Shown here: piece after piece, positions 1 through 64,000 of the stretch
Position numbering within the stretch: the stretch's first letter is position 1
How the letters are laid out: each line of letters begins with the position of its first letter
Source: Cyanidioschyzon merolae
Taxonomy: Eukaryota
Assembly (NCBI GenBank): GCA_000091205.1
Contig: AP006496.2
DNA length: 64,000 nt
Reading direction: 5' to 3' (one strand)
Notes under the pieces: model-generated
What the model was told of the DNA's origin: nothing
Seen by the model: the letters and a program-made list of their open reading frames with translations, nothing else
The model's database searches: none
Program-made: the position numbers and the translations under genes

Positions 1-1639
1 TGCGCTGCTTTCTGCGTGCAGGCGCTGTAAGAATCTCCAAGTGGCACACTGGCTCTACCAAGCGCTCAGGGCGGAGCTTGCTCGGGAACGACGCACTGCG
101 GAAACTTCCGAAGACGGTACGAATTCCTTAGCGTCGCAGCAAGTGCAGATATTCCGCACGATGATGGAACTCGCCTGCGACGTGGGCGACTACCGTCATG
201 CGGTGCTGATCTATCTCACGGATGCCGCTCAATCTGGGCTCCTAGAGAGCAAACATGCACGCTTGGCATTGAGGTCGAGTCTTCGTCGACTCCGGCAGGC
301 GGTGTTTCGATGCTCGGCAAGCGGAGACGATATGGAGACGCTGCGGAACGCGTTTCGTAACCTGGTCGATGCACGGGCGGCGCAGATATAGGGCGCAATG
401 GCCGCGGACTCTCGCCGCATGAACACCACCCAATGGTGTTTCAAGTGGGTCCTAAATACATCTAATGCTGTATTGCGAAAGCTTTTTATGTTCGATGTAG
501 TTATACCGACGAAGTGCATGCTGTGCGTATGCGTAGAGAGGCAGCTTTCGGGTATGCTTAAAGAGCAGCGACCTCGGGCCTCGTAGCGATGACGCGACAT
601 CGATTCCGTAGAAAGAGTGGTGAAATTGAGTGGTCGCCTGGCAGCGAAGCACGAGGGATACGTGCCGATGCCAACATTGCTGCCTTGAGCGCTGGATACG
701 GAAATTGCGGAGCAGGGACGGAAGCCGGCGAGGGTGTCGTATGGGATGGAGGCTTTCAGGGAGGTCTCCGAACACGCCGCGCCCAAGAGACTCGTGCACC
801 TATGGCGGATACTGCTCCAGATGCCGGGTCCGGTCGAATGCCCACACGTGGTACGTCCTCTGAGCATATGGATTGGTTGTGTGGTTCTGGTTGCGCCTTG
901 GCTTGCCTTGCGCCGAGCGTGCTGCGCTGAGGTTAGCGAGCGCCCGCCAATCAGGACCTGACCTCGCGCGCATCCAGCAGTGGTTCAAACATGCTGCGCC
1001 CGTTGAAATGTCCTCAGAGTTGCTTGCATGTGGGCCCCAAGTGTTCTTTCCAACTTAATTCCGAATGATGTGTGGGCTTTTGCGCACGCCCGGCCGCTAT
1101 GCCTGCGAGATGCACACGCGCTACCACACTCATCTCAGGTTAAAATAGAAAAAGAACGAAGCGCACTCTGCCTGGATTTTTTATTTTCGAATTTTTTCTT
1201 AGACCTAGGTTATTGACGTTCGAAGATCATCAGTAAGAGTTTATACACTTGTACGAGGTTGCTGGGTTCTCTTTCGTTTTTTTCGGAGATGCTCCTTCGA
1301 CGCGTTGCGGCTGGAATTTATTCCTTCACCGCCACCAAGATGACTCGCGATGTATTCGAACGCGGGTTCCTAAAATGACGGATATCATTATCCCATTCAT
1401 ACGTAAAAGACTCAAATCTTCGCATTTTCTCAAATGTAGCATGCACAAACCACGCATTTCTCAACCTGCCAGCCTTTCTGTTTGACGGTAATTCGAGGGC
1501 GCAGCGACTGACGCCGCTGAACTGAGGAGCAACGAATCTCGATGTCGCCTATTGAAAACTTGTTCACAAGCTGATGACGAAAAGTGACTGAAAATGCCAC
1601 GACAAGTGATTGATTCCGTTTGAAAAATGAATCCTCCTA

Positions 1640-1935
1640 TGTTTATGGTCATCGACGAAATGGAATTCATCACCTACATCATAAGTCTTACTGGATATGC
1701 TCCCAGAGGCTTACATCTCTTCTGTTTGGATGGAGAAGGGTGCTGGACTCGGACCTGTCATCGCAGCGATCGCCTCCGGTGTAGGCTGCGCCACTCTGTT
1801 TCGCGGAGGCGTGCATGGCTCGAGCTTTCTCGACTTGTTTCCCTGCCTGGGTTTTCCTTCTGGTGCTCGTATTATCGTGGACAATATCGTGTTATACAAT
1901 TCCTGTATCCAACGGAACAGCATACGCTATCGTGA
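1640..1935. repeat. Dispersed ~300-bp repeat, copy 1 (second copy at 28150-28460)
   Basis: DNA about 75% identical to 28150-28460. Shared translated motif 'TGYAPRGLHLFCLDGEGCWTR' vs 'TGHAPRGFLLFCLYARACWTR', and 'MLPEAYISSVWMEKGAGLG' vs 'MLREVSFYSVCMPERAGLG'. Confidence 0.55.
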
Positions 1936-2798
1936 GTAGCAGACAGAGTACTGGTCGAGGGTATCGCCTTACAGAATTTTTTATCGTTTAGGGTGCGGCA
2001 CCTGGCGCGGAAACGAAGGAGGACACCGACGACATCCCTCAATTCCCGTCACGGGAATGTATCGAGCACCGCAGCACGCTTTCACCTACCGCAAAGCGGT
2101 GCTCAGAGTAGGGGATATTGCAGCGGACTTATGGGAACACCTGATCACGCTCACGTATTGAGAGTGCAAATAGTGTATCCAGGCTCAATACGAAGAAGAT
2201 GAAAATGGGAAGCGAAGCATGGATTGCAGCTTCCGTCTCTGAATCAAATGCCTGAACAACATCCGGAAGTACCAAAACCACGACTTGAACATTGTCTCCT
2301 TTATCTTTTGCCAGCAAACAATGAATCTGGATAGACAGAAGAGACCTGCGTAAAATAACCCTGAGATAAGAGACAAGCAAATGAAGCAGTCGCATAACCA
2401 AGTCCACAAACGCTGGTATTGATAATCGTGGAAAGAGACCCAAACTTTAGTATGCACGCCCGTATTCGCGCAATGGGCGTTTTTCATGGTTCTCAACTGG
2501 ATGTCCGCGTTGCTCTGTGTCGCTTGCTGCAATGCTTCAAAGAGAGCGCTAAACTACTCGTTTCTATAAATTACAAATTCGGCCGCATCGCAGTACCTTA
2601 TCGTTCCGAAAGGCGGTAATCGCAAGCACGACTTTTAGGTACATCACGGACATGCGCCGCGTACCGCCGTTTCTGCTCGCGAAACGCGCAGAGGGCCTCG
2701 GCCGGTGCGGCGTCATCAGCATCCCTGCCCGCGCTGCGCATGCGCTATCGTTGCTCCATATCGAGTTCGAGAACGGGAATACACGTCCTGCGAACAGG

Positions 2799-3050
2799 AT
2801 GCCTCAGTACTGGCGCGTTGCTGGACTTTCGTATTTACAATATGCAAATGTTTGTGCGGAGTATGTGCGTCGTGTTCTGAAAGAACCTGAGCGTACGAAG
2901 GCGCTTTCCCGAGCGGGCTACTCGATGATAAAGGCGACCTGGAAGGACGGTAAAGTGGCCTCGCGCGTAACACTGGAGTCGGCACTGCTCGATGATCCAG
3001 TAAAGTCCATATCAGCCGCTGCTGCCGCTTCTGAAAAGAACAACTCCTGA
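2799..3050 (+). CDS. Mitochondrial F1-ATP synthase epsilon subunit (ATP5E/ATP15-like)
   Basis: 'MPQYWRVAGLSYLQYANVCAEYVRRVLKEPERTKALSRAGYSMIKATWKDGK' matches the epsilon family consensus 'YWRxAGLSYxxYSxICAxxVRxALK'. Start is placed at the internal ATG at 2799; the C-terminal tail is unusual. Confidence 0.5.
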   Translation: MPQYWRVAGLSYLQYANVCAEYVRRVLKEPERTKALSRAGYSMIKATWKDGKVASRVTLESALLDDPVKSISAAAAASEKNNS

Positions 3051-3306
3051 GCCGCTTGACGCTGCCACTGGCACGGTGATGCAGCGCTCAACGCATGGCA
3101 GCGGAAGCCGCGCACGGGAGCTCGTGCCTTGGATCAGCCCGTATATGTGCAGCGTAAGCGCGGACTCCGCCCCTTGTATGGAGTATGTTCCTACGCATGA
3201 CTGAACGGTGCGCGAGGCACGGCTTCACCGCCAATATCCGAAGGGTCGCACTGCTTTTCCCAGCTTCAGGATGATGGCGTTGCGGGTCGCTGTTACCGAA
3301 ACGTAT

Positions 3307-4335
3307 CTAGCGCCGTGAAGCGAGCTCCCACGCAGCAGCATAGTCGCCCCTAATTGCTGTGCTATACGCGGACGCGGGAGTTCCACATGAAGACTTCGGC
3401 TCGATGAGCGATGCAAAGTCCATCAGTTGGAAATTGAAGCGAATTGGATGGGTTTTGTTGCTATGCTCTACATAACGAAGCCGTCCGCAGTAGAGATAGT
3501 GCGAGTCGTACGGCTTGGGCATACGACAAAAGAGCAGTATATTGGTTTCTGATGCACCACGGCGTTCGCTATCAACAATCAGTCTGCGCAATGTCGGGTG
3601 TTCAGGGTCTTGGGTGCGCTGCGCGTACCAGACGATGTACTCACCAGATCCATAAAACACATTCACGTAGCCGCGGCCCAGCGAAGCATTCGGAATCGAC
3701 GGTTTGTCATTTTGCAGCGCACGGTCACCAGCGGGCAGGTTTACAAACAACATCACTGCATTCCACCATTCACAGATACCTGACATGCGGTTGAAAACTG
3801 GCCGCACGGCAGCTGCGCATGCAGCTTCGATGACGGAGCGTTTTACTTGGCCTCCCAGACGCGGTGGTACCGGAACGAATCCTCCCAGGTATGTAGAAAG
3901 CTTGTCGACGTCGCAGTTCAAGTATTTTGTGGAGTTGCTTGCCGACAGGCTTACAGAAGCCGTCTCTCGTGGATCCGACACGGACGTGCGCAAACGCTTG
4001 CAACGGACGCCATGTAGGCGGGCAACGATACGGGAGTTCAATGGCTGCTCCTGGTTGGTGCACGCCACCAGTTCGCGTTCCCGTAGCCGTGTGGACCGAC
4101 GCAGAGTGAAACTCGTGTTCCGGGTCTCTGTGGACTCTGCGTTTGCCTCTGGATTGTCCTCGAGTACGTGCGAGGGCGACGCTTCGCACGCTGCCTTGCA
4201 CGGCCTTTTGGCCAAAGTCACGCTCCGAACGCGCTGCAAGCCCAGATCGTGAATACCAAACTGGTGTAAGAGTTCTTTGTTCCTCTCTATGCGTTGCTGC
4301 CGCTGGAGCTCATAGGCGCTCGCCCCAGATATCAT
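3307..4335 (-). CDS. Hypothetical protein (342-aa intact ORF, no recognised domain)
   Basis: Long uninterrupted ORF with a non-repetitive C-terminal region ('YVNVFYGSGEYIVWYAQRTQD...YCGRLRYVEHSNKTHPIRFNFQL'). Function unknown. Confidence 0.25.
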   Translation of the reverse strand: MISGASAYELQRQQRIERNKELLHQFGIHDLGLQRVRSVTLAKRPCKAACEASPSHVLEDNPEANAESTETRNTSFTLRRSTRLRERELVACTNQEQPLNSRIVARLHGVRCKRLRTSVSDPRETASVSLSASNSTKYLNCDVDKLSTYLGGFVPVPPRLGGQVKRSVIEAACAAAVRPVFNRMSGICEWWNAVMLFVNLPAGDRALQNDKPSIPNASLGRGYVNVFYGSGEYIVWYAQRTQDPEHPTLRRLIVDSERRGASETNILLFCRMPKPYDSHYLYCGRLRYVEHSNKTHPIRFNFQLMDFASLIEPKSSCGTPASAYSTAIRGDYAAAWELASRR

Positions 4336-4546
4336 GCTACCTGGCAGATTCTAGCGCATGTTCACCGCAGTCGCCTGCAGTCCGACGAGCCAATGCCGCC
4401 TGCGATGCTATCAGCGCTCGTTGCCGACAATCGCTATGGTGTAGACTTACGCTGGTCCCGGTATGGAGCGGCGTTCGTTCGTTTCCTAAAGGAACGCGAA
4501 AGCGGAACGCCTCTCAGACTTATTGAAACAACTCTAGGCGGCTAAA

Positions 4547-5290
4547 GTGGCTCGAGATCCATTTTTATTCGGTTTTAGGGTTTCGTTCTTGAGCAAAGTG
4601 GCGCCGTGGCTCCGTCGCTGCGTTCTTAGCCGGTTAACCGATCGCGCGTCCGCGTCAGACGCGGGTATGGCATACCAGTACTTCGGCGGCGATGACACTG
4701 CTCTAACTGCGGCAGCTGCAACGTATATGGAGCTGCTACGCGAAAGGCGGGACGCAGAGCTGGCATTGAAGCGTGCACGGCAGGAGGAGGTGGAAGCAAA
4801 ACGCCAGTGGCACGAAAGAGCACGCAAGGCTGCCGACTTCAAGTCCAAGTTTCGGGATCTTAGCGACCCCTGCACGCACCATGAGGGGCGGATAGCCTTC
4901 CGTTGCATCGGACTGCTCCAGCGCGTCGGGGAGCGCGACAGTTCTGCGCTCTACAAGTTGCACGTTTCTAGAGCTTATGCACGAGGTTTACGTGGCATCG
5001 ACGGCTTCGACGCTGTGTGGGTGCTTGAGGCCCATGAGCTCTGGGGTAGTGCCGGCGAAGCGCCGACAACGCCTTTCGTCACCCACAGCCTGCATCTCCG
5101 GCTATACAACTTGCTAAGGGTTGAGCGGCTGCCTGCTGACGAATGCATTCTTCATTTGCGCACGTTGGAAACACTAGGACAAGGCGCGAGCACAGAGCCA
5201 GCGCTGCAGGTCGTGGACGTGAAGCCATACATTCCAAATTATGACGCGCTTCACAGCTTGGAAGGGCATAAAGACACCGAAGGGCATTGA
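4547..5290 (+). CDS. TsaA/YaeB (TrmO)-like domain protein
   Basis: C-terminal 'ALQVVDVKPYIPNYD' resembles the TsaA 'LDIKPYvPy.D' motif, and an upstream 'GFDAVWVLEAHELW' resembles the 'fSHlwvlfwfH' block. Start is uncertain; an internal M lies near 4667. Confidence 0.35.
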   Translation: MARDPFLFGFRVSFLSKVAPWLRRCVLSRLTDRASASDAGMAYQYFGGDDTALTAAAATYMELLRERRDAELALKRARQEEVEAKRQWHERARKAADFKSKFRDLSDPCTHHEGRIAFRCIGLLQRVGERDSSALYKLHVSRAYARGLRGIDGFDAVWVLEAHELWGSAGEAPTTPFVTHSLHLRLYNLLRVERLPADECILHLRTLETLGQGASTEPALQVVDVKPYIPNYDALHSLEGHKDTEGH

Positions 5291-5360
5291 GTCTATTGGC
5301 CGCCGGCTTGACTGGGCAGCATCGATAGCTGACGTCAGTGGGCGCCTTCATGTGACTTCA

Positions 5361-5400
5361 CTGACCCGACCCGACCCGACCCGACCCGACCCGACCCGAC
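5361..5400. repeat. (CCCGA)n microsatellite, about 7.5 units
   Basis: Direct read: cccgacccgacccgacccgacccgacccgacccgaccc. Confidence 0.9.
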
Positions 5401-5526
5401 CCTCAAGTGGATGTGGTTTCATTAGCGCTTAAGGCGGCCTCCACGAGCATCACTTCCAGTGGAACCGCTTTGTCCGCTGGTGACAGGTTCGGAGGCCAGG
5501 CTGCACAGCCCGCTCGAAGGCGGTTG

Positions 5527-5988
5527 TCACTCGGGTTCCACGACCCTGCGACGAGTGCGCTGGAAAGCTTTCCAGTCGTACCGATGAATAGTGCCGCGCC
5601 AACCCTCTTTGCAAAGTGGCGCGCAGGCTTCTGCTTCAGTATGCTCTCGACTGTTCAGGTGTGTTCTCTCTTGGTCCAGCAACTTGTAAAGCGTCAACGC
5701 AGTCGACCCCCTGAGTTGGTCCTTACGTCGTTGCTCACGCAGAAAGCGCAAGCCATACGCCCCTTTCCAGTCCAGAAACCCGGTCGCAAGCACTCTTGCA
5801 GGTGGAAGGACTGAAAATCCAAAGTCCCGAGCATACAGCGTATGCCATAGGGCAGAATCGTCGAGCACGTTTTGGAGAAAGCGTGCGGTGCGCTGCAAGT
5901 TTGCTGCAGTGCGGCCATCTAGTTTGAGAACAATTGAGCGCCAAATGTCCTCCGGCAGGTCTCCAAGTTTCGCGCCAGCAAAACTCAT
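5527..5988 (-). CDS. F-box domain protein
   Basis: N-terminal 'LPEDIWRSIVLKLDGRTAANLQRTARFLQNVLDDSALWHTLY' fits the F-box consensus (LP.ei...I...L......l..v.k.w..l..d..lW). Confidence 0.45.
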   Translation of the reverse strand: MSFAGAKLGDLPEDIWRSIVLKLDGRTAANLQRTARFLQNVLDDSALWHTLYARDFGFSVLPPARVLATGFLDWKGAYGLRFLREQRRKDQLRGSTALTLYKLLDQERTHLNSREHTEAEACAPLCKEGWRGTIHRYDWKAFQRTRRRVVEPE

Positions 5989-7589
5989 GCGCCCACTAGT
6001 CCAGACAGTTTCCAGTTTAGGAGCACCTCAGTGCCGTTGAACGCTGCGGCGTTCAGGCCTGCTGGTATGAGCGGGTACAGAACCAACGATCGTTTTCAGA
6101 GACGTTCTGGCTCGTTGGCTGATCGAATGATTCTTCCAATTTTCCGTTCGTTCAGTGAAGCAGCGCTTTTGATAGTTCATAGCAGCCAATCCTGATCAAC
6201 GTTGAAAGACTTGATGCGCTTTCTTTGTAAGTGCCTCGGAGATGATGTTACATAAAGTAAGAGGACGTTCGTAGCGGTGGATTATATACTGGGTGCAATG
6301 GGTTCTGGAACACCTGCCCAAGCACGCCCTTTTGAATCGTTTTCTGCTAGATATTCAACACAAAGAATGTTTTTGTGGATTGCGGAAAGGAGACGGAAAG
6401 ACTTTGAGATGACGGCTAGCTTGCGAAAATGCCGAAACTTCTACAAGTCTTTCATTCTTCGATTTGCACTCGGATGAGCCGCTCTTCGTGCAGTCCATAT
6501 CGTGAAGCTCGAGCATCCAGAGTAGAACTTATAAAAATGCTTGTGGGCGACGGCCTTCTCGATAACCGATTCAACTTCATACGTGCTCTGAGAAAGACTA
6601 CCAAAAAGGCCACCGTATTCGAAGAGTCCATACCGTTAACAAGCACGGTGATGAAGCGGCAGAGATCGACGAAGGAAGAAAGGGCGCCTCTATGAAAAGC
6701 CATTGCGCGTTGACCGGTACGCGATCCACTTCGGACTACAACGCGGACGCTTTATAGTCTTTGAACTCAATTCTGTTTCACAAGTGTTGCGTTGTATAGC
6801 AGCAGGTCGGAATCACGATGGAATGCACTGTGTAGATCGTAGACGGATCGCTTGTAGTATATATTCTTTAATGAACTTTGCAAGGAGGACTGCATTTTTT
6901 CCTCATTTCAGTACTAACACAGTACTCAGATAGTTGAGAGACACTGAAAGAACCAAGAACATGCGTCCCTCGCCAAAAACCGATATTCTCTAAGAATGAT
7001 TGCCGGTTGTCGTGGTAAACGACCCATTGCACACCTTCCGGGAAGGAAAAGCGACGACAGTAGCCGCCACAGGCATCTCCGTTTGTCAACAGCTCGTTCA
7101 TATTGTCCAGAAAACACTGGGATACAGTCGTAAAGAAGGTCATAGATCATTCACGGACATCTTCCACCGCAATCGCAATTACGGAATCACTGGAACGTCG
7201 CGATCGGAATGAAGTACAGGGACGTCGGCTTTCTCGTTTTAGTTGATGTGACTTGCTTCGAAGGAGACGATCGGAGCCCATCTGGGTATTCGCGGAGCAA
7301 ATAGCGCGTTGTATATCCGATCGAACTCCAAGAGAACCATGACATCATCTGTAACAGCTGCGGTGGATACATTTGGCGACATTAGTTTCGCTCGTCGAGA
7401 TGGCTCATAAAACAGCACCCATGACATGGAATCATCAAATACTTTTTCCACGACACCTGGCAATGTCCTTCCATTGGACAACGTGGCATTTCACCATTCC
7501 CCTCGAGTTCGAGTATTTGCCGATTCTATTCGGGTAGAATCCTCTCCTCGCCGACGATCGAGAGAAGAAGAAGAGGTGAGATAAACCAG

Positions 7590-7830
7590 AAAAAGTGTGT
7601 GCCTGAAGGGACGATGACGAGACTGTAATGGCACAGAGGGCACAATTTCGAGGACTCCTCGCATTGATCAGTTCAACCAGCGCCAATGCACGTAATGAGT
7701 TCATGGACCGAGACACCAACGCCGCCATCAATATCAGACGATGTTTGGTGCTGAAGACGAGACCCAAGGAGCTGACGCGATCCAAAATCCCAGGGGCAGC
7801 CTCCCAGGCTCGAAGTATGCCCGTATAAAA
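7590..7830 (+). mobile_element. TnpB/Fanzor-like C-terminal remnant, copy A
   Basis: 'RDDDETVMAQRAQF...NARNEFMDRDTNAAINIRRCLVLKTRPKEL' matches the OrfB zinc-ribbon/RuvC-III 'dRD.NAAiNI' signature. DNA is homologous to 15930-16130. The opposite strand carries 'RIGKYSNSRGMVKCHVV', also shared with copies D and D'. Confidence 0.4.
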
Positions 7831-10230
7831 ACTGAAACCGATAGTAGTCGTTCAGTCGGGAAAGCCCGGGAAGCGTCTGCGAGTGGGTAGATATGTATCC
7901 TCCATGGTTGTGAAACGTTTTCGTTAAGCTACACATGTAGACGCCAGGGGACCTGATTCGTGGAAAAGGGTACACCTGCATATGGGAACACAAAGAGAGG
8001 TCAACCGCAGTTGCTAAAGAAGAGACAAGCGAGAATGACGAAGACATCCGCCCTAGCAACGATTCAGTTGCTTGCTCGCGTACAAGTCGCCATAAAAGAC
8101 AGGATCGCACGGCTCCTCATCTTTCGTACAAGCGCCCTTCGCGGCTGCTCCGCTCCATATTCCTCTGGCCTGTTCTTGAACAACTTCGATTTCTATCCCT
8201 GAAAAAATCAAAGAGTATGCAGCTGAGGTTGGCGTTGAGCTGCTCTTTGTGCCCCCGAAATCTACCTGGTTCAATCCAGCCGAAGGCGTTCCTCTGCTGT
8301 AAAGAGTCATTTTTACCCGCACACACCAGTTCTCGAGTTGTATGCATCCGTCACTCCGTTCTTTGCCGAGTTGCTCCCTATTTACACCAACCCTTAACTG
8401 CCCTGTTTCGTTTCCGCTCATGTGCGAGAAAGAGCGAGCAAGGTGTACTTCGGTCCGTGGTCATGACGCGTAAGGTGACGCAAATGTACTTGAGAAGCAC
8501 TAGATACGAAGACAGCAAATGCCAGCTCCGGTGCCGTGGTCTACCCACTGCGTCTAAAACCCAGAGCAGAAACGGATATGAGGTACTGCGCCCGACTGCA
8601 TTCGATTCCTTCAAGTAGAGAAGGAGGCGGAGAAGTATAAGAAGAAGGAACAACGGGACAATGAAGGGAAAGACTCTTCTTAAAAGCCGACGATGAAGGA
8701 CGACAAGGAGAGACTGTCGAGGCGGAATGCCCGGTCTGAAGTCATTTTGTCATTGCCCCTGTACTAAAACATGTCAACAGAGAGAATCTTCCGAAACGTA
8801 GCACGGAGGGCCCCATTTCAGATGGGGTAACTTCTTACCCGAGCAGGACTTGTTCATCTACCCTTGCGTTGGCGCACTTCCTCAGGCAAATGTTGATCGG
8901 AGCTCTCTGTGCAAGGCTGCAAGCCGTCCATATTCCACCGGAATACGTTGATCAGTCCTTTGTCTGAGAACTGATGCTCGTGACAGAAGACGGGACACAG
9001 CCTGATTATGAATTCAAAGATTTGCATACACGCTTTCCGGAAGAACCAGACGCGATGCCGCGCAACCCAGGCGATGGGATGATCTGCAGCGACAGTGCCA
9101 AACGAGTACCAAGCCATCCTCAATAACCGTGCACGGGGTCAATGTAGAGCGCTTCATGAAAATCGCCTTGTGGGCGTTAGGGCTTCATCATAGAGGACCA
9201 GAAAAGTGGAGACGAATGGAAGGGATTCTTGGGGTTTCAATCAAGGCGAATGACGAGTTGGTTGCGGCGGAGAGCGAGCTGGTACCGGGATCGGGAGAAA
9301 TGCCGCAGTGTGAGCGAGCGTCGCTGTAGCTCGTCGGAACTCATTGTGTGGTCGTCGGCATCGAACTGACAGAGGTCGTGTCCAAAGGATGTTTGAAACG
9401 CAATGCACGACTTGCTTGCATCTCGCACAATTACTTTCTCCTGAACAGAGCCCTCCGGAGCGCAGCAAACTCCATTCTCGAATCTGAACGTAATCCCCTC
9501 CTCAGGCGCGTATTAGAACTGGTTTCGACGTGCAACATCAAGGCTCGTAGAATCACCGAAGACTCGTTCGTGCTATGTGGATTGCTCAGTGAGCCACAGC
9601 TGGTCTCTGCGAGCAATCATTGAACATTCAGAGCACTCCACAAAGTGCGTTGGCGGAGCTCGTTCAAGGATCCTCGTTTTCAGGGAGGAAATGGAAATCC
9701 GTTGACAGGGAATACGGTGACTCAAGGCATATCAGTGTGCACGCAGCTGTAAAGCCGCGGCCTGTGCCGAGTAACGACGCTCGTTCTCAGCCGTTCAAAA
9801 TCGACTAAAAGAAACGCTCACGAATTCGCGTGGATCTGTTTTTTTTGAGAATATCGTGGTTATTGCCTGTCCCTGAATCAGCACGACGCAGCCGAAGATC
9901 TGAACGGAAAGCGGGCACTGCTTCTCAATTTTCCCACGGATCGGCATTCTCGAGAGTTGGGCCTGATGGACTCCACGAGGCATCTCAACAGGTAGAATGG
10001 CGGCGTCGGGACCCACCTCGACGCATTGAGCACGGTATCGAGCAGACGAGCATACGTTGTCGGCTTCATTCAGAGAATCGATCAGCGTCCGAATCGCTTA
10101 TGTGGAGCATCTTTTGCGGGAGGATATGAGACAGCGCCGGGGCATCCACCGGTCACCGTTGTACGAAGGCAGGAGGCTTGCACTCACCAACTTGTTCAAT
10201 GAATCTGAAAAGACGAAGAAGCAGCGTCGT

Positions 10231-10497
10231 TTTGAGGTAGCCTACGGCGCTGGCCGTGCCGCACCGTGCAACGGCTGCACTCCATCTCATTCGACCAGAG
10301 TGTGCAACGAGTGCAGGAATGGATTCTACACGATTCCCATCGATAACTTCAGGTCTGCGAATACAAATCACGAGCACGGGTGCGCGCTGATACTGGCAAA
10401 GAAGTGCGTAAAACAGAACCAGATGGGTTACATGGTGCACGGTAAGCTGACCGATCGTCGGATGGTGAGGCAATCGAAGTTGAGAGGCATGTTATAA
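10231..10497 (+). mobile_element. TnpB/Fanzor-like C-terminal remnant, copy B (divergent)
   Basis: 'FEVAYGAGRAAPCNGCT...RVCNECRNGFYTIPIDNFRSANTNHEHGCALIL' fits 'yTSq.C..CG ... C..CG ... D.NAA.NI'. It shares 'MVHGKLTDRRMVRQSK' with copy E ('MVHGKLNERQMERQSK'). Confidence 0.3.
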
Positions 10498-11251
10498 TGC
10501 GGTTCCACCAGCAACTAGGCGTGCACACAGTTTTCGCATCGTGACACGAACGCCTCCAATAATATCCGAAAACGGCTCGTGATTCCGGAGCGTTTATCGA
10601 CTGTGTTACAAGCGAACCTTTGAGGCTTTCAATTTGTACTCAGTATGGGTGTTACACTGAGACAATGAAAGCCTGCGATGACAACAATCAATGGTCAGGA
10701 TAGAGGACGCTTGGTTCCCGCCTAAACCAATGCACTGGTATGGTATGATCAGCAATCCAGACGAGTGGTGCTTTCGCCAAGCAGCGAACCAGCCCAGGCA
10801 CTTGTTTCATTCTTATCGTGTATGATCGATGCATGCAAATGGGATTGCCTAGAAGCGCAAACGCCACTGGCAGCCAGAAGAGAGACTACCATGCGTCTCT
10901 GGACACTTGTACGGACTACCAGGTAGTCGGTGCATCTCTCCTCATCCAACAGGCCTGCGTACCCAAAATCCCCTCCAGAACTTTTGAAAAGCATTCGCTC
11001 GCACAAGAATGCCGGTGTCCATGCGTTGGAGTCCGTCATAGTACCGCTTGCGTTTCTGGTCGAGGCACAGCGCGGCTCCAGCTCCGGTAGATGTACAGCG
11101 TATTTGTACCTGGGAAATACATGCCTCTATGCGCTGCTCTTCGAGGTTGCGAAAGGGCTATGGTCTCATTCCAGTGCCCAACGAGGCACAACAACTCGAT
11201 TCTGGCGACGACCTCGTTACTCGACAGCGCGCCTTTGGCATCTGTTTTGGC

Positions 11252-12319
11252 CTATGATGTCAAGTAGTTCCGCCGACGACGAATAAACGCGTCCGTGAAT
11301 TCCTCGGTCCGCATATCCCAGTTGGGGTCCGGTTGGCAGGCGTACATTCCGAGTACGGTGCGCCCGTATCGACGGTTGCGCATCCCAATGAGCCGGTTTT
11401 CGATCACTGGCGGCAGCGAGCCCAGTTCATACGGGTACTCGAGCATAACAACTGTTCGTTCACTAATCACGGCGCTCTGACTCAGTGTCCTCAGCAGTTC
11501 GTCGTAACTTATCTCCTCATAGGGCGGCGTGAGCGCAACGATTTGAAGCACGCCATCCGGCGCTGTCGCCAAGTATTCCTCGACAGTTGTCTCGCGGACA
11601 AGAGCGATTCCTTCGCCCACTCCCAGCTTGCTCATGTTGCGCCGAACGCACGCGCAACACTCCGGGGAACGATCAACGAAGACTGCCGAGGAAGCGCCTC
11701 GCGACAACGCTTCGAAGCCCATGGTGCCTGCGCCACAAAAAAGATCCAGAAAACGAACAGGCTGTCGTGATGGGAGAATTTGCAACTCCCGCAGAATAGA
11801 AAAACACGCTTCCCGAACCTGAGCCATGGCTGGACGTACATACACGGGTGGCGACTCGAGTCGTCGCCCGCGTGCCGTGCCACCAGTGATGCGTAGCCGC
11901 GGCTCCAGCGGTATGGCAACCTTCTGCCAGCGTCGTCTTCCGCCAGGGAGCGTCACACCCTGCCGAATGACTTTGTACTTGCGCATCTGCTCGTAGCGTC
12001 CACGAGGAAACCGCTTCGGCTTCGCCTGCTGCGGGGCGCCGGGCTCCTCAGCAGGCACCCCATCCCCGCTCGGGTCGGCAGAAACGGCCATGTGCAGCCA
12101 AAAGTCCCTAAGCTGAGGCCGCCCTTGCCTGCCTACCACGAAGTGACGAGCAACATTCGCTCGGCCGTGTCGCAAAGCGAGCGGCACCAGCGCCTGCTGC
12201 CCAGGCGGATGCTGCTTGCAGACCTCCCGAAGTGTACAAAGCTGTCGCGCAGAACATGAGACCGGCCCCGCAGGAATGAACCCCGCCGCTCTCTCCGACA
12301 GTCCACAACTAGACATCAC
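11252..12319 (-). CDS. rsmD: 16S rRNA (guanine-N2)-methyltransferase RsmD-like, probably organelle-targeted
   Basis: 'FLDLFCGAGTMGFEALSRGASSAVFVDRS' is the SAM-binding motif I and 'ALTPPYEE' is the (D/N)PPY motif, in the RsmD family order. The ~130-aa N-terminal extension may be a targeting peptide. Confidence 0.7.
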   Translation of the reverse strand: MMSSCGLSERAAGFIPAGPVSCSARQLCTLREVCKQHPPGQQALVPLALRHGRANVARHFVVGRQGRPQLRDFWLHMAVSADPSGDGVPAEEPGAPQQAKPKRFPRGRYEQMRKYKVIRQGVTLPGGRRRWQKVAIPLEPRLRITGGTARGRRLESPPVYVRPAMAQVREACFSILRELQILPSRQPVRFLDLFCGAGTMGFEALSRGASSAVFVDRSPECCACVRRNMSKLGVGEGIALVRETTVEEYLATAPDGVLQIVALTPPYEEISYDELLRTLSQSAVISERTVVMLEYPYELGSLPPVIENRLIGMRNRRYGRTVLGMYACQPDPNWDMRTEEFTDAFIRRRRNYLTS

Positions 12320-12461
12320 GAGTGACGCTGCAGCTGCAGCTTCGTTTCGTGTTGCACAGCCTCAACGGCAGCGGCATGAAGCGTCGGGAGGCGCATGCGG
12401 TGGATGTACGCACATCAAGGAGCTCCGCAATGGGCGCGTTCCGAACCCTCCAACGGGCGCT

Positions 12462-12486
12462 GCTGCTGCTGCTGCTGCTGCTGTGA
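12462..12486. repeat. (GCT)n microsatellite
   Basis: Direct read: gctgctgctgctgctgctgctgctg. Confidence 0.9.
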
Positions 12487-13239
12487 CACAGAGTTTCTGG
12501 TATGTTGCGAGATCGATGAATACAACCAGGGATCCTGCGGGTGTACGTTGGCTATCGGCAGCCAGGGAAGCGACAACCACCCCACTCTTTACCTTCTGCG
12601 TGCCATGAATCGCTGATCAGGCTTCATTATTTCTGGTATCATATTTGGTTCTAAGGACCTTCAGCGCATAAAGCCTACAGAGGGCGCCTGCTGTGGCTCC
12701 AAAAAAGGACACGCAATCGAACGGGGATGCTCAGCGAATGCATCTGCGGTCGATGGATTGCGGCACCAAGGCAACGGCGACGGATGCGGCGTGGAATCGA
12801 ACGACTCTGCAGGCACATTCCAGTGGCGGTGCGCCTGCGAACCTGCGAACGGACCTGCTGTGTGGACCTGCTCCGTGAACGCAGCTACCAACAATGGGGA
12901 ACGCACAGGTGCCCGGGCATACCCAATTTCCAACTTGCATATCCGAATGCCAAGAAACAGCTCCGCCTTTGTCGTTTGGTGCTACCCCGAGCTTGCACGG
13001 TGATCGAGCTGCACGACAACTCAGACATTTCCCAGTCAAAATCCGAATCGTCCCTATTTCCCGTCAATACGGCACCTCCGACCGGGCGACTAATGTGGCG
13101 TTGTTCATGCCTGCTAGAGTGCCAGCGAGAACGACGCTCGATGTCCCTTCTACTGACAGCAATCATGCATCCTGCGGATTCAGATTCTATGAATTTCTTC
13201 TCTACCGTAAAACGCAGCACCGGCAGAGGCACACGCATC

Positions 13240-13380
13240 ACAGAGCAGAGGCATCGGCATCGGCACCGGCATCGGCATCGGCACAGGCACACGCATCAGA
13301 GGGCATCGGCACAGGCACACGCATCAGAGGGCATCGGCACAGGCACACGCATCAGAGGGCACCGGCATCGGCATCGCGAG
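13240..13380. repeat. (GCATCG)n plus 3 copies of a 29-bp tandem unit 'gcatcggcacaggcacacgcatcagaggg', about 260 bp upstream of the SAM synthetase start
   Basis: Direct read, units starting near 13275, 13304 and 13333. More (CACGCA)n lies at 13435-13455 and (CGA)n at 13540-13575. These repeats generate the spurious His/Arg-rich ORFs 12727-13536 and 12894-13631. Confidence 0.8.
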
Positions 13381-13637
13381 CATCGGCGATCGACGGCGCA
13401 CGAGGGCAGAGCGGCCGCTGCGCGCGCCACTCACACGCACACGCACACGCACATCGTCCATCCAAGAACCGCACGCGTCAGCGCATGCGGACGATGCGGT
13501 GGCGACGGCGGTGCCAGTGTGATGCCTTCAGGTTAGCGCATTGTGGACGACGACAAAGACGACGACGTAGGCGTCGCTTTGATACACTTCAAACAGTTTC
13601 TGAAGCCTCCGATACGCAAATTAGTACTTAGCAAAAA

Positions 13638-14819
13638 ATGACAGCCACCGAGGAGGTTCGTCGCTTTTTCTTCACGTCGGAGTCGGTGAACGAGGGACAC
13701 CCGGACAAGCTCTGTGATCAAGTTTCTGACGCTGTTCTAGACGCCTGCCTGGCACAGGACCCGTTTTCAAAAGTGGCCTGCGAGACAGCAACGAAAACAG
13801 GTTTGATAATGGTTTTTGGGGAGATCTCAACGAAAGCGACTGTCGATTATGAGAAAGTTGTTCGTGAGACGGTTCGGGAGATCGGCTTCGACGACGAAGA
13901 AAAGGGTCTCGACTTTCGCTCTTGCCGGGTGCTGCAGGAGATCCACGAGCAGTCACGCGAAATCGCAGCGAGCGTATACGGAGGTCGGGACACGCTGGAT
14001 ATCGCTGCGGGTGATCAGGGCATCATGTTCGGATACGCTACGAACGAAACGCCAGAGCTGATGCCACTCTCTCACTCTCTAGCGACGAAACTAGGCAAAA
14101 GACTCACGGATGTGCGTAAGCAAGGCATTCTACCGTACATCAGACCTGACGGGAAGACGCAGGTCACAGTAGAGTACGAAAGACGTGGAGGCGCTCTGAA
14201 ACCGCTGCGTGTCGATACGATTGTGATTTCAACGCAACACGCACCGCATACATCGCAGGAGAAGCTCCGAGCGGATTTGCGGGAACACGTCATTCGACCT
14301 GTAGTGCCTGCCGAGTTCCTCGATGATCGAACGAGGTACGTGCTGAACCCGAGTGGGAGTTTCACGGTTGGGGGTCCAGCTGGTGACGCGGGTCTCACCG
14401 GGCGCAAAATTATCATCGATACGTACGGAGGCTGGGGCGGGCACGGAGGAGGTGCCTTTTCCGGAAAAGATCCCTCGAAAGTCGACCGTAGCGCGGCGTA
14501 CATGGCGCGCTGGATGGCCAAATCCGTGGTGGCGGCCGGCCTCGCTGCACGCTGTCTCATTCAGCTCAGTTATTCCATCGGCGTCGCAGAGCCGACGTCC
14601 ATCTTCCTGGACACATACGGGACAGCCAAGCCCGACTGGACCGACGACCAGATCCTGAAAGTTGTCGAGAGGAACTTTGATTGCCGCCCTGGCGCGATCA
14701 TTCGCGAGCTAGATTTACTGAAGCCCAAGTACCGCAAAACCGCTGCATATGGTCACTTTGGCCGTGAGGATGATCCCGACTTTACCTGGGAGATACCGAA
14801 GCGTCTGCAGGTTGACTAG
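13638..14819 (+). CDS. metK: S-adenosylmethionine synthetase (methionine adenosyltransferase)
   Basis: Intact 393-aa single-exon ORF with the hallmark motifs '[19 protein letters not shown]', 'GAGDQG' and 'GGGAFSGKD'. Confidence 0.95.
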
Positions 14820-15689
14820 ACAAGATTCGGAGGATGGGCGGCTGTTTTCGTCATGTGCGGCAGCTGCACGGCGTTCGCGTCAACTGCAGTTCAGCGCTTC
14901 GTTCATCATGGCGGTGCTGGACGCCAGCCCGCAAAACCAAATGCGCAACAGCACATTTGCTTATAGAGCGAGTACAGTGCTCGCTGCAGACGCGTCATGC
15001 AGTCGCTGCAGCTTCGATTGCAGCGCATGCATCGGACGTGATGAGCCGAGGTTTTTGTAAACGTGCCAGAAAACTTGATATTATCTACACAACGGTGCGT
15101 GAACAGTTCACGATTTTCAAAAAATGATCACATGACTTTGCGCTCCTCTCTGCTTTCATGATGATGTGTTTACGGCGCATTTTTTGAGGTGCGACACTCG
15201 AAGAACGCATATCCATTTGCTGCTGTGTTACAAGCTGGAAACCACCTACGACAGCACAACGCGCTGCAGTCAGTCGCAGCGCAGCTTGGAAGAGGTACAG
15301 AACAGCTGCGTCGGCCGCTTGCCAGTGACGCGGCACCTTCTCTCAAGTAGTTGGTGCCGCCACGCATTGCAGTTCGTGTCTAGATGCTTCGAGAGTTGTC
15401 GCTGCGACCACCTAAGATACTCAACGCCCCGAGATGATGTCGAATTCCCGGTCTCGCGGTTTCGGGTTACAAGTTCACCGTCGCATATACTAAGTCTGCC
15501 TCCAAGCATTCCTAGTCCCGGGAATGGACCAAAATTTTAGGAAAAGACAGGTCCGAGAATGACGGAGTGGAGTACCTGTTGCAACGGAACAGCAATCGCT
15601 TCGCTTCGTATTTTGCGGGCAATTTGCTTGCCGGGAGAGTCATCGGATTCGATATCTTGATCCTATCGTCTTTCAACGCAATTGTGCTC

Positions 15690-16160
15690 AATCCTCAGGT
15701 ACGTGCCATCGAATGCTTTTTTCGCGGTTGTAGCAGACGCGTTCATGTTTAGAAATAAAAAATCCAAGGGAAAGGTACGGACGTGGTTGTCGGGGATCCC
15801 GGAGGGCCGGCATCGTCGGATCCGACGAAAAAACGAAAAAATACTCTCCTCGTCGACCATCGAGCGAAGAAGCGCAAGTGAAGAAGCAGCAGCAGAAGGG
15901 TTGTACGCGAGAACAGGTGCTTGCCCTACGGGACGATGACGAGACTGCTATGGCACAGAGCGCACGGGTTCTAGGTATTCATGCAAAGGTGCGTTCCGCC
16001 AGCGGCAATGCACGTAAGCAGTTTGTCAAACGACACCTCAACGCCGCCATCAATATCAGACGATGGATGGTGCTGAAGACGAGACACGAGGAGCTGATGC
16101 GATCCAACACTTTGTGGAGCAGTCTCTTGTACTCGAAGTGTACACGGTGGAGCTGAAGCC
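15690..16160 (+). mobile_element. TnpB/Fanzor-like remnant, copy C
   Basis: 'RNKKSKGKVRTWLSGIPEGRHRR', then 'RDDDETAMAQSARV...', then 'KRHLNAAINIRRWMVLKTRHEEL'. Same module order as copy D and DNA homologous to copy A. Confidence 0.4.
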
Positions 16161-16779
16161 GTCAACCCGTGGCCGGTCAAAAACTGATGGGAGGCTTCTT
16201 CGCATGGGTATTAGTGTACCAGCTCGAGCCGACACCCTCTGCGGTACAGCAACGCCGATCTATCTCTCGGTGCCACGACAGCACGGGCGCTGTAGGCGCT
16301 ATTGCGAATCCATCAATGCGTGCACTCGGCGCACGAGAGAACGTATGAAACGACCAATATAGCCGAAAAGACTCATGGGTTATGGAAGTTGGATGTTGGT
16401 AGAAAGATGGATGCTTCACCACGCGCTGATACTACGCACATAGTAGGGGAACACTGACAAGTTTTGCCAAACAGAACATGCGTCGAAGCTACGGCAAACC
16501 AGTGCATGGATAAAACAGAACTTTTAGGGCCTTGTATGTATCAAAAGGACATGCCGTGTGGAAGCGTATGCCGCCTCCGCTGCAGCCGCCGGCCCGCCGA
16601 GACTCAACGCGATGCGCAGGCGCGTCAAATACGAACCTGCAGCGTAACGGACGACAGGAGCGTCGGCGCGTTGGGTACACACTACACCCGCCACGGTCTG
16701 GTGTAGCATAGCGCGTGCCTGTGGGTACACTGCCTGAGGTTCGGTTTATGCGCTGAGCACCGACGCTCTATCGCAGTAC

Positions 16780-18738
16780 TTGGATCTCGCCTGGATGGAA
16801 CTGGCAGCGTTTGCTTCGGCAGCAACGGGCACCAGCCCGATACTGGGCGGCAGCGCCTGTGCCCGCGTGCAACAAACGCGAGCGTCATGTGGCACGCTTG
16901 AGGGCCGCTGCGCTCACCCCCGAGCAATATCTGTCAAGGATCAGCGCAGAGATTCCTGGGGGCGCTCGAAATCGATCCTGGCGCCCGCATCAAGCGCGTC
17001 GAAAGGTCTTCCGCTGTGTGGGCGACGCAAGAACAGCGCTCGCAGGTTCACGCTTCGCGCGCAGGGCAGCGGCCGACTCTCGGACATGTTCATCGAATAC
17101 TACGAGCGGAATCGAGTGACGCTGCCAGCAGGCATCGGCAAACAAACGCTGCTGCCTGTATATCGACGGATTTTCGCGGACGACCTCACACCCGTGATGG
17201 CCTATCGACGGCTTGTTCATGATGCCTCCGGAGACCCGAGGCCGTCCTTTCTCTTTGAGTCGGTTGTCGGTGGCGACCAAATCGGACGCTTTTCCTACGT
17301 GGGTTCTTCGCCCTGTATGCAGATCATTGCCTATCAAAACGATATCCAGATTATTGATAGCAGCGAGCACCTGCAGCACAAGTTACACGTCCCGGATCCG
17401 TGGGTATTTATGCGACAGCTGACGGAGCAGATCAAGGTCGCAGAGAAGGGCCCAGTGCCTGAGGCGTTTTGCGGTGGCTGGGTCGGCTTTGGCGGCTACG
17501 ACACGGTGCGCTACTCGGAACCAAAGAAGCTGCCGTTCTCAGCGGCACCGCGGGACGATCGAGGCCTACCTGATTTGCACTTTGCACTGTACCAAGAGGT
17601 GGTCATCTTTGACAATGTAACCAAGACTGTGTACATTGTTGTGTGGGTACCGCTCGAGGATCACCGTTCAATAGAAGCGGCTCGTGCCCACGGGTGGTCT
17701 CGGTCCGAGCAGCTGGTACGTGTACTCACCTGCGCCGAGCGGGATCACCTCTTGTTGCCATCGAGTGAGGTGCTCTTGGATCCAGTCGAGAAACCCGAGC
17801 CCATGCGCAGCAACATGACCAAGGAGCAGTTTTTCCATGCACTCGAACGCATTTCAGAGTATATCTACCTTGGTGATACTTTTCAAACGGTCTTCAGTCA
17901 GCGCTTCGAGAGGGATACGTTCGCCGACCCGTTCCAGGTGTACCGCGCGCTCCGCATTGTGAATCCGTCGCCGTATATGCTCTACATGCGGGCCAGGGAC
18001 TGCATTCTGATCTCATCCTCACCGGAGATCCTCTGCAAGACTCGAGGTCGCAAGGTTTGGAACCGACCTCTGGCTGGCACTCGGCCGCGCGGATCCTCAC
18101 CCGAGGAGGACGCTCGGCTCGAGCAGGAACTGCTTGCGGACGAAAAGGATCGCGCCGAGCATGTGATGCTCGTAGACCTCGGTCGCAATGATGTTGGGCG
18201 GATTGCCGAACTGGGCTCTGTGCAAGTAGAGAAACTATTTGAAATTGAGCGATACAGTCACGTGATGCATATTAGCTCGACGGTGACTGGGAAGTTGCGA
18301 GCCGAGCTGTCCTGTTGGGACGCGCTACGAGCGACGCTTCCGGCAGGAACGATATCAGGAGCACCAAAGATTCGCAGTATGCAAATTATCGACGAGTTGG
18401 AACCGACAAAGCGGGGTCCGTATGGTGGCGGCATTGGCTACGTATCATTCGATGGCAACGAGATGGATGTGGCGCTCGCGCTCCGTACCATGGTGATTCC
18501 CACAGCCATGCGGAGCTCGAATGGTGCCTGGCGGGTCCATATTCAGGCCGGGGCCGGTATTGTTCTGGACTCGAACCCCGAGTCAGAGTATTTGGAAACG
18601 ATTAACAAGGCTGCGGCGCTGGGTCGAGCCATCGACGTTGCAGAGCACGCTTTCGTGCAATCACCGACCGAGCAGATTGCAGAGGACTTGCTGAACAGCT
18701 CACCCGATGCAGCAAGCGTTGCACCGTCGCGGGACTGA
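16780..18738 (+). CDS. trpE: Anthranilate synthase component I (TrpE), with N-terminal extension
   Basis: 'LAGTRPRG', 'MLVDLGRNDVGRI', 'GAPKIRSMQIIDELE' and 'GPYGGGIGYVSFDG' are the chorismate-binding TrpE motifs. The ~150-aa N-terminal extension may be a plastid-targeting peptide. The gene ends in TGA. Confidence 0.9.
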   Translation: MDLAWMELAAFASAATGTSPILGGSACARVQQTRASCGTLEGRCAHPRAISVKDQRRDSWGRSKSILAPASSASKGLPLCGRRKNSARRFTLRAQGSGRLSDMFIEYYERNRVTLPAGIGKQTLLPVYRRIFADDLTPVMAYRRLVHDASGDPRPSFLFESVVGGDQIGRFSYVGSSPCMQIIAYQNDIQIIDSSEHLQHKLHVPDPWVFMRQLTEQIKVAEKGPVPEAFCGGWVGFGGYDTVRYSEPKKLPFSAAPRDDRGLPDLHFALYQEVVIFDNVTKTVYIVVWVPLEDHRSIEAARAHGWSRSEQLVRVLTCAERDHLLLPSSEVLLDPVEKPEPMRSNMTKEQFFHALERISEYIYLGDTFQTVFSQRFERDTFADPFQVYRALRIVNPSPYMLYMRARDCILISSSPEILCKTRGRKVWNRPLAGTRPRGSSPEEDARLEQELLADEKDRAEHVMLVDLGRNDVGRIAELGSVQVEKLFEIERYSHVMHISSTVTGKLRAELSCWDALRATLPAGTISGAPKIRSMQIIDELEPTKRGPYGGGIGYVSFDGNEMDVALALRTMVIPTAMRSSNGAWRVHIQAGAGIVLDSNPESEYLETINKAAALGRAIDVAEHAFVQSPTEQIAEDLLNSSPDAASVAPSRD

Positions 18739-20502
18739 AGGCTGGACGCATCCGCTTCAACAGCTGGGCACGTGTGTGTTTGCGTGTTCGCATATGTTTA
18801 TGTGTTTGCGCATAGTCGGACTCGCAACAGGACGCAGTGCGGCGCGAGTTTCGTCCAGCGATCGAGACGCGAACTCGCATCAACGAGTTCACTGCATGCG
18901 AACGCGTGCTCGGCACTGCGCACCGGAGTCTCACGCAGCGAGGATATGGAGCGGTGCTGCTCAGCGATGAGCGTATGCTAGGGATATCGAGGCGTGCACC
19001 AGGGCTCATTGGTTATGACACAACGACGCCGCTTGTCAGGTTGTGCGCGCATCTGTGACAATTTCTTTACAGGAGGCCCGAGTCGGCCCGCACCAGTCGT
19101 TGTACCAGCCTGAGCGACTCGTCAGCGATCGGAGTGCTGTCACCACAAAAGCAAACCCGGACGGCCTCGTAATATGTGTAGGTTAGATGGGGAGACGTTG
19201 CGACTTGGCGAGCGGCTGCTTGCATCTGTTTCACGGCGATCACAGGGCTGGGGCCGGGGCTCCAGAACCCGCGGATCTCACGATATCGTCACTCCTTGCG
19301 GGTAAAGGATATGCCGGGTGCGTCACTGAACCCATGTGGCGACGCATACGCATGCTGCGTCGCTGCTCGTATGGTCTGGGAGGCCAGCCAGCGCCGCTCG
19401 ATGCCGCAATTGTTCCATGTTGCATTTACCACGCACGACTCTGGGGTCACTGGTTATCTCGGTCGCCAACCGATACATTCTATCTCGATGTCTCGCAAGG
19501 TCTGGATAAACACCGTAAGACAAAGTCGGGCGACCGTTTGCAACGGAACACCATATTCCTCGCACCCGGTGAACGCGGCTACGCGCGCCAACGATCCAGG
19601 GATATGCACCCGTCCACGCCTGAAGCGCTACTGCGTCGCAGGCGTGCCATATATGACCATGGAGACGCTCTACGAGTGCGCTGTGCACCGGTGTCGACGC
19701 GGGCAGGGATCGAGTGCCTCGCTGCAAGGATTCGACATGCGCCGGGAGGCTTTTTGCATTACGTGCGGCACCGTTGCGTGTCTCCAACAGCGTTGACCAT
19801 GCGTATCCCGGGTTGTCGAAGCGCTCGATACCGCCCAGGAAGCGGGATGTATGTTGTGGCGCGCCAGTACGGCATTAGACGCGAGCCCGATCATGACATG
19901 CCGCCATGTTCGCCAAGCTCCAAAGTGCAGCAGCTCAGGTCGTGCGTGGCGCTCTCGATATGACTCCAACCGGTCATCCTCAGGTAAGCTCGGTGCAAGC
20001 AAGTATGCATGCACGTCGTAGAAGCAGATGGATCGTTAGCGCCGTGGTGCAGGAACATCGCGTTTGCGCTGTATTTTGAATAGAGTACGTCGTTGTCTGG
20101 CGGGTACCGTACCTGGAGCAGCGCGTATCAGATGAGATCGGGAAAACAGGAGTATTCGGCTTCCAGTCCCGCTCTGATTCTCCTTATGGTTTGTAATCGA
20201 TAACAGGAGCCCCCCGGGGATCCGCCCCAGATCCGTGATGCTTATCGGCATCCGGGAAATGAACCACCACCATAGACCAGGTTTTCCAAGTTGCACCAAC
20301 CACAAACCAGACTTGACTTGGAATTCAACGTTCGTTCGAGCGAAGCGCTGGGTGCAGTGCTCACCACGTGTACCCGCAACATCGCCGAAAGCGCAGGCTG
20401 CCCTGCTGCGCCTCCGCTGGAGGTCGATCAACATGTCCGATTCCGGGGTGCTGAATGGGCGCGATGCGCTGAACGCCGCTGTGTGACGCATCGGATTCTG
20501 GC

Positions 20503-21642
20503 GTGACGCACATGCAGCGACGACTCCGTAGCCTGCATGCGTGCGCGCTGGTACCCGAGCGTGCCGTAGGGAGCGGCGCTCGCGATGCCTCTCTGGTGCT
20601 CCACACTCCAGTTGCGTGTGAGCGACGTTTGCTTGGATTCCAAGGCGACTTAAAGAGAGCCTCTGGACGGTTTACTCTTTTAGTTGTCTGCTGGTCGCTC
20701 GTTTTTCTCGTGTGTATGCGGCGGGCGTTTCACGAGAGACTCCGTCGCTCCAGGGTTCTCTCTCTGGTGGTGCTCGTTTTGTTTGCAGCATCAGCTCTGA
20801 GCCTTCGCCTTCGGTTCAAGAGGCTATCGCCAGCAGGTTGGAAGGCCGAAATCCATGATCTGCAAAAATGTCCAGAAGGCGGACTATGTCGGCTTCGTAT
20901 CTATGCGATAGCAGTGAAGAACCGGCGAAAAACTATTGAGCGAGCGTTACAGCGAATTCGTGCGAACTACACCATCATTGACGCGGTCTTGACGGACTCT
21001 GAGTTGGTATCATGGTACCACTGGCATATCGTGCCGAGTGAACAGGTACACCTCCACGAGCAAGGTGCTGGCGGATACGTTGCTGGTCCGTGGCAAACTG
21101 TGGTGGCATGTTTTTTGTCGCACCTCAAAGCGTTGAAAACGCTCATAGATGACCCCGATGCAGAGGCAGCTATGATTCTCGAGGACGATGTCGTATTCTT
21201 GCGCGACGTCGAATTGCTTTGGCAGCGAATCAGCGACGCATTCAAACTGCTCAACGACGCTGATGTGGTTCGGCTCTCGTATCTCGATCACGCCAAGCAT
21301 ATCAGCCCGCGAACCCAGGCCGAGTTCCAGCTTAATGGCACTTGGTCGGGTGCCCAAGCGTACATGATATCGAAACAATTCGCGAAATTAGCCGTAGATA
21401 CCGTCGACCATCCCGTGCGTTTTCTTCGAAATCGTTTTCTAAGCATCACGAGCGAACTTGTCTTGAACGCTGATTTTGCGGACACCAAGGTCACCGTCCC
21501 AGTGCATCCGCGCTGCAGGGTATTCGTTTTGCAACCACCAATCGCGATAGAGCGTGTCGATGTGAAAAGCACCATTGGGAATTCTCCGCATTGGCAGGAG
21601 TTTGCTATGTATGGATTCGAGAATTACGCATTGGACATCTGA
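20503..21642 (+). CDS. Glycosyltransferase family 25-like protein (LPS/collagen galactosyltransferase-type fold)
   Basis: 'VACFLSHLKALKTLIDDPDAEAAMILEDDVVFLRDVELLWQRI' resembles the GT25 core (CxxSH ... ilEDDv.f). N-terminal hydrophobic segments suggest a membrane anchor. Confidence 0.45.
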   Translation: MTHMQRRLRSLHACALVPERAVGSGARDASLVLHTPVACERRLLGFQGDLKRASGRFTLLVVCWSLVFLVCMRRAFHERLRRSRVLSLVVLVLFAASALSLRLRFKRLSPAGWKAEIHDLQKCPEGGLCRLRIYAIAVKNRRKTIERALQRIRANYTIIDAVLTDSELVSWYHWHIVPSEQVHLHEQGAGGYVAGPWQTVVACFLSHLKALKTLIDDPDAEAAMILEDDVVFLRDVELLWQRISDAFKLLNDADVVRLSYLDHAKHISPRTQAEFQLNGTWSGAQAYMISKQFAKLAVDTVDHPVRFLRNRFLSITSELVLNADFADTKVTVPVHPRCRVFVLQPPIAIERVDVKSTIGNSPHWQEFAMYGFENYALDI

Positions 21643-22518
21643 GCGGAGCGATGTGCGGACGTTCGCGATCGCACCGTTTTCGAAAATAAGAGGATGATTA
21701 AGGGGCATCTTGCAAGCAGTGACACTGTTCCGTACGCATTTCATAGTTGGTTCCGACGCTAGCTGTACCCTGAAATGACATTCCGGTAACGCTGGTATTG
21801 GTTAATGCCCATTGCAGCGGCGTTACGCGAACGAATGCCATTCAGCTTTCGTCGGTGTCCAGTCACTGCAGATTGGCGCATGGCCTGTTCCCGTCGACCA
21901 TGCAGTCGAAGAAACTGGTGCCCAAGATCCCCGCTCGACTGTGTCGGCCGTCGAGCTGCCCGCCTGCCGAGACTCATACGCGAAGTTCGGCTCGACGGAG
22001 CTGCCTTTGTAATCCTGGAGCAGGCTGGATTGTTTTCTGGGGGCGTTTGCATGGCTAGACTAAATTCTAATGGTGAGCAATCCGGGAATCTGACAAGGAA
22101 AAGTCGACCCCCGTCACCCCGGTGCGGCTGGATACATTCAGATGCCCTCGAGACTGCTCAGCGCTGACACGGATCCATCCATCCATCCATTCGCGTCTTT
22201 CCCAGAACGGTTCAAGGGGCGTTGCGACGCTTTCGCTCAGGGCCAGGACCAGGCACCAGTCCAGCCTCATGAAACGTGATGCAGAGCAGCACCATTCGCC
22301 ACATGGTAGCGCTTGCGGATAGCTGCCGTTTGCACTGGCCTAGCTTGCTGCCGTTCGTGCAAGCGCGTTGCAGGCTCCACGGGGAGTTGTACGTCTGGCT
22401 TTGGCAGAGCGCCGAAGGCATCTTCGCTGTGCAGAACAAGCCGAAAACGTTGCCGTGCAGTGCGCTGCGTCGTATTCGCATTCTAGACAAGATCAGCAAA
22501 ACGAACAATGTTTCACGG

Positions 22519-23750
22519 TCATGGAAGATAAATATATCCAACCATCCGCAGACGCTTCCCAGCCTTTCCCAACCGGCAGCATGCTATTGGTTTTAGTTTC
22601 TCTCTGCACACATCGAGCCTTTGAGGTAGCCCTACGAAGTTTGATTGCGTCAGCGCCGCGGGTCCCGTCTTCAACACCAAGCATCTTCTGGTATGGGTCG
22701 CGGGATTGAAGTCCCACTTCATGATCTCCTTGCGTTTATTGCCTCTGGTTGAGCTCACCGAGGGAGAGCGTGCTCGAGCTCGCACCCTCTGTGCCACCAA
22801 AGTCTCCTCATCATCCCGTTGAGTAAACACCTTTTCTCGCTTATCTCACATCCTCTTCTTCTTCTTCTCGTCATTTGCGCTTCTTCACTTGATGGTCGGC
22901 TAGAAGAGGATTTGATCGATTCTTTTTTTCGGTGAGCCGGCGATGACGGCCCTCCGGGATCCCCGCCTTCCATGTCCATACCCTTCGCTTGGATTTTTTA
23001 TTTCTTGAAAATGAACACATTCCTTTGGAGGCTTCGGCGAGAACCATTCCGGAGGGGTAAGCGCTTGCGGAAGAGAAACGATATGTGCCACGGTATGGCG
23101 CCATGTGCGGAACGCCTCAGCGATTCGCCCAGTGGACCGATTATTACGTTTCACGGTAGAACGCACTCCTTGGATGAAGCTGAACCTCGTAGAGTACGCA
23201 GGAATGAAAAGCAGCTCTACTCCCCGGATAGAATCGGCAACAGCTCGAACGCAAGAGGAATGATCAAATACCACGCTGTCCGATAGGAGGTCGTCGCCAG
23301 ACGTCAGGGAGGAGTCTCCAATGGTTCGGCAAAGTTGACGGTGCTGTTGTATGACGCTCTTCCACTTGAGAAACCGAGGTCGCCGAATGACTCCACCACG
23401 CCAAGAATAGATGGTGATGTCATCCTTCTCTTTGGGTTCGATTTCACATGCAACGGGCTCCCGGCTGCGCGACAACCCAGGTGCACTCCGACCGTTTCGT
23501 CCGAAGCAAGTCTCGTCAACTGAAACAGAAAAACCGATGTGCCTGTGTCTCATTCCGATCCCAAAGTTCCAAGAATGTTGTAGCAGGTACGATGTCGGTG
23601 GAAGATGGCGGTGCTTGAACTTGGACTCTTTCCTTGAGACTGTATCGCGGTGTTTTCAGGGCCAAAATGAACAAGCTGTTGAGAGAAAGAGACGCCCCTG
23701 GAGACTGCCATCGTCGCTTTTTGCTCTTCGTAATGCGTCCAAGAGGTCGT
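22519..23750 (-). mobile_element. TnpB/Fanzor-like element, copy D (760 bp of it near-identical to 29944-30695)
   Basis: Minus-strand order: the 217-aa ORF 'MRHRHIGFSV...VACEIEPKEKD...ELLFIPAYSTRFS' (resembling TnpB 'vdPaYTSq'), then 'RNKKSKRRVWTWKAGIPEGRHRR', then 'RDDEETLVAQ...THTRRCLVLKT'. Body shared with D' and copy A. Confidence 0.45.
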
Positions 23751-24224
23751 CTTCTACCATTGACGGCAAACAGCGTCTGATTATACCTGTTTTTGGCACA
23801 GAGCGCACATAGGCTTCTTTCTGTCGCTGTGGCTTAATCATGTGAGGACTGCGATATGACCGACCTGAGAGAGGAATGCTGTCCTCCTTGCGCTTTTCAT
23901 TAAAGAACACATCCTATGTGCAATGCGTCTACGATCTACAGCATACATTGCATCGTTATTTCGATCTCCTGCTGCACACCACTTCGGGGGTGAAATCATA
24001 CAGAGCTGAAAGACTCCAAAAGGAAAGATTCGCAGCGAGCATCCAGGTCGCACGAGTCGCTTCCAGCAGGCACCTCGGGATAGAACACAAGCGTCCAGTG
24101 GCGGTGAGCCGTGTTCGCAGTCGAGGCACTTCGAGAAGGCGCTTTTCTTTCCAGAAAACGTTGACGGGCTTGGTGTGTGCGAGCGTGCGTGCGTACCACC
24201 TAGGCAGCGAGTCCCAGAGCGTTC

Positions 24225-24965
24225 ATGAGCGTTCAAGCGCAACTTGTTGGCGGGGAGTTTTGGGTCACTGACCCAGTGAGCGCACGACTGTGTTGGCAGT
24301 CGCTCATGGGGTTCGGGAAAGGCAACTTGAGCCGTAGTCGACCTGTGTACGGGGAGCTAGTCCGGGGTGCGGTCGATCACGTCCACTTGGGACGAGCGCT
24401 GCGCAGCCTGGTGCGTGCCGGGCACTTTGCAGCACGGACTGACAAGGAGGACGTGGAGCACCTGCACCTAGCTCCATTCGAAGCAGCCTACCTCGCTTTT
24501 GACGAACAATTTCTGACCGTGAAAGGTTTCGAGAACACCCAGTCACTCTGGACGTACTTCGTATCCCTACCGAAAGAGCACTTGCGACAGTATGCAGTTT
24601 ATCGAGCATATCGGCACGCAGGCTGGGCACCGCATTCCGGATGCAAGTATGGCGCGGACTTTGTACTTTACCGGTTCCGAGCGTCAGAAGGTCGTCATTC
24701 GCACGCACCGTACGCGGTTCTCGTTCGGAGTGCAAACGAGCGCATCCATCAGCGTTGGATTGCCGTCCAGAATCAGCTGAGGCTCACCAAACAAGTGGCT
24801 AAGCGCCTTGTCTACGTGGAGGTGTCCATGAGCACAGCGATGGAGCATCTCCAGCATCGCGAACGCTGGCTCCAGACCGTGTGTCTGCATGAGGTTCTCG
24901 TCGATCGCTGGACGCCATCCATTCGCACTCGTTCGAAAGAGGCAAAACAGCGTGCCGCGAAGTAG
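24225..24965 (+). CDS. tRNA-splicing endonuclease catalytic subunit (Sen2/Sen34-like)
   Basis: 'YRAYRHAGWAPHSGCKYGADFVLYRF...HAPYAVLV' matches the tRNA intron endonuclease catalytic-domain signature (Y..lr..Gw.v..G.kfG.df.lY ... Hs.y.v.v). Confidence 0.6.
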   Translation: MSVQAQLVGGEFWVTDPVSARLCWQSLMGFGKGNLSRSRPVYGELVRGAVDHVHLGRALRSLVRAGHFAARTDKEDVEHLHLAPFEAAYLAFDEQFLTVKGFENTQSLWTYFVSLPKEHLRQYAVYRAYRHAGWAPHSGCKYGADFVLYRFRASEGRHSHAPYAVLVRSANERIHQRWIAVQNQLRLTKQVAKRLVYVEVSMSTAMEHLQHRERWLQTVCLHEVLVDRWTPSIRTRSKEAKQRAAK

Positions 24966-25537
24966 TCTGTGCGGCAAGCCTGCTGAAAGGCATCGTCCAG
25001 CGCAAGTCCAAAGGCGGCGCAACAGCAGCATCTATCTGCACAACGGGAACGCACACCAGAAGTGCGACGAGAACAAGTCACGGGTTTGCATCCTGGCTGC
25101 AGCGGGAGCACCTGGAACGCACTCATGACACACACTCTCTCACCGACAGGGGCACGAGAACAAGTCGCAAGTTTGCACCCTGGCTGCAGCGGGAGCTCCT
25201 ACAACGCACTCGTGACACGCTCTCACACCGACAAGGGCACGCGCCTCAGTTTTGCGTTCGTGCTGCTGGAAGTGGATTGACTGGTGCACGATGACTGTCG
25301 ACATCGGGGCCGTCGCTGGCTGTCTCTGAGCGGACTCGGCAGCAGTGCCTCGTGTAGTGTTACCAGTATCGAAGTGCAAGAGCGGAAACCTCCAAACCTG
25401 AAAAACATGCGCGACGCCCGAACAGCCGAATGCGTCATGCTGCGGACCCACTGGAGCACGCACCGGGTTAGAAACGCTGCCCTGTGCACGCGCTCGCAAG
25501 GTTGCACTGCAGTAAAACCTTCGATGCGCTTTGCGAG

Positions 25538-27271
25538 CTAATTCGATGTCGGGACTGCTGCTCGCTGCGACTTCCACTGAATGAGCTCATCGACTCGCCT
25601 CCAGTTGGAGCGGGCGCAATCGTACTGAGCGTCGAGTTCGAGAGCGCGCGTGAACATCGCCTTGGCCTCTTGGGTGGCGTCCATCATGAGCAACAGGATG
25701 CCGAGATTGTTGTACACGAATGGTTGCTCACCGCCTGCCACAAGCGCTTGCTTGTAGCAACGAAGCGCTTCATTATGGTGCCCTCGCTGACGGTAAAGGG
25801 ATCCGAGATTGGTCCAAATTGCAGCGTACAGCGTCGGGCACCGCAATGCGCCCGCGTGCTGCAGCGCCTGCCACAGGGCATGGCAGCCCTCTTCTGGGCG
25901 CCCTGACAAACCGAGCACGATACCGACGTTGTTCAAGATTACGGGATTATCCTGATCGCGATCCCAGGCCTGCAGCAGCAGATCAACAGCGTCAGCGTAC
26001 TCGCCGATGTCTACCAGCAGCAGCGCCAGGCTAATCCAATTCGATGCATGGTCTGGGTGGCGCTCCAGTGCCAGGCTGTAATGACGAGCACTACTATCAG
26101 CGAGTCGAGAGTGTCCATGTTCATCGCCGCATTCGCTGCGAAGTCGAGCGCATAGACCCATAACGATTTGCGCTGCTTCCAGGAGCACAGTGCACCGGCT
26201 CACCCGTTCAGAAAGCAGCTTGAGGCTGGATGCCGCCCGTCGCAGACGGTCGACGTTTTCCGAATGCCGGAGCGCGTCTCTGGAGAGGTCTGCATACGCT
26301 GTTAGAATGCGTGCGAGCAGTGCAAATTCCGCCTGGAATTCATCAGGCGAGCTACTAACCGACACACAAGCAGCAGCATGCGCTAGCACGTGCTCGTTAC
26401 GGAGACTGTGCCAAAGCGCAAGACCGCCCCATGTGAAGGCCAGGAAAGGATACAGGGGCGATTCCGGTGATTCCGTCGACGCATGTGCGACCGACGAAAG
26501 CTGCGTCTCACAGACGGCCTCCAGCAGCGCGAACGAGGGCAGGCGGCTGTCAGCCTGGAGTTGCAGCCATTGTCGACGCTCGTGCTCATGTCTGGTGCGC
26601 GCGTGCGGCGACAGTGCCATGAGCTGCGCATAGTTGCCCAGCGCAGGTGCAGTGCATCCGCGTAGAATAGCCTGCTCAAAGCATGCTGCGGCAGTTAGAT
26701 AGTGTTCATCGCGGGTGAACGCCACGCCAAGGTTGTTCCAGTGGTCGGCATCGTCACAACCGCGCCCAACGATATCCTGCATCCGGTGGACGCGACTGGC
26801 TGCGTCTAGCTCTAGCCAGGCCTGGTCTTCCTCGACGTTACAGTCCCAGAATGAGGTACCACTCTTCCCGTCGAGTCGCGTTAGGCCCCGGGTGGTGATC
26901 CACAGCGCGTGAAGCACCCCAAAGTACAGCGAATGCTTGCGCCCTGCGGAGCCGAGGCGCTGCGCGGCCAGCTCAAGCCAACTCTGGGCGGCCTTCCGGT
27001 CACCAAGGCGTAAGTAGCATAGCCCGACGTGAAACGCAGCCGACGCCGAGCTGGGAAGCCGGCGTGCAACCAGACGAAGCTGGCTCACGAGAACGCTTCC
27101 AGCGGACCAGCCGGGAATCGTCGGTGGCTGTAGCACGCCAGAGGGTGTACCCGGCTGTTGGTGCAGTGGCGTCGAGTTTGGTAGCTCAAGTTCCGCCAGA
27201 ACACCCGAGAATCTCGGAAGAAAACGCTCTATGAAAATTCGATTCTCATCTGTGTCCTCAGAAGCGTCCAT
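25538..27271 (-). CDS. TPR-repeat protein (577 aa)
   Basis: Repeated TPR-like 34-residue helical units (W-LG-Y-A-F-P signatures such as 'ALRCYKQALVAGGEQPFVYNNLGILL', 'AAACFEQAI', 'AQSWLELAAQRL'). Confidence 0.6.
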   Translation of the reverse strand: MDASEDTDENRIFIERFLPRFSGVLAELELPNSTPLHQQPGTPSGVLQPPTIPGWSAGSVLVSQLRLVARRLPSSASAAFHVGLCYLRLGDRKAAQSWLELAAQRLGSAGRKHSLYFGVLHALWITTRGLTRLDGKSGTSFWDCNVEEDQAWLELDAASRVHRMQDIVGRGCDDADHWNNLGVAFTRDEHYLTAAACFEQAILRGCTAPALGNYAQLMALSPHARTRHEHERRQWLQLQADSRLPSFALLEAVCETQLSSVAHASTESPESPLYPFLAFTWGGLALWHSLRNEHVLAHAAACVSVSSSPDEFQAEFALLARILTAYADLSRDALRHSENVDRLRRAASSLKLLSERVSRCTVLLEAAQIVMGLCARLRSECGDEHGHSRLADSSARHYSLALERHPDHASNWISLALLLVDIGEYADAVDLLLQAWDRDQDNPVILNNVGIVLGLSGRPEEGCHALWQALQHAGALRCPTLYAAIWTNLGSLYRQRGHHNEALRCYKQALVAGGEQPFVYNNLGILLLMMDATQEAKAMFTRALELDAQYDCARSNWRRVDELIQWKSQRAAVPTSN

Positions 27272-28149
27272 CGGAACCGTTACGCCTCACTGGGGCCACA
27301 CTCCCTCGACGGCCTTGCCAGACAGTGTCGGTGTCGGTAGCGGTAGCGGTAGCGGTAGCGGGTACGCGAGTAGAAGCGAAAGCTTGGCCAGTGCGGCTGC
27401 AGCGCGCGCGCGCCCAAGCGCATACCTCGAGCGCGCAACACCAGTCGTGTTGCCTGCTGGAGTGCAGTCCGCGGATGGAGGCAGTGTTCCGGTGAGTCGG
27501 CAACGCTGCGGAGAGGCGAGGTACATTTCAGGTGAGTTGTGCTTCAGACACTAGGAGACGCTTGCGAAACGAGAACAGCGTTTGCTGGACGCTGGGGAAC
27601 GCGATCGAGGCGGTGAGCCTGCGGGTACCCGGCTTGCAGTAGACGCTAGACCAGTGCCAGGTGAAGATGGAACGCGAAACTATTCGGTCTCTTCCTGGTA
27701 TGAAGTTTTCTCCAAAGTTTTCGTTGGATATAATACGCCGAGATTCGACGTGGGAATGTAAATGGCTTTGGGATTTGTGAATGGTTTCAGGTTTCTCTGG
27801 TGTGTTTTCCAGAGTGACTCCAATGACGCTCTGCCGCTGGAACTCGTTCCATCACGGGAATCAAGAAGGTTCGCGATGCCCCCGAACAAGCACCCGGATC
27901 ACGACCAACACCCTGATCCATTGCACATGTGCAAGTCTCGACGCTTCTACTTTCGTTACGAGTCGCACGCTCAAATCACGTATTCTTGGGGGTTTCGACC
28001 TTCCTGTTTCAAGGCGATTCGCTGGTGCAGCATTGGGCGCTGCTGGTGTGGCGAGGCAAAACGATGAATGTCGCCTCGTGATGACTTGTTCACGAGCTCA
28101 TACGGAAAGAACGCGGAAGTTGTGACGTCAGATGATGAACTCTGATCGA

Positions 28150-28460
28150 AATATAAATCCTTGTTTCTTTCTTGCGGTCGACGAAATCGCACTCGACACT
28201 GGCAGCATGAAACTTATCACGGGACATGCTCCGAGAGGTTTCCTTCTATTCTGTTTGTATGCCAGAGCGTGCTGGACTCGGATTTCAGTCATCAGGGCGA
28301 TCGTTTCTTGCGGGGCGTATTTTACTGGTTTGCACAAAGGGAGCGTATACGGGTAGAATTTTTTCGGCTTCTTCAGCCTGGCTTTGCGTTCCATATCTGT
28401 TTCGTCATGGACAAGCTCACGTTATACAAAAATACCCATCGAATGGAACAGCGTGAGCGT
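28150..28460. repeat. Dispersed ~300-bp repeat, copy 2 (pairs with 1640-1935)
   Basis: See copy 1; the conserved DNA block 'gtgctggactcgga...atcg' is shared. Confidence 0.55.
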
Positions 28461-29689
28461 GCAGCGAATAGCGTCCACCCCGGCGAACATTGCCCAGAGA
28501 AGGCCTGTGACCGCAGGGTACGGCATCGGGCGCGGAAACGGAGAAAGGGCATCGAGAGGAGCCCTCTGTTCCCGTTATCAGCATGTATCGAGCGATGAGG
28601 CAAGCGTTCACGTGCCACAGAGCTGTGCCCTGACCAGGAGGTGCGATGGAAATTTGCAGACACCTGACCACAGCCAAGTACAACCGATGCGAATAACGCA
28701 CCCAGGCTGTCTACGAAGGAGATGCAGAAGGCGTGCGAAGCGCCGATCGAAACGAACGCCCCTGCATGAAACGCGAAGAAAAAACCGGAAGCTGCGATAG
28801 AATGACTTTAACGATAACATCAGCATCCTTCGACTGATAACACAACGGCGCCGGCGAGCCAGGAAACACCGGTGTGTTGAAAGCGCGCGATAGGCGTACT
28901 GGAACGGGAGCAAGCACCGAAAAAGCGCCCCAAACGCTTGTCTTCATGACATTCGTAAGAGACCAAAATCTTTAGTGTATGCACCCGAGTTCACAAAGTG
29001 ACCTGTTCCATCATGGTCTGACACGGGCGTGTCTCGATTCACGTGCCGAATGTGCAGTCAAAAGCGCTCCACAGAGATAGAACGGCTTCGCGATGCCTTC
29101 CCAGACCTCAGCTCGACGCGTGGAGAGAAGGCACACCAGCCGGGACTCCTTGTTGGCATGAGCGCCCACAGCTGGTTGGCCCAGGCCTGCGTGCAGCGGC
29201 GCCGAACGATTCCATGAAGGAACTCGTACACGACAGCGGCGCGGTACTGCTGGGCATCCCTTCACAGTCTGCAGGCGACTGCGTCGCGCTCACGCCCCGT
29301 GAGTGTCGCCACGCCACCCTGCACTGCGGTGATGCAATACGCATTCGCTCAGCCGACGTGTCTGGTCAGCATGGCTTTCCAACTAATTTTCTCCATTTCG
29401 CGTAGGCGATAGCAGGGACGCCCGCGCGACCTGAAGCCCTGAAAGACCGAAGCTTTAGCAGACGGCAGCATGTGCGAGCATCAGCGGAACGCATCACTCA
29501 AACTGTGCACCACACTCGCCGGGTATACCATGGGGTCGATGGAATGAAACCGGTTTGCGACCATGGTTCATAAATGTATCTACCCACGCGCAGACACCTC
29601 CCAGCCTTTTTCGACCAGCCTCCTGCTATCGATTTCAGCTTTTCCGTGTACACCTCGAGCATCGGAGGCTGACCCACAAAGTTGGTTCA

Positions 29690-30695
29690 TGCCAGCTCTG
29701 CGCGTCTCGTCTTCAGCACCGCACATCACCTGATATTGATCGCGGCATTGAAGTCTCGGCTCGCAAAATTCCTTGCTTTAATTGCGGCTGCGGGAACTCA
29801 CCAGTGTAAGGATTGCTAGAGCTCGTGCCCTCCGTGACATGTGCTGTTCTGGCAGCACACTGTACTTTACGATCGACAAAGCGCACTGCTGGCTTGTCTC
29901 CACCTAAACCGTCTGAAGTATGCGTCCGAGGTCGTCGCTTAATTTCTTGAAAACGAATACATTCCTTTAGAGGCTTCGGCGAGAACCATTCCGGAGGGGT
30001 AAGCGCTTGCGGAAGAGAAACGATATGTGCCACTGTATGGCGCCATGTGCGGAACGCTTCAGCGATTCGCCCAGTGGACCGATTATTACGTTTCACGGTA
30101 GAACGCACTCCTTGGATGAAGCTGAACCTCGTAGAGTACGCAGGAATGAAAAGCAGCTCTACTCCCCGGATAGAATCGGCAACAGCTCGAACGCAAGAGG
30201 AATGATCAAATACCACGCTGTCGGATAGGAGGTCGTCGCCAGACGTCAGGGAGGAGTCTCCAATGGTTCGGCAAAGTTGACGGTGCTGTTGTATGACGCT
30301 CTTCCACTTGAGAAACCGAGGTCGCCGAATGAATCCACCACGCCAAGAATAGATGGTGATGTCATCCTTCTCTCTGGGTTCGATTTCACATGCAACGGGC
30401 TCCCGGCTGCGCGACAACCCAGGTGCACTCCGACCGTTTCGTCCGAAGCAAGTCTCGTCAACTGAAACAGAAAAACCGATGTGCCTGTGCCTCATTCCGA
30501 TCCCAAAGTTCCAAGAATGTTGTAGCAGTTATGATGTCGGTGGAAGATGGCGGTGCTTGAACTTGGACTCTTTCCTTGAGACTGTATCGCGGTGTTTTCA
30601 GGGCCAAAATGAACAAGCTGTTGAGAGAAAGAGACGCCCCTGGAGACTGCCATCGTCGCTTTTTGCTCTTCGTAATGCGTCCAAAAGGTCGTTAT
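29690..30695 (-). mobile_element. TnpB/Fanzor-like element, copy D'
   Basis: 260-aa ORF, nearly identical to the 217-aa ORF of copy D over its first ~180 residues. Downstream on the same strand, 29703-29756 translates as 'ASRDFNAAINIR*CAVLK' (in-frame stop). Confidence 0.45.
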
Positions 30696-30929
30696 CCACG
30701 AATCGCCGCAAGCATGCACACGGCATATCGGTTATTGACGCATCGTGCATCTACCTGATTCTCTCAGCGTACCTGAACCATCAAAGTCCTCTTGTATGAC
30801 TGACCTCAACGAGGAATACATTCCTCTTTGCACTATTCCATATATAATCTAGCCCATAGGCAGTTCGTCTAAGATCTATAGAATACATTGCATCGCGATG
30901 TCGATCACCTGCTGCACACCACATCTTGA

Positions 30930-33476
30930 GTGAAATCAAAGAGAGTCGAAAGACTACGACAGGAAAGCGATTCGCTGGTGCACGGATCGCCGCCGCGCCG
31001 CCGCCGCCGCCGCATCGCCGCCGCCGCGGAAACGCTCCTGCGCATACCAGTGGCAGTGCTAGTCGCACTCGTGGCATCCGAGGAGGCGCTACAGTGTGGC
31101 AAGTGCCACGGTTGCAGGTCCTTGGGCCTGTTGGAACAGTGCACGCTACGAGTCATGGTGTTGGACGGCGCGGGACACGCCCTAAGCTTGGCTTTTGTAG
31201 GAGGAATTCCGACCTCGAAGAGACGCGCGGCAGTGCGCCCGGGGTCCCGTCCTCGAGGGTCACCGCCCTTCTGGAGTAACTTCCCGTGCACTTGGCGATG
31301 GGGGAGCGCGCGGATGCGCTTGGCGCCTCGGCAGCTTGGGCGTAGCTTTTTGCGCATGGAGGTTTCACCTGAGGTTCGCGAGCGAGTCCAGGCGCATGAG
31401 GTTTTCATGCCGGCGCTGAGCTCGACAATGACCGAGGGGAAAGTTGTTCAGTGGTTGAAGAAAGTCGGCGACCGCATCGAGAAGGGTGACGTAATCCTGG
31501 TAGTCGAGTCGGACAAGGCGGACATGGATGTCGAGGCATTCGACGAAGGCTATCTGGCGCATATACTAACAAAAGAGGGCGAAACAGCCGTCGTAGGGGC
31601 GACGATAGGCCTGATCGCCAAAAACGTTGAAGATATCGAAGCGATTCAGGCCTGTGGACTGGATTGCATTGTGGATGGCAGCGGGTCGCGGCACGATGGA
31701 ACAACGGCGGTGGAACCTGGCGATGCAGCACCTGCTCCGTCCACGCACCAGAGAGAGTCTGCTGCTGAGCGGTCCGCAGCCTTCGGGGGACGAGACGCCA
31801 TAGTGACTGCACCTGCAGCGGCCGCTCCACTGGTGCCGAAACCGGCCGGCACAGTTGAGGTCTTCTTGCCAGCGCTTAGTTCGACCATGACAGAAGGCAA
31901 GATCGTAGAATGGACCAAGAACATTGGCGATGAGGTGAAGAGCGGCGACGTCATCATGGTTGTCGAGTCGGACAAGGCAGACATGGACGTAGAATCTTTT
32001 GAGACAGGGTTTCTCGCGCACATTGAACTTGAAGCTGGCATCTCAGCACCGGTTGGTGCGGTTGCCGGATACCTTGCTCGCGACAAGGCATCAGTGCCTC
32101 TCGTGCAGGCCTGGGCAAAGAGCGCTGCTCGTGAGCTGGACCAGGCTCCGGGCGAGTCATCGGCCGCAGTGCGCTCTACAGCGCCCGGGTCCGAATCAGC
32201 GCCTGTGACGACACCAGAACATGTTGCTATATCGACGCCGACCCCGACGCCGACGAGCACAGAAATTCAGGAAGATGATCTGGCACCTGGCGGGGAATCC
32301 ATGACAGCTCCAACGGGGAGAGTCATTGCGTCGCCGTATGCCAAGCGGCTCGCGAAAGAGAACAAAATTGACCTGCGTACCCTGCGCGGAAGGGGTCCTG
32401 GCGGCCGCATATTGGCTGCTGATGTCCAAGCGGCCATGCTAGCCCGCTCTGCAGCACAGACGCCCTCGGTAGCCTCCGAGAAGCCACTGCAGGCTTCTGC
32501 AGTGAGTGGCCGCATGATAGCGACTCCTGGGGCGAAGAAGCTTGCCAAGTCACGGGGCGTAGATCTTGCCAAAGTTCGGGGCACTGGTCCATACGGCCGC
32601 ATCACTGAGGCCGACGTGAAGCGCGCCCTAGGTGAAGCGTCCAGCGACTCGCAAACAAGTGCACCAACGGCGTCCGCGGAAGCAGCGGTAACATCGGAGA
32701 GGCGCTCCACCGGGAGCGATGCGGGTGCAGAGACTGAGCGGAAAGCGCGGCGCGGAGCATCATCCGCTGATGCTGCACCAGCCACAGAGAAGGCGGCCTT
32801 GTCGGGACCTGTGCCAATGAGCACCATGCAGAAAGCCGTGGTGAACAACATGAATGCGTCACTGCAGGTGCCGGTGTTCCGTGTTTCGTACAGCATCACA
32901 ACAGATGCGGTGGACGCACTCCTGTCCAAACTCAAATCCAAAGGCGTTACCATGACGACGCTACTGGCTAAGGCGCTCGGGCTTACCTTGAGGAAGCATC
33001 CACTACTGAACGCACGGTTTGAAGAGCCGTACACCATCGTGTATCAACCGGGAGCGAATATCGCAGTGGCGGTTGCGCTGCCCGACGGCGGCCTGATTAC
33101 ACCCGTTTTGCGTGATTGCGCGGATACGGATATCTATGAACTGAGTCGCCGATGGCGGAGCCTTGTTCGCTTGGCGCTGGAGAAAAAGCTCAAACCAGAG
33201 GATTATCAGTCTGGAACGTTTTCGTTGAGCAATCTTGGCATGTTCGGCGTCAGTTCCTTCGATGCAATCTTGCCGAAAGGCACCGGCGCCATCCTTGCTG
33301 TAGCAGCGAGCCAGCCGCAGGTCCGACTCCAATCGAACGGGCTTATAGGTGTCTCGAAAGTCATGCAGGTCACGATTACCTGCGACCATCGCCATATCTA
33401 TGGTGCGCAAGCTGCGGAGTTCCTGCGTGATCTAGCAGACTTGCTCGAGAAGCGCGTCGAAGAGCTGCTCTTGTAG
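30930..33476 (+). CDS. Dihydrolipoamide acetyltransferase (PDH E2), plastid/cyanobacterial type with two lipoyl domains
   Basis: Two lipoyl domains ('FMPALSSTMTEGKVVQWLK...VVESDKADMDVEAF' and 'FLPALSSTMTEGKIVEWTK...VVESDKADMDVESF'). Two E3-binding domains ('IASPYAKRLAKENKIDLRTLRGRGPGGRI' and 'IATPGAKKLAKSRGVDLAKVRGTGPYGRI'). Catalytic 'ITCDHRHIYGAQAAEFL'. The true start is probably internal, after a ~150-aa targeting region. Confidence 0.9.
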   Translation: MKSKRVERLRQESDSLVHGSPPRRRRRRIAAAAETLLRIPVAVLVALVASEEALQCGKCHGCRSLGLLEQCTLRVMVLDGAGHALSLAFVGGIPTSKRRAAVRPGSRPRGSPPFWSNFPCTWRWGSARMRLAPRQLGRSFLRMEVSPEVRERVQAHEVFMPALSSTMTEGKVVQWLKKVGDRIEKGDVILVVESDKADMDVEAFDEGYLAHILTKEGETAVVGATIGLIAKNVEDIEAIQACGLDCIVDGSGSRHDGTTAVEPGDAAPAPSTHQRESAAERSAAFGGRDAIVTAPAAAAPLVPKPAGTVEVFLPALSSTMTEGKIVEWTKNIGDEVKSGDVIMVVESDKADMDVESFETGFLAHIELEAGISAPVGAVAGYLARDKASVPLVQAWAKSAARELDQAPGESSAAVRSTAPGSESAPVTTPEHVAISTPTPTPTSTEIQEDDLAPGGESMTAPTGRVIASPYAKRLAKENKIDLRTLRGRGPGGRILAADVQAAMLARSAAQTPSVASEKPLQASAVSGRMIATPGAKKLAKSRGVDLAKVRGTGPYGRITEADVKRALGEASSDSQTSAPTASAEAAVTSERRSTGSDAGAETERKARRGASSADAAPATEKAALSGPVPMSTMQKAVVNNMNASLQVPVFRVSYSITTDAVDALLSKLKSKGVTMTTLLAKALGLTLRKHPLLNARFEEPYTIVYQPGANIAVAVALPDGGLITPVLRDCADTDIYELSRRWRSLVRLALEKKLKPEDYQSGTFSLSNLGMFGVSSFDAILPKGTGAILAVAASQPQVRLQSNGLIGVSKVMQVTITCDHRHIYGAQAAEFLRDLADLLEKRVEELLL

Positions 33477-34489
33477 ACGCGTATGAGCTAGGTATGCTGA
33501 CGAGCATCATCGATTTGCGAAAAGCGCGTTCGATGGGTCACGGTGCACGCCAAAGCTATGCATTTGACACACCTGCGGTCGATGCAGACTCGAACGAGCA
33601 GCGAGCTCAGAGCACACGCCCTGCATGCTTACAGGCTGCAGCCTGAATGATGGACACTTGCTCTGCACCTGATTGCAGCATACGAGCGTCAATCAATACG
33701 CCACCATGACGCGTCCCGGAGACCTGTTCGACAATAAAACACACGGTCAACGAGGGCGATTGCTATAGACATGAACGTCGCTACGCCATGTGCGTGTGCG
33801 CTGCGGATAGCACCTGCTACGGGTCCTTCTCTTTCTCATGCTACAGCATCGATGGGTCCTACCAGCGTACCCCGGATGTACGAGCGCCTCCAGTGACCGG
33901 AAAAGAGCCCTCAGCTCTGCAATAGAAGCTTCTGAATGGAACCGCCTGCAACACGGTATTCGACTTGAGCCGCCTGTGTATAAGAGACCGGGTGTAGGCC
34001 CGGCGGCCCGGGCGGTAGCGAGCACCGCACCGCCTCTTCGCTCGTTATCCGATGCTGTTGCGTCGGGGAAGGATGCACGGGCGGGCGGACCAGTGTGAAC
34101 GGGACGGTGGCACTCGGCGGTCGTGTGCGGCACCGGGGACGCGCTCCGCCAGCCTCGAGATGCTGCGCGCTCACTGCCGGCAACGGCAACGTATAGGAGC
34201 TGGCGTATACCAGACACGACGCTCACGCGCGGACGCAGAGGAACATGGTGTAGTGGTGCCGGCTCGAGCGTCGGTGACCGTGCTCGACGCGGTTGTCGCC
34301 CAGACACTGGCGGTAGCGCATGGATGCAAAAATTCCTGACTCGCTGTTTACAACCCGGCAACTATTCTTCACCCACCCGCATCAATATGCGAAACGACTT
34401 TTGCTTGTCCATCATCAAACGATCATCTGTTATTAGAAAATTTGCTTTCCGCCTGGTCCCTCCACCGAAGTAAAGCATTTCCCAGAGCT

Positions 34490-35158
34490 TCAGTTCGGTT
34501 TGATCGCGTTAAAGTGCGCGAGCTGCTCGATGATACCCTGCTTTGTGAGCAACTGTTGATGGAAGAAGCCGCCGAAAGCGATCATGGCAAGCCTTCCGTT
34601 GCGCAGTTCACCGGCTTGCATACGCTTCCACTGAGCACTACCGACGGTGCCACCGAGTTTCAACGGGTCAAAGCCGAAGTAGCCCGGCTCACGGTTCCCG
34701 TTCACAGACTCGATAAGCGCCGGGAGTCCGACGATGAACTCCCACGCACAAACGAAGAGCAGAATTTGCTGCAGTGCCCCATTCTGAACGAACTGGTTGT
34801 GCAAGTCCGGTGAGAGCTGAAGCTTCGACTTTGCGTTGTAAAAATCGAACGTCCCAAACTCCTGCGCGATAACCCCGAGAACTGCGAGCATGGCAACCCG
34901 GCAGTGTTTGATTTCTGCCTCGCGCAGCCACTCGAGCGAAAACACTTCCGTGAAACCCAGCGGGTCGAAACAGCCTTCTCCACCGGGAAGCGACCCATCG
35001 AGCTTCGAGGGGCGTTTCAGAAACGGCATAGAGGGCATCGTCGCTCCCGACGGTGCCTGCATTCGCAGACCACGCGCCGGTACCCGAGTCACGCATGCAA
35101 CGCGGGTAACAGTACCTGTTTTCAGACCAATAGAAGAGAGCGCAGAAATGAAGGCCAT
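34490..35158 (-). CDS. Light-harvesting complex protein, fucoxanthin-chlorophyll a/c-binding (LHCF/FCP-like)
   Basis: 'CFDPLGF', 'EAEIKHCRVAMLAVLG', 'GYFGFDPLKL' and 'ELRNGRLAMIAFGG' define the three-helix Chl-binding fold of red-lineage LHCs. Start assigned to 'MAFISALSS' (hydrophobic presequence); the longer 436-aa track ORF reads through the upstream microsatellite. Confidence 0.85.
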   Translation of the reverse strand: MAFISALSSIGLKTGTVTRVACVTRVPARGLRMQAPSGATMPSMPFLKRPSKLDGSLPGGEGCFDPLGFTEVFSLEWLREAEIKHCRVAMLAVLGVIAQEFGTFDFYNAKSKLQLSPDLHNQFVQNGALQQILLFVCAWEFIVGLPALIESVNGNREPGYFGFDPLKLGGTVGSAQWKRMQAGELRNGRLAMIAFGGFFHQQLLTKQGIIEQLAHFNAIKPN

Positions 35159-35370
35159 GGTTTCGGAAGACGAGCGAACGGTACAGGCGAAGCGGGTACG
35201 GCGTAAAGACTCCAGGTCGCACGTCGCTGAGCACACCTCCAGACCTGCGACGTAAGAAATGCCCTGCTCCGCCAGCGACGCGAGCTGCGGCGAGCGCTCG
35301 CCAGACGTTCGAAACCCGCCCAGATCCGCTGCTGGCTGCTGTCGATGAGGGGGCGGCGGCAGCGAGCTCC

Positions 35371-35406
35371 GCAGCCGCACGCACGCACGCACGCGTAGCC
35401 TCTGCG

Positions 35407-35444
<38 letters not shown>
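35371..35444. repeat. Palindromic compound microsatellite (GCAC)n ... 13 bp ... (GTGC)n between the divergent LHC genes
   Basis: Direct read: 'gcacgcacgcacgcacgcg tagcctctgcggc gtgcgtgcgtgcgtgcgtgcgtgcgtgcgtgc'. The arms are reverse complements, so a hairpin or cruciform could form. Confidence 0.85.
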
Positions 35445-35811
35445 TCCGCGAGGGCCCCGAATACGCGCTCATCACAGGCGACCTGGAGATGACGCGCGAG
35501 CGCAGCCGCTGTGCGTGCGTGCGCTGAGCTCGGCATCATCGCCGATGCTGCCTGCTGCCTGGGAGCAGGCGCTGGAGCTGGCCTCCGAGGCGCTAGCGCC
35601 GCGAGGCGCACACAGGCACAGGTACGCACGCACACCCTGGGAGGACGCGGTGCGCCCTGGTGTGCATCGCGTCGCAGCGCTGATCGCGCAGCAGCGAGCG
35701 CACCGAGGGCTTCTTCCCCGAATCCGAGTTCCTCGCGGAACTGAGCGCCTGAGCGTTTGTGTATTGTTCGACCGCCTGGACGTCGTTCTTTTGAGCACAA
35801 TTAACATAACT

Positions 35812-36472
35812 ATGTTCGTGTGGACAAGCGCCTGGGTTGCGAAAGGACTCCCGAGAGCGGGCACCCGTCAAACGAGAGCTTGCCTGCGGCGGCAGCTGTG
35901 TATGACCAACGTTGCGAGAAGCAGTGGCAACTCGCGTTCTGTGCCCTTTGCACCAGTCCCGGAAGCAGTTCGCGAGTCGGGGCTCGCCGGCAGTGAAGCG
36001 GAGTTCGATCCCCTGATGGTAACCTCCTACCTACCAATCTCGTGGATGCGCGAGTCCGAGGTCAAGCACGGGCGCATTGCAATGCTCGCCTTCGTGGGCA
36101 CACTCGCCCAGCAGGCATACCAGTTTCCATGGTACAAGGGCGCGCCGACGACCCTAGTCGGTGCACATGATCATTTTGTGACAACGGCGTTGGCACAAAT
36201 CCTCCTCTTCACGAGTGCATTTGAAATCGCTGCCGGAGTGCCGGCAGCTATCCAGACCGTCCGCGGCTCTGGACGTCTGCCGGGCTATTAGGGTTCGAAC
36301 CGCCTGGGCCTTCTGGGGCAAAGATGAGGCCTCGCGTAAGAGGATGGAGCTCGCAGAGGTTAAGAACGGGCGCTTGGCGATGATTGCGATGCTGGCGCTC
36401 TGGCATCAGGAGGTGCTCTCCGGTGGGATGGGCGTCATCGAACAGCTCGTGAAACAGAAATTCACTCCGTGA
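35812..36472 (+). CDS. Second LHC (FCP-like) gene with a frame disruption near 36291-36310 (possible pseudogene, small intron or sequencing frameshift)
   Basis: Frame 1 gives 'FDPLMVTSY...ESEVKHGRIAMLAFVG...FEIAAGVP...GRLPGY*'. Helix 3, 'RMELAEVKNGRLAMIAMLALWHQEV...GVIEQL', continues in another frame (36215-36472). It aligns with the C-terminus of the neighbouring LHC. Confidence 0.6.
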
Positions 36473-38200
36473 CCCCAAAGTCGTTGAGTTTGTGCTTCTG
36501 TCGAGAAAAAGGTACTGTTGGGTATGATTAGACGAACACAGAGCGTATAAACCGATTTTGGTGACGATCCTAACCATGTCAGAGCGCGAGAATCGAGCGT
36601 GTCGAGGAGCATCGGGGGGCGTTACGGGCGCAGGTGACGTTCTGTAATGCGCCCGCTCTGCATCACCCGCTCGCTAGGCGTTGAGCGTTCGCTCTGCTTG
36701 CTCCTCGCGCCTGGTCTGGCAGGGCGAGACGCGAGCCTCGCACGCACAATGCACGCTAATGTGGGCTGGTAAGCCTACCGGCACAGACACGTGTTCGCGA
36801 CGCTCCGCTACATGTTTCATGAATACGGTACGCTAGCGTGGTGCGTAGAACTCGATATAACGCCTCGCATTACGCGACGCGGCTGCCATGCAAGACTCAC
36901 GTTCGCCGATGCTGCACCACGACCGCGCATGGCTTTCTCGAAATGCAGTTGCTGCAGCGAGTGCATCTCGCGGCTACGCCAAGCGTTACCATCGTATTCC
37001 GAAACATGCATTCGAGCTGGTCGCGAGGCATCTCGTCGCTGACGCCATCACCGGCTGAGCTGCTGCAGTGAAAACCGCGGAGGTCGTTCTGTCCAAACCC
37101 AGCCAGAAATGCTTCAGAGGAAAAAGCAGAATTCATCGCGAACACGCCTGCACAGACGCTTCGTTGAGCAGGTGCAGCGCCACAGGGTTCGCAGGCGACA
37201 AACGCCGCTGCTCCGGAATGCGGCAATGAGACATGGGCGCGCCCTGACAAGCCAGCGCTCACCATTGGGCGCCTTTTGCCGCGGCTAGCCACGCTTATGC
37301 TGTCATTACGTACATGGAGTGATCGCTGCGTCTACCAAAAGCTGCATCGCTGCAAGTTGCCATTTTCATGACGGCAGCGCGCCGAATGCCTGCCTATGCT
37401 GTGAGTGCGTCAGTTTGATCGCGGTTGCATGGTAGGGACTTTGATTAAGACGCATACGCTCTTGTGACGTGTTTCGTTCGCGGATTATACTGTGATTCCC
37501 AAGTTGCCGGGTGTGTACAGGGTAGGATAGCGCTCTCCTGCAAATTTTACCAGACGCCCGTTTCGTTCACAGATCGTAGCGTGATTCCGACTTTACTCGG
37601 CAGGCAAAGCGGACCAGCGTTCCGTCAGGAACCCAGATCGTCAAAACGCTCGCTCGCAGTTAGTGGCGATCAGCGCATCACCCTGAACTAGGACGCAGCA
37701 AGCTCTTTGCCAAGCACCACGGAGCCTACTGCGACCACTAGTCCAACAACTTGAAACGGAACCCAGTCGAGTGCACAAGTGCCTCTCTCTCGCACACGTC
37801 AAGATCCATGAGCTGGGCACTTTAACCCTCCAGTTCCATATCCGAAACAGGTTCTTTCAGCATACACTCACAGACGCACAGGCAGGCGCAATTCACCAGG
37901 CATCGCCCGCCACTGCCGCAACGCATACCGTGTCAATATTCACCCTGCGTATTCTGCATGCGCAATCAGTACGGAAAACAGCACAGCGTCGCACAGCGCT
38001 GCGGTTGATGGCGTGCGCGCTGGGCGCGGCTGCGGCCCCCGTCTCGCCGAGCCGCCACCGTCGACGCCCCGGGGAGTTAAGCTGCACACCAGGTGCTGGC
38101 ACGTGTTTCACCTCGTCCACAAAACGACGTTCCGAGGCACACTCTACCACAGAATCTTTCTTAGGGAATACGAGTCCCTTTGATCGACTAGGCGTGCGCA

Positions 38201-39037
38201 GTGGGACTTTTTTGGCGGGGCATCTATTTCACGTGTTTGAGAAAAAAACCACAAAGAATGTTCGTGGCGCAAGCGTTTTCGCAGTTGCGCGTGCAACCGA
38301 GCAGGGTCTGCTGTAGCCGTCGACGGTCGGCGCGTTCGCTGAAAATGGCAACTTGGATTATGGCTCCAGATAACCCGGACGAACCCGACGAGCCGGGTCG
38401 ACGGGATCCGTCGCCGCGTCGGATGCCTTCGATCCCGGTGCCCCAGGTTGCAACGGACCAGGGTACGCTTGACATTTACTCTCGCTTGGCGAAGGATCGC
38501 AAGCTGCTTTTAGGTACTCAAGTGAATGATGAGGTTTGCAACCAGCTCGTCGCGCAGATGTTGTTTTTGGCACAGGAGAACCCAGAGGAGGATATTACGC
38601 TCTATATTAACTCACCGGGAGGCTCGGTGTCCGCTGGACTTGCGCTGTACGACACCATGATGTACGTACCGTGCGATGTTGCGACGGTCTGTTTCGGAAC
38701 CGCGGCGTCGATGGGTGCGTTCCTGCTGTGTGCCGGGGCTAAAGGCAAACGTCGGGCGTTGCCGCATGCGCGCATCATGATTCACCAGCCGCTCGGTGGG
38801 GCGCAAGGTCAAGCCATGGATATTGAAATTCAGGCACGCGAGATTCTCTACGTGCGGGATCTAATTAATCAGATCATGGCAGCGCAGACAGGCAAGGCGG
38901 TGGAAGAAATTGAACGGGACACTGATCGTGACTTTTTCATGAATGCCGAGGAGGCGGTAGCCTATGGTTTGATTGACGAGGTCGTGAAAACGAAGAACAT
39001 GCTCCCGTATCCGAAGAAACCATCGCTGGTGTACTGA
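38201..39037 (+). CDS. clpP: ATP-dependent Clp protease proteolytic subunit ClpP (organelle-targeted)
   Basis: '[33 protein letters not shown]', '[22 protein letters not shown]' (active-site Ser), 'MIHQPLGG' (active-site His) and '[15 protein letters not shown]'. The N-terminal ~60 aa look like a presequence. Confidence 0.85.
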
Positions 39038-39481
39038 GGGGTTGCGCCTGCTTGCCAGTTTGGAGGATTTGTTGTTTACTTTGGCCACCAAGGCTGCAGT
39101 AGGTTTCAGATCTAAGTACCAACGTTGATCGCGTCCGAGGGTCGTCAGCGGGAAGCCGTATCCGCACGGCATCGTAAAGTGAAAGGCGTTCTTGCTCAAG
39201 TATTGTCTAGTCGTTGTCCGGCGCGAATGCAGCGGGCTCGTGTCTGCCGTGTCGCTGCGACGCACGCACCGGCCGCTTCCGCCCGTCGATCCACAACGGG
39301 GGTTGCGTTTCGGAGAAGGTGCTCCAGCGAGCGAGCCCGGCCAGGGTACTGGTGTTGCACGCATCCGGGCGGGGTCGCTGCACCTTACCGGCGATCGAGG
39401 TTGTTGTTGGGTAGAGTCTGTTTGGGCTTGTGCCGTTTACGATTTTGGGAGTTCGGCGGCCTGTGGCTTTTCGTGCCTGGC

Positions 39482-39487
39482 AAAAAA
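39482..39487 (-). terminator. Pol III oligo-T terminator of the tRNA-like gene
   Basis: The plus strand reads 'aaaaaa' immediately after the tRNA 3' end, giving TTTTTT on the coding strand. Confidence 0.4.
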
Positions 39488-39488
39488 C

Positions 39489-39615
39489 CACGGTGGATGG
39501 GGGTCGAACCCACACGGAAGGCGCGCGTACCGCACCATCTTCTGCTCGCTGCCGTCCAGCGACGGGTCGCTAGCCGGTCCGTAGGCAGACGCCTTATCCA
39601 CTTGGCCACCACCGT
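39489..39615 (-). tRNA. Pol III tRNA-like gene: Arg(ACG)-type anticodon loop, putative 32-nt intron, long variable arm
   Basis: Minus-strand read: acceptor 'ACGGTGG' pairs perfectly with 'CCACCGT'; A box 'TGGCCAAGTGG' matches TRGCNNAGTGG exactly; anticodon stem/loop 'TCTGC CTACGGA', with the 3' strand 'GCAGA' found 32 nt later. A possible variable-arm hairpin is 'GGTGCG GTA CGCGCC'. The T arm is 'GTGGG TTCGACC CCCAT' (B box). A TTTTTT run follows the 3' end. Confidence 0.5.
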
Positions 39616-40314
39616 GTGCGCACGCGCCCTAGACGAAAGACATCTGCGATGATCTATGCAGACGCGATTCCGTCGGGAGCACAGAGAGACCATGCAGGAA
39701 ATTGCATATAAAGCGATTGCTACTGTTGGCGCGCACGGCGTGTGACCCCAGCGGTCGCCGCCCTTCCGTGTCTGTGATTTGGGGCTGGCGCTGGGGCACC
39801 GGAGGCGCGCGCGGCCACCACGCGATTGCGGCGCCCGGATCTGGATAGGGTAGCGGTGGCGGAGCGCGCTCTGGAGCCTGCAGTAGGGAGTCAGGTCGGG
39901 TCGGGCGCACCTGTAGCACCGTAAGTGAGCCTGTTGGATGAGCGATGCTTGCTGCAGTCGCTATGTTTGCCGTCATTCAGGACTGCAGGAGTAGCTTTCG
40001 GGGTAGATATGTAGAAACTGGCTCGGTCGCTTTTCAAGTAAGGAAAATTGTGTGCCTTACGGACAGAGGATGCGCGGGATCGCGTCACACGAGTATGCGC
40101 TGTCCTATCGAATGACGCTACTCCGTTATCGTTCAGGAATTGCCCGGAAAAACCTACCCTGGTGTATATATATGAAGGTGCTCTAGCCTAGCTTGAGTTT
40201 TGAATCTTATGATGCCATCGCCTCGATCCTGGCGAGAATCCATTTCCACTTGTCCTGGCTCCTGATTTTTTTCATCAAAAGTCTTCCGCGTTTCAGCAAT
40301 GCCCACGCTGATCA

Positions 40315-40790
40315 CTAAACGATTCCGTCGAAAGTTCCTTCGACGCAAACCACCGGATTCTTCCGAAGCATGAGGCATTTCCGGATGTTCATTGCGGCGT
40401 TCAAGTCTTGATACAGAGGGTGCACGCGCGCTTTCTTTCCGCAGGAATCACACCACTGCAGGCCGCTCGCCTTCGATTGCCTCTCCATCTGACGCTCGTT
40501 CAGCTTACCGTGCACCATATCGTGCATCCGGGTCTGCGTCATCCTCTCATTCCCAATCCGTTATAGCGTTCGTCCGTGCTCGTGATGCTTGTGTCTCGTA
40601 GGCAGCGCATCGACAGGAATCGTGCAGCGTCGATCCCGGCACCATTGTTGTATACGTTCCCGTCGAAGGAGCGCAAGTGCAGCCATTCCGCGTTACGGCA
40701 CATCGAGCGGCATGGACCACCCCCAAACAGCGCGATTCATCGGTGATTTCGTAATTCGCCCCATTGAGGGATTTGGTGAATGCATGCATC
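40315..40790 (-). mobile_element. TnpB/Fanzor-like remnant, copy E
   Basis: 'RQSKASGLQWCDSCGKKARVHPLYQDLNAAMNIRKCLMLRKN' keeps the CxxCG...D.NAA.NI zinc-ribbon/RuvC-III motif. Upstream, the ORF 40547-40789 reads 'NYEITDESRCLG'. Confidence 0.35.
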
Positions 40791-43151
40791 TTGCCTGCAT
40801 ACCACCGAGACCAGTTGCGACTCCAGCAAGCTTTCGTACAGTGCTGTCAGAGGTCATCAGCGTGAGCCGTTTGGACGCCCATGTATTCTCGGAGAGACGC
40901 GTGCACAGTGTGCCATGCTGCTCGGTACGATGCTCTGAGCGTTGAGATGGGCCCTGGCGCGCCGCCATTCCACTTGTTGATACGCAGAATGGGGTTTATC
41001 TTGCCCGATTCTTGATGATCACAAAGTCCCGGAAAATTTGGTCAGCGCCATCAGGTTTTTGTTCAGGTATTTGGCTACGTCCTGATGATGTAGAGGTACG
41101 GCGACGGCCGCGACGCACTGCAGACCGGATGCGACGCCCATCACGAAGCCTTCACTCCATCTACCTTGACCATTTCGAAATGCATCTCTTTGCCTGACAG
41201 GGCCTCGGATCTACCAAGTGCATCTACACTGATATCCCGTCAGACATCGAAACCCTTGTGAACTCCTTTCCATTTCTGTCCTGCAAACGAGAAATCTTGG
41301 ACGGGTTTCGCCAATGCCCTCCGTGAAGTTGTTCAAATGCTGCACAGACGCTCGCAAAGACTGGGCGTGACCCTCCGATGGGACCATACAGTACTGAACG
41401 GTCTCTATTGATATGATTAGCCTGCATCTCATAGATGCAAACCATGTCGAATAGACGCCTCAGGAAGCGAGGGCGCTCGGATTCCGGGAGCGCATCTGTT
41501 TTGCTGACGAGGCATCTATTCAGAGGCGAGCAGTAGTGCAAGATGCACGCAAGGCGGATATCACGTCCTTGCCATCTTTTGGATACAACGCTTGTCGGTC
41601 CGCGGCCGAGGGCAATGCGGCGAGCCTGGACGCTCTGAAGAAATTGTCGTTCTCACTGGTACCTCTCTTCGAAATGCGCTACCATTTCGATCTCGTTCGC
41701 CACCGCCAGCTCGCTATTTGCCTTGATCGACACCCGACGGGGCGCTTCCATCAGTACCCAGTTTCCGGGGTCAGTAAGGCGAAAGTACAACGCCAGCAAT
41801 GTGCGCCTTGTAATCCGGTCATCATTAACCCAAACACATTTTTGAGTTGTGGGCTTGGTTTGATACTTTTTGGCATATGCGCCGTACGAGTTCCGATCGC
41901 AAAGGAGGCGGAGCGACGTGTCACATTTGCTGGGAAGAATGTGCACAAATCCTGGATCTTACTATCAGTCCGTATTGCGCCTTCTGTCCAGATCATCCGT
42001 TACATCGTCGCAAGAGTCTTTGATTGACAAATTCCAGAGGAAGGAGGGCAGCTCGCTGTCCTTCGTCCAGACCCCATACAAACAGTTTCGCAACGAGATG
42101 TTTGTCAAGGAGAGTGAAGCGAAGCGAGCCTTCCTCAAATTGGAAGCTCCGCAATCCCTGGTGACGTGCTGCATCCTTTTTTGTGCCGCGGAGGCGAACG
42201 ATTGGTCTGTTGGTCCATGGGCGGCAAATGGTGTCTGGCGACAGAGAGCACGCCTTCGAATGGATCGAACCAGGGAGAACAGTCTGGCACGAACACCAGT
42301 TCGACCCGAATCCGAGTTGCGTATTCCTTGATCTCATCTCTACGAACAGCGGTTTGCCTCTCCCGGAGCACCTACATGCAGGCCTACCATTTTTTCCCGA
42401 GACATGTCTCGTCGAGTGAAACGAAAACTGTCGCTCCTTTACCAAGCTTTCGCGTTCCAGTACGAAATCGATCGCAAGTCATCGAATGCACGATGATCTC
42501 GCAAAGACGAGTGCTTTTTTCTTGGCTCATCCGTGTCTTCATCACCGTCCGTACGAACTGTACGAAAACGTGCCATTCCGGTGCTTCTTTCGCAGTATTT
42601 CATGGAGAATGTATGAAGTGGAATGGATTGACGAGGAGGCAGTCGTTACGACGGACTTTAAGTTCCGTATCGGGTGCACGACGTTCAGGGTAAGGACAAC
42701 GAGCGGGCTGGTTCATGCACCTGCTGACAACAGCGTGACTAGCTTGTCATCGTAAGGCCGTTTACTGCAAGCTAGTGGTGACAGCATCACGTCTTTCCAC
42801 GACCATTCTTCAGTCTACTAGATCCACTTTTTTTGTCGAATGCCTGCGAGAAAAACGAACAAAAAAGTAATGTTTGCATACCTGCTCCAGAATTCACTGC
42901 TCTGAGTATTCCACGGGTTGCGGGTGCTGGTCGTGGGTGGACCTTCCCGAGCCCGCGTGTTTTGGACACATTCCTGCCCGCGTTTCGACGGCGGCAGTGC
43001 TGTGAGGCCGTGCGCTGCACCCTCATCCCATGTGAAACAACGCTGCACCCTGTACCACGAGGCACGACGGAAACACGATCCCAGTCCACAGATGACAGCT
43101 TTGCGGGATTCGTGAACGGTACGCTCAAGCCGCGGGGCTTTTTAGAGAGCC

Positions 43152-43646
43152 TTACAGCCAGGCTGGTGGATTTTCCGGTATCCGCACGAGGTCGACATCG
43201 AAGAGTTCAATGAACTGTTCGTTGAGAAGGCGCACTTTTCCTCCGACGTATCGGCGATACTCCTCCAGAACAGAGGTCAAGTTCCACTGCTGGAGCTTGC
43301 GCAAGCAACCTATCACGGTTCCCGTCCGATGTCGACCAAGGTTACACATAACGTGGAGCGGGTAGTTTTCCGTGTCCAGAATAACGTCCAGCGCAGCGAG
43401 CACAACCTCTTCAGAGATCGGCATCCAAGGTGTCTGATCGCTGTCCCAGCCAACAGGAACGAGTTCGATGTCGTGATCGTCTAGAAAATTGAGAAACTGC
43501 GGCGGGAGCTCATCCGGTGAGAGGTATAGCACCTTGCGCAAGTTCAACTTTTCCAGGAACGGGTAGTTTAGCTCGTTTGGCACCCCCGAGCGGTAGAGGT
43601 CCTCCTCGACCCAGCTAAAGTTTATCGGAGGTATAAAGCTGCCCAT
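43152..43646 (-). CDS. Plant-and-fungi atypical dual-specificity phosphatase (PFA-DSP/Siw14-like)
   Basis: 'LYRSGVPNELNYPFLEKLNLRKVLYLSPD' and the catalytic P-loop 'HVMCNLGRHRTGTVIGCLRK' (Cx5R), at the family's typical ~165-aa size. Confidence 0.75.
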   Translation of the reverse strand: MGSFIPPINFSWVEEDLYRSGVPNELNYPFLEKLNLRKVLYLSPDELPPQFLNFLDDHDIELVPVGWDSDQTPWMPISEEVVLAALDVILDTENYPLHVMCNLGRHRTGTVIGCLRKLQQWNLTSVLEEYRRYVGGKVRLLNEQFIELFDVDLVRIPENPPAWL

Positions 43647-44731
43647 AGTGAATCCATTTACTTCAGTAACACTTTTGTATAGTTCCCGAAAAACGCCAGC
43701 ACTCCTCGTCGCCTAGGATCAAGACGAAAAACACTGCTCGTATTGGGCAATCAGTGTCCTTGGACGCGAGTCGTTCGCTGGAACGCCTGAAACGGTGCAG
43801 CGTAGCCGGGGGCCCGCGGAAGCCTCGCCTGCGGATGCTCTAGCCGCCGGCTACCAGGCAAAGCGTATGAACATTCTGACTCAGTCTAGCGTTGAAATGT
43901 ATCCACAGCAAATGCGTCGCCGTGGACGCTAAGCCTTCACGCAGACGCTGGTTTCAGCGGAGCGGCACAGGATCGCCTTGGCTTCGTGCACGCAGCTTTC
44001 AGTCGTGGATAGCCTCAGTTGTATAGGATGCGGGAAACAAACATGTACCTTGCAGCGCAACCCGTAATTTTCATTCCTAGCAATGATACGAACATCAGCG
44101 TCGTCGCATCGAGTTTAGATCCCTGGTCAGGACAGAGCCGTACGAAGCAGCAGTTCTCTGGGCATGAGCTCTGCTTGTTATCGACTGAGGCAGCGAGTCC
44201 TAATGACTGCGCGCTCCTCTCTTTCAACTGCGTGCAATGAGTGTTTTGAGAGTGCCAGTTCGACTCTGAGGTTGCGCCCTCTCCATTACTGGGACTCGCA
44301 TGGTGGTCGGGCTCGAGCCTCGTCGCCGACTGGCGCAAAGCCCGCCTGACCGGCCACATTTACGTGTTGCCTATATGGAGCGTGCCATGCCTATCGAAGG
44401 CCAGGCTGGAATGCGTTCAACCCTCGGATATATCCGTGATTCCGGTGGCTACAATTCGCCGTCCAGCTCGGACGCTTCTGGAGACGGTTTGCTTGAAAAC
44501 ACGGGAAACAGTTGTCGCATGTCGAACGCCGAGTTGCAACGTTGTCCATTCTCGGAGACATCCCTAGCTCCTCTAGCAACGATTCCGGTCAAGTACAAGC
44601 GAGTCTGCGGGCTGTACGTCTTCAAATCTGAGACCAGTTTGTACTTTCATTGAATACTTTGTTCGCTCCAGCGTCGTGCGCTCTCGGCGTGCGAACTGTC
44701 GCATTCCAAGGCACGGCCCGGCAGACGCGGA

Positions 44732-45394
44732 TCACAGTCCATAAATGCACACCTGCTCCGGATCAGTGCCTGTGACGCTCATAAGAGCGGTGGTCGACGC
44801 GACCCCGTTGATGCTCACGTTGCTGACGGTTGGAATGAAAAAGGCAAACGTTTGACCCCTGCTACAGTTCCTGGGAAGGAAAGCCAGGATCGCGTTCGTC
44901 GCCGTGATATTGAAACTCACCGAATGGAACTGAAAGTTCTCAGACACAATCGGAATATCCAAGTCGCAACAAGTCCCTGGACAGAGTTTTACCGTCGGAA
45001 CGAGTGCGGTCGCGTTGATGTACGCTAGCAAGTGCGAAGCACACCCGCTCGAGGGGGCTCCCGTCTCGCGCGCCTGCTCTGCCCGCACCGATATCCCTGC
45101 GGTGCTGCCTGCTGCGTTCTCACACACGGCGAGCCCGAAGCCTCGTCCCCCACAGAGGGTTTCCACAGTGCACTCAGTGCTGCAGTCACTCACGATATGT
45201 GCGTTCTCTGTCGTCCCGCAGACGTACGTGCACAGGTCCAACGCACTGCAGCTTTGAGGCAGACAGTTTAGGAGCACCAACGTCAGCAGTGTACAGAGAA
45301 AGAGTGGGTGAAGGCGAGCTCCGGACCTTGTCCCGGAACTGACCGCATCTTTCTTCCAAGGTAAGTTGTAAAGTTTTGGACTGCAGGGGTTCAT
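44732..45394 (-). CDS. Cysteine-rich secreted/surface protein, paralog 1
   Basis: A hydrophobic leader 'LFLCTLLTLVLLNCL' followed by many spaced Cys. It is a paralog of the ORF at 47748-48395, and the two bracket the left repeat copy. Confidence 0.4.
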   Translation of the reverse strand: MNPCSPKLYNLPWKKDAVSSGTRSGARLHPLFLCTLLTLVLLNCLPQSCSALDLCTYVCGTTENAHIVSDCSTECTVETLCGGRGFGLAVCENAAGSTAGISVRAEQARETGAPSSGCASHLLAYINATALVPTVKLCPGTCCDLDIPIVSENFQFHSVSFNITATNAILAFLPRNCSRGQTFAFFIPTVSNVSINGVASTTALMSVTGTDPEQVCIYGL

Positions 45395-45619
45395 CAGAAA
45401 ACCAAGACAAGGTAATCGTCAGCCAAGAGTACGTACTCGATCGTATGAAACCGGCAATAGCATCCTCATCTGTGTGACGCATCTGTTTAGGATGCGCGTT
45501 CAGTGGAAAACGCCACGAATCATGGTGTTGCGAGATCGATACATTCAGTGGGATTCTTCAGATGCGATGTTGCTGCCAGAATATAAATATCAACCAAAAA
45601 AATCGAATAGGTCTGCTTT

Positions 45620-46980
45620 GCTAACTTGGGTATAGACGCTAACGTTTGGATGCCTTGCAAGTGTCATCGACAGAAGCGTTTGCACGCGTTTTTCGTCGAT
45701 GACTGTTTCAGTGTGTGTGTGTGTGTGTCCTCTCTGTCGCCCGTATATCCGGATTCCAATACACTGGTCTTGATGCATCTGCGTCCAGTTCTGTCGCCTT
45801 TGGACGACAAATATTGATGGTAGCGTGCAGGTCCCGGTTTCTCCGCCTCCGGCTGTTGCCGACGCATACCAGGCTCATACGAATGTTGCGATCAGCACTG
45901 CGCTTGCAGTGTTCTTTTTCTGCGTTTACAGCCTCGGTGCGCGCTTTGCAGCTGTGACAAATGACTGAGGTCAGGTGTTTTCGTATGGCCACCAGACCGT
46001 CCCCTCCGAGATCCGCGCTGTGGCACGTGGACGGTTGCATCATCGACCAGTACGTACACCTGACGTGTCCAGCAGGCGCCCGTCGACGCCTTGCTCTGGT
46101 GCTGTGCTCGGTACCGTACCCAGCGATCACAAGGCTTGTTCTGGACGATCTCGTCGACGAGTACAGTGTCCGCAGCCCACGCGTGAGCGGTCACTGCTCC
46201 GTTCAGTGGGGTATTGGCGGCAAACGATGTTGTTTACGATGAAACAAGTCCTCGAAGAAATATCCAGGCTGGAGATGGAGTCGAGAAATTCCGATCAGTC
46301 TCCGATCCCTTCGTGCTAAGCGATGACGCATGCCCCACTGGAAGCGATCGCTACGATGACGCAACTCGGTGTGTCCCAGACACTTTTCCATGCAAATAGA
46401 AGCAACCACAGCGTCCCAGCGCATATCCGCTTTGAGGTATGATGTTCTTGTCGAACGCGGTTCCGTCGATGATCTCGAAGCGGGGAGCATTTGTCTTCCA
46501 AAACGGAGTCGATTACTTGACGTGACATGTTCTGTGAACTTGAGGCATGAGCGCTCGAAGTAGTCGTCAAGCGACGACACCCATGATTCCGCTTTCCGTA
46601 TGAAAGTGGCGCGAATGGCAGCGCCCGTCAGTTGCCTCGGGATCGACTGATCCAAAACCTGAAGAATGTGTGCGATTCGAGCATGCTGCACGCAAGGCAA
46701 GGCAAATGCTGCAGTCTTACGCGTCTGAAAAGGATAATCATATCTGTTATTCCGCGAGCGCTTGTTCGTGTGCATACCGAGTCATGTTGCTACAGGTGAC
46801 GTTCCGAGTGCCAAGCGCGGTAGACCCGAACGCGCCGCTCCGAAAGCAAGTCACAGATTCCGTAAACGACCTCTGAAACGGTACGCCTTTACTGCTGCAC
46901 GTCGAATGTCGAGCATGCACATCTCCAGAAAAAAAAACCTCGGAAAAATCAAAAGGCGGGAAAATAGCCTGCAGTTCAGC
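45620..46980 (-). mobile_element. 1.36-kb repeat, left copy (L), encoding a TnpB/Fanzor-like ORF interrupted by two in-frame TGA codons; inverted partner at 62320-63690
   Basis: The 190-aa ORF (46203-46775, '...RRLIGISRLHLQ...') is followed in the same frame by 'LTSVICHSCKA...EKEHCKRSADRNIRMSLVCVGNSRRRRNRDLHATINI' (45708-46130), which fits 'yTSq.C..C ... C..CG ... dRD.NAA.NI'. The copy boundaries were read from where identity with R is lost. Confidence 0.5.
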
Positions 46981-47747
46981 GTTCTCTTTTAATTTTATAC
47001 GGGCGCAGAGCATAGGTCGCCGTTCTTCTTGTATCGCTTCCATGTCCCGTGCATTCCAGTTCGATCTAGCCGATGGAAGCGGAGGCTCCATCGATCCCGC
47101 GATGCCTTAGATGCCGAGAAATCCGCGGACACCAGCTGCAGCGGTGTATGCGACGCAAGCGCTACCCATGCCCAGCTCCAAAATGGTTCTCCGATACCCT
47201 GACCGATAATGCCGAATGGTCTTCTTCTCACACCCGCATGATTGTCGCTTCGCGATGCAGCGAACGTGATCCAGGGCCAAAGCCCCGCCTTCGACATATC
47301 ATGCAGCGAGGAGCGGAAGCCGGCAGTCCAGTGGTAGCACTCGTGCCTCGCCCCCGGGGGCTATGGGTATTGCGCTTTTGGAAAAACCCGCGCACGAGAC
47401 ACGCCCCGATCCGACATCATTTTTCATCGATGGGGTCAGCGCTACAGAGCCCAACAATGCAAGCCGGGGATCATCACGCTGGTTGGATCCTTCCCAGCCG
47501 CAATCGAACGCTCCTCTGGAACTGGGCGCTGTCTCCCTCGGAGGGAATTTTTTCACTTGCGAGTCCGTCGGTAAGGCATTCCCAACTTAGCGCACACACA
47601 GGCGCCAACACCCGAGCACCAACACTGGTTATTCAATCTGCTCCGATGACAGTGCTTCGTCCTTGACCTCGCTCAAGATGCTACGGATGTTGCATCCGTG
47701 GACGTGTAGCGTAGAGCCGGCTACGGTGCCGAGATCGTGGGAGATGG

Positions 47748-48395
47748 CTAGGAAGCGGCAACCAATGCTGGGAGCGTGTAGACACAGGAAGCCGCGAGCT
47801 GCGGCTTGTACAACACAACCAACGACTGATTCATATCTTGACCATTGACCGTGCTTTGACCTGCAAACGCATAATAAAGATTGGTGGCTGCATCGCATGT
47901 CTCCGGCAGCAGCGCACCCAGCGTCCCGTCAGCCGTTAGCTCGTACGACCCCAGCAAAATATCCACCGCGGTGGCCGCCAACGTGACCTCTTTGTCGCAG
48001 CAGCGCTCGAGACAGAGCTTCCCGGGTTTAATCTTTAAACTGTCGAGGGAAAATATGGTGTGCACGCTCCCTGGGCAATGTGACGTCCCGGTGCTGAGCG
48101 CAGCGTCCAGCGATCCCTGCAAACTCAGGTATACGCTTCCGTTTCCCTCTGAGCTTAAACACAGGCCTGAAAACGACTTTCCGCTAGCGCAAAGATTCGA
48201 TGGGAGACAGTCGCTGAGGCAGGATCCAACTTCGCGGGAACGAGCAGGTGACCCTCCACAGGTGAACACACACGAGCTGCTTTCAACATAAACAACGCTG
48301 TAGAAGAGAAAACTAGAAAGGAGCGGCAAGAGGACCCAGAAACGCCCACGTCGCCTGCCTTCCACAGCCGAAGCCGCTGCAGTATTGCTCACCAT
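47748..48395 (-). CDS. Cysteine-rich secreted/surface protein, paralog 2
   Basis: Hydrophobic leader 'FWVLLPLLSSFLFYSVVYV' followed by spaced Cys. Same architecture as the ORF at 44732-45394. Confidence 0.4.
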   Translation of the reverse strand: MVSNTAAASAVEGRRRGRFWVLLPLLSSFLFYSVVYVESSSCVFTCGGSPARSREVGSCLSDCLPSNLCASGKSFSGLCLSSEGNGSVYLSLQGSLDAALSTGTSHCPGSVHTIFSLDSLKIKPGKLCLERCCDKEVTLAATAVDILLGSYELTADGTLGALLPETCDAATNLYYAFAGQSTVNGQDMNQSLVVLYKPQLAASCVYTLPALVAAS

Positions 48396-50366
48396 ACTTT
48401 TCTCTATAAGGTTACTGTTGAAGTGAATATGAGAAGACTATTGTCTATTGAAGAGCATTAACCGTATCCGCTCGCTCTACAAAGCATCTCGGCGATCGGC
48501 CTCGTGGCGTGTGATCTGCATTGCCTCGGAAGAGCGCTGGACAACGTTTCTACCATGTGCTGCCTCCATATGCAGATTTTGCGTACGCAGTAGCCTTCCT
48601 ACGGCCGAGGCATTCATCATAGACTCTTGTATTTCAGACGCATGGTCGTCAGCTGAAGCGACAGTTGGGTCGTTTTTGCTGTTAGGATCACAGCGGGCTT
48701 CCTGGGTGCGAAGCTCGAGCTGGGCACAGAGATGCCAGCCCGCTGGTGGTGCCCCGACGCACGCCCCGGGCCTTGAGTCCCGTATCGCGGAGTATAGGCG
48801 TGCAGCAGTGCGGTCGCGTAGGCCGTAGCGTCCCTGGACGGATAGAGCGCTCGGTGAACCGGACAATTGACGACGGGCCGCACCGCAGGGCAAGAAGCAA
48901 GTGAGCGAATCCGCAGTTAGCCCCTTCGAGCAGAAAAAGAAATGATACTGAGGACGGAGACAACCTCTGCGACGACTGGGAAGAATACAACTGTATGCGC
49001 AGATGTCTACTGCTGTCTTGTAGGAAGCTTCTACGTAGACGCGTCATCCAGGTGTAAGAGCGGCCCGAGCGCAGTATACCTTTGAATATGTTCTCTAAAG
49101 CGCAGTCAAGGGTGCGGGACTTGAATCTTTCACTGTGCTTTTTAACAGGCATGCGGAACCGATGGACGTGGGTCGACGTCAGCGAGTGCCTGATTGCGAA
49201 TGAGCCGCACGCGGAGGAGGCGGATGGTTCAGGTCATAGCTTGCGTGAGTACAACATCCTCTAATCAGGAATTCTGGTATCGATATGACGTTGTATGGCA
49301 GGATTTGGAGACCGTTCCGGAACCTGCTGCCCAGTGCCCGTTTCCAGCCGTCGCAAATATACAAACCGGACGCATTCGATAGCCATGTGGAGATTTTCGT
49401 GCTTGCCCGGATCGATGCAACACTGTGCACTTTTCTAAGCGTGTTGAGTACCTAGTCCAGAGACATCCTATGAGAATCCAGGAGCGAGTTGCGTTTTCCC
49501 TGCTGCGCTTTCTTCAACATAGACCTCCCGCCCCCCAAAATGACATCTACTTGCAATACCACAACGTTTTCGCTCTAACTTCTGCGCCTACAATGCCAGT
49601 GAATCCCAACCGTTGGTATCCCGTTCTCTCTGAGAGACCAGGTCCGTTCGATTTTTCGGAAGCGTTCTACCTCTTTCGACGAAATAGGTCGAACAGCACA
49701 CCTCCTTCTGACTGAATGCAATCGGGAATATATTGAAGTCGAAGTTTTCGCCGAAGTAGTCTAGTGCAAATGCCTCCTCGGCGCCTGCCAACGCCCATGG
49801 ATTCAGGGGAGCACCCGCTGAGACTCCTCAGTCTTGCTCCAGAAGAAGCAAGTGCATGCGGAGCTTCTGCACTAGAGCTGGAACCTGGAAATCCTCGCGT
49901 ATAAGGTAAGTTCGATGACCCCGCAACTGCCAACCTCCGTGTATCCTGGAGAACGTCCATTGACCTACAACGAGCTCGTTCCCGGACAAAGTGCAGCGCA
50001 TGCAAATGGTAGCCGCCTGCTGGCCAAAGAACTTGGTTTGCGCTGTGGACGGCCCGGCGTTTCCGGTACGAAGCGCGTACCTGGATCGTAACACGTAACC
50101 TATCTGACGACGAGGAGCGCCCTAACGACCCTTTGGAAACTGCGGGACGCGCAAGGTCGTTGCAGCGCTCCCGAGAACAGCTTTCACGCTCGGGTACACG
50201 TGTGCGAAGCGGCAGCGGGGAATAGTCAGAGACAGGCAACCCGGACGGACCACGAAACGGGCATTCAATGTACAAAAACCCTACATAGAGCATCTGCGCT
50301 GTCTCTTGCGTTCCTGAGGCGTCTCCAGACGAAGCGGCTACCTGGAACGCAGCAGCGCTGGGCTCG

Positions 50367-52385
50367 ATGCCGTTTCGGAGAGTGCTCATCGCAAACCGAG
50401 GGGAAATTGTGCGACGAGCAGCCAAAACGCTTCGGAAGCTCAATATCGAGCCTGTTGTTGTTTATACCAAAGCGGATGAAACAGGAACACACGTTCGAGA
50501 AGCAGTCCGAAAGCAGCGAATCGAGTCCTACGTCTCCATAAGCGAGGTCGTTGCTGCAGCTCGCAGGGCACGCGCAGACGCGGTCTTTCCGGGTTATGGC
50601 TTCCTCGCAGAGAGAGCCGACTGTGCAGATGCCGTTCAGCAGGCAGGCATGACGTTTATAGGACCGTCTGCACGTGCCATTGCTCGACTGAGCGATAAAA
50701 TTGAAGCGAAAAAGTTCGTGAAAGCGCTCGGCATCCCTGTCGTGCCGGGTTACGTGGATCCACTTGAGCATGTTGACCACGCAGGCTATATTGCCAGAGA
50801 GCTGGGCTTCCCGGTTGTTCTCAAGGCTGCATCCGGAGGCGGCGGTCGAGGGCTCCGCGTCATCCACCACGAACAGGAGCTGCGTACCCAGTTTGAGGTC
50901 TGTGCTGCCGAGGCGAAACAGGCGTTCGGCGACTCCCGGCTGCTCCTCGAGAAATACCTCGAGCCAGTACGTCACATTGAGGTGCAGATACTCGGTGATC
51001 GCCACGGGAATCTGGTTGTCTTTCCAGAGCGCGAATGCAGCATCCAGCGCCATAACCAGAAGCTACTGGAAGAATCGCCGAGTCCGCTCGTCGATAAGCG
51101 CCTGCGCTGGCGACTCTTCCACGATGCCTCCAGAATTGCGCGTGCTATCGAGTACGATTCGGTGGGGACAGTGGAATTCCTCGTGCATGCGCACACGAAA
51201 GAGCATTTTTTTCTGGAAATGAACGCGCGACTCCAGGTTGAACACGCTGTGAGTGAGGCGGTCACCGGTGTAGACCTCATCGAACACATGATTCGGGCGG
51301 CATCGAACCAGGTTGTCGATCTAGATGAACCCGAGAACATCACCAGACTCGAGTTGGATCACGATCCACCGTTTGAAACGTGCCGAATGCTGCGCTCGCG
51401 AGGCTGGGCCCTGGAGGCGCGTATCTGCGCAGAGGGCTGGTCTGCGGGCTCACTGGTACCCAGTACAGGTCGCCTGCACAAGTTTCGCCTTCCCGTATCG
51501 CAACCTGGGGTGCGCGTCGACAGCGGCTACGATGAGGGCGATTCGGTTTCGCCACTCTTCGACTCGCTGCTGACCAAGGTGATCGCTCACGGAGAAACGA
51601 GAACCGCGGCACGTCGAAGACTGGCTCTGGCGCTCGACGCGTTGCTCATTGATGGCGTCGAGCACACAACAGGTCTGTTGCGGGATATTGTCGCCAAGGA
51701 TGCAGATTTTGCGAACGGGATATACACTACCCGTTTTCTGAAAGATTACGCTCTGCATTTCAACGAGTCCGATGCGCGCAGAGCGCTCCAGCTCATGGCA
51801 AATCGAATGAAGGTCGATCCTGGGACCAAGAAACCGATTGCAGCGCTTACCGTCGAATATGGACTAGTGCGCTTTGACCGGGAGCATGACACGGTGGCAG
51901 GTTCGGTTGCGAGTTCTGGAGCCACAGCGCCGCTGCCTCTGCAGGACAGCGACGGACTTGACGCCCTGTCGGACACGCCCGAGTCGCCGTTGTTCGTGAT
52001 GGCACCACGCAGAGCTCCTCGGCTGCTGTTTCGCGGTATGCCTATCACTGTGCAGCGCCTTTTCGATGAAGACGAGCTGATGCTTTGGGAGCGCATCCGA
52101 AAGCCAGTATCAGCAGCGCCAGTCGAGGCGAATGCTTGGCGAGCCCTGCATGCGCCCATGCCCGGTATACTCGTTGCAGTCCTAGTTTCCGTGGGTGACG
52201 AGGTTCAGCCAAAGCAGCCGGTGGCGATACTGGAATCCATGAAAATGCGGAACATGCTCCACGCTCCATCCTTGCCTCCAGGTGCGCAAACACTTGTCGT
52301 TGGTTCGATTCGCGCCGCTGTAGGCACCGTGCTGCGCAAGGGTGACCTCATCCTCGAGTTTTCCTTACCGACTTTTACGACTTAG
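50367..52385 (+). CDS. Biotin-dependent carboxylase alpha subunit (biotin carboxylase + BCCP domain; MCC-alpha/PCC-alpha-like)
   Basis: N-terminal 'RVLIANRGEIVRR'; ATP-grasp 'GGGGRGLRVI'; 'EVQILGDRHGNLV', 'ECSIQRHNQKLLEESP' and 'VEFLV...FLEMNARLQVEH'; C-terminal biotinylation motif 'AILESMKMRN'. Confidence 0.85.
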   Translation: MPFRRVLIANRGEIVRRAAKTLRKLNIEPVVVYTKADETGTHVREAVRKQRIESYVSISEVVAAARRARADAVFPGYGFLAERADCADAVQQAGMTFIGPSARAIARLSDKIEAKKFVKALGIPVVPGYVDPLEHVDHAGYIARELGFPVVLKAASGGGGRGLRVIHHEQELRTQFEVCAAEAKQAFGDSRLLLEKYLEPVRHIEVQILGDRHGNLVVFPERECSIQRHNQKLLEESPSPLVDKRLRWRLFHDASRIARAIEYDSVGTVEFLVHAHTKEHFFLEMNARLQVEHAVSEAVTGVDLIEHMIRAASNQVVDLDEPENITRLELDHDPPFETCRMLRSRGWALEARICAEGWSAGSLVPSTGRLHKFRLPVSQPGVRVDSGYDEGDSVSPLFDSLLTKVIAHGETRTAARRRLALALDALLIDGVEHTTGLLRDIVAKDADFANGIYTTRFLKDYALHFNESDARRALQLMANRMKVDPGTKKPIAALTVEYGLVRFDREHDTVAGSVASSGATAPLPLQDSDGLDALSDTPESPLFVMAPRRAPRLLFRGMPITVQRLFDEDELMLWERIRKPVSAAPVEANAWRALHAPMPGILVAVLVSVGDEVQPKQPVAILESMKMRNMLHAPSLPPGAQTLVVGSIRAAVGTVLRKGDLILEFSLPTFTT

Positions 52386-52837
52386 AGGCGTGCTTCGCCC
52401 CACCAGCAGCGGCATCATTAGAAGTGACAGCGGTACGTGCGCTGCCGGCCTCTGCTGGTACCCCTTCGGGGACGTCCTGCTACCCAGCGCAACCAGAGTA
52501 GGCCGCAGGTAAAGCCAACGAACCGCTTAGGTGACAACTACCAGCGCGTACAGCAGCTGGCAGTGGTGTCCGCCGCCCTCGACTGGAGAATACTCTCTTT
52601 GACCGTGAAACGTTACCGTGAGGTCTGTCGTGCGCGGAGCCTCACTGGGAGAGTCACCACGCCGTGCAACACCTGGAACGCTCGAGGATAGCGTCAGCTT
52701 CAGAGGACTTATAGTGCCCGCACGCTCATCGGTTGATACCGAGTTCTTGAATGTTTAAACTTTCACAGGATACGCGTATGACTGTCTCGTTTGTTGAGGT
52801 GTCGCGTTGACGCACACGGACGCGGGCGCAGCTTTGC

Positions 52838-53647
52838 GTGGCAGAAGCAACGCAGTGCCGCGCTTCCATGTGGATCAATCAGCGCGAGCCAACCGGTAAA
52901 CGACTCCGAGAGCGTGTGCTGGTGCTGCTGCTTGCGACGCTCTGGCGACCGTTTACGGCCATGGCTCGCTTCTTACGCCTCCGTGGCGGGGCAAACCGTG
53001 GCCCAATAGTGCTTACGCTGGACGAGGTTGAGTTTTTGATTGATTGTCTGCCACCGCCACCGGAAGCAAGCGCGTTACGCGGACGCCTGAACGCGCTCCT
53101 GGGCGCACTTCGCAGTGGACAGCCGGTACCGGCGGAGGTCGCAGGAGAGCGTCCTTCCTCAAGGAGCCCTTCGGTGGATCACGAAGTTCGCGGCAGTCGC
53201 TATCGCTCACCAGCACTCACAGTTGATGCGGCAGTGCTTCGTGGACCGCGGGAGGCACTCGAGATCCTGCTTGTGACGCGTGCTCGAGAACCTTTCAAGG
53301 GTAAGCTCGCGTTCCCTGGTGGTTTCGTCGAGTACAACGAGGATCCTCAGGACGCTGTGGTTCGCGAGTTGGCCGAGGAATGTGGTATTCAGGCCAAGAA
53401 CCCGCAGCTCGTGGCGGTGCGAGGACACCCCTCCAGGGATCCGCGGCAGCATGTCGTAACTGTATGTTACAAACTGGATATTGAAGGACAGCATGAGCCT
53501 CGCGCAGGCGACGATGCCGCCAACGCCGGCTGGTACGCCGTCGAGACGCTCTTGAAGAGCCACGAGGGCCGTGCTCGCCTTGCGTTTGATCACGCGGATC
53601 TGTTAGCGCAACTGGCAGCGTGGCTTGACCAGCGACACCGACGCTGA
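52838..53647 (+). CDS. Nudix hydrolase (ADP-ribose pyrophosphatase-like)
   Basis: Nudix box 'GGFVEYNEDPQDAVVRELAEECGI' (Gx5Ex7REUxEExGU). The N-terminal extension may be a presequence. Confidence 0.7.
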   Translation: MAEATQCRASMWINQREPTGKRLRERVLVLLLATLWRPFTAMARFLRLRGGANRGPIVLTLDEVEFLIDCLPPPPEASALRGRLNALLGALRSGQPVPAEVAGERPSSRSPSVDHEVRGSRYRSPALTVDAAVLRGPREALEILLVTRAREPFKGKLAFPGGFVEYNEDPQDAVVRELAEECGIQAKNPQLVAVRGHPSRDPRQHVVTVCYKLDIEGQHEPRAGDDAANAGWYAVETLLKSHEGRARLAFDHADLLAQLAAWLDQRHRR

Positions 53648-53939
53648 GCACTGGAAAACAGTTGCGGGCATCCGCAGAGCGATGCGCTTTGCAAGACCTC
53701 GGAAGGACTGTCGCGATGCAACCGGGGCGTCATTGGAGCATGCCCAATCGATGCTGCTGCTGCTGCTGCTGCTGCACATGAATATGGACCGGGAAAACAC
53801 AGGAATGGCAGGATCATCGATCGACTGCAGCCTTGTTTCCAGCGTAGGATGCGACGCAGTGCCCGGGCACTGGACGCTGCTGAACAGCATGGCGGACGGA
53901 ACTCGGCGGGCGCCGCGCACGATGGTCCGGTTTCTTTGT

Positions 53940-54560
53940 GCGATATCGAAAGAGCATACAGGATCAGGGGCACCGCGAACATCACACCACGAATATGTCT
54001 GCTTTGGATGGTAACGTACAGAAACATAGAAGATTAAGGGCAGTTTGCTTTGAGCGATATCATGCAGAAACGTACAGGATCAGGGGCAGCGCGAACATCA
54101 CACCACGAATATGTGCGCTTTGAATGGTAACGTACAGAAACATAGAAGATTAAGGGCAGTTTGCTTTGAGCGATATCATGCAGAAACGTACAGGATCAGG
54201 GGCAGCGCGAACATCACACCACGAATATGTGCGCTTTGAATGGTAACGTACAGAAACATAGAAGATTAAGGGCAGTTTGCTTTGAGCGATATCATGCAGA
54301 AACGTACAGGATCAGGGGCAGCGCGAACATCACACCACGAATATGTGCGCTTTGAATGGTAACGTACAGAAACATAGAAGATTAAGGGCAGTTTGCTTTG
54401 AGCGATATCATGCAGAAACGTACAGGATCAGGGGCAGCGCGAACATCACACCACGAATATGTGCGCTTTGAATGGTAACGTACAGAAACATAGAAGATTA
54501 AGGGCAGTTTGCTTTGAGCGATATCATGCAGAAACGTACAGGATCAGGGGCAGCGCGAAG
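53940..54560. repeat. 116-bp tandem satellite, about 5.3 units
   Basis: The landmark 'cgtacaggatcagggg' recurs at 53955, 54071, 54187, 54303, 54419 and 54535, an exact 116-bp period. Units are about 98% identical. The array ends where 'gcagcgcgaaGaacgcgcgcg' diverges. Confidence 0.9.
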
Positions 54561-55798
54561 AACGCGCGCGAATCCGATTGTCGATTTGCAGGAACGAGGC
54601 GCCCGCCATCGATGTGCACTGCGACTGCCGCGAGGCGGCATCCGGAATAAGCATCATCAAGGCGCCCTGTTTCTTTACGAAGGTTTGCTGACGTCGCAGC
54701 AAGCGTCTGAGGTAGGTTCAGCACCCAAAGGGTCGCTGGTTCAGGTAAGCGTCTCCCCCTCACCGGAGTAAAGCACGTGCATAGATAGATAGAAGTGAAA
54801 ACGTTTGTGCAGGAACTTGAGTCTGTTCCCTGATTCCTCGTAACATTCGTTTCTCTGGGGATACATCATCAAATTCAATACTTCTCAATCATAAAAAATA
54901 CCGATGCTTTTCCGTGCAGGATTATCAAGGACACTTTCCCGGCGGCATCAAGAAGCCGCAACATACGATCGCCAACGCCTAAAACCCCGGAACGGTAGCG
55001 TTCTACGTGCCCGTTCGCCGCTGGACAATGGTCGATCACCGTACTGGTGCCTCGAATACGTCATTCCTGGATCCCATCGCAGCCAATGCATCTGTTTAGC
55101 GTGCATCCAAGGAGCGCGAGGCGCTCCCAGCAACGATACTGAGTACCAGCGTGGCGTGCGCACATCACACATTGTTGGACAAAACTTTTCCTTTATTCGT
55201 TGACCAGGATCGAGCGCCGTGGAGCTAACCAGACCTCCGGTGAATCGGTTGCCACTCTCCCGATCTTCCATATTCGTCTGCGAGTGGAGAACTGGACAAA
55301 GCAGAGCGCCGAAGCGCGCATCCGTGCTCCGGCGGCGCCGATGTGCCTCATCTGCTTTCCTCGACTGCAGGCAAGAAACGCTGCGTTCAAGAAGCGTCTG
55401 GACACTCAAGGCAGTTCTCGAGAACTTCGACCGTTCCAAACGCGAAAGCGGCACCCGCTGCGTCCTGCTCCCCCGCCGTTGCCAATGTCGCTGCCGCTAG
55501 CGTCCTACGGGCTGCTCCTACCTGTCCAAGCAGCGCTCCGTTTGACTGCTCACCGCTGCTCGTTATCCAAAGTCAAGCCCCAATATTCTGCGCATGCGCT
55601 CGCGCTGCGGACTGCGTCAAAGTTGCGTACCTCACTAGACCAGGTACAAACCAGTGTTCCGGTTGCAGTCGCTCCGACGAACAGGGACCTCTTGGCCTCT
55701 AGCGAACCGGCGGAGACGCTGCGCGCGAGTGACCGACACGTTTCGCGCCACTTGGTATCGCAGCTGAGCGAGCGCCGGGTTGTACTCGCTCGTTCTTC

Positions 55799-58135
55799 AT
55801 GAAAACGAGCGAACAAGTGGAAAGAGGGGTCTGTTCATACTGCGAAGAGCTCTTGTTCGCCAAGAATAAAGCGGAGAGAGAGGCGCTGGCGCATCCACTG
55901 CTGGGTTCGCGTTGGTCGCAGGTTTGGTTGTGCTTGCGATGCCGAAAAACCGTGCAGCAGCTCCGATCGCGTGGTGCTCGTTCGTCACCGGGAAAACGGG
56001 AACGCAACGGCAGACCGTTGCCTGCAACTGAAGTTCGCTGTGCTGTCTGTGCAGACAGTGGTAGGCGTCAGTTATGCTGTCAGCGCTGTGGTGCTACGTT
56101 CTGTAATCGCTGCTTCGGTTGCACGCTGGGCGACTGGCGTACTCCTCCGTGCGCTCTCGGTAGCGAAGGCCTGCGAATTGTGCAGCGTTTGAACGCGATT
56201 CTTTGGAAAAAGGGAGTGGAACCGCTCGATGAGCGTGTTTCCTTGCTACCAGCACCAGCCTGGATGTGCCCCCTCTGTTGTCGTGAGCAGGGTTTGAGGC
56301 TGGCTTTTGAAAGCTGGCTCAAGGACCTGCCGGAAGCACCACAACGCGGACGACTAGCGGAATGGACGACTTTCCGAGAGCGATACGATTATCGCAGCTG
56401 GAACCCGTGGTGGCTGTGGTGCGGCTCGCTCAAGCTGCCTCAGGTTTGGACCCAGTGCAGCGCGGGGAGCAAGCTGACTCAGCTTTTCGACGCGGCCTTT
56501 TCTGGCGACTGGAAGCGCGTCCAGACAGTGCATGAAGACTATGGAAAGCTTTTAACCGCATTGGAAGAGCTGCATATGGCGTCTGGCGGAGCTTTCCCGA
56601 GTCGGCAGCAGCGGTTCCGCCACATGCGAAGGGGCATGGCGGAGCCGCTCCGGCTAAACGCGCGTGCACAGGAACTGCTCGAACGGTACCCGACAGGGCC
56701 TACTGAGTCAGACGCTTTACAGCTTGATTGCACCGAACACGATTCAGGCTTGGTGCATGACTGGTATCGAGTCTACTCCATATTGTGTATCGCGATTCGA
56801 GAGCTGCTCGTGGCGGTTGCGTGGTCGCGGTTAGTCTGCGCATCGGTGGTGCCGGAGTTGTGGTTGCCGGTCCAGCGCCACGTTCTTGAAGCGCTTCCCT
56901 TCAGATGGGATGATCTCTGGAGTCGACACGGGACGATATGTTTCCGCTGCGGACGTCCAGGCGGCAGCGGAGAGCTGCTCCACCGCTGCGATATTCCCGG
57001 CTGCGGCAAAGTCTACCATGCCTCGTGCGTCAGTTGTCTCTCGCGGGCACCCTATTTCACGAACGGCTCTGATTTGACGGAACGACGACACTGGTATTGC
57101 CCCTGGCATTTCGACCGATCTACCGGATGGTACCTGCCCAGCGAGCCCTATCCGAGCGACTTTATCAGCTTGCTGGAAGCGCATGCGTCAGCGCTTCCGT
57201 CCGATACGCTCGAACGTATCCCGTGGCTGGGTGTCGTTCCACGGAGCGATGGCTGGCGGTTACCCGCTGACGAGTCGGCAGCCTCGGAGCACGCGGCAGT
57301 GGATCGATCGACAGATGGGCACAGTTCGGGCACCTTGACGACCACGCAAGTGCCGCCTTTTCGAGCGGTTCAGTGTCGCACGTGCCCGTTCAGTTGCTCG
57401 ATTCCCAACCAAGCAGGTTGGCCAGAAGACCATTCCGAATGGTACGTATGGGATGCAGGTATCATAAGCTGCTGCTCGTGTAGCGTTTGGCTGGAACCTC
57501 CCCAAGGTCAAGATCCGACGGAGCTAGCGTGCGTCGCAGCTACCTGGAAAGATGCAGGTGCTTCGACGCGTGTCCAGCGGGCGACACAACGACACGATAA
57601 GCGACAGCGCCTCGCAACAGCACCAAGTCCGGCATCCAGGCATTCGGTAGCGCCGAGCGCCCCATCCGCAGCAACCTTTGCAAAGATGATTCGCCAGGCC
57701 GCTCACGAGGGCGCAGCGCGCATCCAGGAAGCGAAAGCGCGTGGTGATGTCCCTCTTGTCCAGGGACGCAGCGGGGAGTACATCGACGCCCTCGAGTATG
57801 TTCGAGCGGAATACGAGAAATACGAAAAAGGAAATACAGGTGCCGTCGTTGGAATCATGGCGGCGCTGAAAAGCGCAAATGGAAAGCCGGTCACGTTCTC
57901 GGAATTGACGCTTGAACTCTTACGCAGAGGCTGGTTCGTCACCACAGGCAAAACGCCGCAAATGACAATAGCTGCGTTCTTCAGTACCAGACGCCAACGA
58001 TTGATGGAGCAGGGCCAGACATGCACATGGTTCGAGTGGCTCGGCAGTGCACGCGTACGCTGGTGTCTTGACACGCCTGCCGCGGCCGTCGACGACGAGT
58101 CAAGCGCAGCGCCTGCTGACTCCGCTAATACGTGA
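55799..58135 (+). CDS. PHD/zinc-finger protein (778 aa), possibly with a C-terminal HARE-HTH-like domain
   Basis: Cys/His clusters 'CAVCADSGRRQLCCQRCGATFCNRCFGC' and 'CFRCGRPGGSGELLHRCDIPGCGKVYHASCVSCL' (PHD-like). The C-terminal 'GKPVTFSELTLELLRRGWFVTTGKTPQMTIAAFFS' resembles HARE-HTH. Confidence 0.45.
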   Translation: MKTSEQVERGVCSYCEELLFAKNKAEREALAHPLLGSRWSQVWLCLRCRKTVQQLRSRGARSSPGKRERNGRPLPATEVRCAVCADSGRRQLCCQRCGATFCNRCFGCTLGDWRTPPCALGSEGLRIVQRLNAILWKKGVEPLDERVSLLPAPAWMCPLCCREQGLRLAFESWLKDLPEAPQRGRLAEWTTFRERYDYRSWNPWWLWCGSLKLPQVWTQCSAGSKLTQLFDAAFSGDWKRVQTVHEDYGKLLTALEELHMASGGAFPSRQQRFRHMRRGMAEPLRLNARAQELLERYPTGPTESDALQLDCTEHDSGLVHDWYRVYSILCIAIRELLVAVAWSRLVCASVVPELWLPVQRHVLEALPFRWDDLWSRHGTICFRCGRPGGSGELLHRCDIPGCGKVYHASCVSCLSRAPYFTNGSDLTERRHWYCPWHFDRSTGWYLPSEPYPSDFISLLEAHASALPSDTLERIPWLGVVPRSDGWRLPADESAASEHAAVDRSTDGHSSGTLTTTQVPPFRAVQCRTCPFSCSIPNQAGWPEDHSEWYVWDAGIISCCSCSVWLEPPQGQDPTELACVAATWKDAGASTRVQRATQRHDKRQRLATAPSPASRHSVAPSAPSAATFAKMIRQAAHEGAARIQEAKARGDVPLVQGRSGEYIDALEYVRAEYEKYEKGNTGAVVGIMAALKSANGKPVTFSELTLELLRRGWFVTTGKTPQMTIAAFFSTRRQRLMEQGQTCTWFEWLGSARVRWCLDTPAAAVDDESSAAPADSANT

Positions 58136-59029
58136 CTGGCTGTACCTCTGAGATGCCGAGGACACATATCGGGCCGTGCTCGCGTATTAGAGTCATTGCG
58201 CGCACTGTTTGTGCATGGACCTTGTGAATACGTCATGTCCATCGGGAAGATGTGAAGGAACGCTCTCCAACTGTACCGAGCGACAGCGCAAACGCGGCAA
58301 AGAGATCACCGAGAAGCCATTCGGGCAGCGATGGCGAGCAGTTCGCGTCAGGCGAGCATCGACTGGTTTCCCTAGACGCCAAGCGTGAGCTCTGGCTTGG
58401 GTACTCCATCTGGCAATGAGCGGCGAACGCAATCGCAAGTTGGTTATTATGGAGCGAGGACAACATATAGATCGCAGCGGTGCATGGACTCTGCATTTAT
58501 GGAGCATCGAAACGGCCTGGGAAGCGCTCGTTTCGCTCGTACGTTTATGTAGCAGCGGCGCCGATTTCGGGCCTTGCTGACGGTTAAAGGAGCTCTCGGC
58601 ATCGAGGCTGGCTGCTGGCTCCGCAGCATCGACCTCTGCGAACATAGACGCAGCCGCTCTGCCGTCGAAATTCCTACTTGTCGCATATGGTCGATCCGTC
58701 TTCAACTACGCCCTGCGCTGGGCACAGCGACGCGGTACCTCCTCGAGAGCAAGCCAGGGCATGCGAGCTGCAGCTTCTTGCGTGTGCAAGCGCGCGCGCT
58801 CTCGCGTCGCACCTGTTCGTGACCTGCAGCACGGCAGCGGCTTTCGGCCCCCGCAAACATGCTGCAAGCAAAACATGGCGTAGCGTTCGGCGCCCTACAG
58901 ACCAAGCAGCGCCACACAGCGTGGATGCATCGGATCGGTGGGAGCATTGGCCCTGAGTCGCGCTCGAAGGCATCTGGCCAGAGGCACCAAGATCCATTTG
59001 TATTCGATAGCATGCGTGCTGTTCGAGGA

Positions 59030-59647
59030 TCACTTGAGCAGTCTGCGAGTGAGCGTTGTTTTCGCATAATTTAAGGCTTCGGCGAAACCCTGCTCGCTGA
59101 GGTTCAACACCCGTGGCAGCACTGGTGCGATCCGCTCTCGCACTTCCGTTGGGTCAACTTCCAGAATCGCACCAGAGTCGTCTAGAACCTCGTCTACAAC
59201 TAGTAGCAGCGTTTCATAGTTGCGGAGAATTTGCAGCTCACTGAGCTCTCCGATCAGCGCTCCCAGAGCGTTTGTTAGACAGCTCAGCACCTGCGAAAAG
59301 ACTATCTCGTTCTCCGCAAGTGACACGACCAATAAGAAACAAACGTCAACGCCACTGCGGTAGAGTATGACAAAGTTATCGCTCACGAGCACGTCGTTAT
59401 CACCCAGCAGACCCGCCGCAGAGCCCACTGCCGCGAAGGTACCGGGGTCCAGCCCGGCCGTCCAGTAGCTGTCTGCAGCGGCTTCGGAGCTGCCAGCGCT
59501 TCGCCAGAGCTGATGCAGCTGCTCTTCAAAGTGCTTTTTGGAGCGCTCGTCTGTAAAGCGTTCCTCGTCATAGTAGCGAGCCAGCAAACGTGAGCCCCGT
59601 GCGCTCTGCACCAACAGTACCGACGCTCGTGGCTGCTGCACCGGCAT
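59030..59647 (-). CDS. Coatomer zeta subunit (zeta-COP) / AP-sigma-like longin-fold protein
   Basis: 'SVLLVQSARGSRLLARYYDE' (family 'ilildsdG.rl.akYY'), 'ENEIVFSQVLSCLTNAL' and 'ETLLLVVDEVLDDSGAILEVD'. Start placed at 'MPVQQ'. Confidence 0.6.
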   Translation of the reverse strand: MPVQQPRASVLLVQSARGSRLLARYYDEERFTDERSKKHFEEQLHQLWRSAGSSEAAADSYWTAGLDPGTFAAVGSAAGLLGDNDVLVSDNFVILYRSGVDVCFLLVVSLAENEIVFSQVLSCLTNALGALIGELSELQILRNYETLLLVVDEVLDDSGAILEVDPTEVRERIAPVLPRVLNLSEQGFAEALNYAKTTLTRRLLK

Positions 59648-60803
59648 TATGGTTGCGTTACTCGGGAGACAAGCGCCGCCTTTCCGCAGCGTCTCTCCAA
59701 GGCAGTGATCAGCTGCCACCTGAGATGATTTCCGGGGGATTTCCCTAAAAAGCGAACGACCAATATGCAGGCACTGCGATCACCTGTGCAGCCAAGCACA
59801 ACGGCAACGTCGTACTTTCCGGCAGTAGAGGCAAAACGGTCAAGTGTGCGCGGGTCAGATGCGGCGCGCTTCAGGAGAAGCGGGTAGGCGCGCGCAGTCG
59901 CTTACAGGACTCTTGGACACAAACATATTTTACTGTATATCATGGTATAAGGTGGACAATAAGTTTCCTGCCGATCAAACGGCATCGATGCATCAACACA
60001 GGGTGCGGTGTAGCGCTCAGACGAGCGAGTGCTGCTGGTGCCCAAGGCACGCGACACGCATTCCGCAAAGACGCTTGTACATTCGGCAAGCTGCGAAAAC
60101 GTGTCTGCTTCAGGAATATGGATTCAACGTATCCAGCGACGCATGCTCTCGTGACGAACGATGGATGCATCCAACAGGATGTTTTCGGAGGTGCGTGCTT
60201 GCTGGCGGCAAACGGGAAAGCAACGATCAGAGCGACGCTTCAGATTCCGCTGTGTTCCACGAACGCCACTATTGACTTTCGGCCGAGATGATGAGCACGA
60301 GACACCTGGCGTCCATCATGCGGTAGTCGGATCTCGTACGGGTGCCTGCAGTGATGCTGGATGATATGCCGCCGCTGCGAAACGCTTTGCAGTGCCTCTG
60401 TGGGTGTCGGGCACAGGGCGGATCACGTTGACGCATCTTCTGCAATTCACTGAACAAGAAAACGAACCTTTGGAGGCACGAATATTGGGCGTCATGTGGC
60501 GAAATCCCAGCATACGCCAACTTGTCTGCGGGGAGCGTCCTACGGATGATCTCCAGCGTCGGCGCCTGTACGAGACCGCACGCTGGGCGCCGTCGAGTGC
60601 GCGTGTCTATGAACGTGGCACTAGTACGCGGTCTCGCTGGGAAGCTGCACGTGAGCGCACATCGCGCCTCCCTAAACACACTCGGCAAGTGTAACGGAGC
60701 CTAGTTTCTGCAAAGCTGGCGTGAGCAGTCCGCGCGCGACCGGCTGAGGGGTGCCGGCGCGTTTGGAAAGCGCCACCCACAGACGCACAGGCTCGAGGGT
60801 TCG

Positions 60804-62243
60804 GTGGCGTCCTCCGCTGGTGTGCTAGCAGTGCGACAGATGCGGTGCTTACGCTTTGCAGATGGCCCCTGGAAGCCGTGCTCGTGTGCTTGCTCGTGTC
60901 GAAAGGCGACCACCAAGCGCTCCGCGCAGCGCTCATCTGTGCTGGCTACTGTCGATCCAAGCCGCTGGTTGAACCTGTCGAAGATTAAGGGCGCGCTCTC
61001 TAAGTCGATACAACACTTTCGACCACGGGTATGGAAATTGCTTCAGTTTTCAACGCTTGCGTATGCTGCCGTCGCGGGAGCGACAAGCATGCTGACTTGG
61101 CTCGCCACGCTGCAACCGAGCTTCTCACTCTATGCGCTCGTTCCGTTTACGTATCGTGTGCAGCGCCGACTGCACGCGCTAGCCCTCGACCACCCGGACC
61201 TGGAGACTAAACAATCGCAGCCGGCACCTGCCGTCTCAAAGGACGCCTTGGGTGCAGTGCACCGCGCGAAACAAAAGTTTGCGGATACGGTGCTGAAGCT
61301 GCTACTCGAAACACCGGGTATGCCGCCTGATCTGCAGGTTCAGGTCCATGTGGAGCGCGTACCTGCGAAACCGGCTTACCCAAACGAGCCCGAATTTGTA
61401 TTTGCCATCGACGACGGGCCGCTTTTCCAGACTCGCTGCGTCCAGCGCATAGCTGGACCGGTATCGTCCGAGACCGAGAACCCCTCTTCGTTTGACGTGT
61501 ACGTCTCAGCCGAAATGGAGCCTGCACTCATTCCCGCGGCATTGTCGCATGCTTTGGCGCATGGCGTGGCAAATCATGCGGCTGAGGCACTTAGTGCGCT
61601 CTTTTATGGTGCAGTCCCGTTGAGCGCCTGGCGTCCAAGATGTCTTGTGAACATGATAGCACCTGCTTCGCTGGCTGCTCGCTGGGGAGGCGGCACAGCC
61701 GTCGCTGCCCACTGGGTCGTCGACACCTTGCAGCGCTTCCGCGCGCCCCTTGTGGCGTTGTGCATGCGACCTGTGCAGCGGCGTAACGAATTCGAGGCCG
61801 ACTTGATCGCTGCAACGATACTAGCTCGTATCGGCCTTGATCCTGCGAGCATGCTGGAGCTTCTGCGACACGCCGAGGCCGGTACGACGCTGCGGCTCAC
61901 CAGCGATGACAATGGCGGCCGTCATGCGGTGCACGCTGCAACCTGGAACCGTGACGCGCTGCCCTGGGCTCGCTATCCTTCCATTCAACGTCGCCGGCGT
62001 TCTCTGGAGCCACACATGGAACGTCTCAAGCGACTTGAAGCATTGGTTCAGAAAAGCGAGGGTGCACGAAATCGTCGCATTGCTGTCCTACGAGACCAGG
62101 TGCAGCGGGAGCTGGCTCGTTTCGAGCGTTCATCACGTTCGGCTCCGCAGGCTTCGACCGAACAGGGGCGTGTCTCAGAGCGGCGCAGTGCTGTTTCGGG
62201 AGACGCAAGTCCTGCATGGGGTTCATCCGCACAGGCGCGGTAG
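60804..62243 (+). CDS. Oma1/M48-family metallopeptidase homolog with HExxH changed to HALAH (predicted inactive)
   Basis: 'ALSHALAHGVANHAAE' aligns with the Oma1 'gHEiaHvvarHsaE' motif but has Ala where the catalytic Glu sits. The downstream 'RRNEFEADLIAATILARIGLDPASMLELL' matches the M48 third-ligand 'sE.eAD..gl.ll..AGydP' block. Confidence 0.55.
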   Translation: MASSAGVLAVRQMRCLRFADGPWKPCSCACSCRKATTKRSAQRSSVLATVDPSRWLNLSKIKGALSKSIQHFRPRVWKLLQFSTLAYAAVAGATSMLTWLATLQPSFSLYALVPFTYRVQRRLHALALDHPDLETKQSQPAPAVSKDALGAVHRAKQKFADTVLKLLLETPGMPPDLQVQVHVERVPAKPAYPNEPEFVFAIDDGPLFQTRCVQRIAGPVSSETENPSSFDVYVSAEMEPALIPAALSHALAHGVANHAAEALSALFYGAVPLSAWRPRCLVNMIAPASLAARWGGGTAVAAHWVVDTLQRFRAPLVALCMRPVQRRNEFEADLIAATILARIGLDPASMLELLRHAEAGTTLRLTSDDNGGRHAVHAATWNRDALPWARYPSIQRRRRSLEPHMERLKRLEALVQKSEGARNRRIAVLRDQVQRELARFERSSRSAPQASTEQGRVSERRSAVSGDASPAWGSSAQAR

Positions 62244-62319
62244 TCATTGGCGTTAGGTTTCCGGGGCTGTGGCTCCAGCGCGCGCTGCAAAACCCGCGAC
62301 GGGCTGATATATCCGGCAC

Positions 62320-63690
62320 TGAACTGGAGGCTATTTTCCCGCCTTTTGATTTTTCCGAGGTTTTTTTCTGGAGATGTGCATGCTCGACGTTCGACGTGCA
62401 GCAGTAAAGGCGTACCGTTTCAGAGGTCGTTTACGGAATCTGTGACTTGCTTTCGGAGCGGCGCGTTCGGGTCTACCGCGCTTGGCACTCGGAACGTCAC
62501 CTGTAGCAACATGACTCGGTATGCACACGAACAAGCGCTCGCGGAATAACAGACATGATTATCCTTTTCAGACGCGTAAGACTCCAGCATTTGCCTTGCC
62601 TTGCGTGCAGCATGCTCGAATCGCACACATTCTTCAGGTTTTGGATCAGTCGATCCCGAGGCAACTGACGGGCGCTGCCATTCGCGCCACTTTCATACGG
62701 AAAGCGGAATCATGGGTGTCGTCGCTTGACGACTACTTCGAGCGCTCATGCCTCAAGTTCACAGAACATGTCACGTCAAGTAATCGACTCCGTTTTGGAA
62801 GACAAATGCTCCCCGCTTCGAGATCATCGACGGAACCGCGTTCGACAAGAACATCATACCTCAAAGCGGATATGCGCTGGGACGCTGTGGTTGCTTCTAT
62901 TTGCATGGAAAAGTGTCTGGGACACACCGAGTTGCGTCATCGTAGCGATCGCTTCCAGTGGGGCATGCGTCATCGCTTAGCACGAAGGGATCGGAGACTG
63001 ATCGGAATTTCTCGACTCCATCTCCAGCCTGGATATTTCTTCGAGGACTTGTTTCATCGTAAACAACATCGTTTGCCGCCAATACCCCACTGAACGGAGC
63101 AGTGACCGCTCACGCGTGGGCAGCGGACACTGTACTCGTCGACGAGATCGTCCAGAACAAGCCTTGCGATCGCTGGGTACGGTACCGAGCACAGCACCAG
63201 AGCAAGGCGTCGACGGGCGCCTGCTGGACACGTCAGGTGTACGTACTGGTCGATGATGCAACCGTCCACGTGCCACAGCGCGGATCTCGGAGGCGACGGT
63301 CTGGTGGCCATACGAAAACACCTGACCTCAGTCATTTGTCACAGCTGCAAAGCGCGCACCGAGGTTGTAAACGCAGAAAAAGAACACTGCAAGCGCAGTG
63401 CTGATCGCAACATTCGTATGAGCCTGGTATGCGTCGGCAACAGCCGGAGGCGGAGAAACCGGGACCTGCACGCTACCATCAATATTTGTCGTCCAAAGAC
63501 GACAGAACTGGACGCAGATGCATCAAGACCAGTGTATTGGAATCCGGATATACGGGCAACAGAGAGGACACACACACACTGAAACAGTCATCGACGAAAA
63601 ACGCGTGCAAACGCTTCTGTCGATGACACTTGCAAGGCATCCAAACTTTAGCGTGTACGCCCAAGTTAGCAAAGCAGACCTGTTCGACTT
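62320..63690 (+). mobile_element. 1.36-kb repeat, right copy (R), inverted relative to L; TnpB/Fanzor-like ORF with the same two in-frame TGA codons
   Basis: The 190-aa ORF 62521-63093 is identical to 46203-46775. 63253-63582 reads 'LTSVICHSCKARTEVVNAEKEHCKRSADRNIRMSLVCVGNSRRRRNRDLHATINI'. The frame is continuous, with TGA at 63091 and 63103. Confidence 0.5.
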
Positions 63691-64000
63691 CATATACGCC
63701 CACACACGGATATACCAGGCATTCGTTTGTGTGCAGGCGCTCTGCGCTGCACTGCTACCGCCATCGCTGTGTCGCATTCTCACCGAAACGCCGTCCAGTG
63801 TTTGAAATCCCACTCCCTGTGTGGAAGCGCTGTCAAGCAGCACACCGACTGCGACACCCGGTTCGCGGACGGCGTGCTGCGCTCAGGGCGCCGCCCTGCG
63901 TGCCGCGGCAGGCGTGTCGCTCAGCAGGAGCCCATCAACATACGCAACGGGGTCAAAGTCGCGCAGATCGTTGAGCTTCTCGCCAACACCCACAAACTTC

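Follow-up and report, generated by a model that had tools for sequence, protein, structure and literature searches.

Decayed Tc1/mariner-type transposons that probably carried Fanzor1 in a 64,000-nucleotide window of Cyanidioschyzon merolae

Results

Ten loci in the window, that is, the whole stretch of 64,000 nucleotides of nuclear DNA from the red alga C. merolae 10D that was analysed, are very probably dead Tc1/mariner-type cut-and-paste DNA transposons that carried Fanzor1, as judged from their sequences. The finding is real but ordinary, because the Fanzor1 transposon family of C. merolae has been described since 2013. Bao and Jurka (2013; Mobile DNA 4:12; PMC3627910) described CMe-1A as an old family of about 150 copies, which encodes a Fanzor1 of 734 aa and whose members are ~80% identical to the consensus and mostly decayed, some copies elsewhere in the genome being reported as intact. 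Their table gives a single Fanzor family for C. merolae, and the published consensus (3169 bp) has neither transposase nor inverted repeats and is classified as "unknown" (PMC3627910). The window also encodes a SAM synthetase and a propionyl-CoA carboxylase identical to C. merolae 10D BAM81320 and BAM81329.

A first-pass annotation of the window had listed eight TnpB-like loci and proposed one burst of a single family followed by decay. Six of these loci (A, B, C, D, D', and E) are strong, while L and R are clear through their family consensus and weak alone; two further copies, at 1140-2497 (+) and 27662-29021 (+), had been missed. The decay stood, but the single burst did not, since self-blast revealed three repeat families whose copies differ pairwise by 30-40% at the DNA level, except for the L/R pair (98-99% identical). 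The three families differ in age. Loci A, C, D, and D' belong to the same protein family as CMe-1, from the same genome, and are distinct from the other two lineages: B and E form a second Fanzor1 lineage, with ~43% protein identity to CMe-1, and family 3 (F3a, F3b, L, and R) is the third. The peptides quoted in that annotation were all located by six-frame translation: NAAINI at 7718 (+), 16040 (+), and 29732 (-), NAAMNI at 40384 (-), LTSVICHSCKA at 45942 (-) and 63322 (+), and RNKKSK, GIPEGRHRR, and RDDDET as it had described them.

A six-frame search with a Cyanidiales Fanzor1 profile matched A, B, C, D, D', and E with domain E values from 4e-44 to 3e-8, and tblastn with the published CMe-1 Fanzor1 and intact relatives gave E = 1e-8 to 1e-78 for the same loci. 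In that six-frame search L and R alone reached 2.5 bits, and the C-terminal peptide of L in isolation scored 13.4 bits, with 2000 shuffles reaching at most 6.5; on their own, both are only marginally recognisable. The DNA consensus of family 3, built from three lineages, scored 26.5 bits, a value reached by none of 2000 shuffles (maximum 5.4), and matched the Fanzor profile with E = 1.7e-8. In addition, a 71-sequence clade profile matched the solved Fanzor1 structures of Parasitella parasitica (9cf0, E = 2e-23), Spizellomyces punctatus (8gkh, E = 8e-17), and Guillardia theta (9cer, E = 8e-13), over the RuvC-I region and over the RuvC-II, zinc-ribbon, and RuvC-III region, although pairwise similarity of the clade to these characterised nucleases is undetectable. 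In the 71-sequence alignment the catalytic Asp, Glu, and Asp do not vary, and the intact relatives, whose Fanzor1 is 660-750 aa long, keep D398, E569, and D636. The profile and tblastn matches and the links to solved structures thus bear out the earlier identification of these loci as decayed eukaryotic TnpB homologues, namely Fanzor1.

At the DNA level, A, C, D, D', and a fragment at 16214-16416 align to the CMe-1A consensus with 65-73% identity over 110-366 nt, and the four elements align to aa 1 to ~38 and ~612-729 of the 734-aa CMe-1 protein. No DNA-level match to CMe-1A was found for B, E, or family 3, whose similarity is at the protein or profile level only. The motif of Bao and Jurka, [TS][TS]-x-x-[zinc finger]-x(5,50)-RD, is carried in the C-terminal half of B ('FRSANTNHEHGC...HRDTNASNNI'), in E ('WCDSCGKK...QDLNAAMNI'), and in L and R ('LTSVICHSC...CVGNSRRRRNRDLHATINI'), while A and D' retain just its RD-NAAINI part. 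The CMe-1 lineage no longer has a complete set of zinc-finger cysteines, the second Cys pair being lost ('LLALVSTTS' versus 'LLWCDSTS' in relatives).

The upstream ORF of the metagenomic locus L007 matched Pfam DDE_3 (PF13358) with E = 2.4e-25, passing the curated cut-off, and had 295 homologues, most of ~300 aa. A 94-sequence transposase profile, run on the window copies and on the family-3 consensus, revealed decayed DDE_3 transposase relics in A, B, D, D', E, and F3b, weakly in F3a, and in the family-3 consensus. The intact layout with its terminal inverted repeats (TIRs), 28 nt long in L006 and 32 nt in L007, also recurred in some 10 other metagenomic loci, and the right ends of about 10 loci share a consensus of roughly TGTWMCA...GAGTATA. 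For A, B, D, D', E, and F3b, candidate TIRs lie where the element ends are predicted, with scores near or barely above shuffle maxima, and a search with a degenerate TIR pattern gave no match. The outer dinucleotides are TA at both ends of A, GA at both ends of D, and TA at the left end only of D'. The CMe-1A consensus lacks transposase and inverted repeats, whereas A, D, and D' join a DDE_3 relic to a CMe-1-like Fanzor tail; the link of CMe-1A proper to mariner-type elements therefore rests on these three copies. On sequence grounds, the relics are not free TnpB modules but the remains of predicted elements with the order TIR, DDE_3 transposase, Fanzor1, TIR. The apparent recombination of modules into mosaics was instead traced to internal-deletion junctions of this two-gene transposon and to out-of-frame readings, the 'GIPEGRHRR' module resulting when the N-terminus of Fanzor, 'GDPGGP', is read out of frame. 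Likewise, one of the two reported 'PAYTS' blocks, 'LLFIPAYSTRFS', is the Tc1/mariner transposase motif 'VPAYSPWFNPIEG' and not RuvC-II; in D and D' it lies upstream of the Fanzor start codon, in the DDE_3 relic.

Element B (6285..10743, +) is a near-full-length composite transposon with a native length of ~3.28 kb, interrupted by A. Its candidate left TIR is at 6285-6312 (+); on the right, a candidate lies near 10716-10743 (+), where positions 10728-10741 were scored and the remainder was read by eye. The transposase relic (6420-6677 and 7951-8338, +; HMM E = 2e-5 to 3e-8) gives a profile match broken into positions 20-105 and 143-271, with A between; A is inserted within the transposase gene of B. 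The Fanzor1 pseudogene of B (8749-10665, +) spans aa 47-676 of the relative P0066 (tblastn E = 1e-78), spread over three frames with at least 8 stops, and has lost the RuvC-I Asp, replaced the RuvC-II Glu by Asn, and kept the RuvC-III Asp. Element A (6755..7931, +) is an internal-deletion derivative with a transposase relic at 6823-7527 (+; profile positions 1-234, E = 2e-29), the Fanzor1 C-terminus 'DRDTNAAINIRR' at 7562-7885 (+; ~aa 640-728, E = 4e-20), and TIR-like ends at 6755-6781 and 7910-7931 (+).

Element E (40204..42909, -; tblastn and HMM), which shares DNA homology with B over 1975 nt (self-blast), is likewise a near-full-length composite transposon. It has a candidate left TIR (42909-42883, -), a transposase relic (42815-42228, -; HMM E = 8e-12), and a Fanzor1 pseudogene, 'WCDSCGKK...YQDLNAAMNIRK' (41958-40324, -), similar to P0069 (tblastn E = 3e-40), in which the RuvC-II Glu is replaced by Ala and the RuvC-III Asp is kept. 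Both B and E are near-full-length elements turned pseudogenes.

Element C (15664..16210, +) is a CMe-1A-type internal-deletion copy without consensus positions 1021-2807; blastn aligned it to positions 786-1020 and 2808-3082 (Fanzor HMM E = 2e-12). What remains of it is a piece of the 5' leader, Fanzor aa 1 to ~38, and a C-terminus ('KRHLNAAINIRR') with His in place of the RuvC-III Asp. Adjoining C is an inverted CMe-1A 5' fragment (16214..16416, -; consensus 65-266, blastn 73%, E = 1e-30), from a region of the consensus shared with TE-N2_CMe (PMC3627910). A tentative, weak CMe-1A 5' match at 29070..29385 (+; consensus 208-527, blastn 57%, E = 2e-4) is possibly another TE-N2-like fragment. Elements D (22495..24016, -) and D' (29524..30956, -) are internal-deletion derivatives whose mutual similarity reaches 24143 and 31090, respectively. 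D has a transposase relic containing 'LLFIPAYSTRFS' (23948-23098, -; profile positions 1-277, HMM E = 1e-18, tblastn E = 1e-20 to 1e-22), a Fanzor start codon at 22979 (-), and the Fanzor C-terminus 'KWDFNPATHTRR' (22869-22543, -; HMM E = 3e-8). The transposase relic of D' (30888-30040, -; HMM E = 8e-23) lies in a single frame with 4 stops and shows D, D, and then Gln replacing the third acidic residue; its Fanzor C-terminus, 'SRDFNAAINIR' followed by a stop, is at 29933-29582 (-; tblastn with CMe-1, E = 2e-21).

In family 3, F3a (1140..2497, +) is an internal-deletion derivative of ~1.36 kb with 59-61% identity to the other copies (self-blast). It carries a transposase relic at ~1357-1966 (+; weak HMM match at 1357-1725, E = 0.004) and, according to the four-copy alignment, a Fanzor1 C-terminal relic at ~1967-2347 (+); its decay is heavy, the reference frame being broken by 15 stops. 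F3b (27662..29021, +; self-blast and four-copy alignment) has a transposase relic (27811-28374, +; HMM E = 1.6e-7), a Fanzor1 C-terminal relic (~28492-28871, +), and a terminal 23-nt inverted repeat (27651-27673 and 29005-29027). L (45592..46992, -) and R (62304..63694, +) are 98-99% identical in inverted orientation and form an inverted repeat with arms 15.4 kb apart, the 1219-nt arms being 99% complementary (1380 nt at 98.3%). L contains a weak transposase relic (46369-46226, -) and the Fanzor1 C-terminal relic 'LVIAGYG...LTSVICHSCKA...NRDLHATINI' (~46145-45765, -), and R has the same two stops as L (2 in 350 codons). With the transposase HMM, L and R alone were not significant (E about 0.1), while the family-3 consensus gave E = 1.7e-21. 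In this consensus the DDE_3 relic precedes a segment aligning to Fanzor1 profile positions 493-598, and family 3 is thus a deletion derivative of a large element.

Every copy contains stop codons; B and E are additionally frameshifted with RuvC residues lost, and RuvC-I is absent altogether from A, C, D, D', and family 3. No copy with all three catalytic residues was found in the window, in agreement with the first-pass annotation, which had seen no intact catalytic core. Given the incomplete RuvC triad and the stops, the window copies are pseudogene members of the family and not functional, and with their catalytic residues lost RNA-guided DNA cleavage would not be expected of them. Divergence is equal at the three codon positions and looks neutral, and the relics show several-fold more mismatches between strains than the best-conserved genes do. 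It is likely that no window element is active today.

With respect to the 3' ends, folding gave z = -3.4 for the last 132 nt of CMe-1A (consensus), and the z-scores of the relatives' 3' ends are mixed (-0.2 to -3.3). RNAalifold on 48 CMe-1A 3' ends gave only 3 pairs and no covariation, and the 3' UTRs of diverse intact relatives did not align outside the inverted repeat; no conserved guide-RNA structure was found by these analyses. A strong hairpin closes the CMe-1A copies at their terminus, and its stem, though different from copy to copy, usually still pairs. The last ~100 Fanzor1 codons and the 3' end are retained in differently structured deletion derivatives (A; the C/D/D' group; family 3).

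Discussion

The closest known layout is that of autonomous Mariner/Tc1 transposons with Fanzor1, for example PUl-1 from Pythium ultimum (Bao and Jurka, 2013; PMC3627910), further associations being given in PMC10530073. Theirs is the layout predicted for the window elements (inverted repeats, a DDE transposase, a same-strand Fanzor1, a length of ~3.3-3.6 kb, and probable TA targets), and it is intact in the metagenomic relatives L006, L007, L025, L026, L029, L037, and L086. The window copies differ in that all are decayed or internally deleted and their inverted repeats and target duplications are candidates only. Prokaryotic TnpB (IS200/IS605, IS607) is distantly homologous to the C-terminal RuvC and zinc-ribbon module of the clade, but it has ~400 aa versus ~700 aa and is accompanied by a Y1 or serine recombinase instead of a DDE transposase; moreover, the setting of the clade is eukaryotic nuclear DNA. 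By analogy with the TnpB omegaRNA, a guide RNA would be expected at the 3' end.

It is extremely unlikely that the shared motifs are unrelated to TnpB and Fanzor and reflect chance or low complexity in a GC-rich genome. The window copies reached only sub-threshold E values (0.06 to 4.5) with PF07282, though it was their top Pfam match, PF01385 was absent, the NCBIfam TnpB models did not match them, and phmmer against PDB sequences found nothing. However, Pfam significance, which the first-pass annotation had put forward as a refuting test, is powerless here because the intact Fanzor1 proteins of the clade also fail it (E = 0.2 to 3 with PF07282), and the chance explanation is refuted by family profiles and tblastn values down to 1e-78, by the shuffles, and by the profile links to solved Fanzor1 structures. 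A prokaryote-type TnpB of the IS200/IS605 or IS607 kind (Fanzor2-like, from an organelle or by horizontal transfer) could be suspected in family 3, whose ~1.38-kb unit has the size of a TnpB-only insertion sequence and whose zinc ribbon covers more of PF07282 than that of CMe-1 (positions 4-60, E = 0.07). We consider this very improbable, given the DDE_3 relic before the Fanzor1 segment, the absence of a tyrosine or serine recombinase among what was seen and of any NCBIfam TnpB match, and the fact that the closest structural relatives are Fanzor1 proteins.

There is somewhat more room, albeit little, for the idea that some copies are domesticated or functional, either through the L/R open frame or through 3' ends giving guide RNAs for a Fanzor1 encoded elsewhere. 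In its favour are the nearly open 357-codon frame of L and R, the last ~100 Fanzor codons and 3' end kept in several differing derivatives, the fold of the CMe-1A 3' end, and the intact CMe-1A copies reported elsewhere in the genome. Nevertheless, the 190-aa ATG ORF of L (46203-46775) is, by arithmetic on the coordinates, in a frame other than that of the transposase relic; the open frame therefore does not represent an ancestral protein. The lost catalytic residues, the flat codon-position divergence, the excess of strain differences over genes, the RNAalifold result without conserved structure, and the mixed z-scores of the relatives also argue against function.

The homology, layout, nesting, deletions, and decay that point to dead Fanzor1-bearing Tc1/mariner-type transposons were shown by the present analysis. 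The intact element would have been ~3.4 kb long and consisted of a TIR, a ~295-aa DDE_3 transposase, a ~700-aa Fanzor1, a short 3' UTR, and a second TIR. A, C, D, D', F3a, F3b, L, and R lost the middle (the transposase end and most of Fanzor1) and kept both ends, and the Fanzor RuvC-III and zinc-ribbon tail recurs because these internal-deletion derivatives did so. In Fanzor1-bearing autonomous Mariner/Tc1 transposons the guide RNA overlaps the inverted repeat (PMC10530073). It is conceivable, though doubtful, that the retention of the 3' segment did not arise by chance during gap repair and that this segment encodes a cis-acting guide RNA, with Fanzor1 from autonomous elements acting in trans to maintain or re-home the non-autonomous copies. 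As published work on the family suggests, the transposase would have mobilised the element through a cut-and-paste mechanism with TA as the target, and Fanzor1 would have acted as an RNA-guided DNA endonuclease with a guide RNA from the 3' end overlapping the right inverted repeat, probably aiding the persistence of the element.

Repeat families and homology to Fanzor1

The ten loci are read here as dead Tc1/mariner-type elements with the organization TIR, DDE_3 transposase, Fanzor1, TIR. Eight of them (A, B, C, D, D', E, L, and R) had been recognized in a first-pass annotation made from the sequence alone, and six-frame translation recovered all the peptides quoted there at the positions assigned to them. 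They had been regarded as a single family, but sensitive self-comparison together with a repeat finder separated three DNA repeat families. A, C, D, and D' form family 1, and B and E, ~61% identical over 1975 nt, form family 2. Family 3 contains L and R, inverted copies 98-99% identical with arms 15.4 kb apart, plus two previously missed copies, F3a (~1140-2497, + strand) and F3b (27662-29021, + strand), 59-61% identical to L/R and to one another.

In the paper that gave Fanzor its name, one Fanzor1 family, CMe-1A, is listed for C. merolae, with ~150 copies, each ~80% identical to a 3169-bp consensus, and encoding a 734-aa Fanzor1; inverted repeats were not found, the class was left as "unknown", and the first 635 bp are common to a second repeat, TE-N2_CMe (Bao and Jurka, 2013; PMC3627910). 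The consensus DNA and its protein, CMe-1, were taken from the supplements of that paper. In tblastn, the parts of CMe-1 that matched A, C, D, and D' were its far N-terminal end and aa 612-729 (E = 2e-8 to 2e-21); B and E were matched over aa 155-699. A search of a large protein collection with CMe-1 yielded 45 homologues, all metagenomic, among them full-length proteins of 660-750 aa with 31-71% identity to CMe-1. The subgroup formed by P0066, P0068, and P0069, 43% identical to CMe-1, aligned with B over aa 47-676 (E = 1e-78) and with E over aa 143-685 (E = 3e-40), in both cases across several frames and stops. A profile made from six of these proteins was run against the six-frame translation of the whole window, and its only matches were the six loci A, B, C, D, D', and E. 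Both tblastn and the profile bear out the TnpB/Fanzor homology proposed for them.

An exhaustive profile search gathered 3791 relatives at E ≤ 1e-3. In a 71-sequence alignment drawn from them the RuvC triad (Asp398, Glu569, and Asp636) was invariant, and the corresponding profile matched the solved Fanzor1 structures of Parasitella (9cf0, E = 2e-23), Spizellomyces (8gkh, E = 8e-17), and Guillardia (9cer, E = 8e-13). On the basis of the invariant triad and these matches, the clade is Fanzor1. Only profiles reached these structures, as phmmer of CMe-1 against PDB sequences returned nothing. The Pfam check proposed in the first-pass annotation gave no significant match: PF07282 (formerly OrfB_Zn_ribbon) was the top model for each locus, never better than E = 0.06, and an NCBIfam scan of the loci gave no match. 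It must be considered that the published consensus and the intact relatives reached only E = 0.2 to 3 with PF07282, and therefore this check has no power for the clade. Curated Pfam and NCBIfam libraries miss it, and such relics will consequently be left unannotated or mistaken for novel ORFs. The precomputed Pfam tag of the intact relatives' Fanzor proteins is DUF8286 only (PF26935, weak).

Transposase and structure of the elements

In the metagenomic locus L007, the Fanzor1 gene is immediately preceded by a Pfam DDE_3 ORF (E = 2.4e-25); in L006, an uninterrupted 295-aa transposase lies upstream of Fanzor1. TIRs of 32 and 28 nt, respectively, enclose both genes, giving elements of 3391 bp (L007) and 3454 bp (L006). 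Ten of 80 further metagenomic loci also carried a DDE_3 transposase directly upstream of Fanzor1, with a common right-end repeat, approximately TGTWMCA...GAGTATA. L006 (1-3538) and L007 (401-3791) are apparently complete, both ORFs being intact in L006, and they could serve as reference copies.

In tblastn, the L007 transposase was similar to D, D', A, E, and B (E = 1e-11 to 2e-8), and the similarity coincided exactly with the block 'LLFIPAYSTRFSFIQG', aligned to 'LLYVPAYSPWFNPIEG'. This block is the Tc1/mariner-type DDE motif and not the 'TS' block of Fanzor RuvC-II. A profile built from 94 full-length transposases located transposase relics in A (6823-7527, E = 2e-29), D (23948-23098), D' (30888-30040, E = 8e-23), E (42815-42228), B (6420-6677 and 7951-8338), and F3b (27811-28374, E = 1.6e-7). 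No transposase was found in the published CMe-1A consensus, in agreement with its authors.

Two composite elements, B (6285-10743) and E (42909-40204), survive at nearly full length; their candidate left repeats sit exactly at the start of the B-E DNA homology. A (6755-7931) is inserted within the transposase gene of B and splits its profile match into positions 20-105 and 143-271. In A, D, and D', transposase positions 1 to ~234-277 are joined with the start and tail of Fanzor, and the three share end motifs (left TAGTCTTT..GTTTCAC, right GTGAAAC..GCT) that fall at the edges of their DNA similarity. C is of the CMe-1A type but without consensus positions 1021-2807; beside it lies a piece of the CMe-1A 5' region in inverted orientation. 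The ends are proposed solely from local alignments, a degenerate inverted-repeat pattern search in the window having given 0 matches. The mosaic of modules described earlier has a simple explanation instead, since different internal deletions give different combinations: 'RDDDET..AQ' and 'NAAINI' belong to the in-frame Fanzor tail, while 'RNKKSK..GIPEGRHRR' is the Fanzor N-terminus read out of frame. Judged from sequence, A, D, D', B, E, and the intact metagenomic relatives connect the relics with a DDE_3 Tc1/mariner-type transposon.

Family 3

The conceptual translation of L had no homologues in a word-indexed search and no PDB match by phmmer, and L and R reached only 2.5 bits in the six-frame profile search. 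The family became recognizable only once a DNA consensus had been built, taken as the majority of three independent lineages in the four-copy alignment, with no Fanzor sequence as input. Its C-terminal translation scored 26.5 bits against the broad Fanzor1 profile (maximum of 2000 shuffles, 5.4), aligning to profile positions 493-598 ('AYG..SVP..EFRTS..RGLLWC..NRDLNAALNI..RP'), and the Fanzor assignment of L and R therefore holds. For the C-terminus of L alone the score was 13.4 bits, the shuffles reaching at most 6.5. The same consensus matched the 94-sequence transposase profile at E = 1.7e-21.

Two other readings of L and R, a transposase-Fanzor fusion protein and a compact TnpB-only element, were considered and rejected. 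The 190-aa ATG ORF of L and R does not share its frame with the transposase relic, so that their nearly open 357-codon frame does not descend from a fusion protein. The consensus shows a deletion that joins transposase position ~224 to Fanzor position ~493, and divergence among the copies (~0.40) is equal at all three codon positions, which is the pattern of neutral decay. Family 3 is accordingly retained as a deletion derivative of the transposase-Fanzor1 element.

Between L (45592-46992, - strand) and R (62304-63694, + strand) lie 15.4 kb with ordinary genes (propionyl-CoA carboxylase, a PHD-finger protein, and an M48 peptidase). Their 98-99% identity, compared with ~60% in other family-3 pairs, reflects either recent duplication or homogenization by gene conversion, and the inverted pair is a potential inversion substrate.

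Decay and strain comparison

The description of the copies as decayed and without an intact catalytic core was confirmed, as RuvC residues are lost and stops are present in all of them. B has lost the RuvC-I Asp and carries Asn for the RuvC-II Glu, E has Ala for the RuvC-II Glu, C has His for the RuvC-III Asp, and RuvC-I is wholly absent from the deletion derivatives. The D' transposase contains four stops, and its third acidic residue is replaced by Gln. Judged from these sequences, no copy in the window is functional.

Four syntenic metagenome contigs, ~99% identical to window 3.6-24.8 kb, carry every relic of the region covered (A to D); they showed no presence/absence polymorphism of these insertions and thus give no dating information. 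Strain mismatches per 500 bp were 2-8 in relic bins and 0-1 in the best-conserved gene bins, which is consistent with a lack of constraint on the relics.

D and D' (22997-24143 and 29939-31090) are direct repeats 6.9 kb apart, with transposase parts 86-90% identical overall and 98% over a 300-nt patch. In a comparison of loci L088, L089, and L091, the D copy of strain contig L091 was 98.2% identical to window D' and only 93.3% to window D, while that of L088 was 99% identical to window D. The pattern suggests that D and D' have undergone ectopic gene conversion, which differs among strains.

Genomic setting

The premise that this is a eukaryotic nuclear region was correct. The window (G+C ~56%) contains two long ORFs whose products are identical to the S-adenosylmethionine (SAM) synthetase (BAM81320) and propionyl-CoA carboxylase alpha (BAM81329) of C. 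merolae 10D. Its other ORFs are ordinary intronless nuclear genes, for anthranilate synthase, an E2 acyltransferase, a chlorophyll a/b-binding protein, and a TPR protein. The telomere repeat AATGGGGGG, sought as a sign of a subtelomeric location, does not occur within the window. Element-derived DNA amounts to ~17 kb (26% of the window). The C. merolae genome is compact, and against it about a quarter of this particular 64-kb window as transposon debris is notable.

Some other features were observed. A tRNA at 39489-39615 (- strand; Rfam, 41.7 bits), ~600 bp from the end of E, must contain a large insertion or intron, since its 71 model positions stretch over 127 nt; ARAGORN reported zero tRNAs across the whole window. 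Unusual tRNA genes, with multiple introns or permuted, characterize C. merolae. A tandem array at 53841-54675, with ~6-7 copies of a 116-nt unit (inner copies 98% identical), is flanked by ORFs 52838-53647 and 54948-55454. Finally, the 500-bp bin 13000-13500 showed 48 differences from strain contig L088, elsewhere 99% identical. It overlaps an internal direct repeat (13217-13398 and 13331-13510) within ORF 12727-13536, just upstream of the SAM synthetase gene, and the differences probably reflect variation in repeat length within low-complexity coding sequence.

Proposed mechanism and 3' ends

By analogy with characterized systems (PMC10530073), the DDE_3 transposase would have excised and reinserted the element, and Fanzor1 would have carried an RNA that was made from the 3' end and overlapped the right repeat, and would have cut DNA matching the flanking guide; such cutting would probably have favored retention or homing of the element. 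In single-sequence folding, the 3' 132 nt of the CMe-1A consensus gave an unusually good fold (z = -3.4) and the 3' ends of relatives gave mixed values (z from -0.2 to -3.3). RNAalifold on 48 CMe-1A copies found almost no consensus structure, and 3' UTRs could not be aligned between lineages.

Among the 3' ends of these 48 copies (loci L004-L087), we observed a strong terminal hairpin, CGCCGTTCGA-CTT-TCGAACGGCG (e.g., L052:2186-2211). In several copies differing stems still pair (TTCTA/TAGAA, CGTTTTTC/GAAAGGCG, and CACGCGC/GCGCGTG), and 22 of the 48 are more stably folded than 95% of their shuffled versions. In its account of the CMe-1A ends, the 2013 paper states only the absence of inverted repeats and leaves the terminal hairpin unmentioned (PMC3627910).

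Relation to previous work and significance

The observation made in the first-pass annotation is real and its Fanzor reading right in substance, with the details corrected here. The element type and its occurrence in the C. merolae genome are known from the literature, Fanzor1 elements of this species having been published in 2013, and the partnership of Fanzor1 with Mariner/Tc1 is already established. The significance beyond annotation is little. The gains are three and modest: C. merolae Fanzor relics, their class left as "unknown" in 2013, can now be linked to a DDE_3 Tc1/mariner-type element; a minimum of two decayed Fanzor1 lineages exist in this genome in addition to CMe-1; and curated HMM libraries are seen to overlook the clade.

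Follow-up and report, generated by a model that had tools for sequence, protein, structure and literature searches.

A 127 nt gene on the minus strand of the C. merolae window (the whole 64-kb stretch of DNA that was analysed) is very probably an ordinary class-I tRNA-Arg(ACG) gene, single-copy and nuclear, with three exons and two introns that would be removed by protein enzymes. One intron is at the canonical position 37/38 and the other interrupts the variable loop at 47/48. The second intron contains a hairpin that had been taken for a long, class-II-like variable arm in the first-pass annotation. Our data suggest instead that this hairpin belongs to a BHB splicing motif, and that the mature tRNA would have a normal short variable loop.

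Identification and layout of the tRNA-Arg(ACG) gene

The gene occupies positions 39489-39615 on the minus strand and runs from tRNA position 1 to the discriminator G73; the CCA is not encoded. The precursor is numbered here from 1 to 127, and the window coordinate is 39616 minus this index. The Rfam model RF00005 scores the gene at 41.7 bits, above its gathering score of 29 (E = 2e-5, whole window), well past what chance would give, and the match is end to end, taking in the full model (1-71) over 39489-39615. This bears out the original description of the locus as a tRNA gene of the polymerase III type whose anticodon loop is Arg(ACG). The model places two insertions, one of 37 nt in the anticodon loop and one of 24 nt in the variable region, and none elsewhere. 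The first-pass annotation had proposed a check with tRNA-finding programs that tolerate introns: ARAGORN found no tRNA genes in the whole window in its default mode, and in intron mode it reported tRNA-Arg(acg) for this gene.

All of the minus-strand tRNA elements listed previously are present. Read from 39615 to 39489, the layout is ACGGUGG-UG-GCCA-AGUGGAUA-AGGC-G-UCUGC-CUACGG-[32 nt]-A-GCAGA-AGAU-[22 nt]-U-GUGGG-UUCGACC-CCCAU-CCACCGU-G. The acceptor stem (ACGGTGG/CCACCGT) has seven pairs out of seven, the D arm (GCCA/AGGC) has an 8-nt loop and the T arm is GUGGG-UUCGACC-CCCAU. On the same strand, TGGCCAAGTGG is A-box-like and GGTTCGACCCC is B-box-like. The two strands of the anticodon stem, TCTGC and GCAGA, are separated by CTACGG, 32 nt and a single A, and a further 27 nt lie between GCAGA and the T stem.

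These elements are distributed over three exons, each with the same sequence in Cyanidiococcus. Exon 1 (39579-39615) corresponds to tRNA positions 1-37 and includes the 5' strand of the acceptor stem, the D arm, UCUGC and the loop sequence CUACGG, with the anticodon ACG at 39580-39582. Exon 2 (39537-39546) is 10 nt long and consists of A38, GCAGA and AGAU, the last being positions 44-47 of the variable loop. Exon 3 (39489-39514) begins with U48 and continues with the T stem (GUGGG/CCCAU) and T loop (UUCGACC), CCACCGU and the discriminator G.

When both introns are removed in silico, ARAGORN in default mode recognizes a standard 73-nt tRNA-Arg(acg). The spliced sequence is a canonical cloverleaf with a 7-nt anticodon loop that includes U33, and 20 of its 21 stem pairs are standard, the exception being A.A at 13-22.

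The intron at position 37/38

Intron 1 is 32 nt long (index 38-69; 39547-39578, minus strand) and accounts for the insertion that Rfam places in the anticodon loop. The BHB scan detected a relaxed motif here, in which the outer helix h is the anticodon stem (5 bp), the 3' bulge is 3 nt long (C68-G69|A70) and the inner helix h' is a single pair. Three of the four positions of the central helix H are paired (C32-G67, U33-A66 and C35-G64) and the remaining one is an A34.C65 mismatch. A relaxed motif of this type is normal for 37/38 introns. Judged by C. merolae alone, the junction could be shifted by one A; in Cyanidiococcus the intron starts with C, and this fixes the junction at 37/38. The original proposal of a 32-nt intron at the canonical position was right.

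The A34.C mismatch in the central helix is found in all three genera compared here (Cyanidioschyzon, Cyanidiococcus and Cyanidium), in introns that have otherwise diverged. It is conceivable, if decidedly doubtful, that A34 is converted to inosine on the precursor, in which case I34-C would complete the 4-bp helix and editing of the anticodon would license removal of the last intron. If true, editing and splicing would be coupled in the tRNA-Arg(ACG) precursor. An intron in a tRNA with A34 (inosine) is also unusual among model eukaryotes.

The probable intron at position 47/48

Intron 2 is 22 nt long (39515-39536, minus strand) and holds the supposed variable-arm hairpin. The hairpin itself is present but the loop GTA assigned to it is not; the real form is GGTGCG-GTACG-CGCGCC, with a loop of 5 nt.

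The scan looked for a BHB in which a central helix H of 4 bp lies between helices h and h', each strand of H being followed on its 3' side by a bulge of 3 nt that is cut after its second base. An unconstrained scan gave dozens of chance motifs in the GC-rich precursor RNA. Loose BHB-like matches are thus common, and the intron-2 motif is significant at its constrained position only. The constrained test considered the 11 splice-site pairs that leave a variable loop of 4-5 nt and an intact T stem, and used shuffling of the 22-nt insertion as the control. A strict BHB was found for one of the 11, with cuts after U79 and after G101. Here, G74-A75-A76-G77 is fully paired with C96-U97-U98-C99 (4/4), the bulges are A78-U79|G80 and C100-G101|U102, and h' is formed by 5 bp between G81-G85 and C91-C95. 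The motif was reproduced in 0.12% of 100,000 shuffles of the C. merolae insertion (p = 0.0012).

In window coordinates, all on the minus strand, the 5' strand of the central helix (GAAG, tRNA positions 42-45) is at 39539-39542 and its 3' strand (CUUC), which was recovered by the BHB scan, by folding and in the shuffle test, is at 39517-39520. The 3-nt bulges that flank this helix are at 39536-39538 and 39514-39516. The inner helix seen on folding (39521-39535) pairs GUGCG (39531-39535) with CGCGC (39521-39525) and closes the loop GUACG. Because the strict BHB is unique among the allowed splice-site pairs and is rarely reproduced by shuffling, we conclude that the hairpin forms part of a splicing motif, as its inner helix, and that intron 2 lies at 47/48. 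The variable loop left after this cut is AGAUU.

The intron-2 BHB is of the HBh' type, without an outer helix h. Its central helix takes up positions 42 and 43 and can therefore form only if two pairs at the bottom of the anticodon stem open. The motifs of both introns can be drawn together with a 3-bp anticodon stem, and the introns are not nested. On local folding of the C. merolae sequence, the isolated motif has an energy of -9.2 kcal/mol and a rival hairpin extended by G80-C96 has -12.1 kcal/mol, which means that the BHB fold is not the local minimum in this species.

The 22-nt insertion could in principle be retained, with only the 37/38 intron being spliced, to give a mature tRNA-Arg with a class-II-like arm of the kind seen in nematode nev-tRNAs. 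The intron-2 hairpin is stable and is part of the minimum-energy fold of the C. merolae precursor, and when intron 1 alone is removed ARAGORN in default mode takes the sequence as a 97-nt tRNA-Arg with an extra arm. In addition, the D arm (GCCA/AGGC, a 3-bp stem) resembles the D arms of Ser and Leu tRNAs. However, class II tRNAs have Leu, Ser, Tyr or Sec identity and a variable-arm stem with no more than about two unpaired bases on each side. The anticodon here is ACG (Arg) and the hairpin would have 4 unpaired nt on its 5' side and 6 on its 3' side, unlike class II arms. Retention would also leave unexplained the conserved CUUC and the exact 4-bp helix with two 3-nt bulges, and the anticodon arm and the AGAU at the start of the variable loop match those typical of Arg(ACG) tRNAs in eukaryotes. 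Ancestry from a Ser tRNA, suggested by the Ser-like D arm, was considered separately and rejected, since the anticodon arm and variable loop resemble those usual in eukaryotic Arg(ACG) tRNAs.

Conservation in Cyanidiococcus and Cyanidium

The gene order Lhcr-Lhcr-ClpP-[tRNA, minus strand]-phosphatase is common to C. merolae, Cyanidiococcus yangmingshanensis (locus L003) and a Cyanidium caldarium assembly (locus L002). The Cyanidiococcus ortholog is on the minus strand at L003 7212-7338. It was missed, owing to speed filters, when Rfam was run in gathering mode on 13 loci, and was recovered by a local search with an RF00005 score of 41.7 bits; ARAGORN in intron mode mis-calls this precursor as Asp. 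All three exons are identical to those of C. merolae and both introns are equal in length. By hand count, 20 of the 54 intron positions differ between the two species, 14 of 32 in intron 1 and 6 of 22 in intron 2. These differences lie in hairpin loops or at a bulge base, or replace U.G with U-A. The GGCAGC at the 3' end of intron 1 is kept. The flanks of the gene cannot be aligned, apart from one upstream block that is described below.

Intron 2 differs at the third base of a bulge (G80, C in Cyanidiococcus), at four bases of the loop and at G94, where Cyanidiococcus has A. The last of these turns U82.G94 into U-A, and the inner helix is 6 bp. GAAG and CUUC are unchanged, as are both bulges apart from G80, and none of the 20 intron changes breaks the motif. 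In Cyanidiococcus the intron-2 motif is the local minimum-energy fold (-11.0 kcal/mol) and is present in the global fold, and the shuffle test gave p = 0.0003 (0.03%).

The comparison with Cyanidiococcus also bears on the exact position of the cut. Five cut registers give a plausible intron-2 product from the C. merolae sequence alone, and it could be argued that intron 2 is real but lies 1-4 nt further 3' (48/49 to 51/52, at or inside the T stem), leaving G48 in C. merolae and C48 in Cyanidiococcus. The GUG at precursor positions 81-83 is repeated at 103-105, and because of this repeat four of the registers give the same product, AGAUG-GUGGG, which ARAGORN accepts. In favour of such a cut, the published text of Soma et al. 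(2013; PMC3728597) lists one T-stem intron beside one variable-arm intron in C. merolae. A C48 in Cyanidiococcus would also give a standard G15-C48 pair. In C. merolae, on the other hand, G48 would stand opposite G15 as a purine-purine 15-48 pair. None of the shifted registers has a strict BHB; the central helix has at most three of its four pairs or the inner helix is short. Furthermore, the mature tRNAs of the two species are identical after the 47/48 cut, whereas in the other registers they would differ at position 48, the one position that otherwise behaves as part of the intron. We therefore regard a shifted cut as quite unlikely, and 47/48 is used as the position of intron 2 throughout.

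The Cyanidium ortholog (L002 7067-7180, minus strand) is also an Arg(ACG) gene and has an RF00005 score of 50.4 bits. It has one intron, of 40 nt at 37/38, and a plain 5-nt variable loop (AGGUC) with no insertion. The spliced C. merolae and Cyanidium sequences differ at 24 of 74 aligned positions. In this comparison of two distinct sequences, 7 of the 21 stem pairs are altered on both sides and are still paired, and one further difference repairs the A13.A22 mismatch. The stem pairs were counted on an alignment registered by hand, MAFFT having misplaced the D-loop gap. These compensatory changes strongly indicate that selection acts on the class-I cloverleaf in its spliced form. The gene, its motifs, their conservation and the cloverleaf of the product spliced in silico are all directly observed.

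The orthologs argue further against a retained arm. The insertion diverges between C. merolae and Cyanidiococcus as the bona fide intron does, while the exons are invariant, and the Cyanidium gene is a plain class-I tRNA. Together with the geometry of the motif and the unpaired flanks, this makes a class-II-like tRNA-Arg very unlikely, and the earlier suggestion of a long variable arm is not upheld. A second intron, which the first-pass annotation had named as an alternative, is supported by the strict BHB, the intron-like divergence and the Cyanidium gene without the insertion.

Either the Cyanidioschyzon/Cyanidiococcus lineage gained the 47/48 intron or Cyanidium lost it, and the sequences are compatible with both. 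The ClpP neighbourhood of Galdieria, sought as an outgroup, is not syntenic and holds no tRNA. The presence of the ectopic intron in Cyanidioschyzon and Cyanidiococcus and its absence in Cyanidium nonetheless provide a dated presence/absence case in which gain or loss could be studied in a eukaryote.

It had also been suggested that the locus might be a tRNA-derived SINE-like element. More generally, the locus might be a tRNA pseudogene or SINE-like repeat that takes no part in decoding, a reading that draws on the two insertions that break a standard tRNA scan and on the moderate Rfam score. A SINE is expected to have many dispersed, near-identical copies and a tail unrelated to tRNA; this was not the pattern in the 64-kb window or in the metagenomes. 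The gene is single-copy in the window, where each of two exon probes of 21-24 nt occurs once (0 expected). All five metagenome matches, and all of the environmental contigs that were checked in Logan, correspond to this one syntenic locus, with 99.3-99.7% identity over 3 kb. Among these environmental copies there is a single variant inside the tRNA gene, a substitution in intron 1, and the base just 3' of the discriminator is polymorphic. A metagenome scan aimed at more distant orthologs yielded nothing beyond C. merolae-like copies of this locus. Synteny holds across three genera, the exons show 100% conservation next to flanks that cannot be aligned, and seven stem pairs have changed in a compensatory manner relative to Cyanidium. 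Lastly, the published text of Soma et al. (PMC3728597) gives only 43 tRNA genes for C. merolae, and the anticodon would be needed for CGN codons. On this evidence from the 64-kb window, the metagenome matches and three genera, a pseudogene or SINE is extremely unlikely, and the data are best explained by a tRNA-Arg(ACG) gene with two introns.

Comparison with known tRNA introns

Introns in eukaryotic tRNAs were long thought to be confined to position 37/38, and C. merolae is the best-studied exception. According to the published text of Soma et al. (2013; PMC3728597), 27 of its 43 tRNA genes contain a total of 42 introns, and nine genes have two. The introns are 11-69 nt long and are spliced through BHB motifs; 17 are at 37/38, one is in a variable arm and one is in a T stem. 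Both introns described here, at 32 and 22 nt, are within this size range. The kind of gene is thus already known, having been described for the C. merolae genome in 2013; this match, made from the published text, is to the kind of gene. A per-gene entry for Arg(ACG) was not found in the literature searched, which included the main text of PMC3728597. The same text reports in vivo tests on the genes for Asn, Phe, Ile and Gly tRNAs and describes the anticodon repertoire as sufficient. The term 'non-canonical' that was applied to the locus at first therefore holds in relation to other eukaryotes, but for C. merolae such a gene is the published norm (PMC3728597, from its text).

The closest counterparts are the disrupted tRNAs of the same genome (Soma et al. 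2013, Sci Rep 3:2321), for example tRNA-Phe(GAA) with introns in the D stem and at 37/38. In common with these, the tRNA-Arg(ACG) gene has two independent, non-nested introns, of which the 37/38 intron has a relaxed motif and the ectopic one a strong BHB of about -10 kcal/mol. It likewise has a candidate TATA-like element upstream and a T-stretch downstream, and the subunit that is most likely Sen2 is encoded nearby. There is no difference of substance, although the BHB here has no outer helix and overlaps two pairs of the anticodon stem.

Introns in the variable region are also known among the multiple or non-canonical BHB introns of archaeal (Thermoproteales/Crenarchaeota) tRNA genes, one example being that in a variable loop of Thermofilum pendens (Kjems et al. 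1989, as cited in the text of PMC3978253). As in these tRNAs, the intron has a 4-bp helix with 3-nt bulges, and its position is set by a local RNA motif and not by distance from the tRNA body. In contrast to the archaeal genes, the gene described here is a eukaryotic nuclear gene, with an endonuclease of the Sen2/Sen34/Sen54 type found in eukaryotes. The text of Soma et al. (PMC3728597) states that archaeal and C. merolae introns have no sequence similarity.

Intron 1 shares its position with the introns of canonical eukaryotic pre-tRNAs (yeast and human), which are at 37/38 only and are recognized by a ruler mechanism. It resembles them in having an anticodon-intron pair, between C32 and a G three bases before the 3' splice site, as well as a 3-nt bulge at the 3' site and a relaxed central helix. 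The yeast and human genes lack a further intron beyond the anticodon loop. Class II tRNAs (Leu, Ser, bacterial Tyr and Sec) and nematode nev-tRNAs are alike in that a stem-loop lies between the anticodon and T arms. They are set apart by the Arg anticodon, the long unpaired flanks, the BHB and the intron-like evolution found here, and by the Cyanidium ortholog, which has no insertion.

The tRNA-Arg(ACG) gene is a clean example of the C. merolae exception and illustrates both that a motif for splicing may be mistaken for an additional arm and why such genes are missed or mis-modelled by standard tRNA finders. What is added here is the assignment of the 47/48 junction, the retention of both introns and their motifs in Cyanidiococcus, a Cyanidium ortholog without the ectopic intron and an upstream block that is conserved. 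Comparative work on the origin of ectopic tRNA introns could start from these results.

Proposed transcription and processing

We infer how the tRNA is transcribed, spliced and modified and in what order its introns are removed. RNA polymerase III would produce one precursor, probably from an upstream TATA-like element, and would stop at a T6 run. The ends would be trimmed by RNase P and RNase Z and the CCA added. At each intron an endonuclease made up of cmSen2, cmSen34 and cmSen54 is predicted to cut inside the 3-nt bulges of the BHB, and a tRNA ligase would join the exons.

Intron 2 is probably removed first. The published text of Soma et al. (PMC3728597) reports that strict ectopic motifs with energies of -10.9 to -11.2 kcal/mol are processed first and that the 37/38 intron is always last, and the predicted order is made by analogy with these cases. 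The energies of the intron-2 motif in C. merolae and Cyanidiococcus (-9.2 and -11.0 kcal/mol) are comparable with those of these motifs. Removal of intron 2 would free the full anticodon stem for recognition of intron 1, which is probably removed last, once this stem can form. The product would be a 73-nt tRNA before addition of the CCA, with the variable loop AGAUU. Deamination of A34 to inosine is expected and would let the tRNA read CGU, CGC and CGA.

Genomic context

The tRNA gene lies in a region where three neighbouring proteins match C. merolae 10D entries exactly: an Lhcr antenna protein (BAM81326), ClpP (BAM81327; ORF 38201-39037, listed from an upstream GTG) and an OCA1-like phosphatase (BAM81328; 43152-43646). 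These matches place the window in the C. merolae 10D genome. The GC content is 53-60%. The ClpP stop at 39037 is 452 bp from the 3' end of the tRNA, in agreement with the earlier estimate of about 450 bp. The same window contains, at 24225-24965 on the plus strand, an ORF of 246 aa for a catalytic subunit of the tRNA-splicing endonuclease (Pfam PF01974, tRNA_int_endo, E = 5e-16). In the text of Soma et al. (PMC3728597) cmSen2 is CMN231C, a protein of 246 aa; the ORF agrees with it in size and locus name and is therefore most likely cmSen2. A search of the window for further disrupted or permuted tRNAs, by Rfam E-value and B-box pattern, gave only matches in coding regions and two weak hits that are not tRNAs.

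A run of six T residues (39482-39487, minus strand), 2 nt past the discriminator (G then TTTTTT), probably serves as the RNA polymerase III terminator. The Cyanidiococcus and Cyanidium orthologs have a T-run as well, and T-stretches follow most C. merolae tRNA genes according to the text of Soma et al. (PMC3728597).

Upstream of the gene, the 20-nt block ATCGCTTTATATGCAATTTC (39698-39717, minus strand; -102 to -83) is the only long stretch of the flank that C. merolae and Cyanidiococcus share unchanged, and it occurs once in the window. [quoted passage not shown] Its position is unusually far upstream.

Predicted splicing of the tRNA-Arg(ACG) precursor

The splicing motif at the 37/38 intron is a relaxed bulge-helix-bulge, and within its central helix (39581-39584 with 39549-39552) A34, the first anticodon base, lies opposite a C. 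The same arrangement is seen at the syntenic loci of Cyanidiococcus (L003) and Cyanidium (L002), so that the A34-C opposition is common to these two genera and C. merolae despite the divergence of their introns. The sharing represents two independent lineages only and is not significant. If A34 were deaminated to inosine ahead of splicing, the opposition would become a proper I-C pair.

There is a 246 aa ORF on the plus strand at 24225-24965 which contains a tRNA-intron endonuclease catalytic domain (PF01974, E = 5e-16). The splicing endonuclease subunit cmSen2 (CMN231C) is also 246 aa in length (Soma et al. 2013, PMC3728597), and the matching size and locus neighbourhood are consistent with the ORF being cmSen2. 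Its product would then be the subunit expected to splice the tRNA-Arg(ACG) precursor. The ORF is 14.6 kb from the tRNA gene, a closeness that is most probably coincidental.

Conservation and detection of the tRNA gene

The tRNA exons are invariant across the environmental C. merolae-like contigs, and the sole variant within the gene is a U58 to A change in the intron-1 hairpin (L006, about 4290). The base 3' of the discriminator is polymorphic, being either G or C (trailers of L006, L009 and L015). The Cyanidiococcus orthologue (L003 7212-7338) was not detected by an Rfam gathering-mode search of 97 kb, despite having exons identical to those of the C. merolae gene, and scored 41.7 bits in a local Rfam search. 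The gathering-mode result therefore indicates that speed filters can drop doubly interrupted tRNA genes.

Upstream of the tRNA gene there is a conserved 20 nt block, ATCGCTTTATATGCAATTTC, on the minus strand at 39698-39717 (positions -102 to -83 relative to the 5' end of the tRNA). The block has an exact counterpart in Cyanidiococcus (L003, about 7421-7440) and, apart from the CGCAC immediately 5' of position +1, which is likewise conserved, the remaining flank is unalignable. As a candidate for an upstream TATA-like Pol III element, it is unusually far from the tRNA.

Neighbouring DNA

In C. merolae a spacer of about 3.5 kb (39720-43150) separates the tRNA and phosphatase genes; its counterparts in Cyanidiococcus and Cyanidium measure about 0.3-0.4 kb. 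GC content is slightly lower in the extra DNA, and no Pfam-matching ORF, Rfam match or tandem repeat was found in it.

The two Lhcr genes are transcribed divergently, and the DNA between them contains a (TGCG)n microsatellite with about 11 repeat units (35403-35444), which accounts for weak mir-3149 Rfam matches on both strands at 35375-35430. The B-box-like GGTTCGAACCC (36291-36301) is not part of a tRNA but belongs to the coding region of the second Lhcr gene. The ORF of this gene runs from 35413 to 36291 on the plus strand, changes frame at 36291-36311 and continues to about 36472. In these 21 bp the window differs from the three environmental C. merolae-like contigs compared here (L004, L006 and L009) by three indels and two substitutions, and L004 and several other contigs have one uninterrupted ORF of 318 aa. 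The frame change is either a local reference error or a lesion specific to strain 10D.

Follow-up and report, generated by a model that had tools for sequence, protein, structure and literature searches.

The M48 proteases, which include Oma1, HtpX, Ste24 and BepA, are quality-control enzymes of membranes, and how much of their function does not depend on proteolysis is a matter of debate, in its most concrete form for BepA. In other families, protease folds that lack their catalytic residues are kept by selection as binding or scaffold subunits, as is the case for the plastid FtsHi proteins (M41), the iRhoms (S54), and proteins of the MPP-alpha type (M16). Pseudoproteases are a well-known category, and these examples resemble the protein described here in concept but belong to families other than its own (M48). 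We found no description of a natural M48 or OMA1 pseudoprotease, or of an M48 non-peptidase homologue, in the searchable literature; a first-pass annotation of the locus had remarked that inactive M48 or Oma1-like scaffolds are not commonly described.

In BepA (YfgC) of Escherichia coli, E201 is the third zinc ligand (PMC7950410). An active-site plug with the motif HPx4R is conserved across Pfam family PF01435 (PMC7950410), and the plug histidine of BepA (H246) is both the fourth zinc ligand and an autoinhibitory off-switch (PMC7950410, PMC8423444). BepA has a documented non-proteolytic, chaperone-like mode with substrate located at the repressed active site (PMC8423444, PMC7950410), for which it employs the adjoining edge strand (PMC8423444). 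Replacement of the HExxH glutamate by Gln or Ala is the standard protease-dead mutation in BepA (PMC7950410) and in ZMPSTE24, of which PDB entry 2ypt is the E336A mutant. The BepA E137Q mutation abolishes proteolysis (PMC7950410), and the mutant protein is dominant negative and gives only partial support to LptD maturation (PMC8423444, PMC7950410); an M48 protein without the glutamate is therefore not automatically a good chaperone. Here, we describe CMN248C of the red alga Cyanidioschyzon merolae, which is very likely a selectively maintained, catalytically dead M48 homolog that is also kept in related red algae of hot springs.

Gene and protein identity

The gene is located in a 64,000-nucleotide stretch of C. 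merolae contig AP006496.2 (the window), which is nuclear DNA of the alga. An uninterrupted open reading frame (ORF) spans positions 60804..62243 of the plus strand. Its GTG start is a product of the bacterial ORF rule, and the first in-frame ATG is at 60840 (M13). Translation from this ATG yields a protein of 467 aa that is identical to CYME_CMN248C (BAM81333.1 / XP_005537369.1; P0011 in our data set), which is currently annotated as a hypothetical protein or as a "Peptidase M48 domain-containing protein." Throughout, residues of CMN248C are numbered from 60804 and not from the ATG. Scans of the CMN248C flanks for tRNAs and Rfam families gave no match, and literature searches for CMN248C, and for Cyanidioschyzon in combination with OMA1 or M48, retrieved no earlier description. 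The gene and the two neighbors that serve as synteny anchors are as follows:

60840..62243, plus strand: CMN248C coding sequence, M48-family pseudoprotease candidate, 467 aa plus stop (ORF, protein identity, Pfam PF01435)
59030..59719, minus strand: upstream neighbor, a gene of the clathrin-adaptor small-chain family (adaptor-sigma; Pfam PF01217, E=2.7e-16)
63916..63999, minus strand: C-terminal end of the downstream SRP54-type GTPase gene (tblastn, 93% identity to the Cyanidiococcus neighbor)

M48 membership and the active-site columns

CMN248C matches the Pfam profile PF01435 (Peptidase_M48) with E=1.4e-6 and 28.7 bits (cut-off 20.3), with residues 244-414 aligned to profile positions 66-182, and its orthologs also score above the threshold (29-56 bits). 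The profile alignment, which the first-pass annotation had recommended as a check, thereby supports the M48 homology that it proposed. The segment PAALSHALAHGVANHAAEALS of CMN248C aligns without gaps to the canonical segments SAVLGHEIAHNIAQHAAERMS and AAVLAHEMGHLVANHIAERLT and to six further HE..H proteins. In a set of 11 aligned sequences, the zinc-ligand histidine pair of HExxH (H249 and H253) is invariant, as are E329, E331, A332, and D333 of the downstream glutamate block. The catalytic glutamate of HExxH is missing from CMN248C: its column is filled by A250, and by Glu in all canonical relatives and in one ortholog (P0005). The two motifs are located as follows:

61548..61562, plus strand: HALAH; zinc ligands H249 and H253 kept, general-base Glu replaced by A250 (alignment; Ala codon GCT at 61551-61553)
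61785..61802, plus strand: NEFEAD; third zinc ligand E329, matching E201 of BepA (profile alignment to BepA chains 6ait/6sar)

These alignments, to canonical HExxH proteins and to the NEQEAD of BepA, agree with the earlier reading that both zinc-ligating histidines and the distal glutamate block are retained and that Ala occupies the general-base position. The earlier location of the motif also holds for SHALAH (61545-61562), and the full SHALAHGVANH extends to 61577. A phmmer search of the CMN248C protein against PDB sequences gave no match, a profile search against the PDB matched only the E..EAD helix of BepA, and the protein has no match in NCBIfam. On the alignments, the assignment of H249 and H253 as the HExxH histidines, of E329 as the third ligand, and of A250 to the general-base column is sound, and the retained ligands suggest that CMN248C binds zinc.

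The active-site plug

CMN248C retains the frame of the plug, in which YPx4R takes the place of the HPx4R of BepA:

61974..61994, plus strand: YPSIQRR, degenerate HPx4R plug; switch His replaced by Y391, P392 and R397 kept (alignment)

P392 and R397 are invariant in all 11 aligned sequences. In the plug-histidine column, the seven Glu-containing proteins (P0005 and six canonical relatives) all have His, and the four Glu-less proteins have Tyr, Tyr, Tyr, and Ala. The first-pass annotation had overlooked this second substitution in CMN248C.

We screened the alignment for columns with agreement among six or more of the seven Glu-containing proteins and a different residue in three or more of the four Glu-less ones. 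The columns of E250 and H391 are alone in agreeing in 7/7 Glu-containing and differing in 4/4 Glu-less proteins. In those of R257, L322 (replaced by Arg), and R184, the Glu-less proteins likewise all differ, with agreement in 6/7 Glu-containing ones, and some positions of the edge strand pass the looser criterion of the screen. At the positions known to line the active site, the screen found no acidic residue that is shared by the whole Glu-less group and could compensate for the loss. Among columns that are invariant in the Glu-less four and different elsewhere, the only acidic residue is D231, which sits in the strand before the HxxxH helix. Joint loss of the catalytic base and the off-switch would be the expected outcome of relaxed selection on proteolysis.

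Orthologs and phylogeny

The family to which CMN248C belongs is very small. An exhaustive search with HMMER, covering 1.84 billion cluster representatives, yielded two further family members and two weak canonical matches, and a second, word-indexed homolog search with a four-sequence profile retrieved nothing new. The motif and the codon at the glutamate position in the five members of the family are as follows:

C. merolae (CMN248C): HALAH, codon GCT
Cyanidiococcus yangmingshanensis CCYA08G2303: HSLAH, codon TCG
Related metagenome lineage (X3): HSLAH, codon TCG
Cyanidium caldarium CDCA16G4268: HQLAH, codon CAG
Read-archive contig L003 (protein P0005): HELAH, codon GAG

Contig L003 is an algal contig with 70% GC, on which an LHC gene adjoins the M48 gene. 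The gene order adaptor-sigma (minus strand), M48 (plus strand), SRP54-type GTPase (minus strand) is common to C. merolae, Cyanidiococcus, the metagenome lineage, and Cyanidium, and the pair formed by the M48 and SRP54-type GTPase genes is also kept on L003. All five genes are positional orthologs. Comparison of Glu with Ala in orthologs from related algae, proposed in the first-pass annotation, gives the states A, S, S, Q, and E in the order listed above, and the loss of the glutamate is therefore not specific to one strain.

In neighbor-joining (NJ) analysis of the five family members and six canonical outgroups, bootstrap support is 97% for a clade of the four Glu-less proteins and 100% for one of all five members. 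The grouping of the Glu-less proteins favors a single loss before the split of Cyanidium from the Cyanidioschyzonales, followed by drift of the position to Ala, Ser, and Gln, although convergent relaxation after independent losses could have inflated the 97% support. HELAH and HPSAEVR are both still present in the related lineage of L003. From the distribution of residues, the simplest assumption is that the glutamate and the plug histidine were both lost in the common ancestor that Cyanidium shares with Cyanidioschyzon/Cyanidiococcus.

Purifying selection

The dN/dS analysis that had been suggested for the gene points to purifying selection, with NG86 estimates of 0.19 between C. merolae and Cyanidiococcus and of 0.16 between Cyanidiococcus and the metagenome lineage; these figures are approximate because dS between genera is saturated (pS 0.64-0.76). 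The motif codons themselves carry synonymous differences. Identity between CMN248C and its Cyanidiococcus ortholog varies along the protein:

HxxxH helix: 84-87%, the best-conserved segment
Stretch up to the Glu helix: 80%
NEFEAD helix: 72-75%
C-terminal helices: 61-67%
Linkers: 14-30%

Within C. merolae, none of six amino-acid replacements (A35V, S53N, L80F, S145P, D384N, and G466A) falls inside residues 146-383. The within-species changes in six environmental contigs amount to 2-4 synonymous and 2-4 non-synonymous differences, for which pN/pS is underpowered. Judged from these comparisons, the metal-site region is the part of the protein most protected by selection. Three operational marks of a pseudoenzyme, namely a missing catalytic residue, a retained fold, and purifying selection, are found in CMN248C.

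Domain architecture and relationship to other M48 proteins

A first AF2 model, built from five sequences, was poor (pLDDT 56, with only weak M48 matches in Foldseek) and was therefore replaced by a model built from 11 sequences. The predicted structure of CMN248C has a gluzincin/M48 fold, and the alignment and the model together delimit the following parts:

60840..60974, plus strand: N-terminal basic, Ser/Thr-rich extension, residues 13-57 (9 R+K versus 2 D+E in the first 45 aa; pLDDT <50; poorly conserved)
61029..61118, plus strand: moderately hydrophobic N-terminal anchor helix, residues ~76-105 (Kyte-Doolittle peak 1.40 at LAYAAVAGATSMLTWLATL; modeled helix 58-102)
61140..61157, plus strand: juxtamembrane VPFTYR, residues 113-118 (common to canonical "VPxTgR" relatives; P114 nearly invariant across 11 sequences)
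61248..62003, plus strand: M48 (gluzincin) domain of the catalytic type, residues ~149-400 (a helix, a sheet of three strands, the HxxxH helix, the Glu helix, and the plug)
61431..61448, plus strand: predicted edge strand TRCVQR, residues 210-215 (model; position of the canonical "NAF..PGG" strand)
61983..62141, plus strand: pair of long C-terminal helices, residues 394-446, HMERLKRLEALVQKSEG.RNRRI... (helices 394-417 and 421-446, pLDDT 90-97)

In composition, the N-terminal extension looks like an organellar presequence. A hydrophobic segment equivalent to that of the anchor helix is found in the orthologs and in the canonical relatives of ~270 aa. In the edge strand, columns 209/210 no longer carry the canonical Asn and Ala, and C212 does not vary within the family. 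A variable loop separates the M48 domain from the C-terminal helices. The model suggests that these helices form a probable coiled coil; the pair is specific to the family and has no counterpart in the ~270-aa canonical relatives (P0020-P0027).

The nearest matches outside the family are short (~270-aa) eukaryotic or metagenomic M48 proteins of weak similarity (E 1e-5 to 1e-2); the best named match, "OMA1, mitochondrial" (JGI, P0021), is likewise weakly similar (E=2.9e-4). Among profiles, these relatives score best against the BepA and LoiP models. Together, the nearest relatives and their scores place CMN248C in the Oma1/LoiP/BepA-like part of M48. The Oma1-like or "M48X" proteins that are nearest to the family, from Achlya hypogyna (M48X, P0023), the JGI collection (P0021), and Dictyostelium purpureum (P0027), share with CMN248C the N-terminal hydrophobic anchor, VPxTxR, the HxxxHxxxxHxxE helix, E.EAD, and the Pro and Arg of the plug (P...R). 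Unlike CMN248C, these proteins all possess HExxH, an NAF..PGG edge strand, and HPx4R, and, at ~270 aa, they are without its 126-150 linker, its 361-389 loop, and its C-terminal coiled coil.

The His-His-Glu zinc site of CMN248C corresponds to that of BepA, and the two plugs share the same frame. However, BepA is a real protease with an intact HExxH glutamate and plug histidine, and CMN248C has neither residue. BepA is also bacterial and periplasmic, its identity to CMN248C is only ~13%, and it carries a C-terminal TPR domain where CMN248C has the modeled two-helix coiled coil. A Pfam scan at E<=10 found no TPR in CMN248C, which is therefore not of the BepA type. ZMPSTE24/Ste24p (M48A) is a seven-TM barrel of the ER and nuclear membrane, whereas CMN248C has at most one weak hydrophobic anchor.

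Alternative explanations

The modest Pfam score (28.7 bits) and the empty phmmer search against the PDB might suggest that the histidine pair has been misassigned, with the true HExxH equivalent elsewhere, or that CMN248C is no M48 homolog. We regard this as barely credible, since the protein contains a single HxxxH, which has E..EAD downstream at the spacing of the family and aligns without gaps over at least 20 residues to seven canonical HExxH sequences, and since the ortholog P0005 scores 55.8 bits and has HELAH in the same column. The gap-free alignments and the 11-sequence structure model led us to reject a misalignment. The missing catalytic residue and the annotation of the gene as merely a hypothetical protein would also be compatible with a decaying unitary pseudogene, or with an Ala that reflects a strain-specific or sequencing error, and the first-pass annotation had raised both a recent inactivation and a single-base error from GAG to GCG. 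Neither suggestion survives. The Ala codon is GCT, two substitutions away from GAR, and the Glu-less orthologs use TCG (Ser) or CAG (Gln). HALAH is found in all eleven near-identical C. merolae variants, which come from ~100 independent contigs of genome, metagenome, and read-archive assemblies, and the frame is intact not only in C. merolae 10D but also in six environmental contigs that keep the complete ORF from the same ATG. Moreover, the glutamate is absent from all four syntenic orthologs of the clade, at 33-57% identity, and none of them has a disrupted frame; dN/dS lies at 0.16-0.19, and conservation peaks in the active-site helix. A recent lesion or an error is therefore highly improbable, and we rejected it on the evidence of the codon, the variants, the intact ORFs, dN/dS, and helix conservation. 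Of the two alternatives of the first-pass annotation, this outcome favors a non-proteolytic, putatively zinc-binding regulator over a recently inactivated gene.

CMN248C could instead have remained an active metalloprotease, or be a zinc hydrolase of another kind, with water activated in a non-canonical way through another acidic residue, Y391, or a base supplied by a partner. Nowhere in the protein is constraint stronger than on the three zinc ligands and the helix around them, E261 (in HAAE) and E331 are invariant or nearly so, and Tyr serves as a zinc ligand or transition-state stabilizer in astacin-type enzymes. However, the glutamate position varies among Ala, Ser, and Gln, none of which is a general base, and no newly fixed acidic residue lies near the site in all four Glu-less proteins. 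Canonical enzymes also possess E261 and E331 and yet need the HExxH glutamate, whose change to Gln or Ala is what inactivates BepA and ZMPSTE24 in standard dead mutants. In addition, the equivalent of Y391 is Ala in Cyanidium, and the histidine at position 391 was lost along with the glutamate. We consider continued catalysis improbable. The remaining alternative is a special case of the explanation that we prefer (an ancient pseudoprotease, see below), with localization and ancestry specified: CMN248C would be the cyanidiophycean ortholog of mitochondrial OMA1, turned into a non-catalytic inner-membrane factor in reduced cells that no longer needed its proteolytic role. The basic N-terminus, the N-terminal anchor and HxxxHxxxxHxxE signature like those of Oma1-type proteins, and the eukaryotic ~270-aa proteins among the nearest outside matches (one a JGI "metalloendopeptidase OMA1, mitochondrial" and one an oomycete "M48X") speak for such an origin. 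Against it, similarity outside the family is weak (E 1e-5 to 1e-2), those relatives fit the BepA and LoiP models better than any other, P0021 has a lipoprotein-like LVAC signal and may be bacterial, and a plastid location is equally open. This more specific identity is rather unlikely.

Proposed function

Overall, CMN248C is probably best explained as an ancient pseudoprotease with an M48 fold that is kept by selection and that binds polypeptides instead of cutting them. Because Ala, Ser, and Gln are unable to act as a general base, CMN248C would not be expected to cleave peptides. Strong conservation of the ligands and of the helix around them makes it probable that a metal is still bound, and the groove may bind polypeptide segments.

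How it would do so can be outlined only tentatively, and any specific binding or scaffold mechanism is more doubtful than the pseudoprotease reading as such. CMN248C may enter an organelle by import and be held in a membrane through its N-terminal helix. The metal-site groove and the edge strand would then bind, but not cut, polypeptide segments that are unfolded or hydrophobic, and the protein might serve as a holdase, an assembly factor, or an adaptor, with the C-terminal coiled coil probably used for oligomerization or partner docking. Such a state would amount to a permanent version of the chaperone-like, protease-off mode of BepA. Substrate binding in the manner of BepA is an analogy only, because NAF..PGG is not conserved in the family, even in its Glu-retaining member.

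A broader scenario, which we offer as speculation and consider rather more likely to be wrong than right, concerns a whole clade within the Cyanidiophyceae. Its sole Oma1-like M48 protease of the organelles would have become a factor that is permanently "chaperone-only": the glutamate and the histidine switch would have disappeared jointly, the zinc site and the groove would have been retained, and so would a coiled coil that had been newly gained. If true, the clade would provide the first natural example of an M48 pseudoprotease lineage and a counterpart, in a eukaryotic organelle, of the protease-off mode of BepA; a natural M48 case is without earlier description in the searchable literature. 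With the base and the histidine switch removed and the metal site strongly constrained, the gene resembles a natural separation-of-function allele. Its scope is narrow, one small clade. Targeted gene replacement is possible in C. merolae, and this genetic tractability adds to the interest of CMN248C. In the annotation, CMN248C should be flagged as a non-peptidase homolog and not as a "Zn-dependent protease."

A Glu-retaining ortholog and co-varying columns

The sole ortholog in the CMN248C family to retain the catalytic Glu (column 250) is a protein with HELAH and HPSAEVR motifs, encoded on a contig from a read archive:

L003, 1-3722: Logan SRR31152685_2317; algal contig, 70 per cent GC, few introns

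This contig carries a light-harvesting complex (LHC; Chloroa_b-bind) gene, the M48 ortholog, and an SRP54-type gene. The SRP54-type protein is about 58–60 per cent identical to its counterparts in Cyanidium and Cyanidiococcus, so the source of the contig is probably an unsampled lineage of cyanidiophycean grade.

Besides column 250, with its catalytic Glu, and column 391, which holds the His of the HPx4R plug, three more alignment columns change state in the four Glu-less proteins (from C. merolae, Cyanidiococcus, a metagenome lineage, and Cyanidium):

61572-61574, N257: Arg of the canonical H..ARH motif replaced by N/N/N/L
61767-61769, R322: Leu preceding the E..EAD helix replaced by Arg in 4/4
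61353-61355, E184: conserved Arg replaced by E/E/E/D

N-terminus and database annotation

On metagenome contigs, prokaryotic gene callers have assigned GTG/'V' or internal-Met starts (window 60804-60974) to the eukaryotic CMN248C, yielding database versions of 384, 434, 445, and 473 aa (entries P0001 and P0009-P0019), one of which is labeled 'Zn-dependent protease with chaperone function'. The variant lengths are annotation artifacts, and so is this functional label. In C. merolae, the protein also has a Cys-rich run, CSCACSC (60876-60899), within its N-terminal extension; this run is not conserved in the Cyanidiococcus and metagenome orthologs.

Gene order and the spacer downstream of the M48 gene

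When the window was compared with the orthologous loci of relatives (contigs L001, L002, and L004), a long syntenic block (50367-64000) was found to be common to C. merolae and Cyanidiococcus and shared in part by Cyanidium. Its genes are, in order:

biotin carboxylase
NUDIX
PHD_NSD protein
adaptor sigma (-)
M48
SRP54-type (-)

In the relatives' loci, an ABC transporter gene follows the SRP54-type gene. The M48 stop and the SRP54-type gene are separated by 1.67 kb in the window (62244-63915); the same two genes lie 0–200 bp apart in Cyanidiococcus and Cyanidium. Within this spacer, tRNA and Rfam scans detected no tRNA and no Rfam family, and tblastx found no similarity to the orthologous loci. 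It contains one open reading frame that is gene-called on metagenome contigs, for which no homolog was found:

62521-63093 (+): ORF of 190 aa

Polymorphism is higher in the spacer than in the M48 coding sequence (10/830 versus 4/1404).
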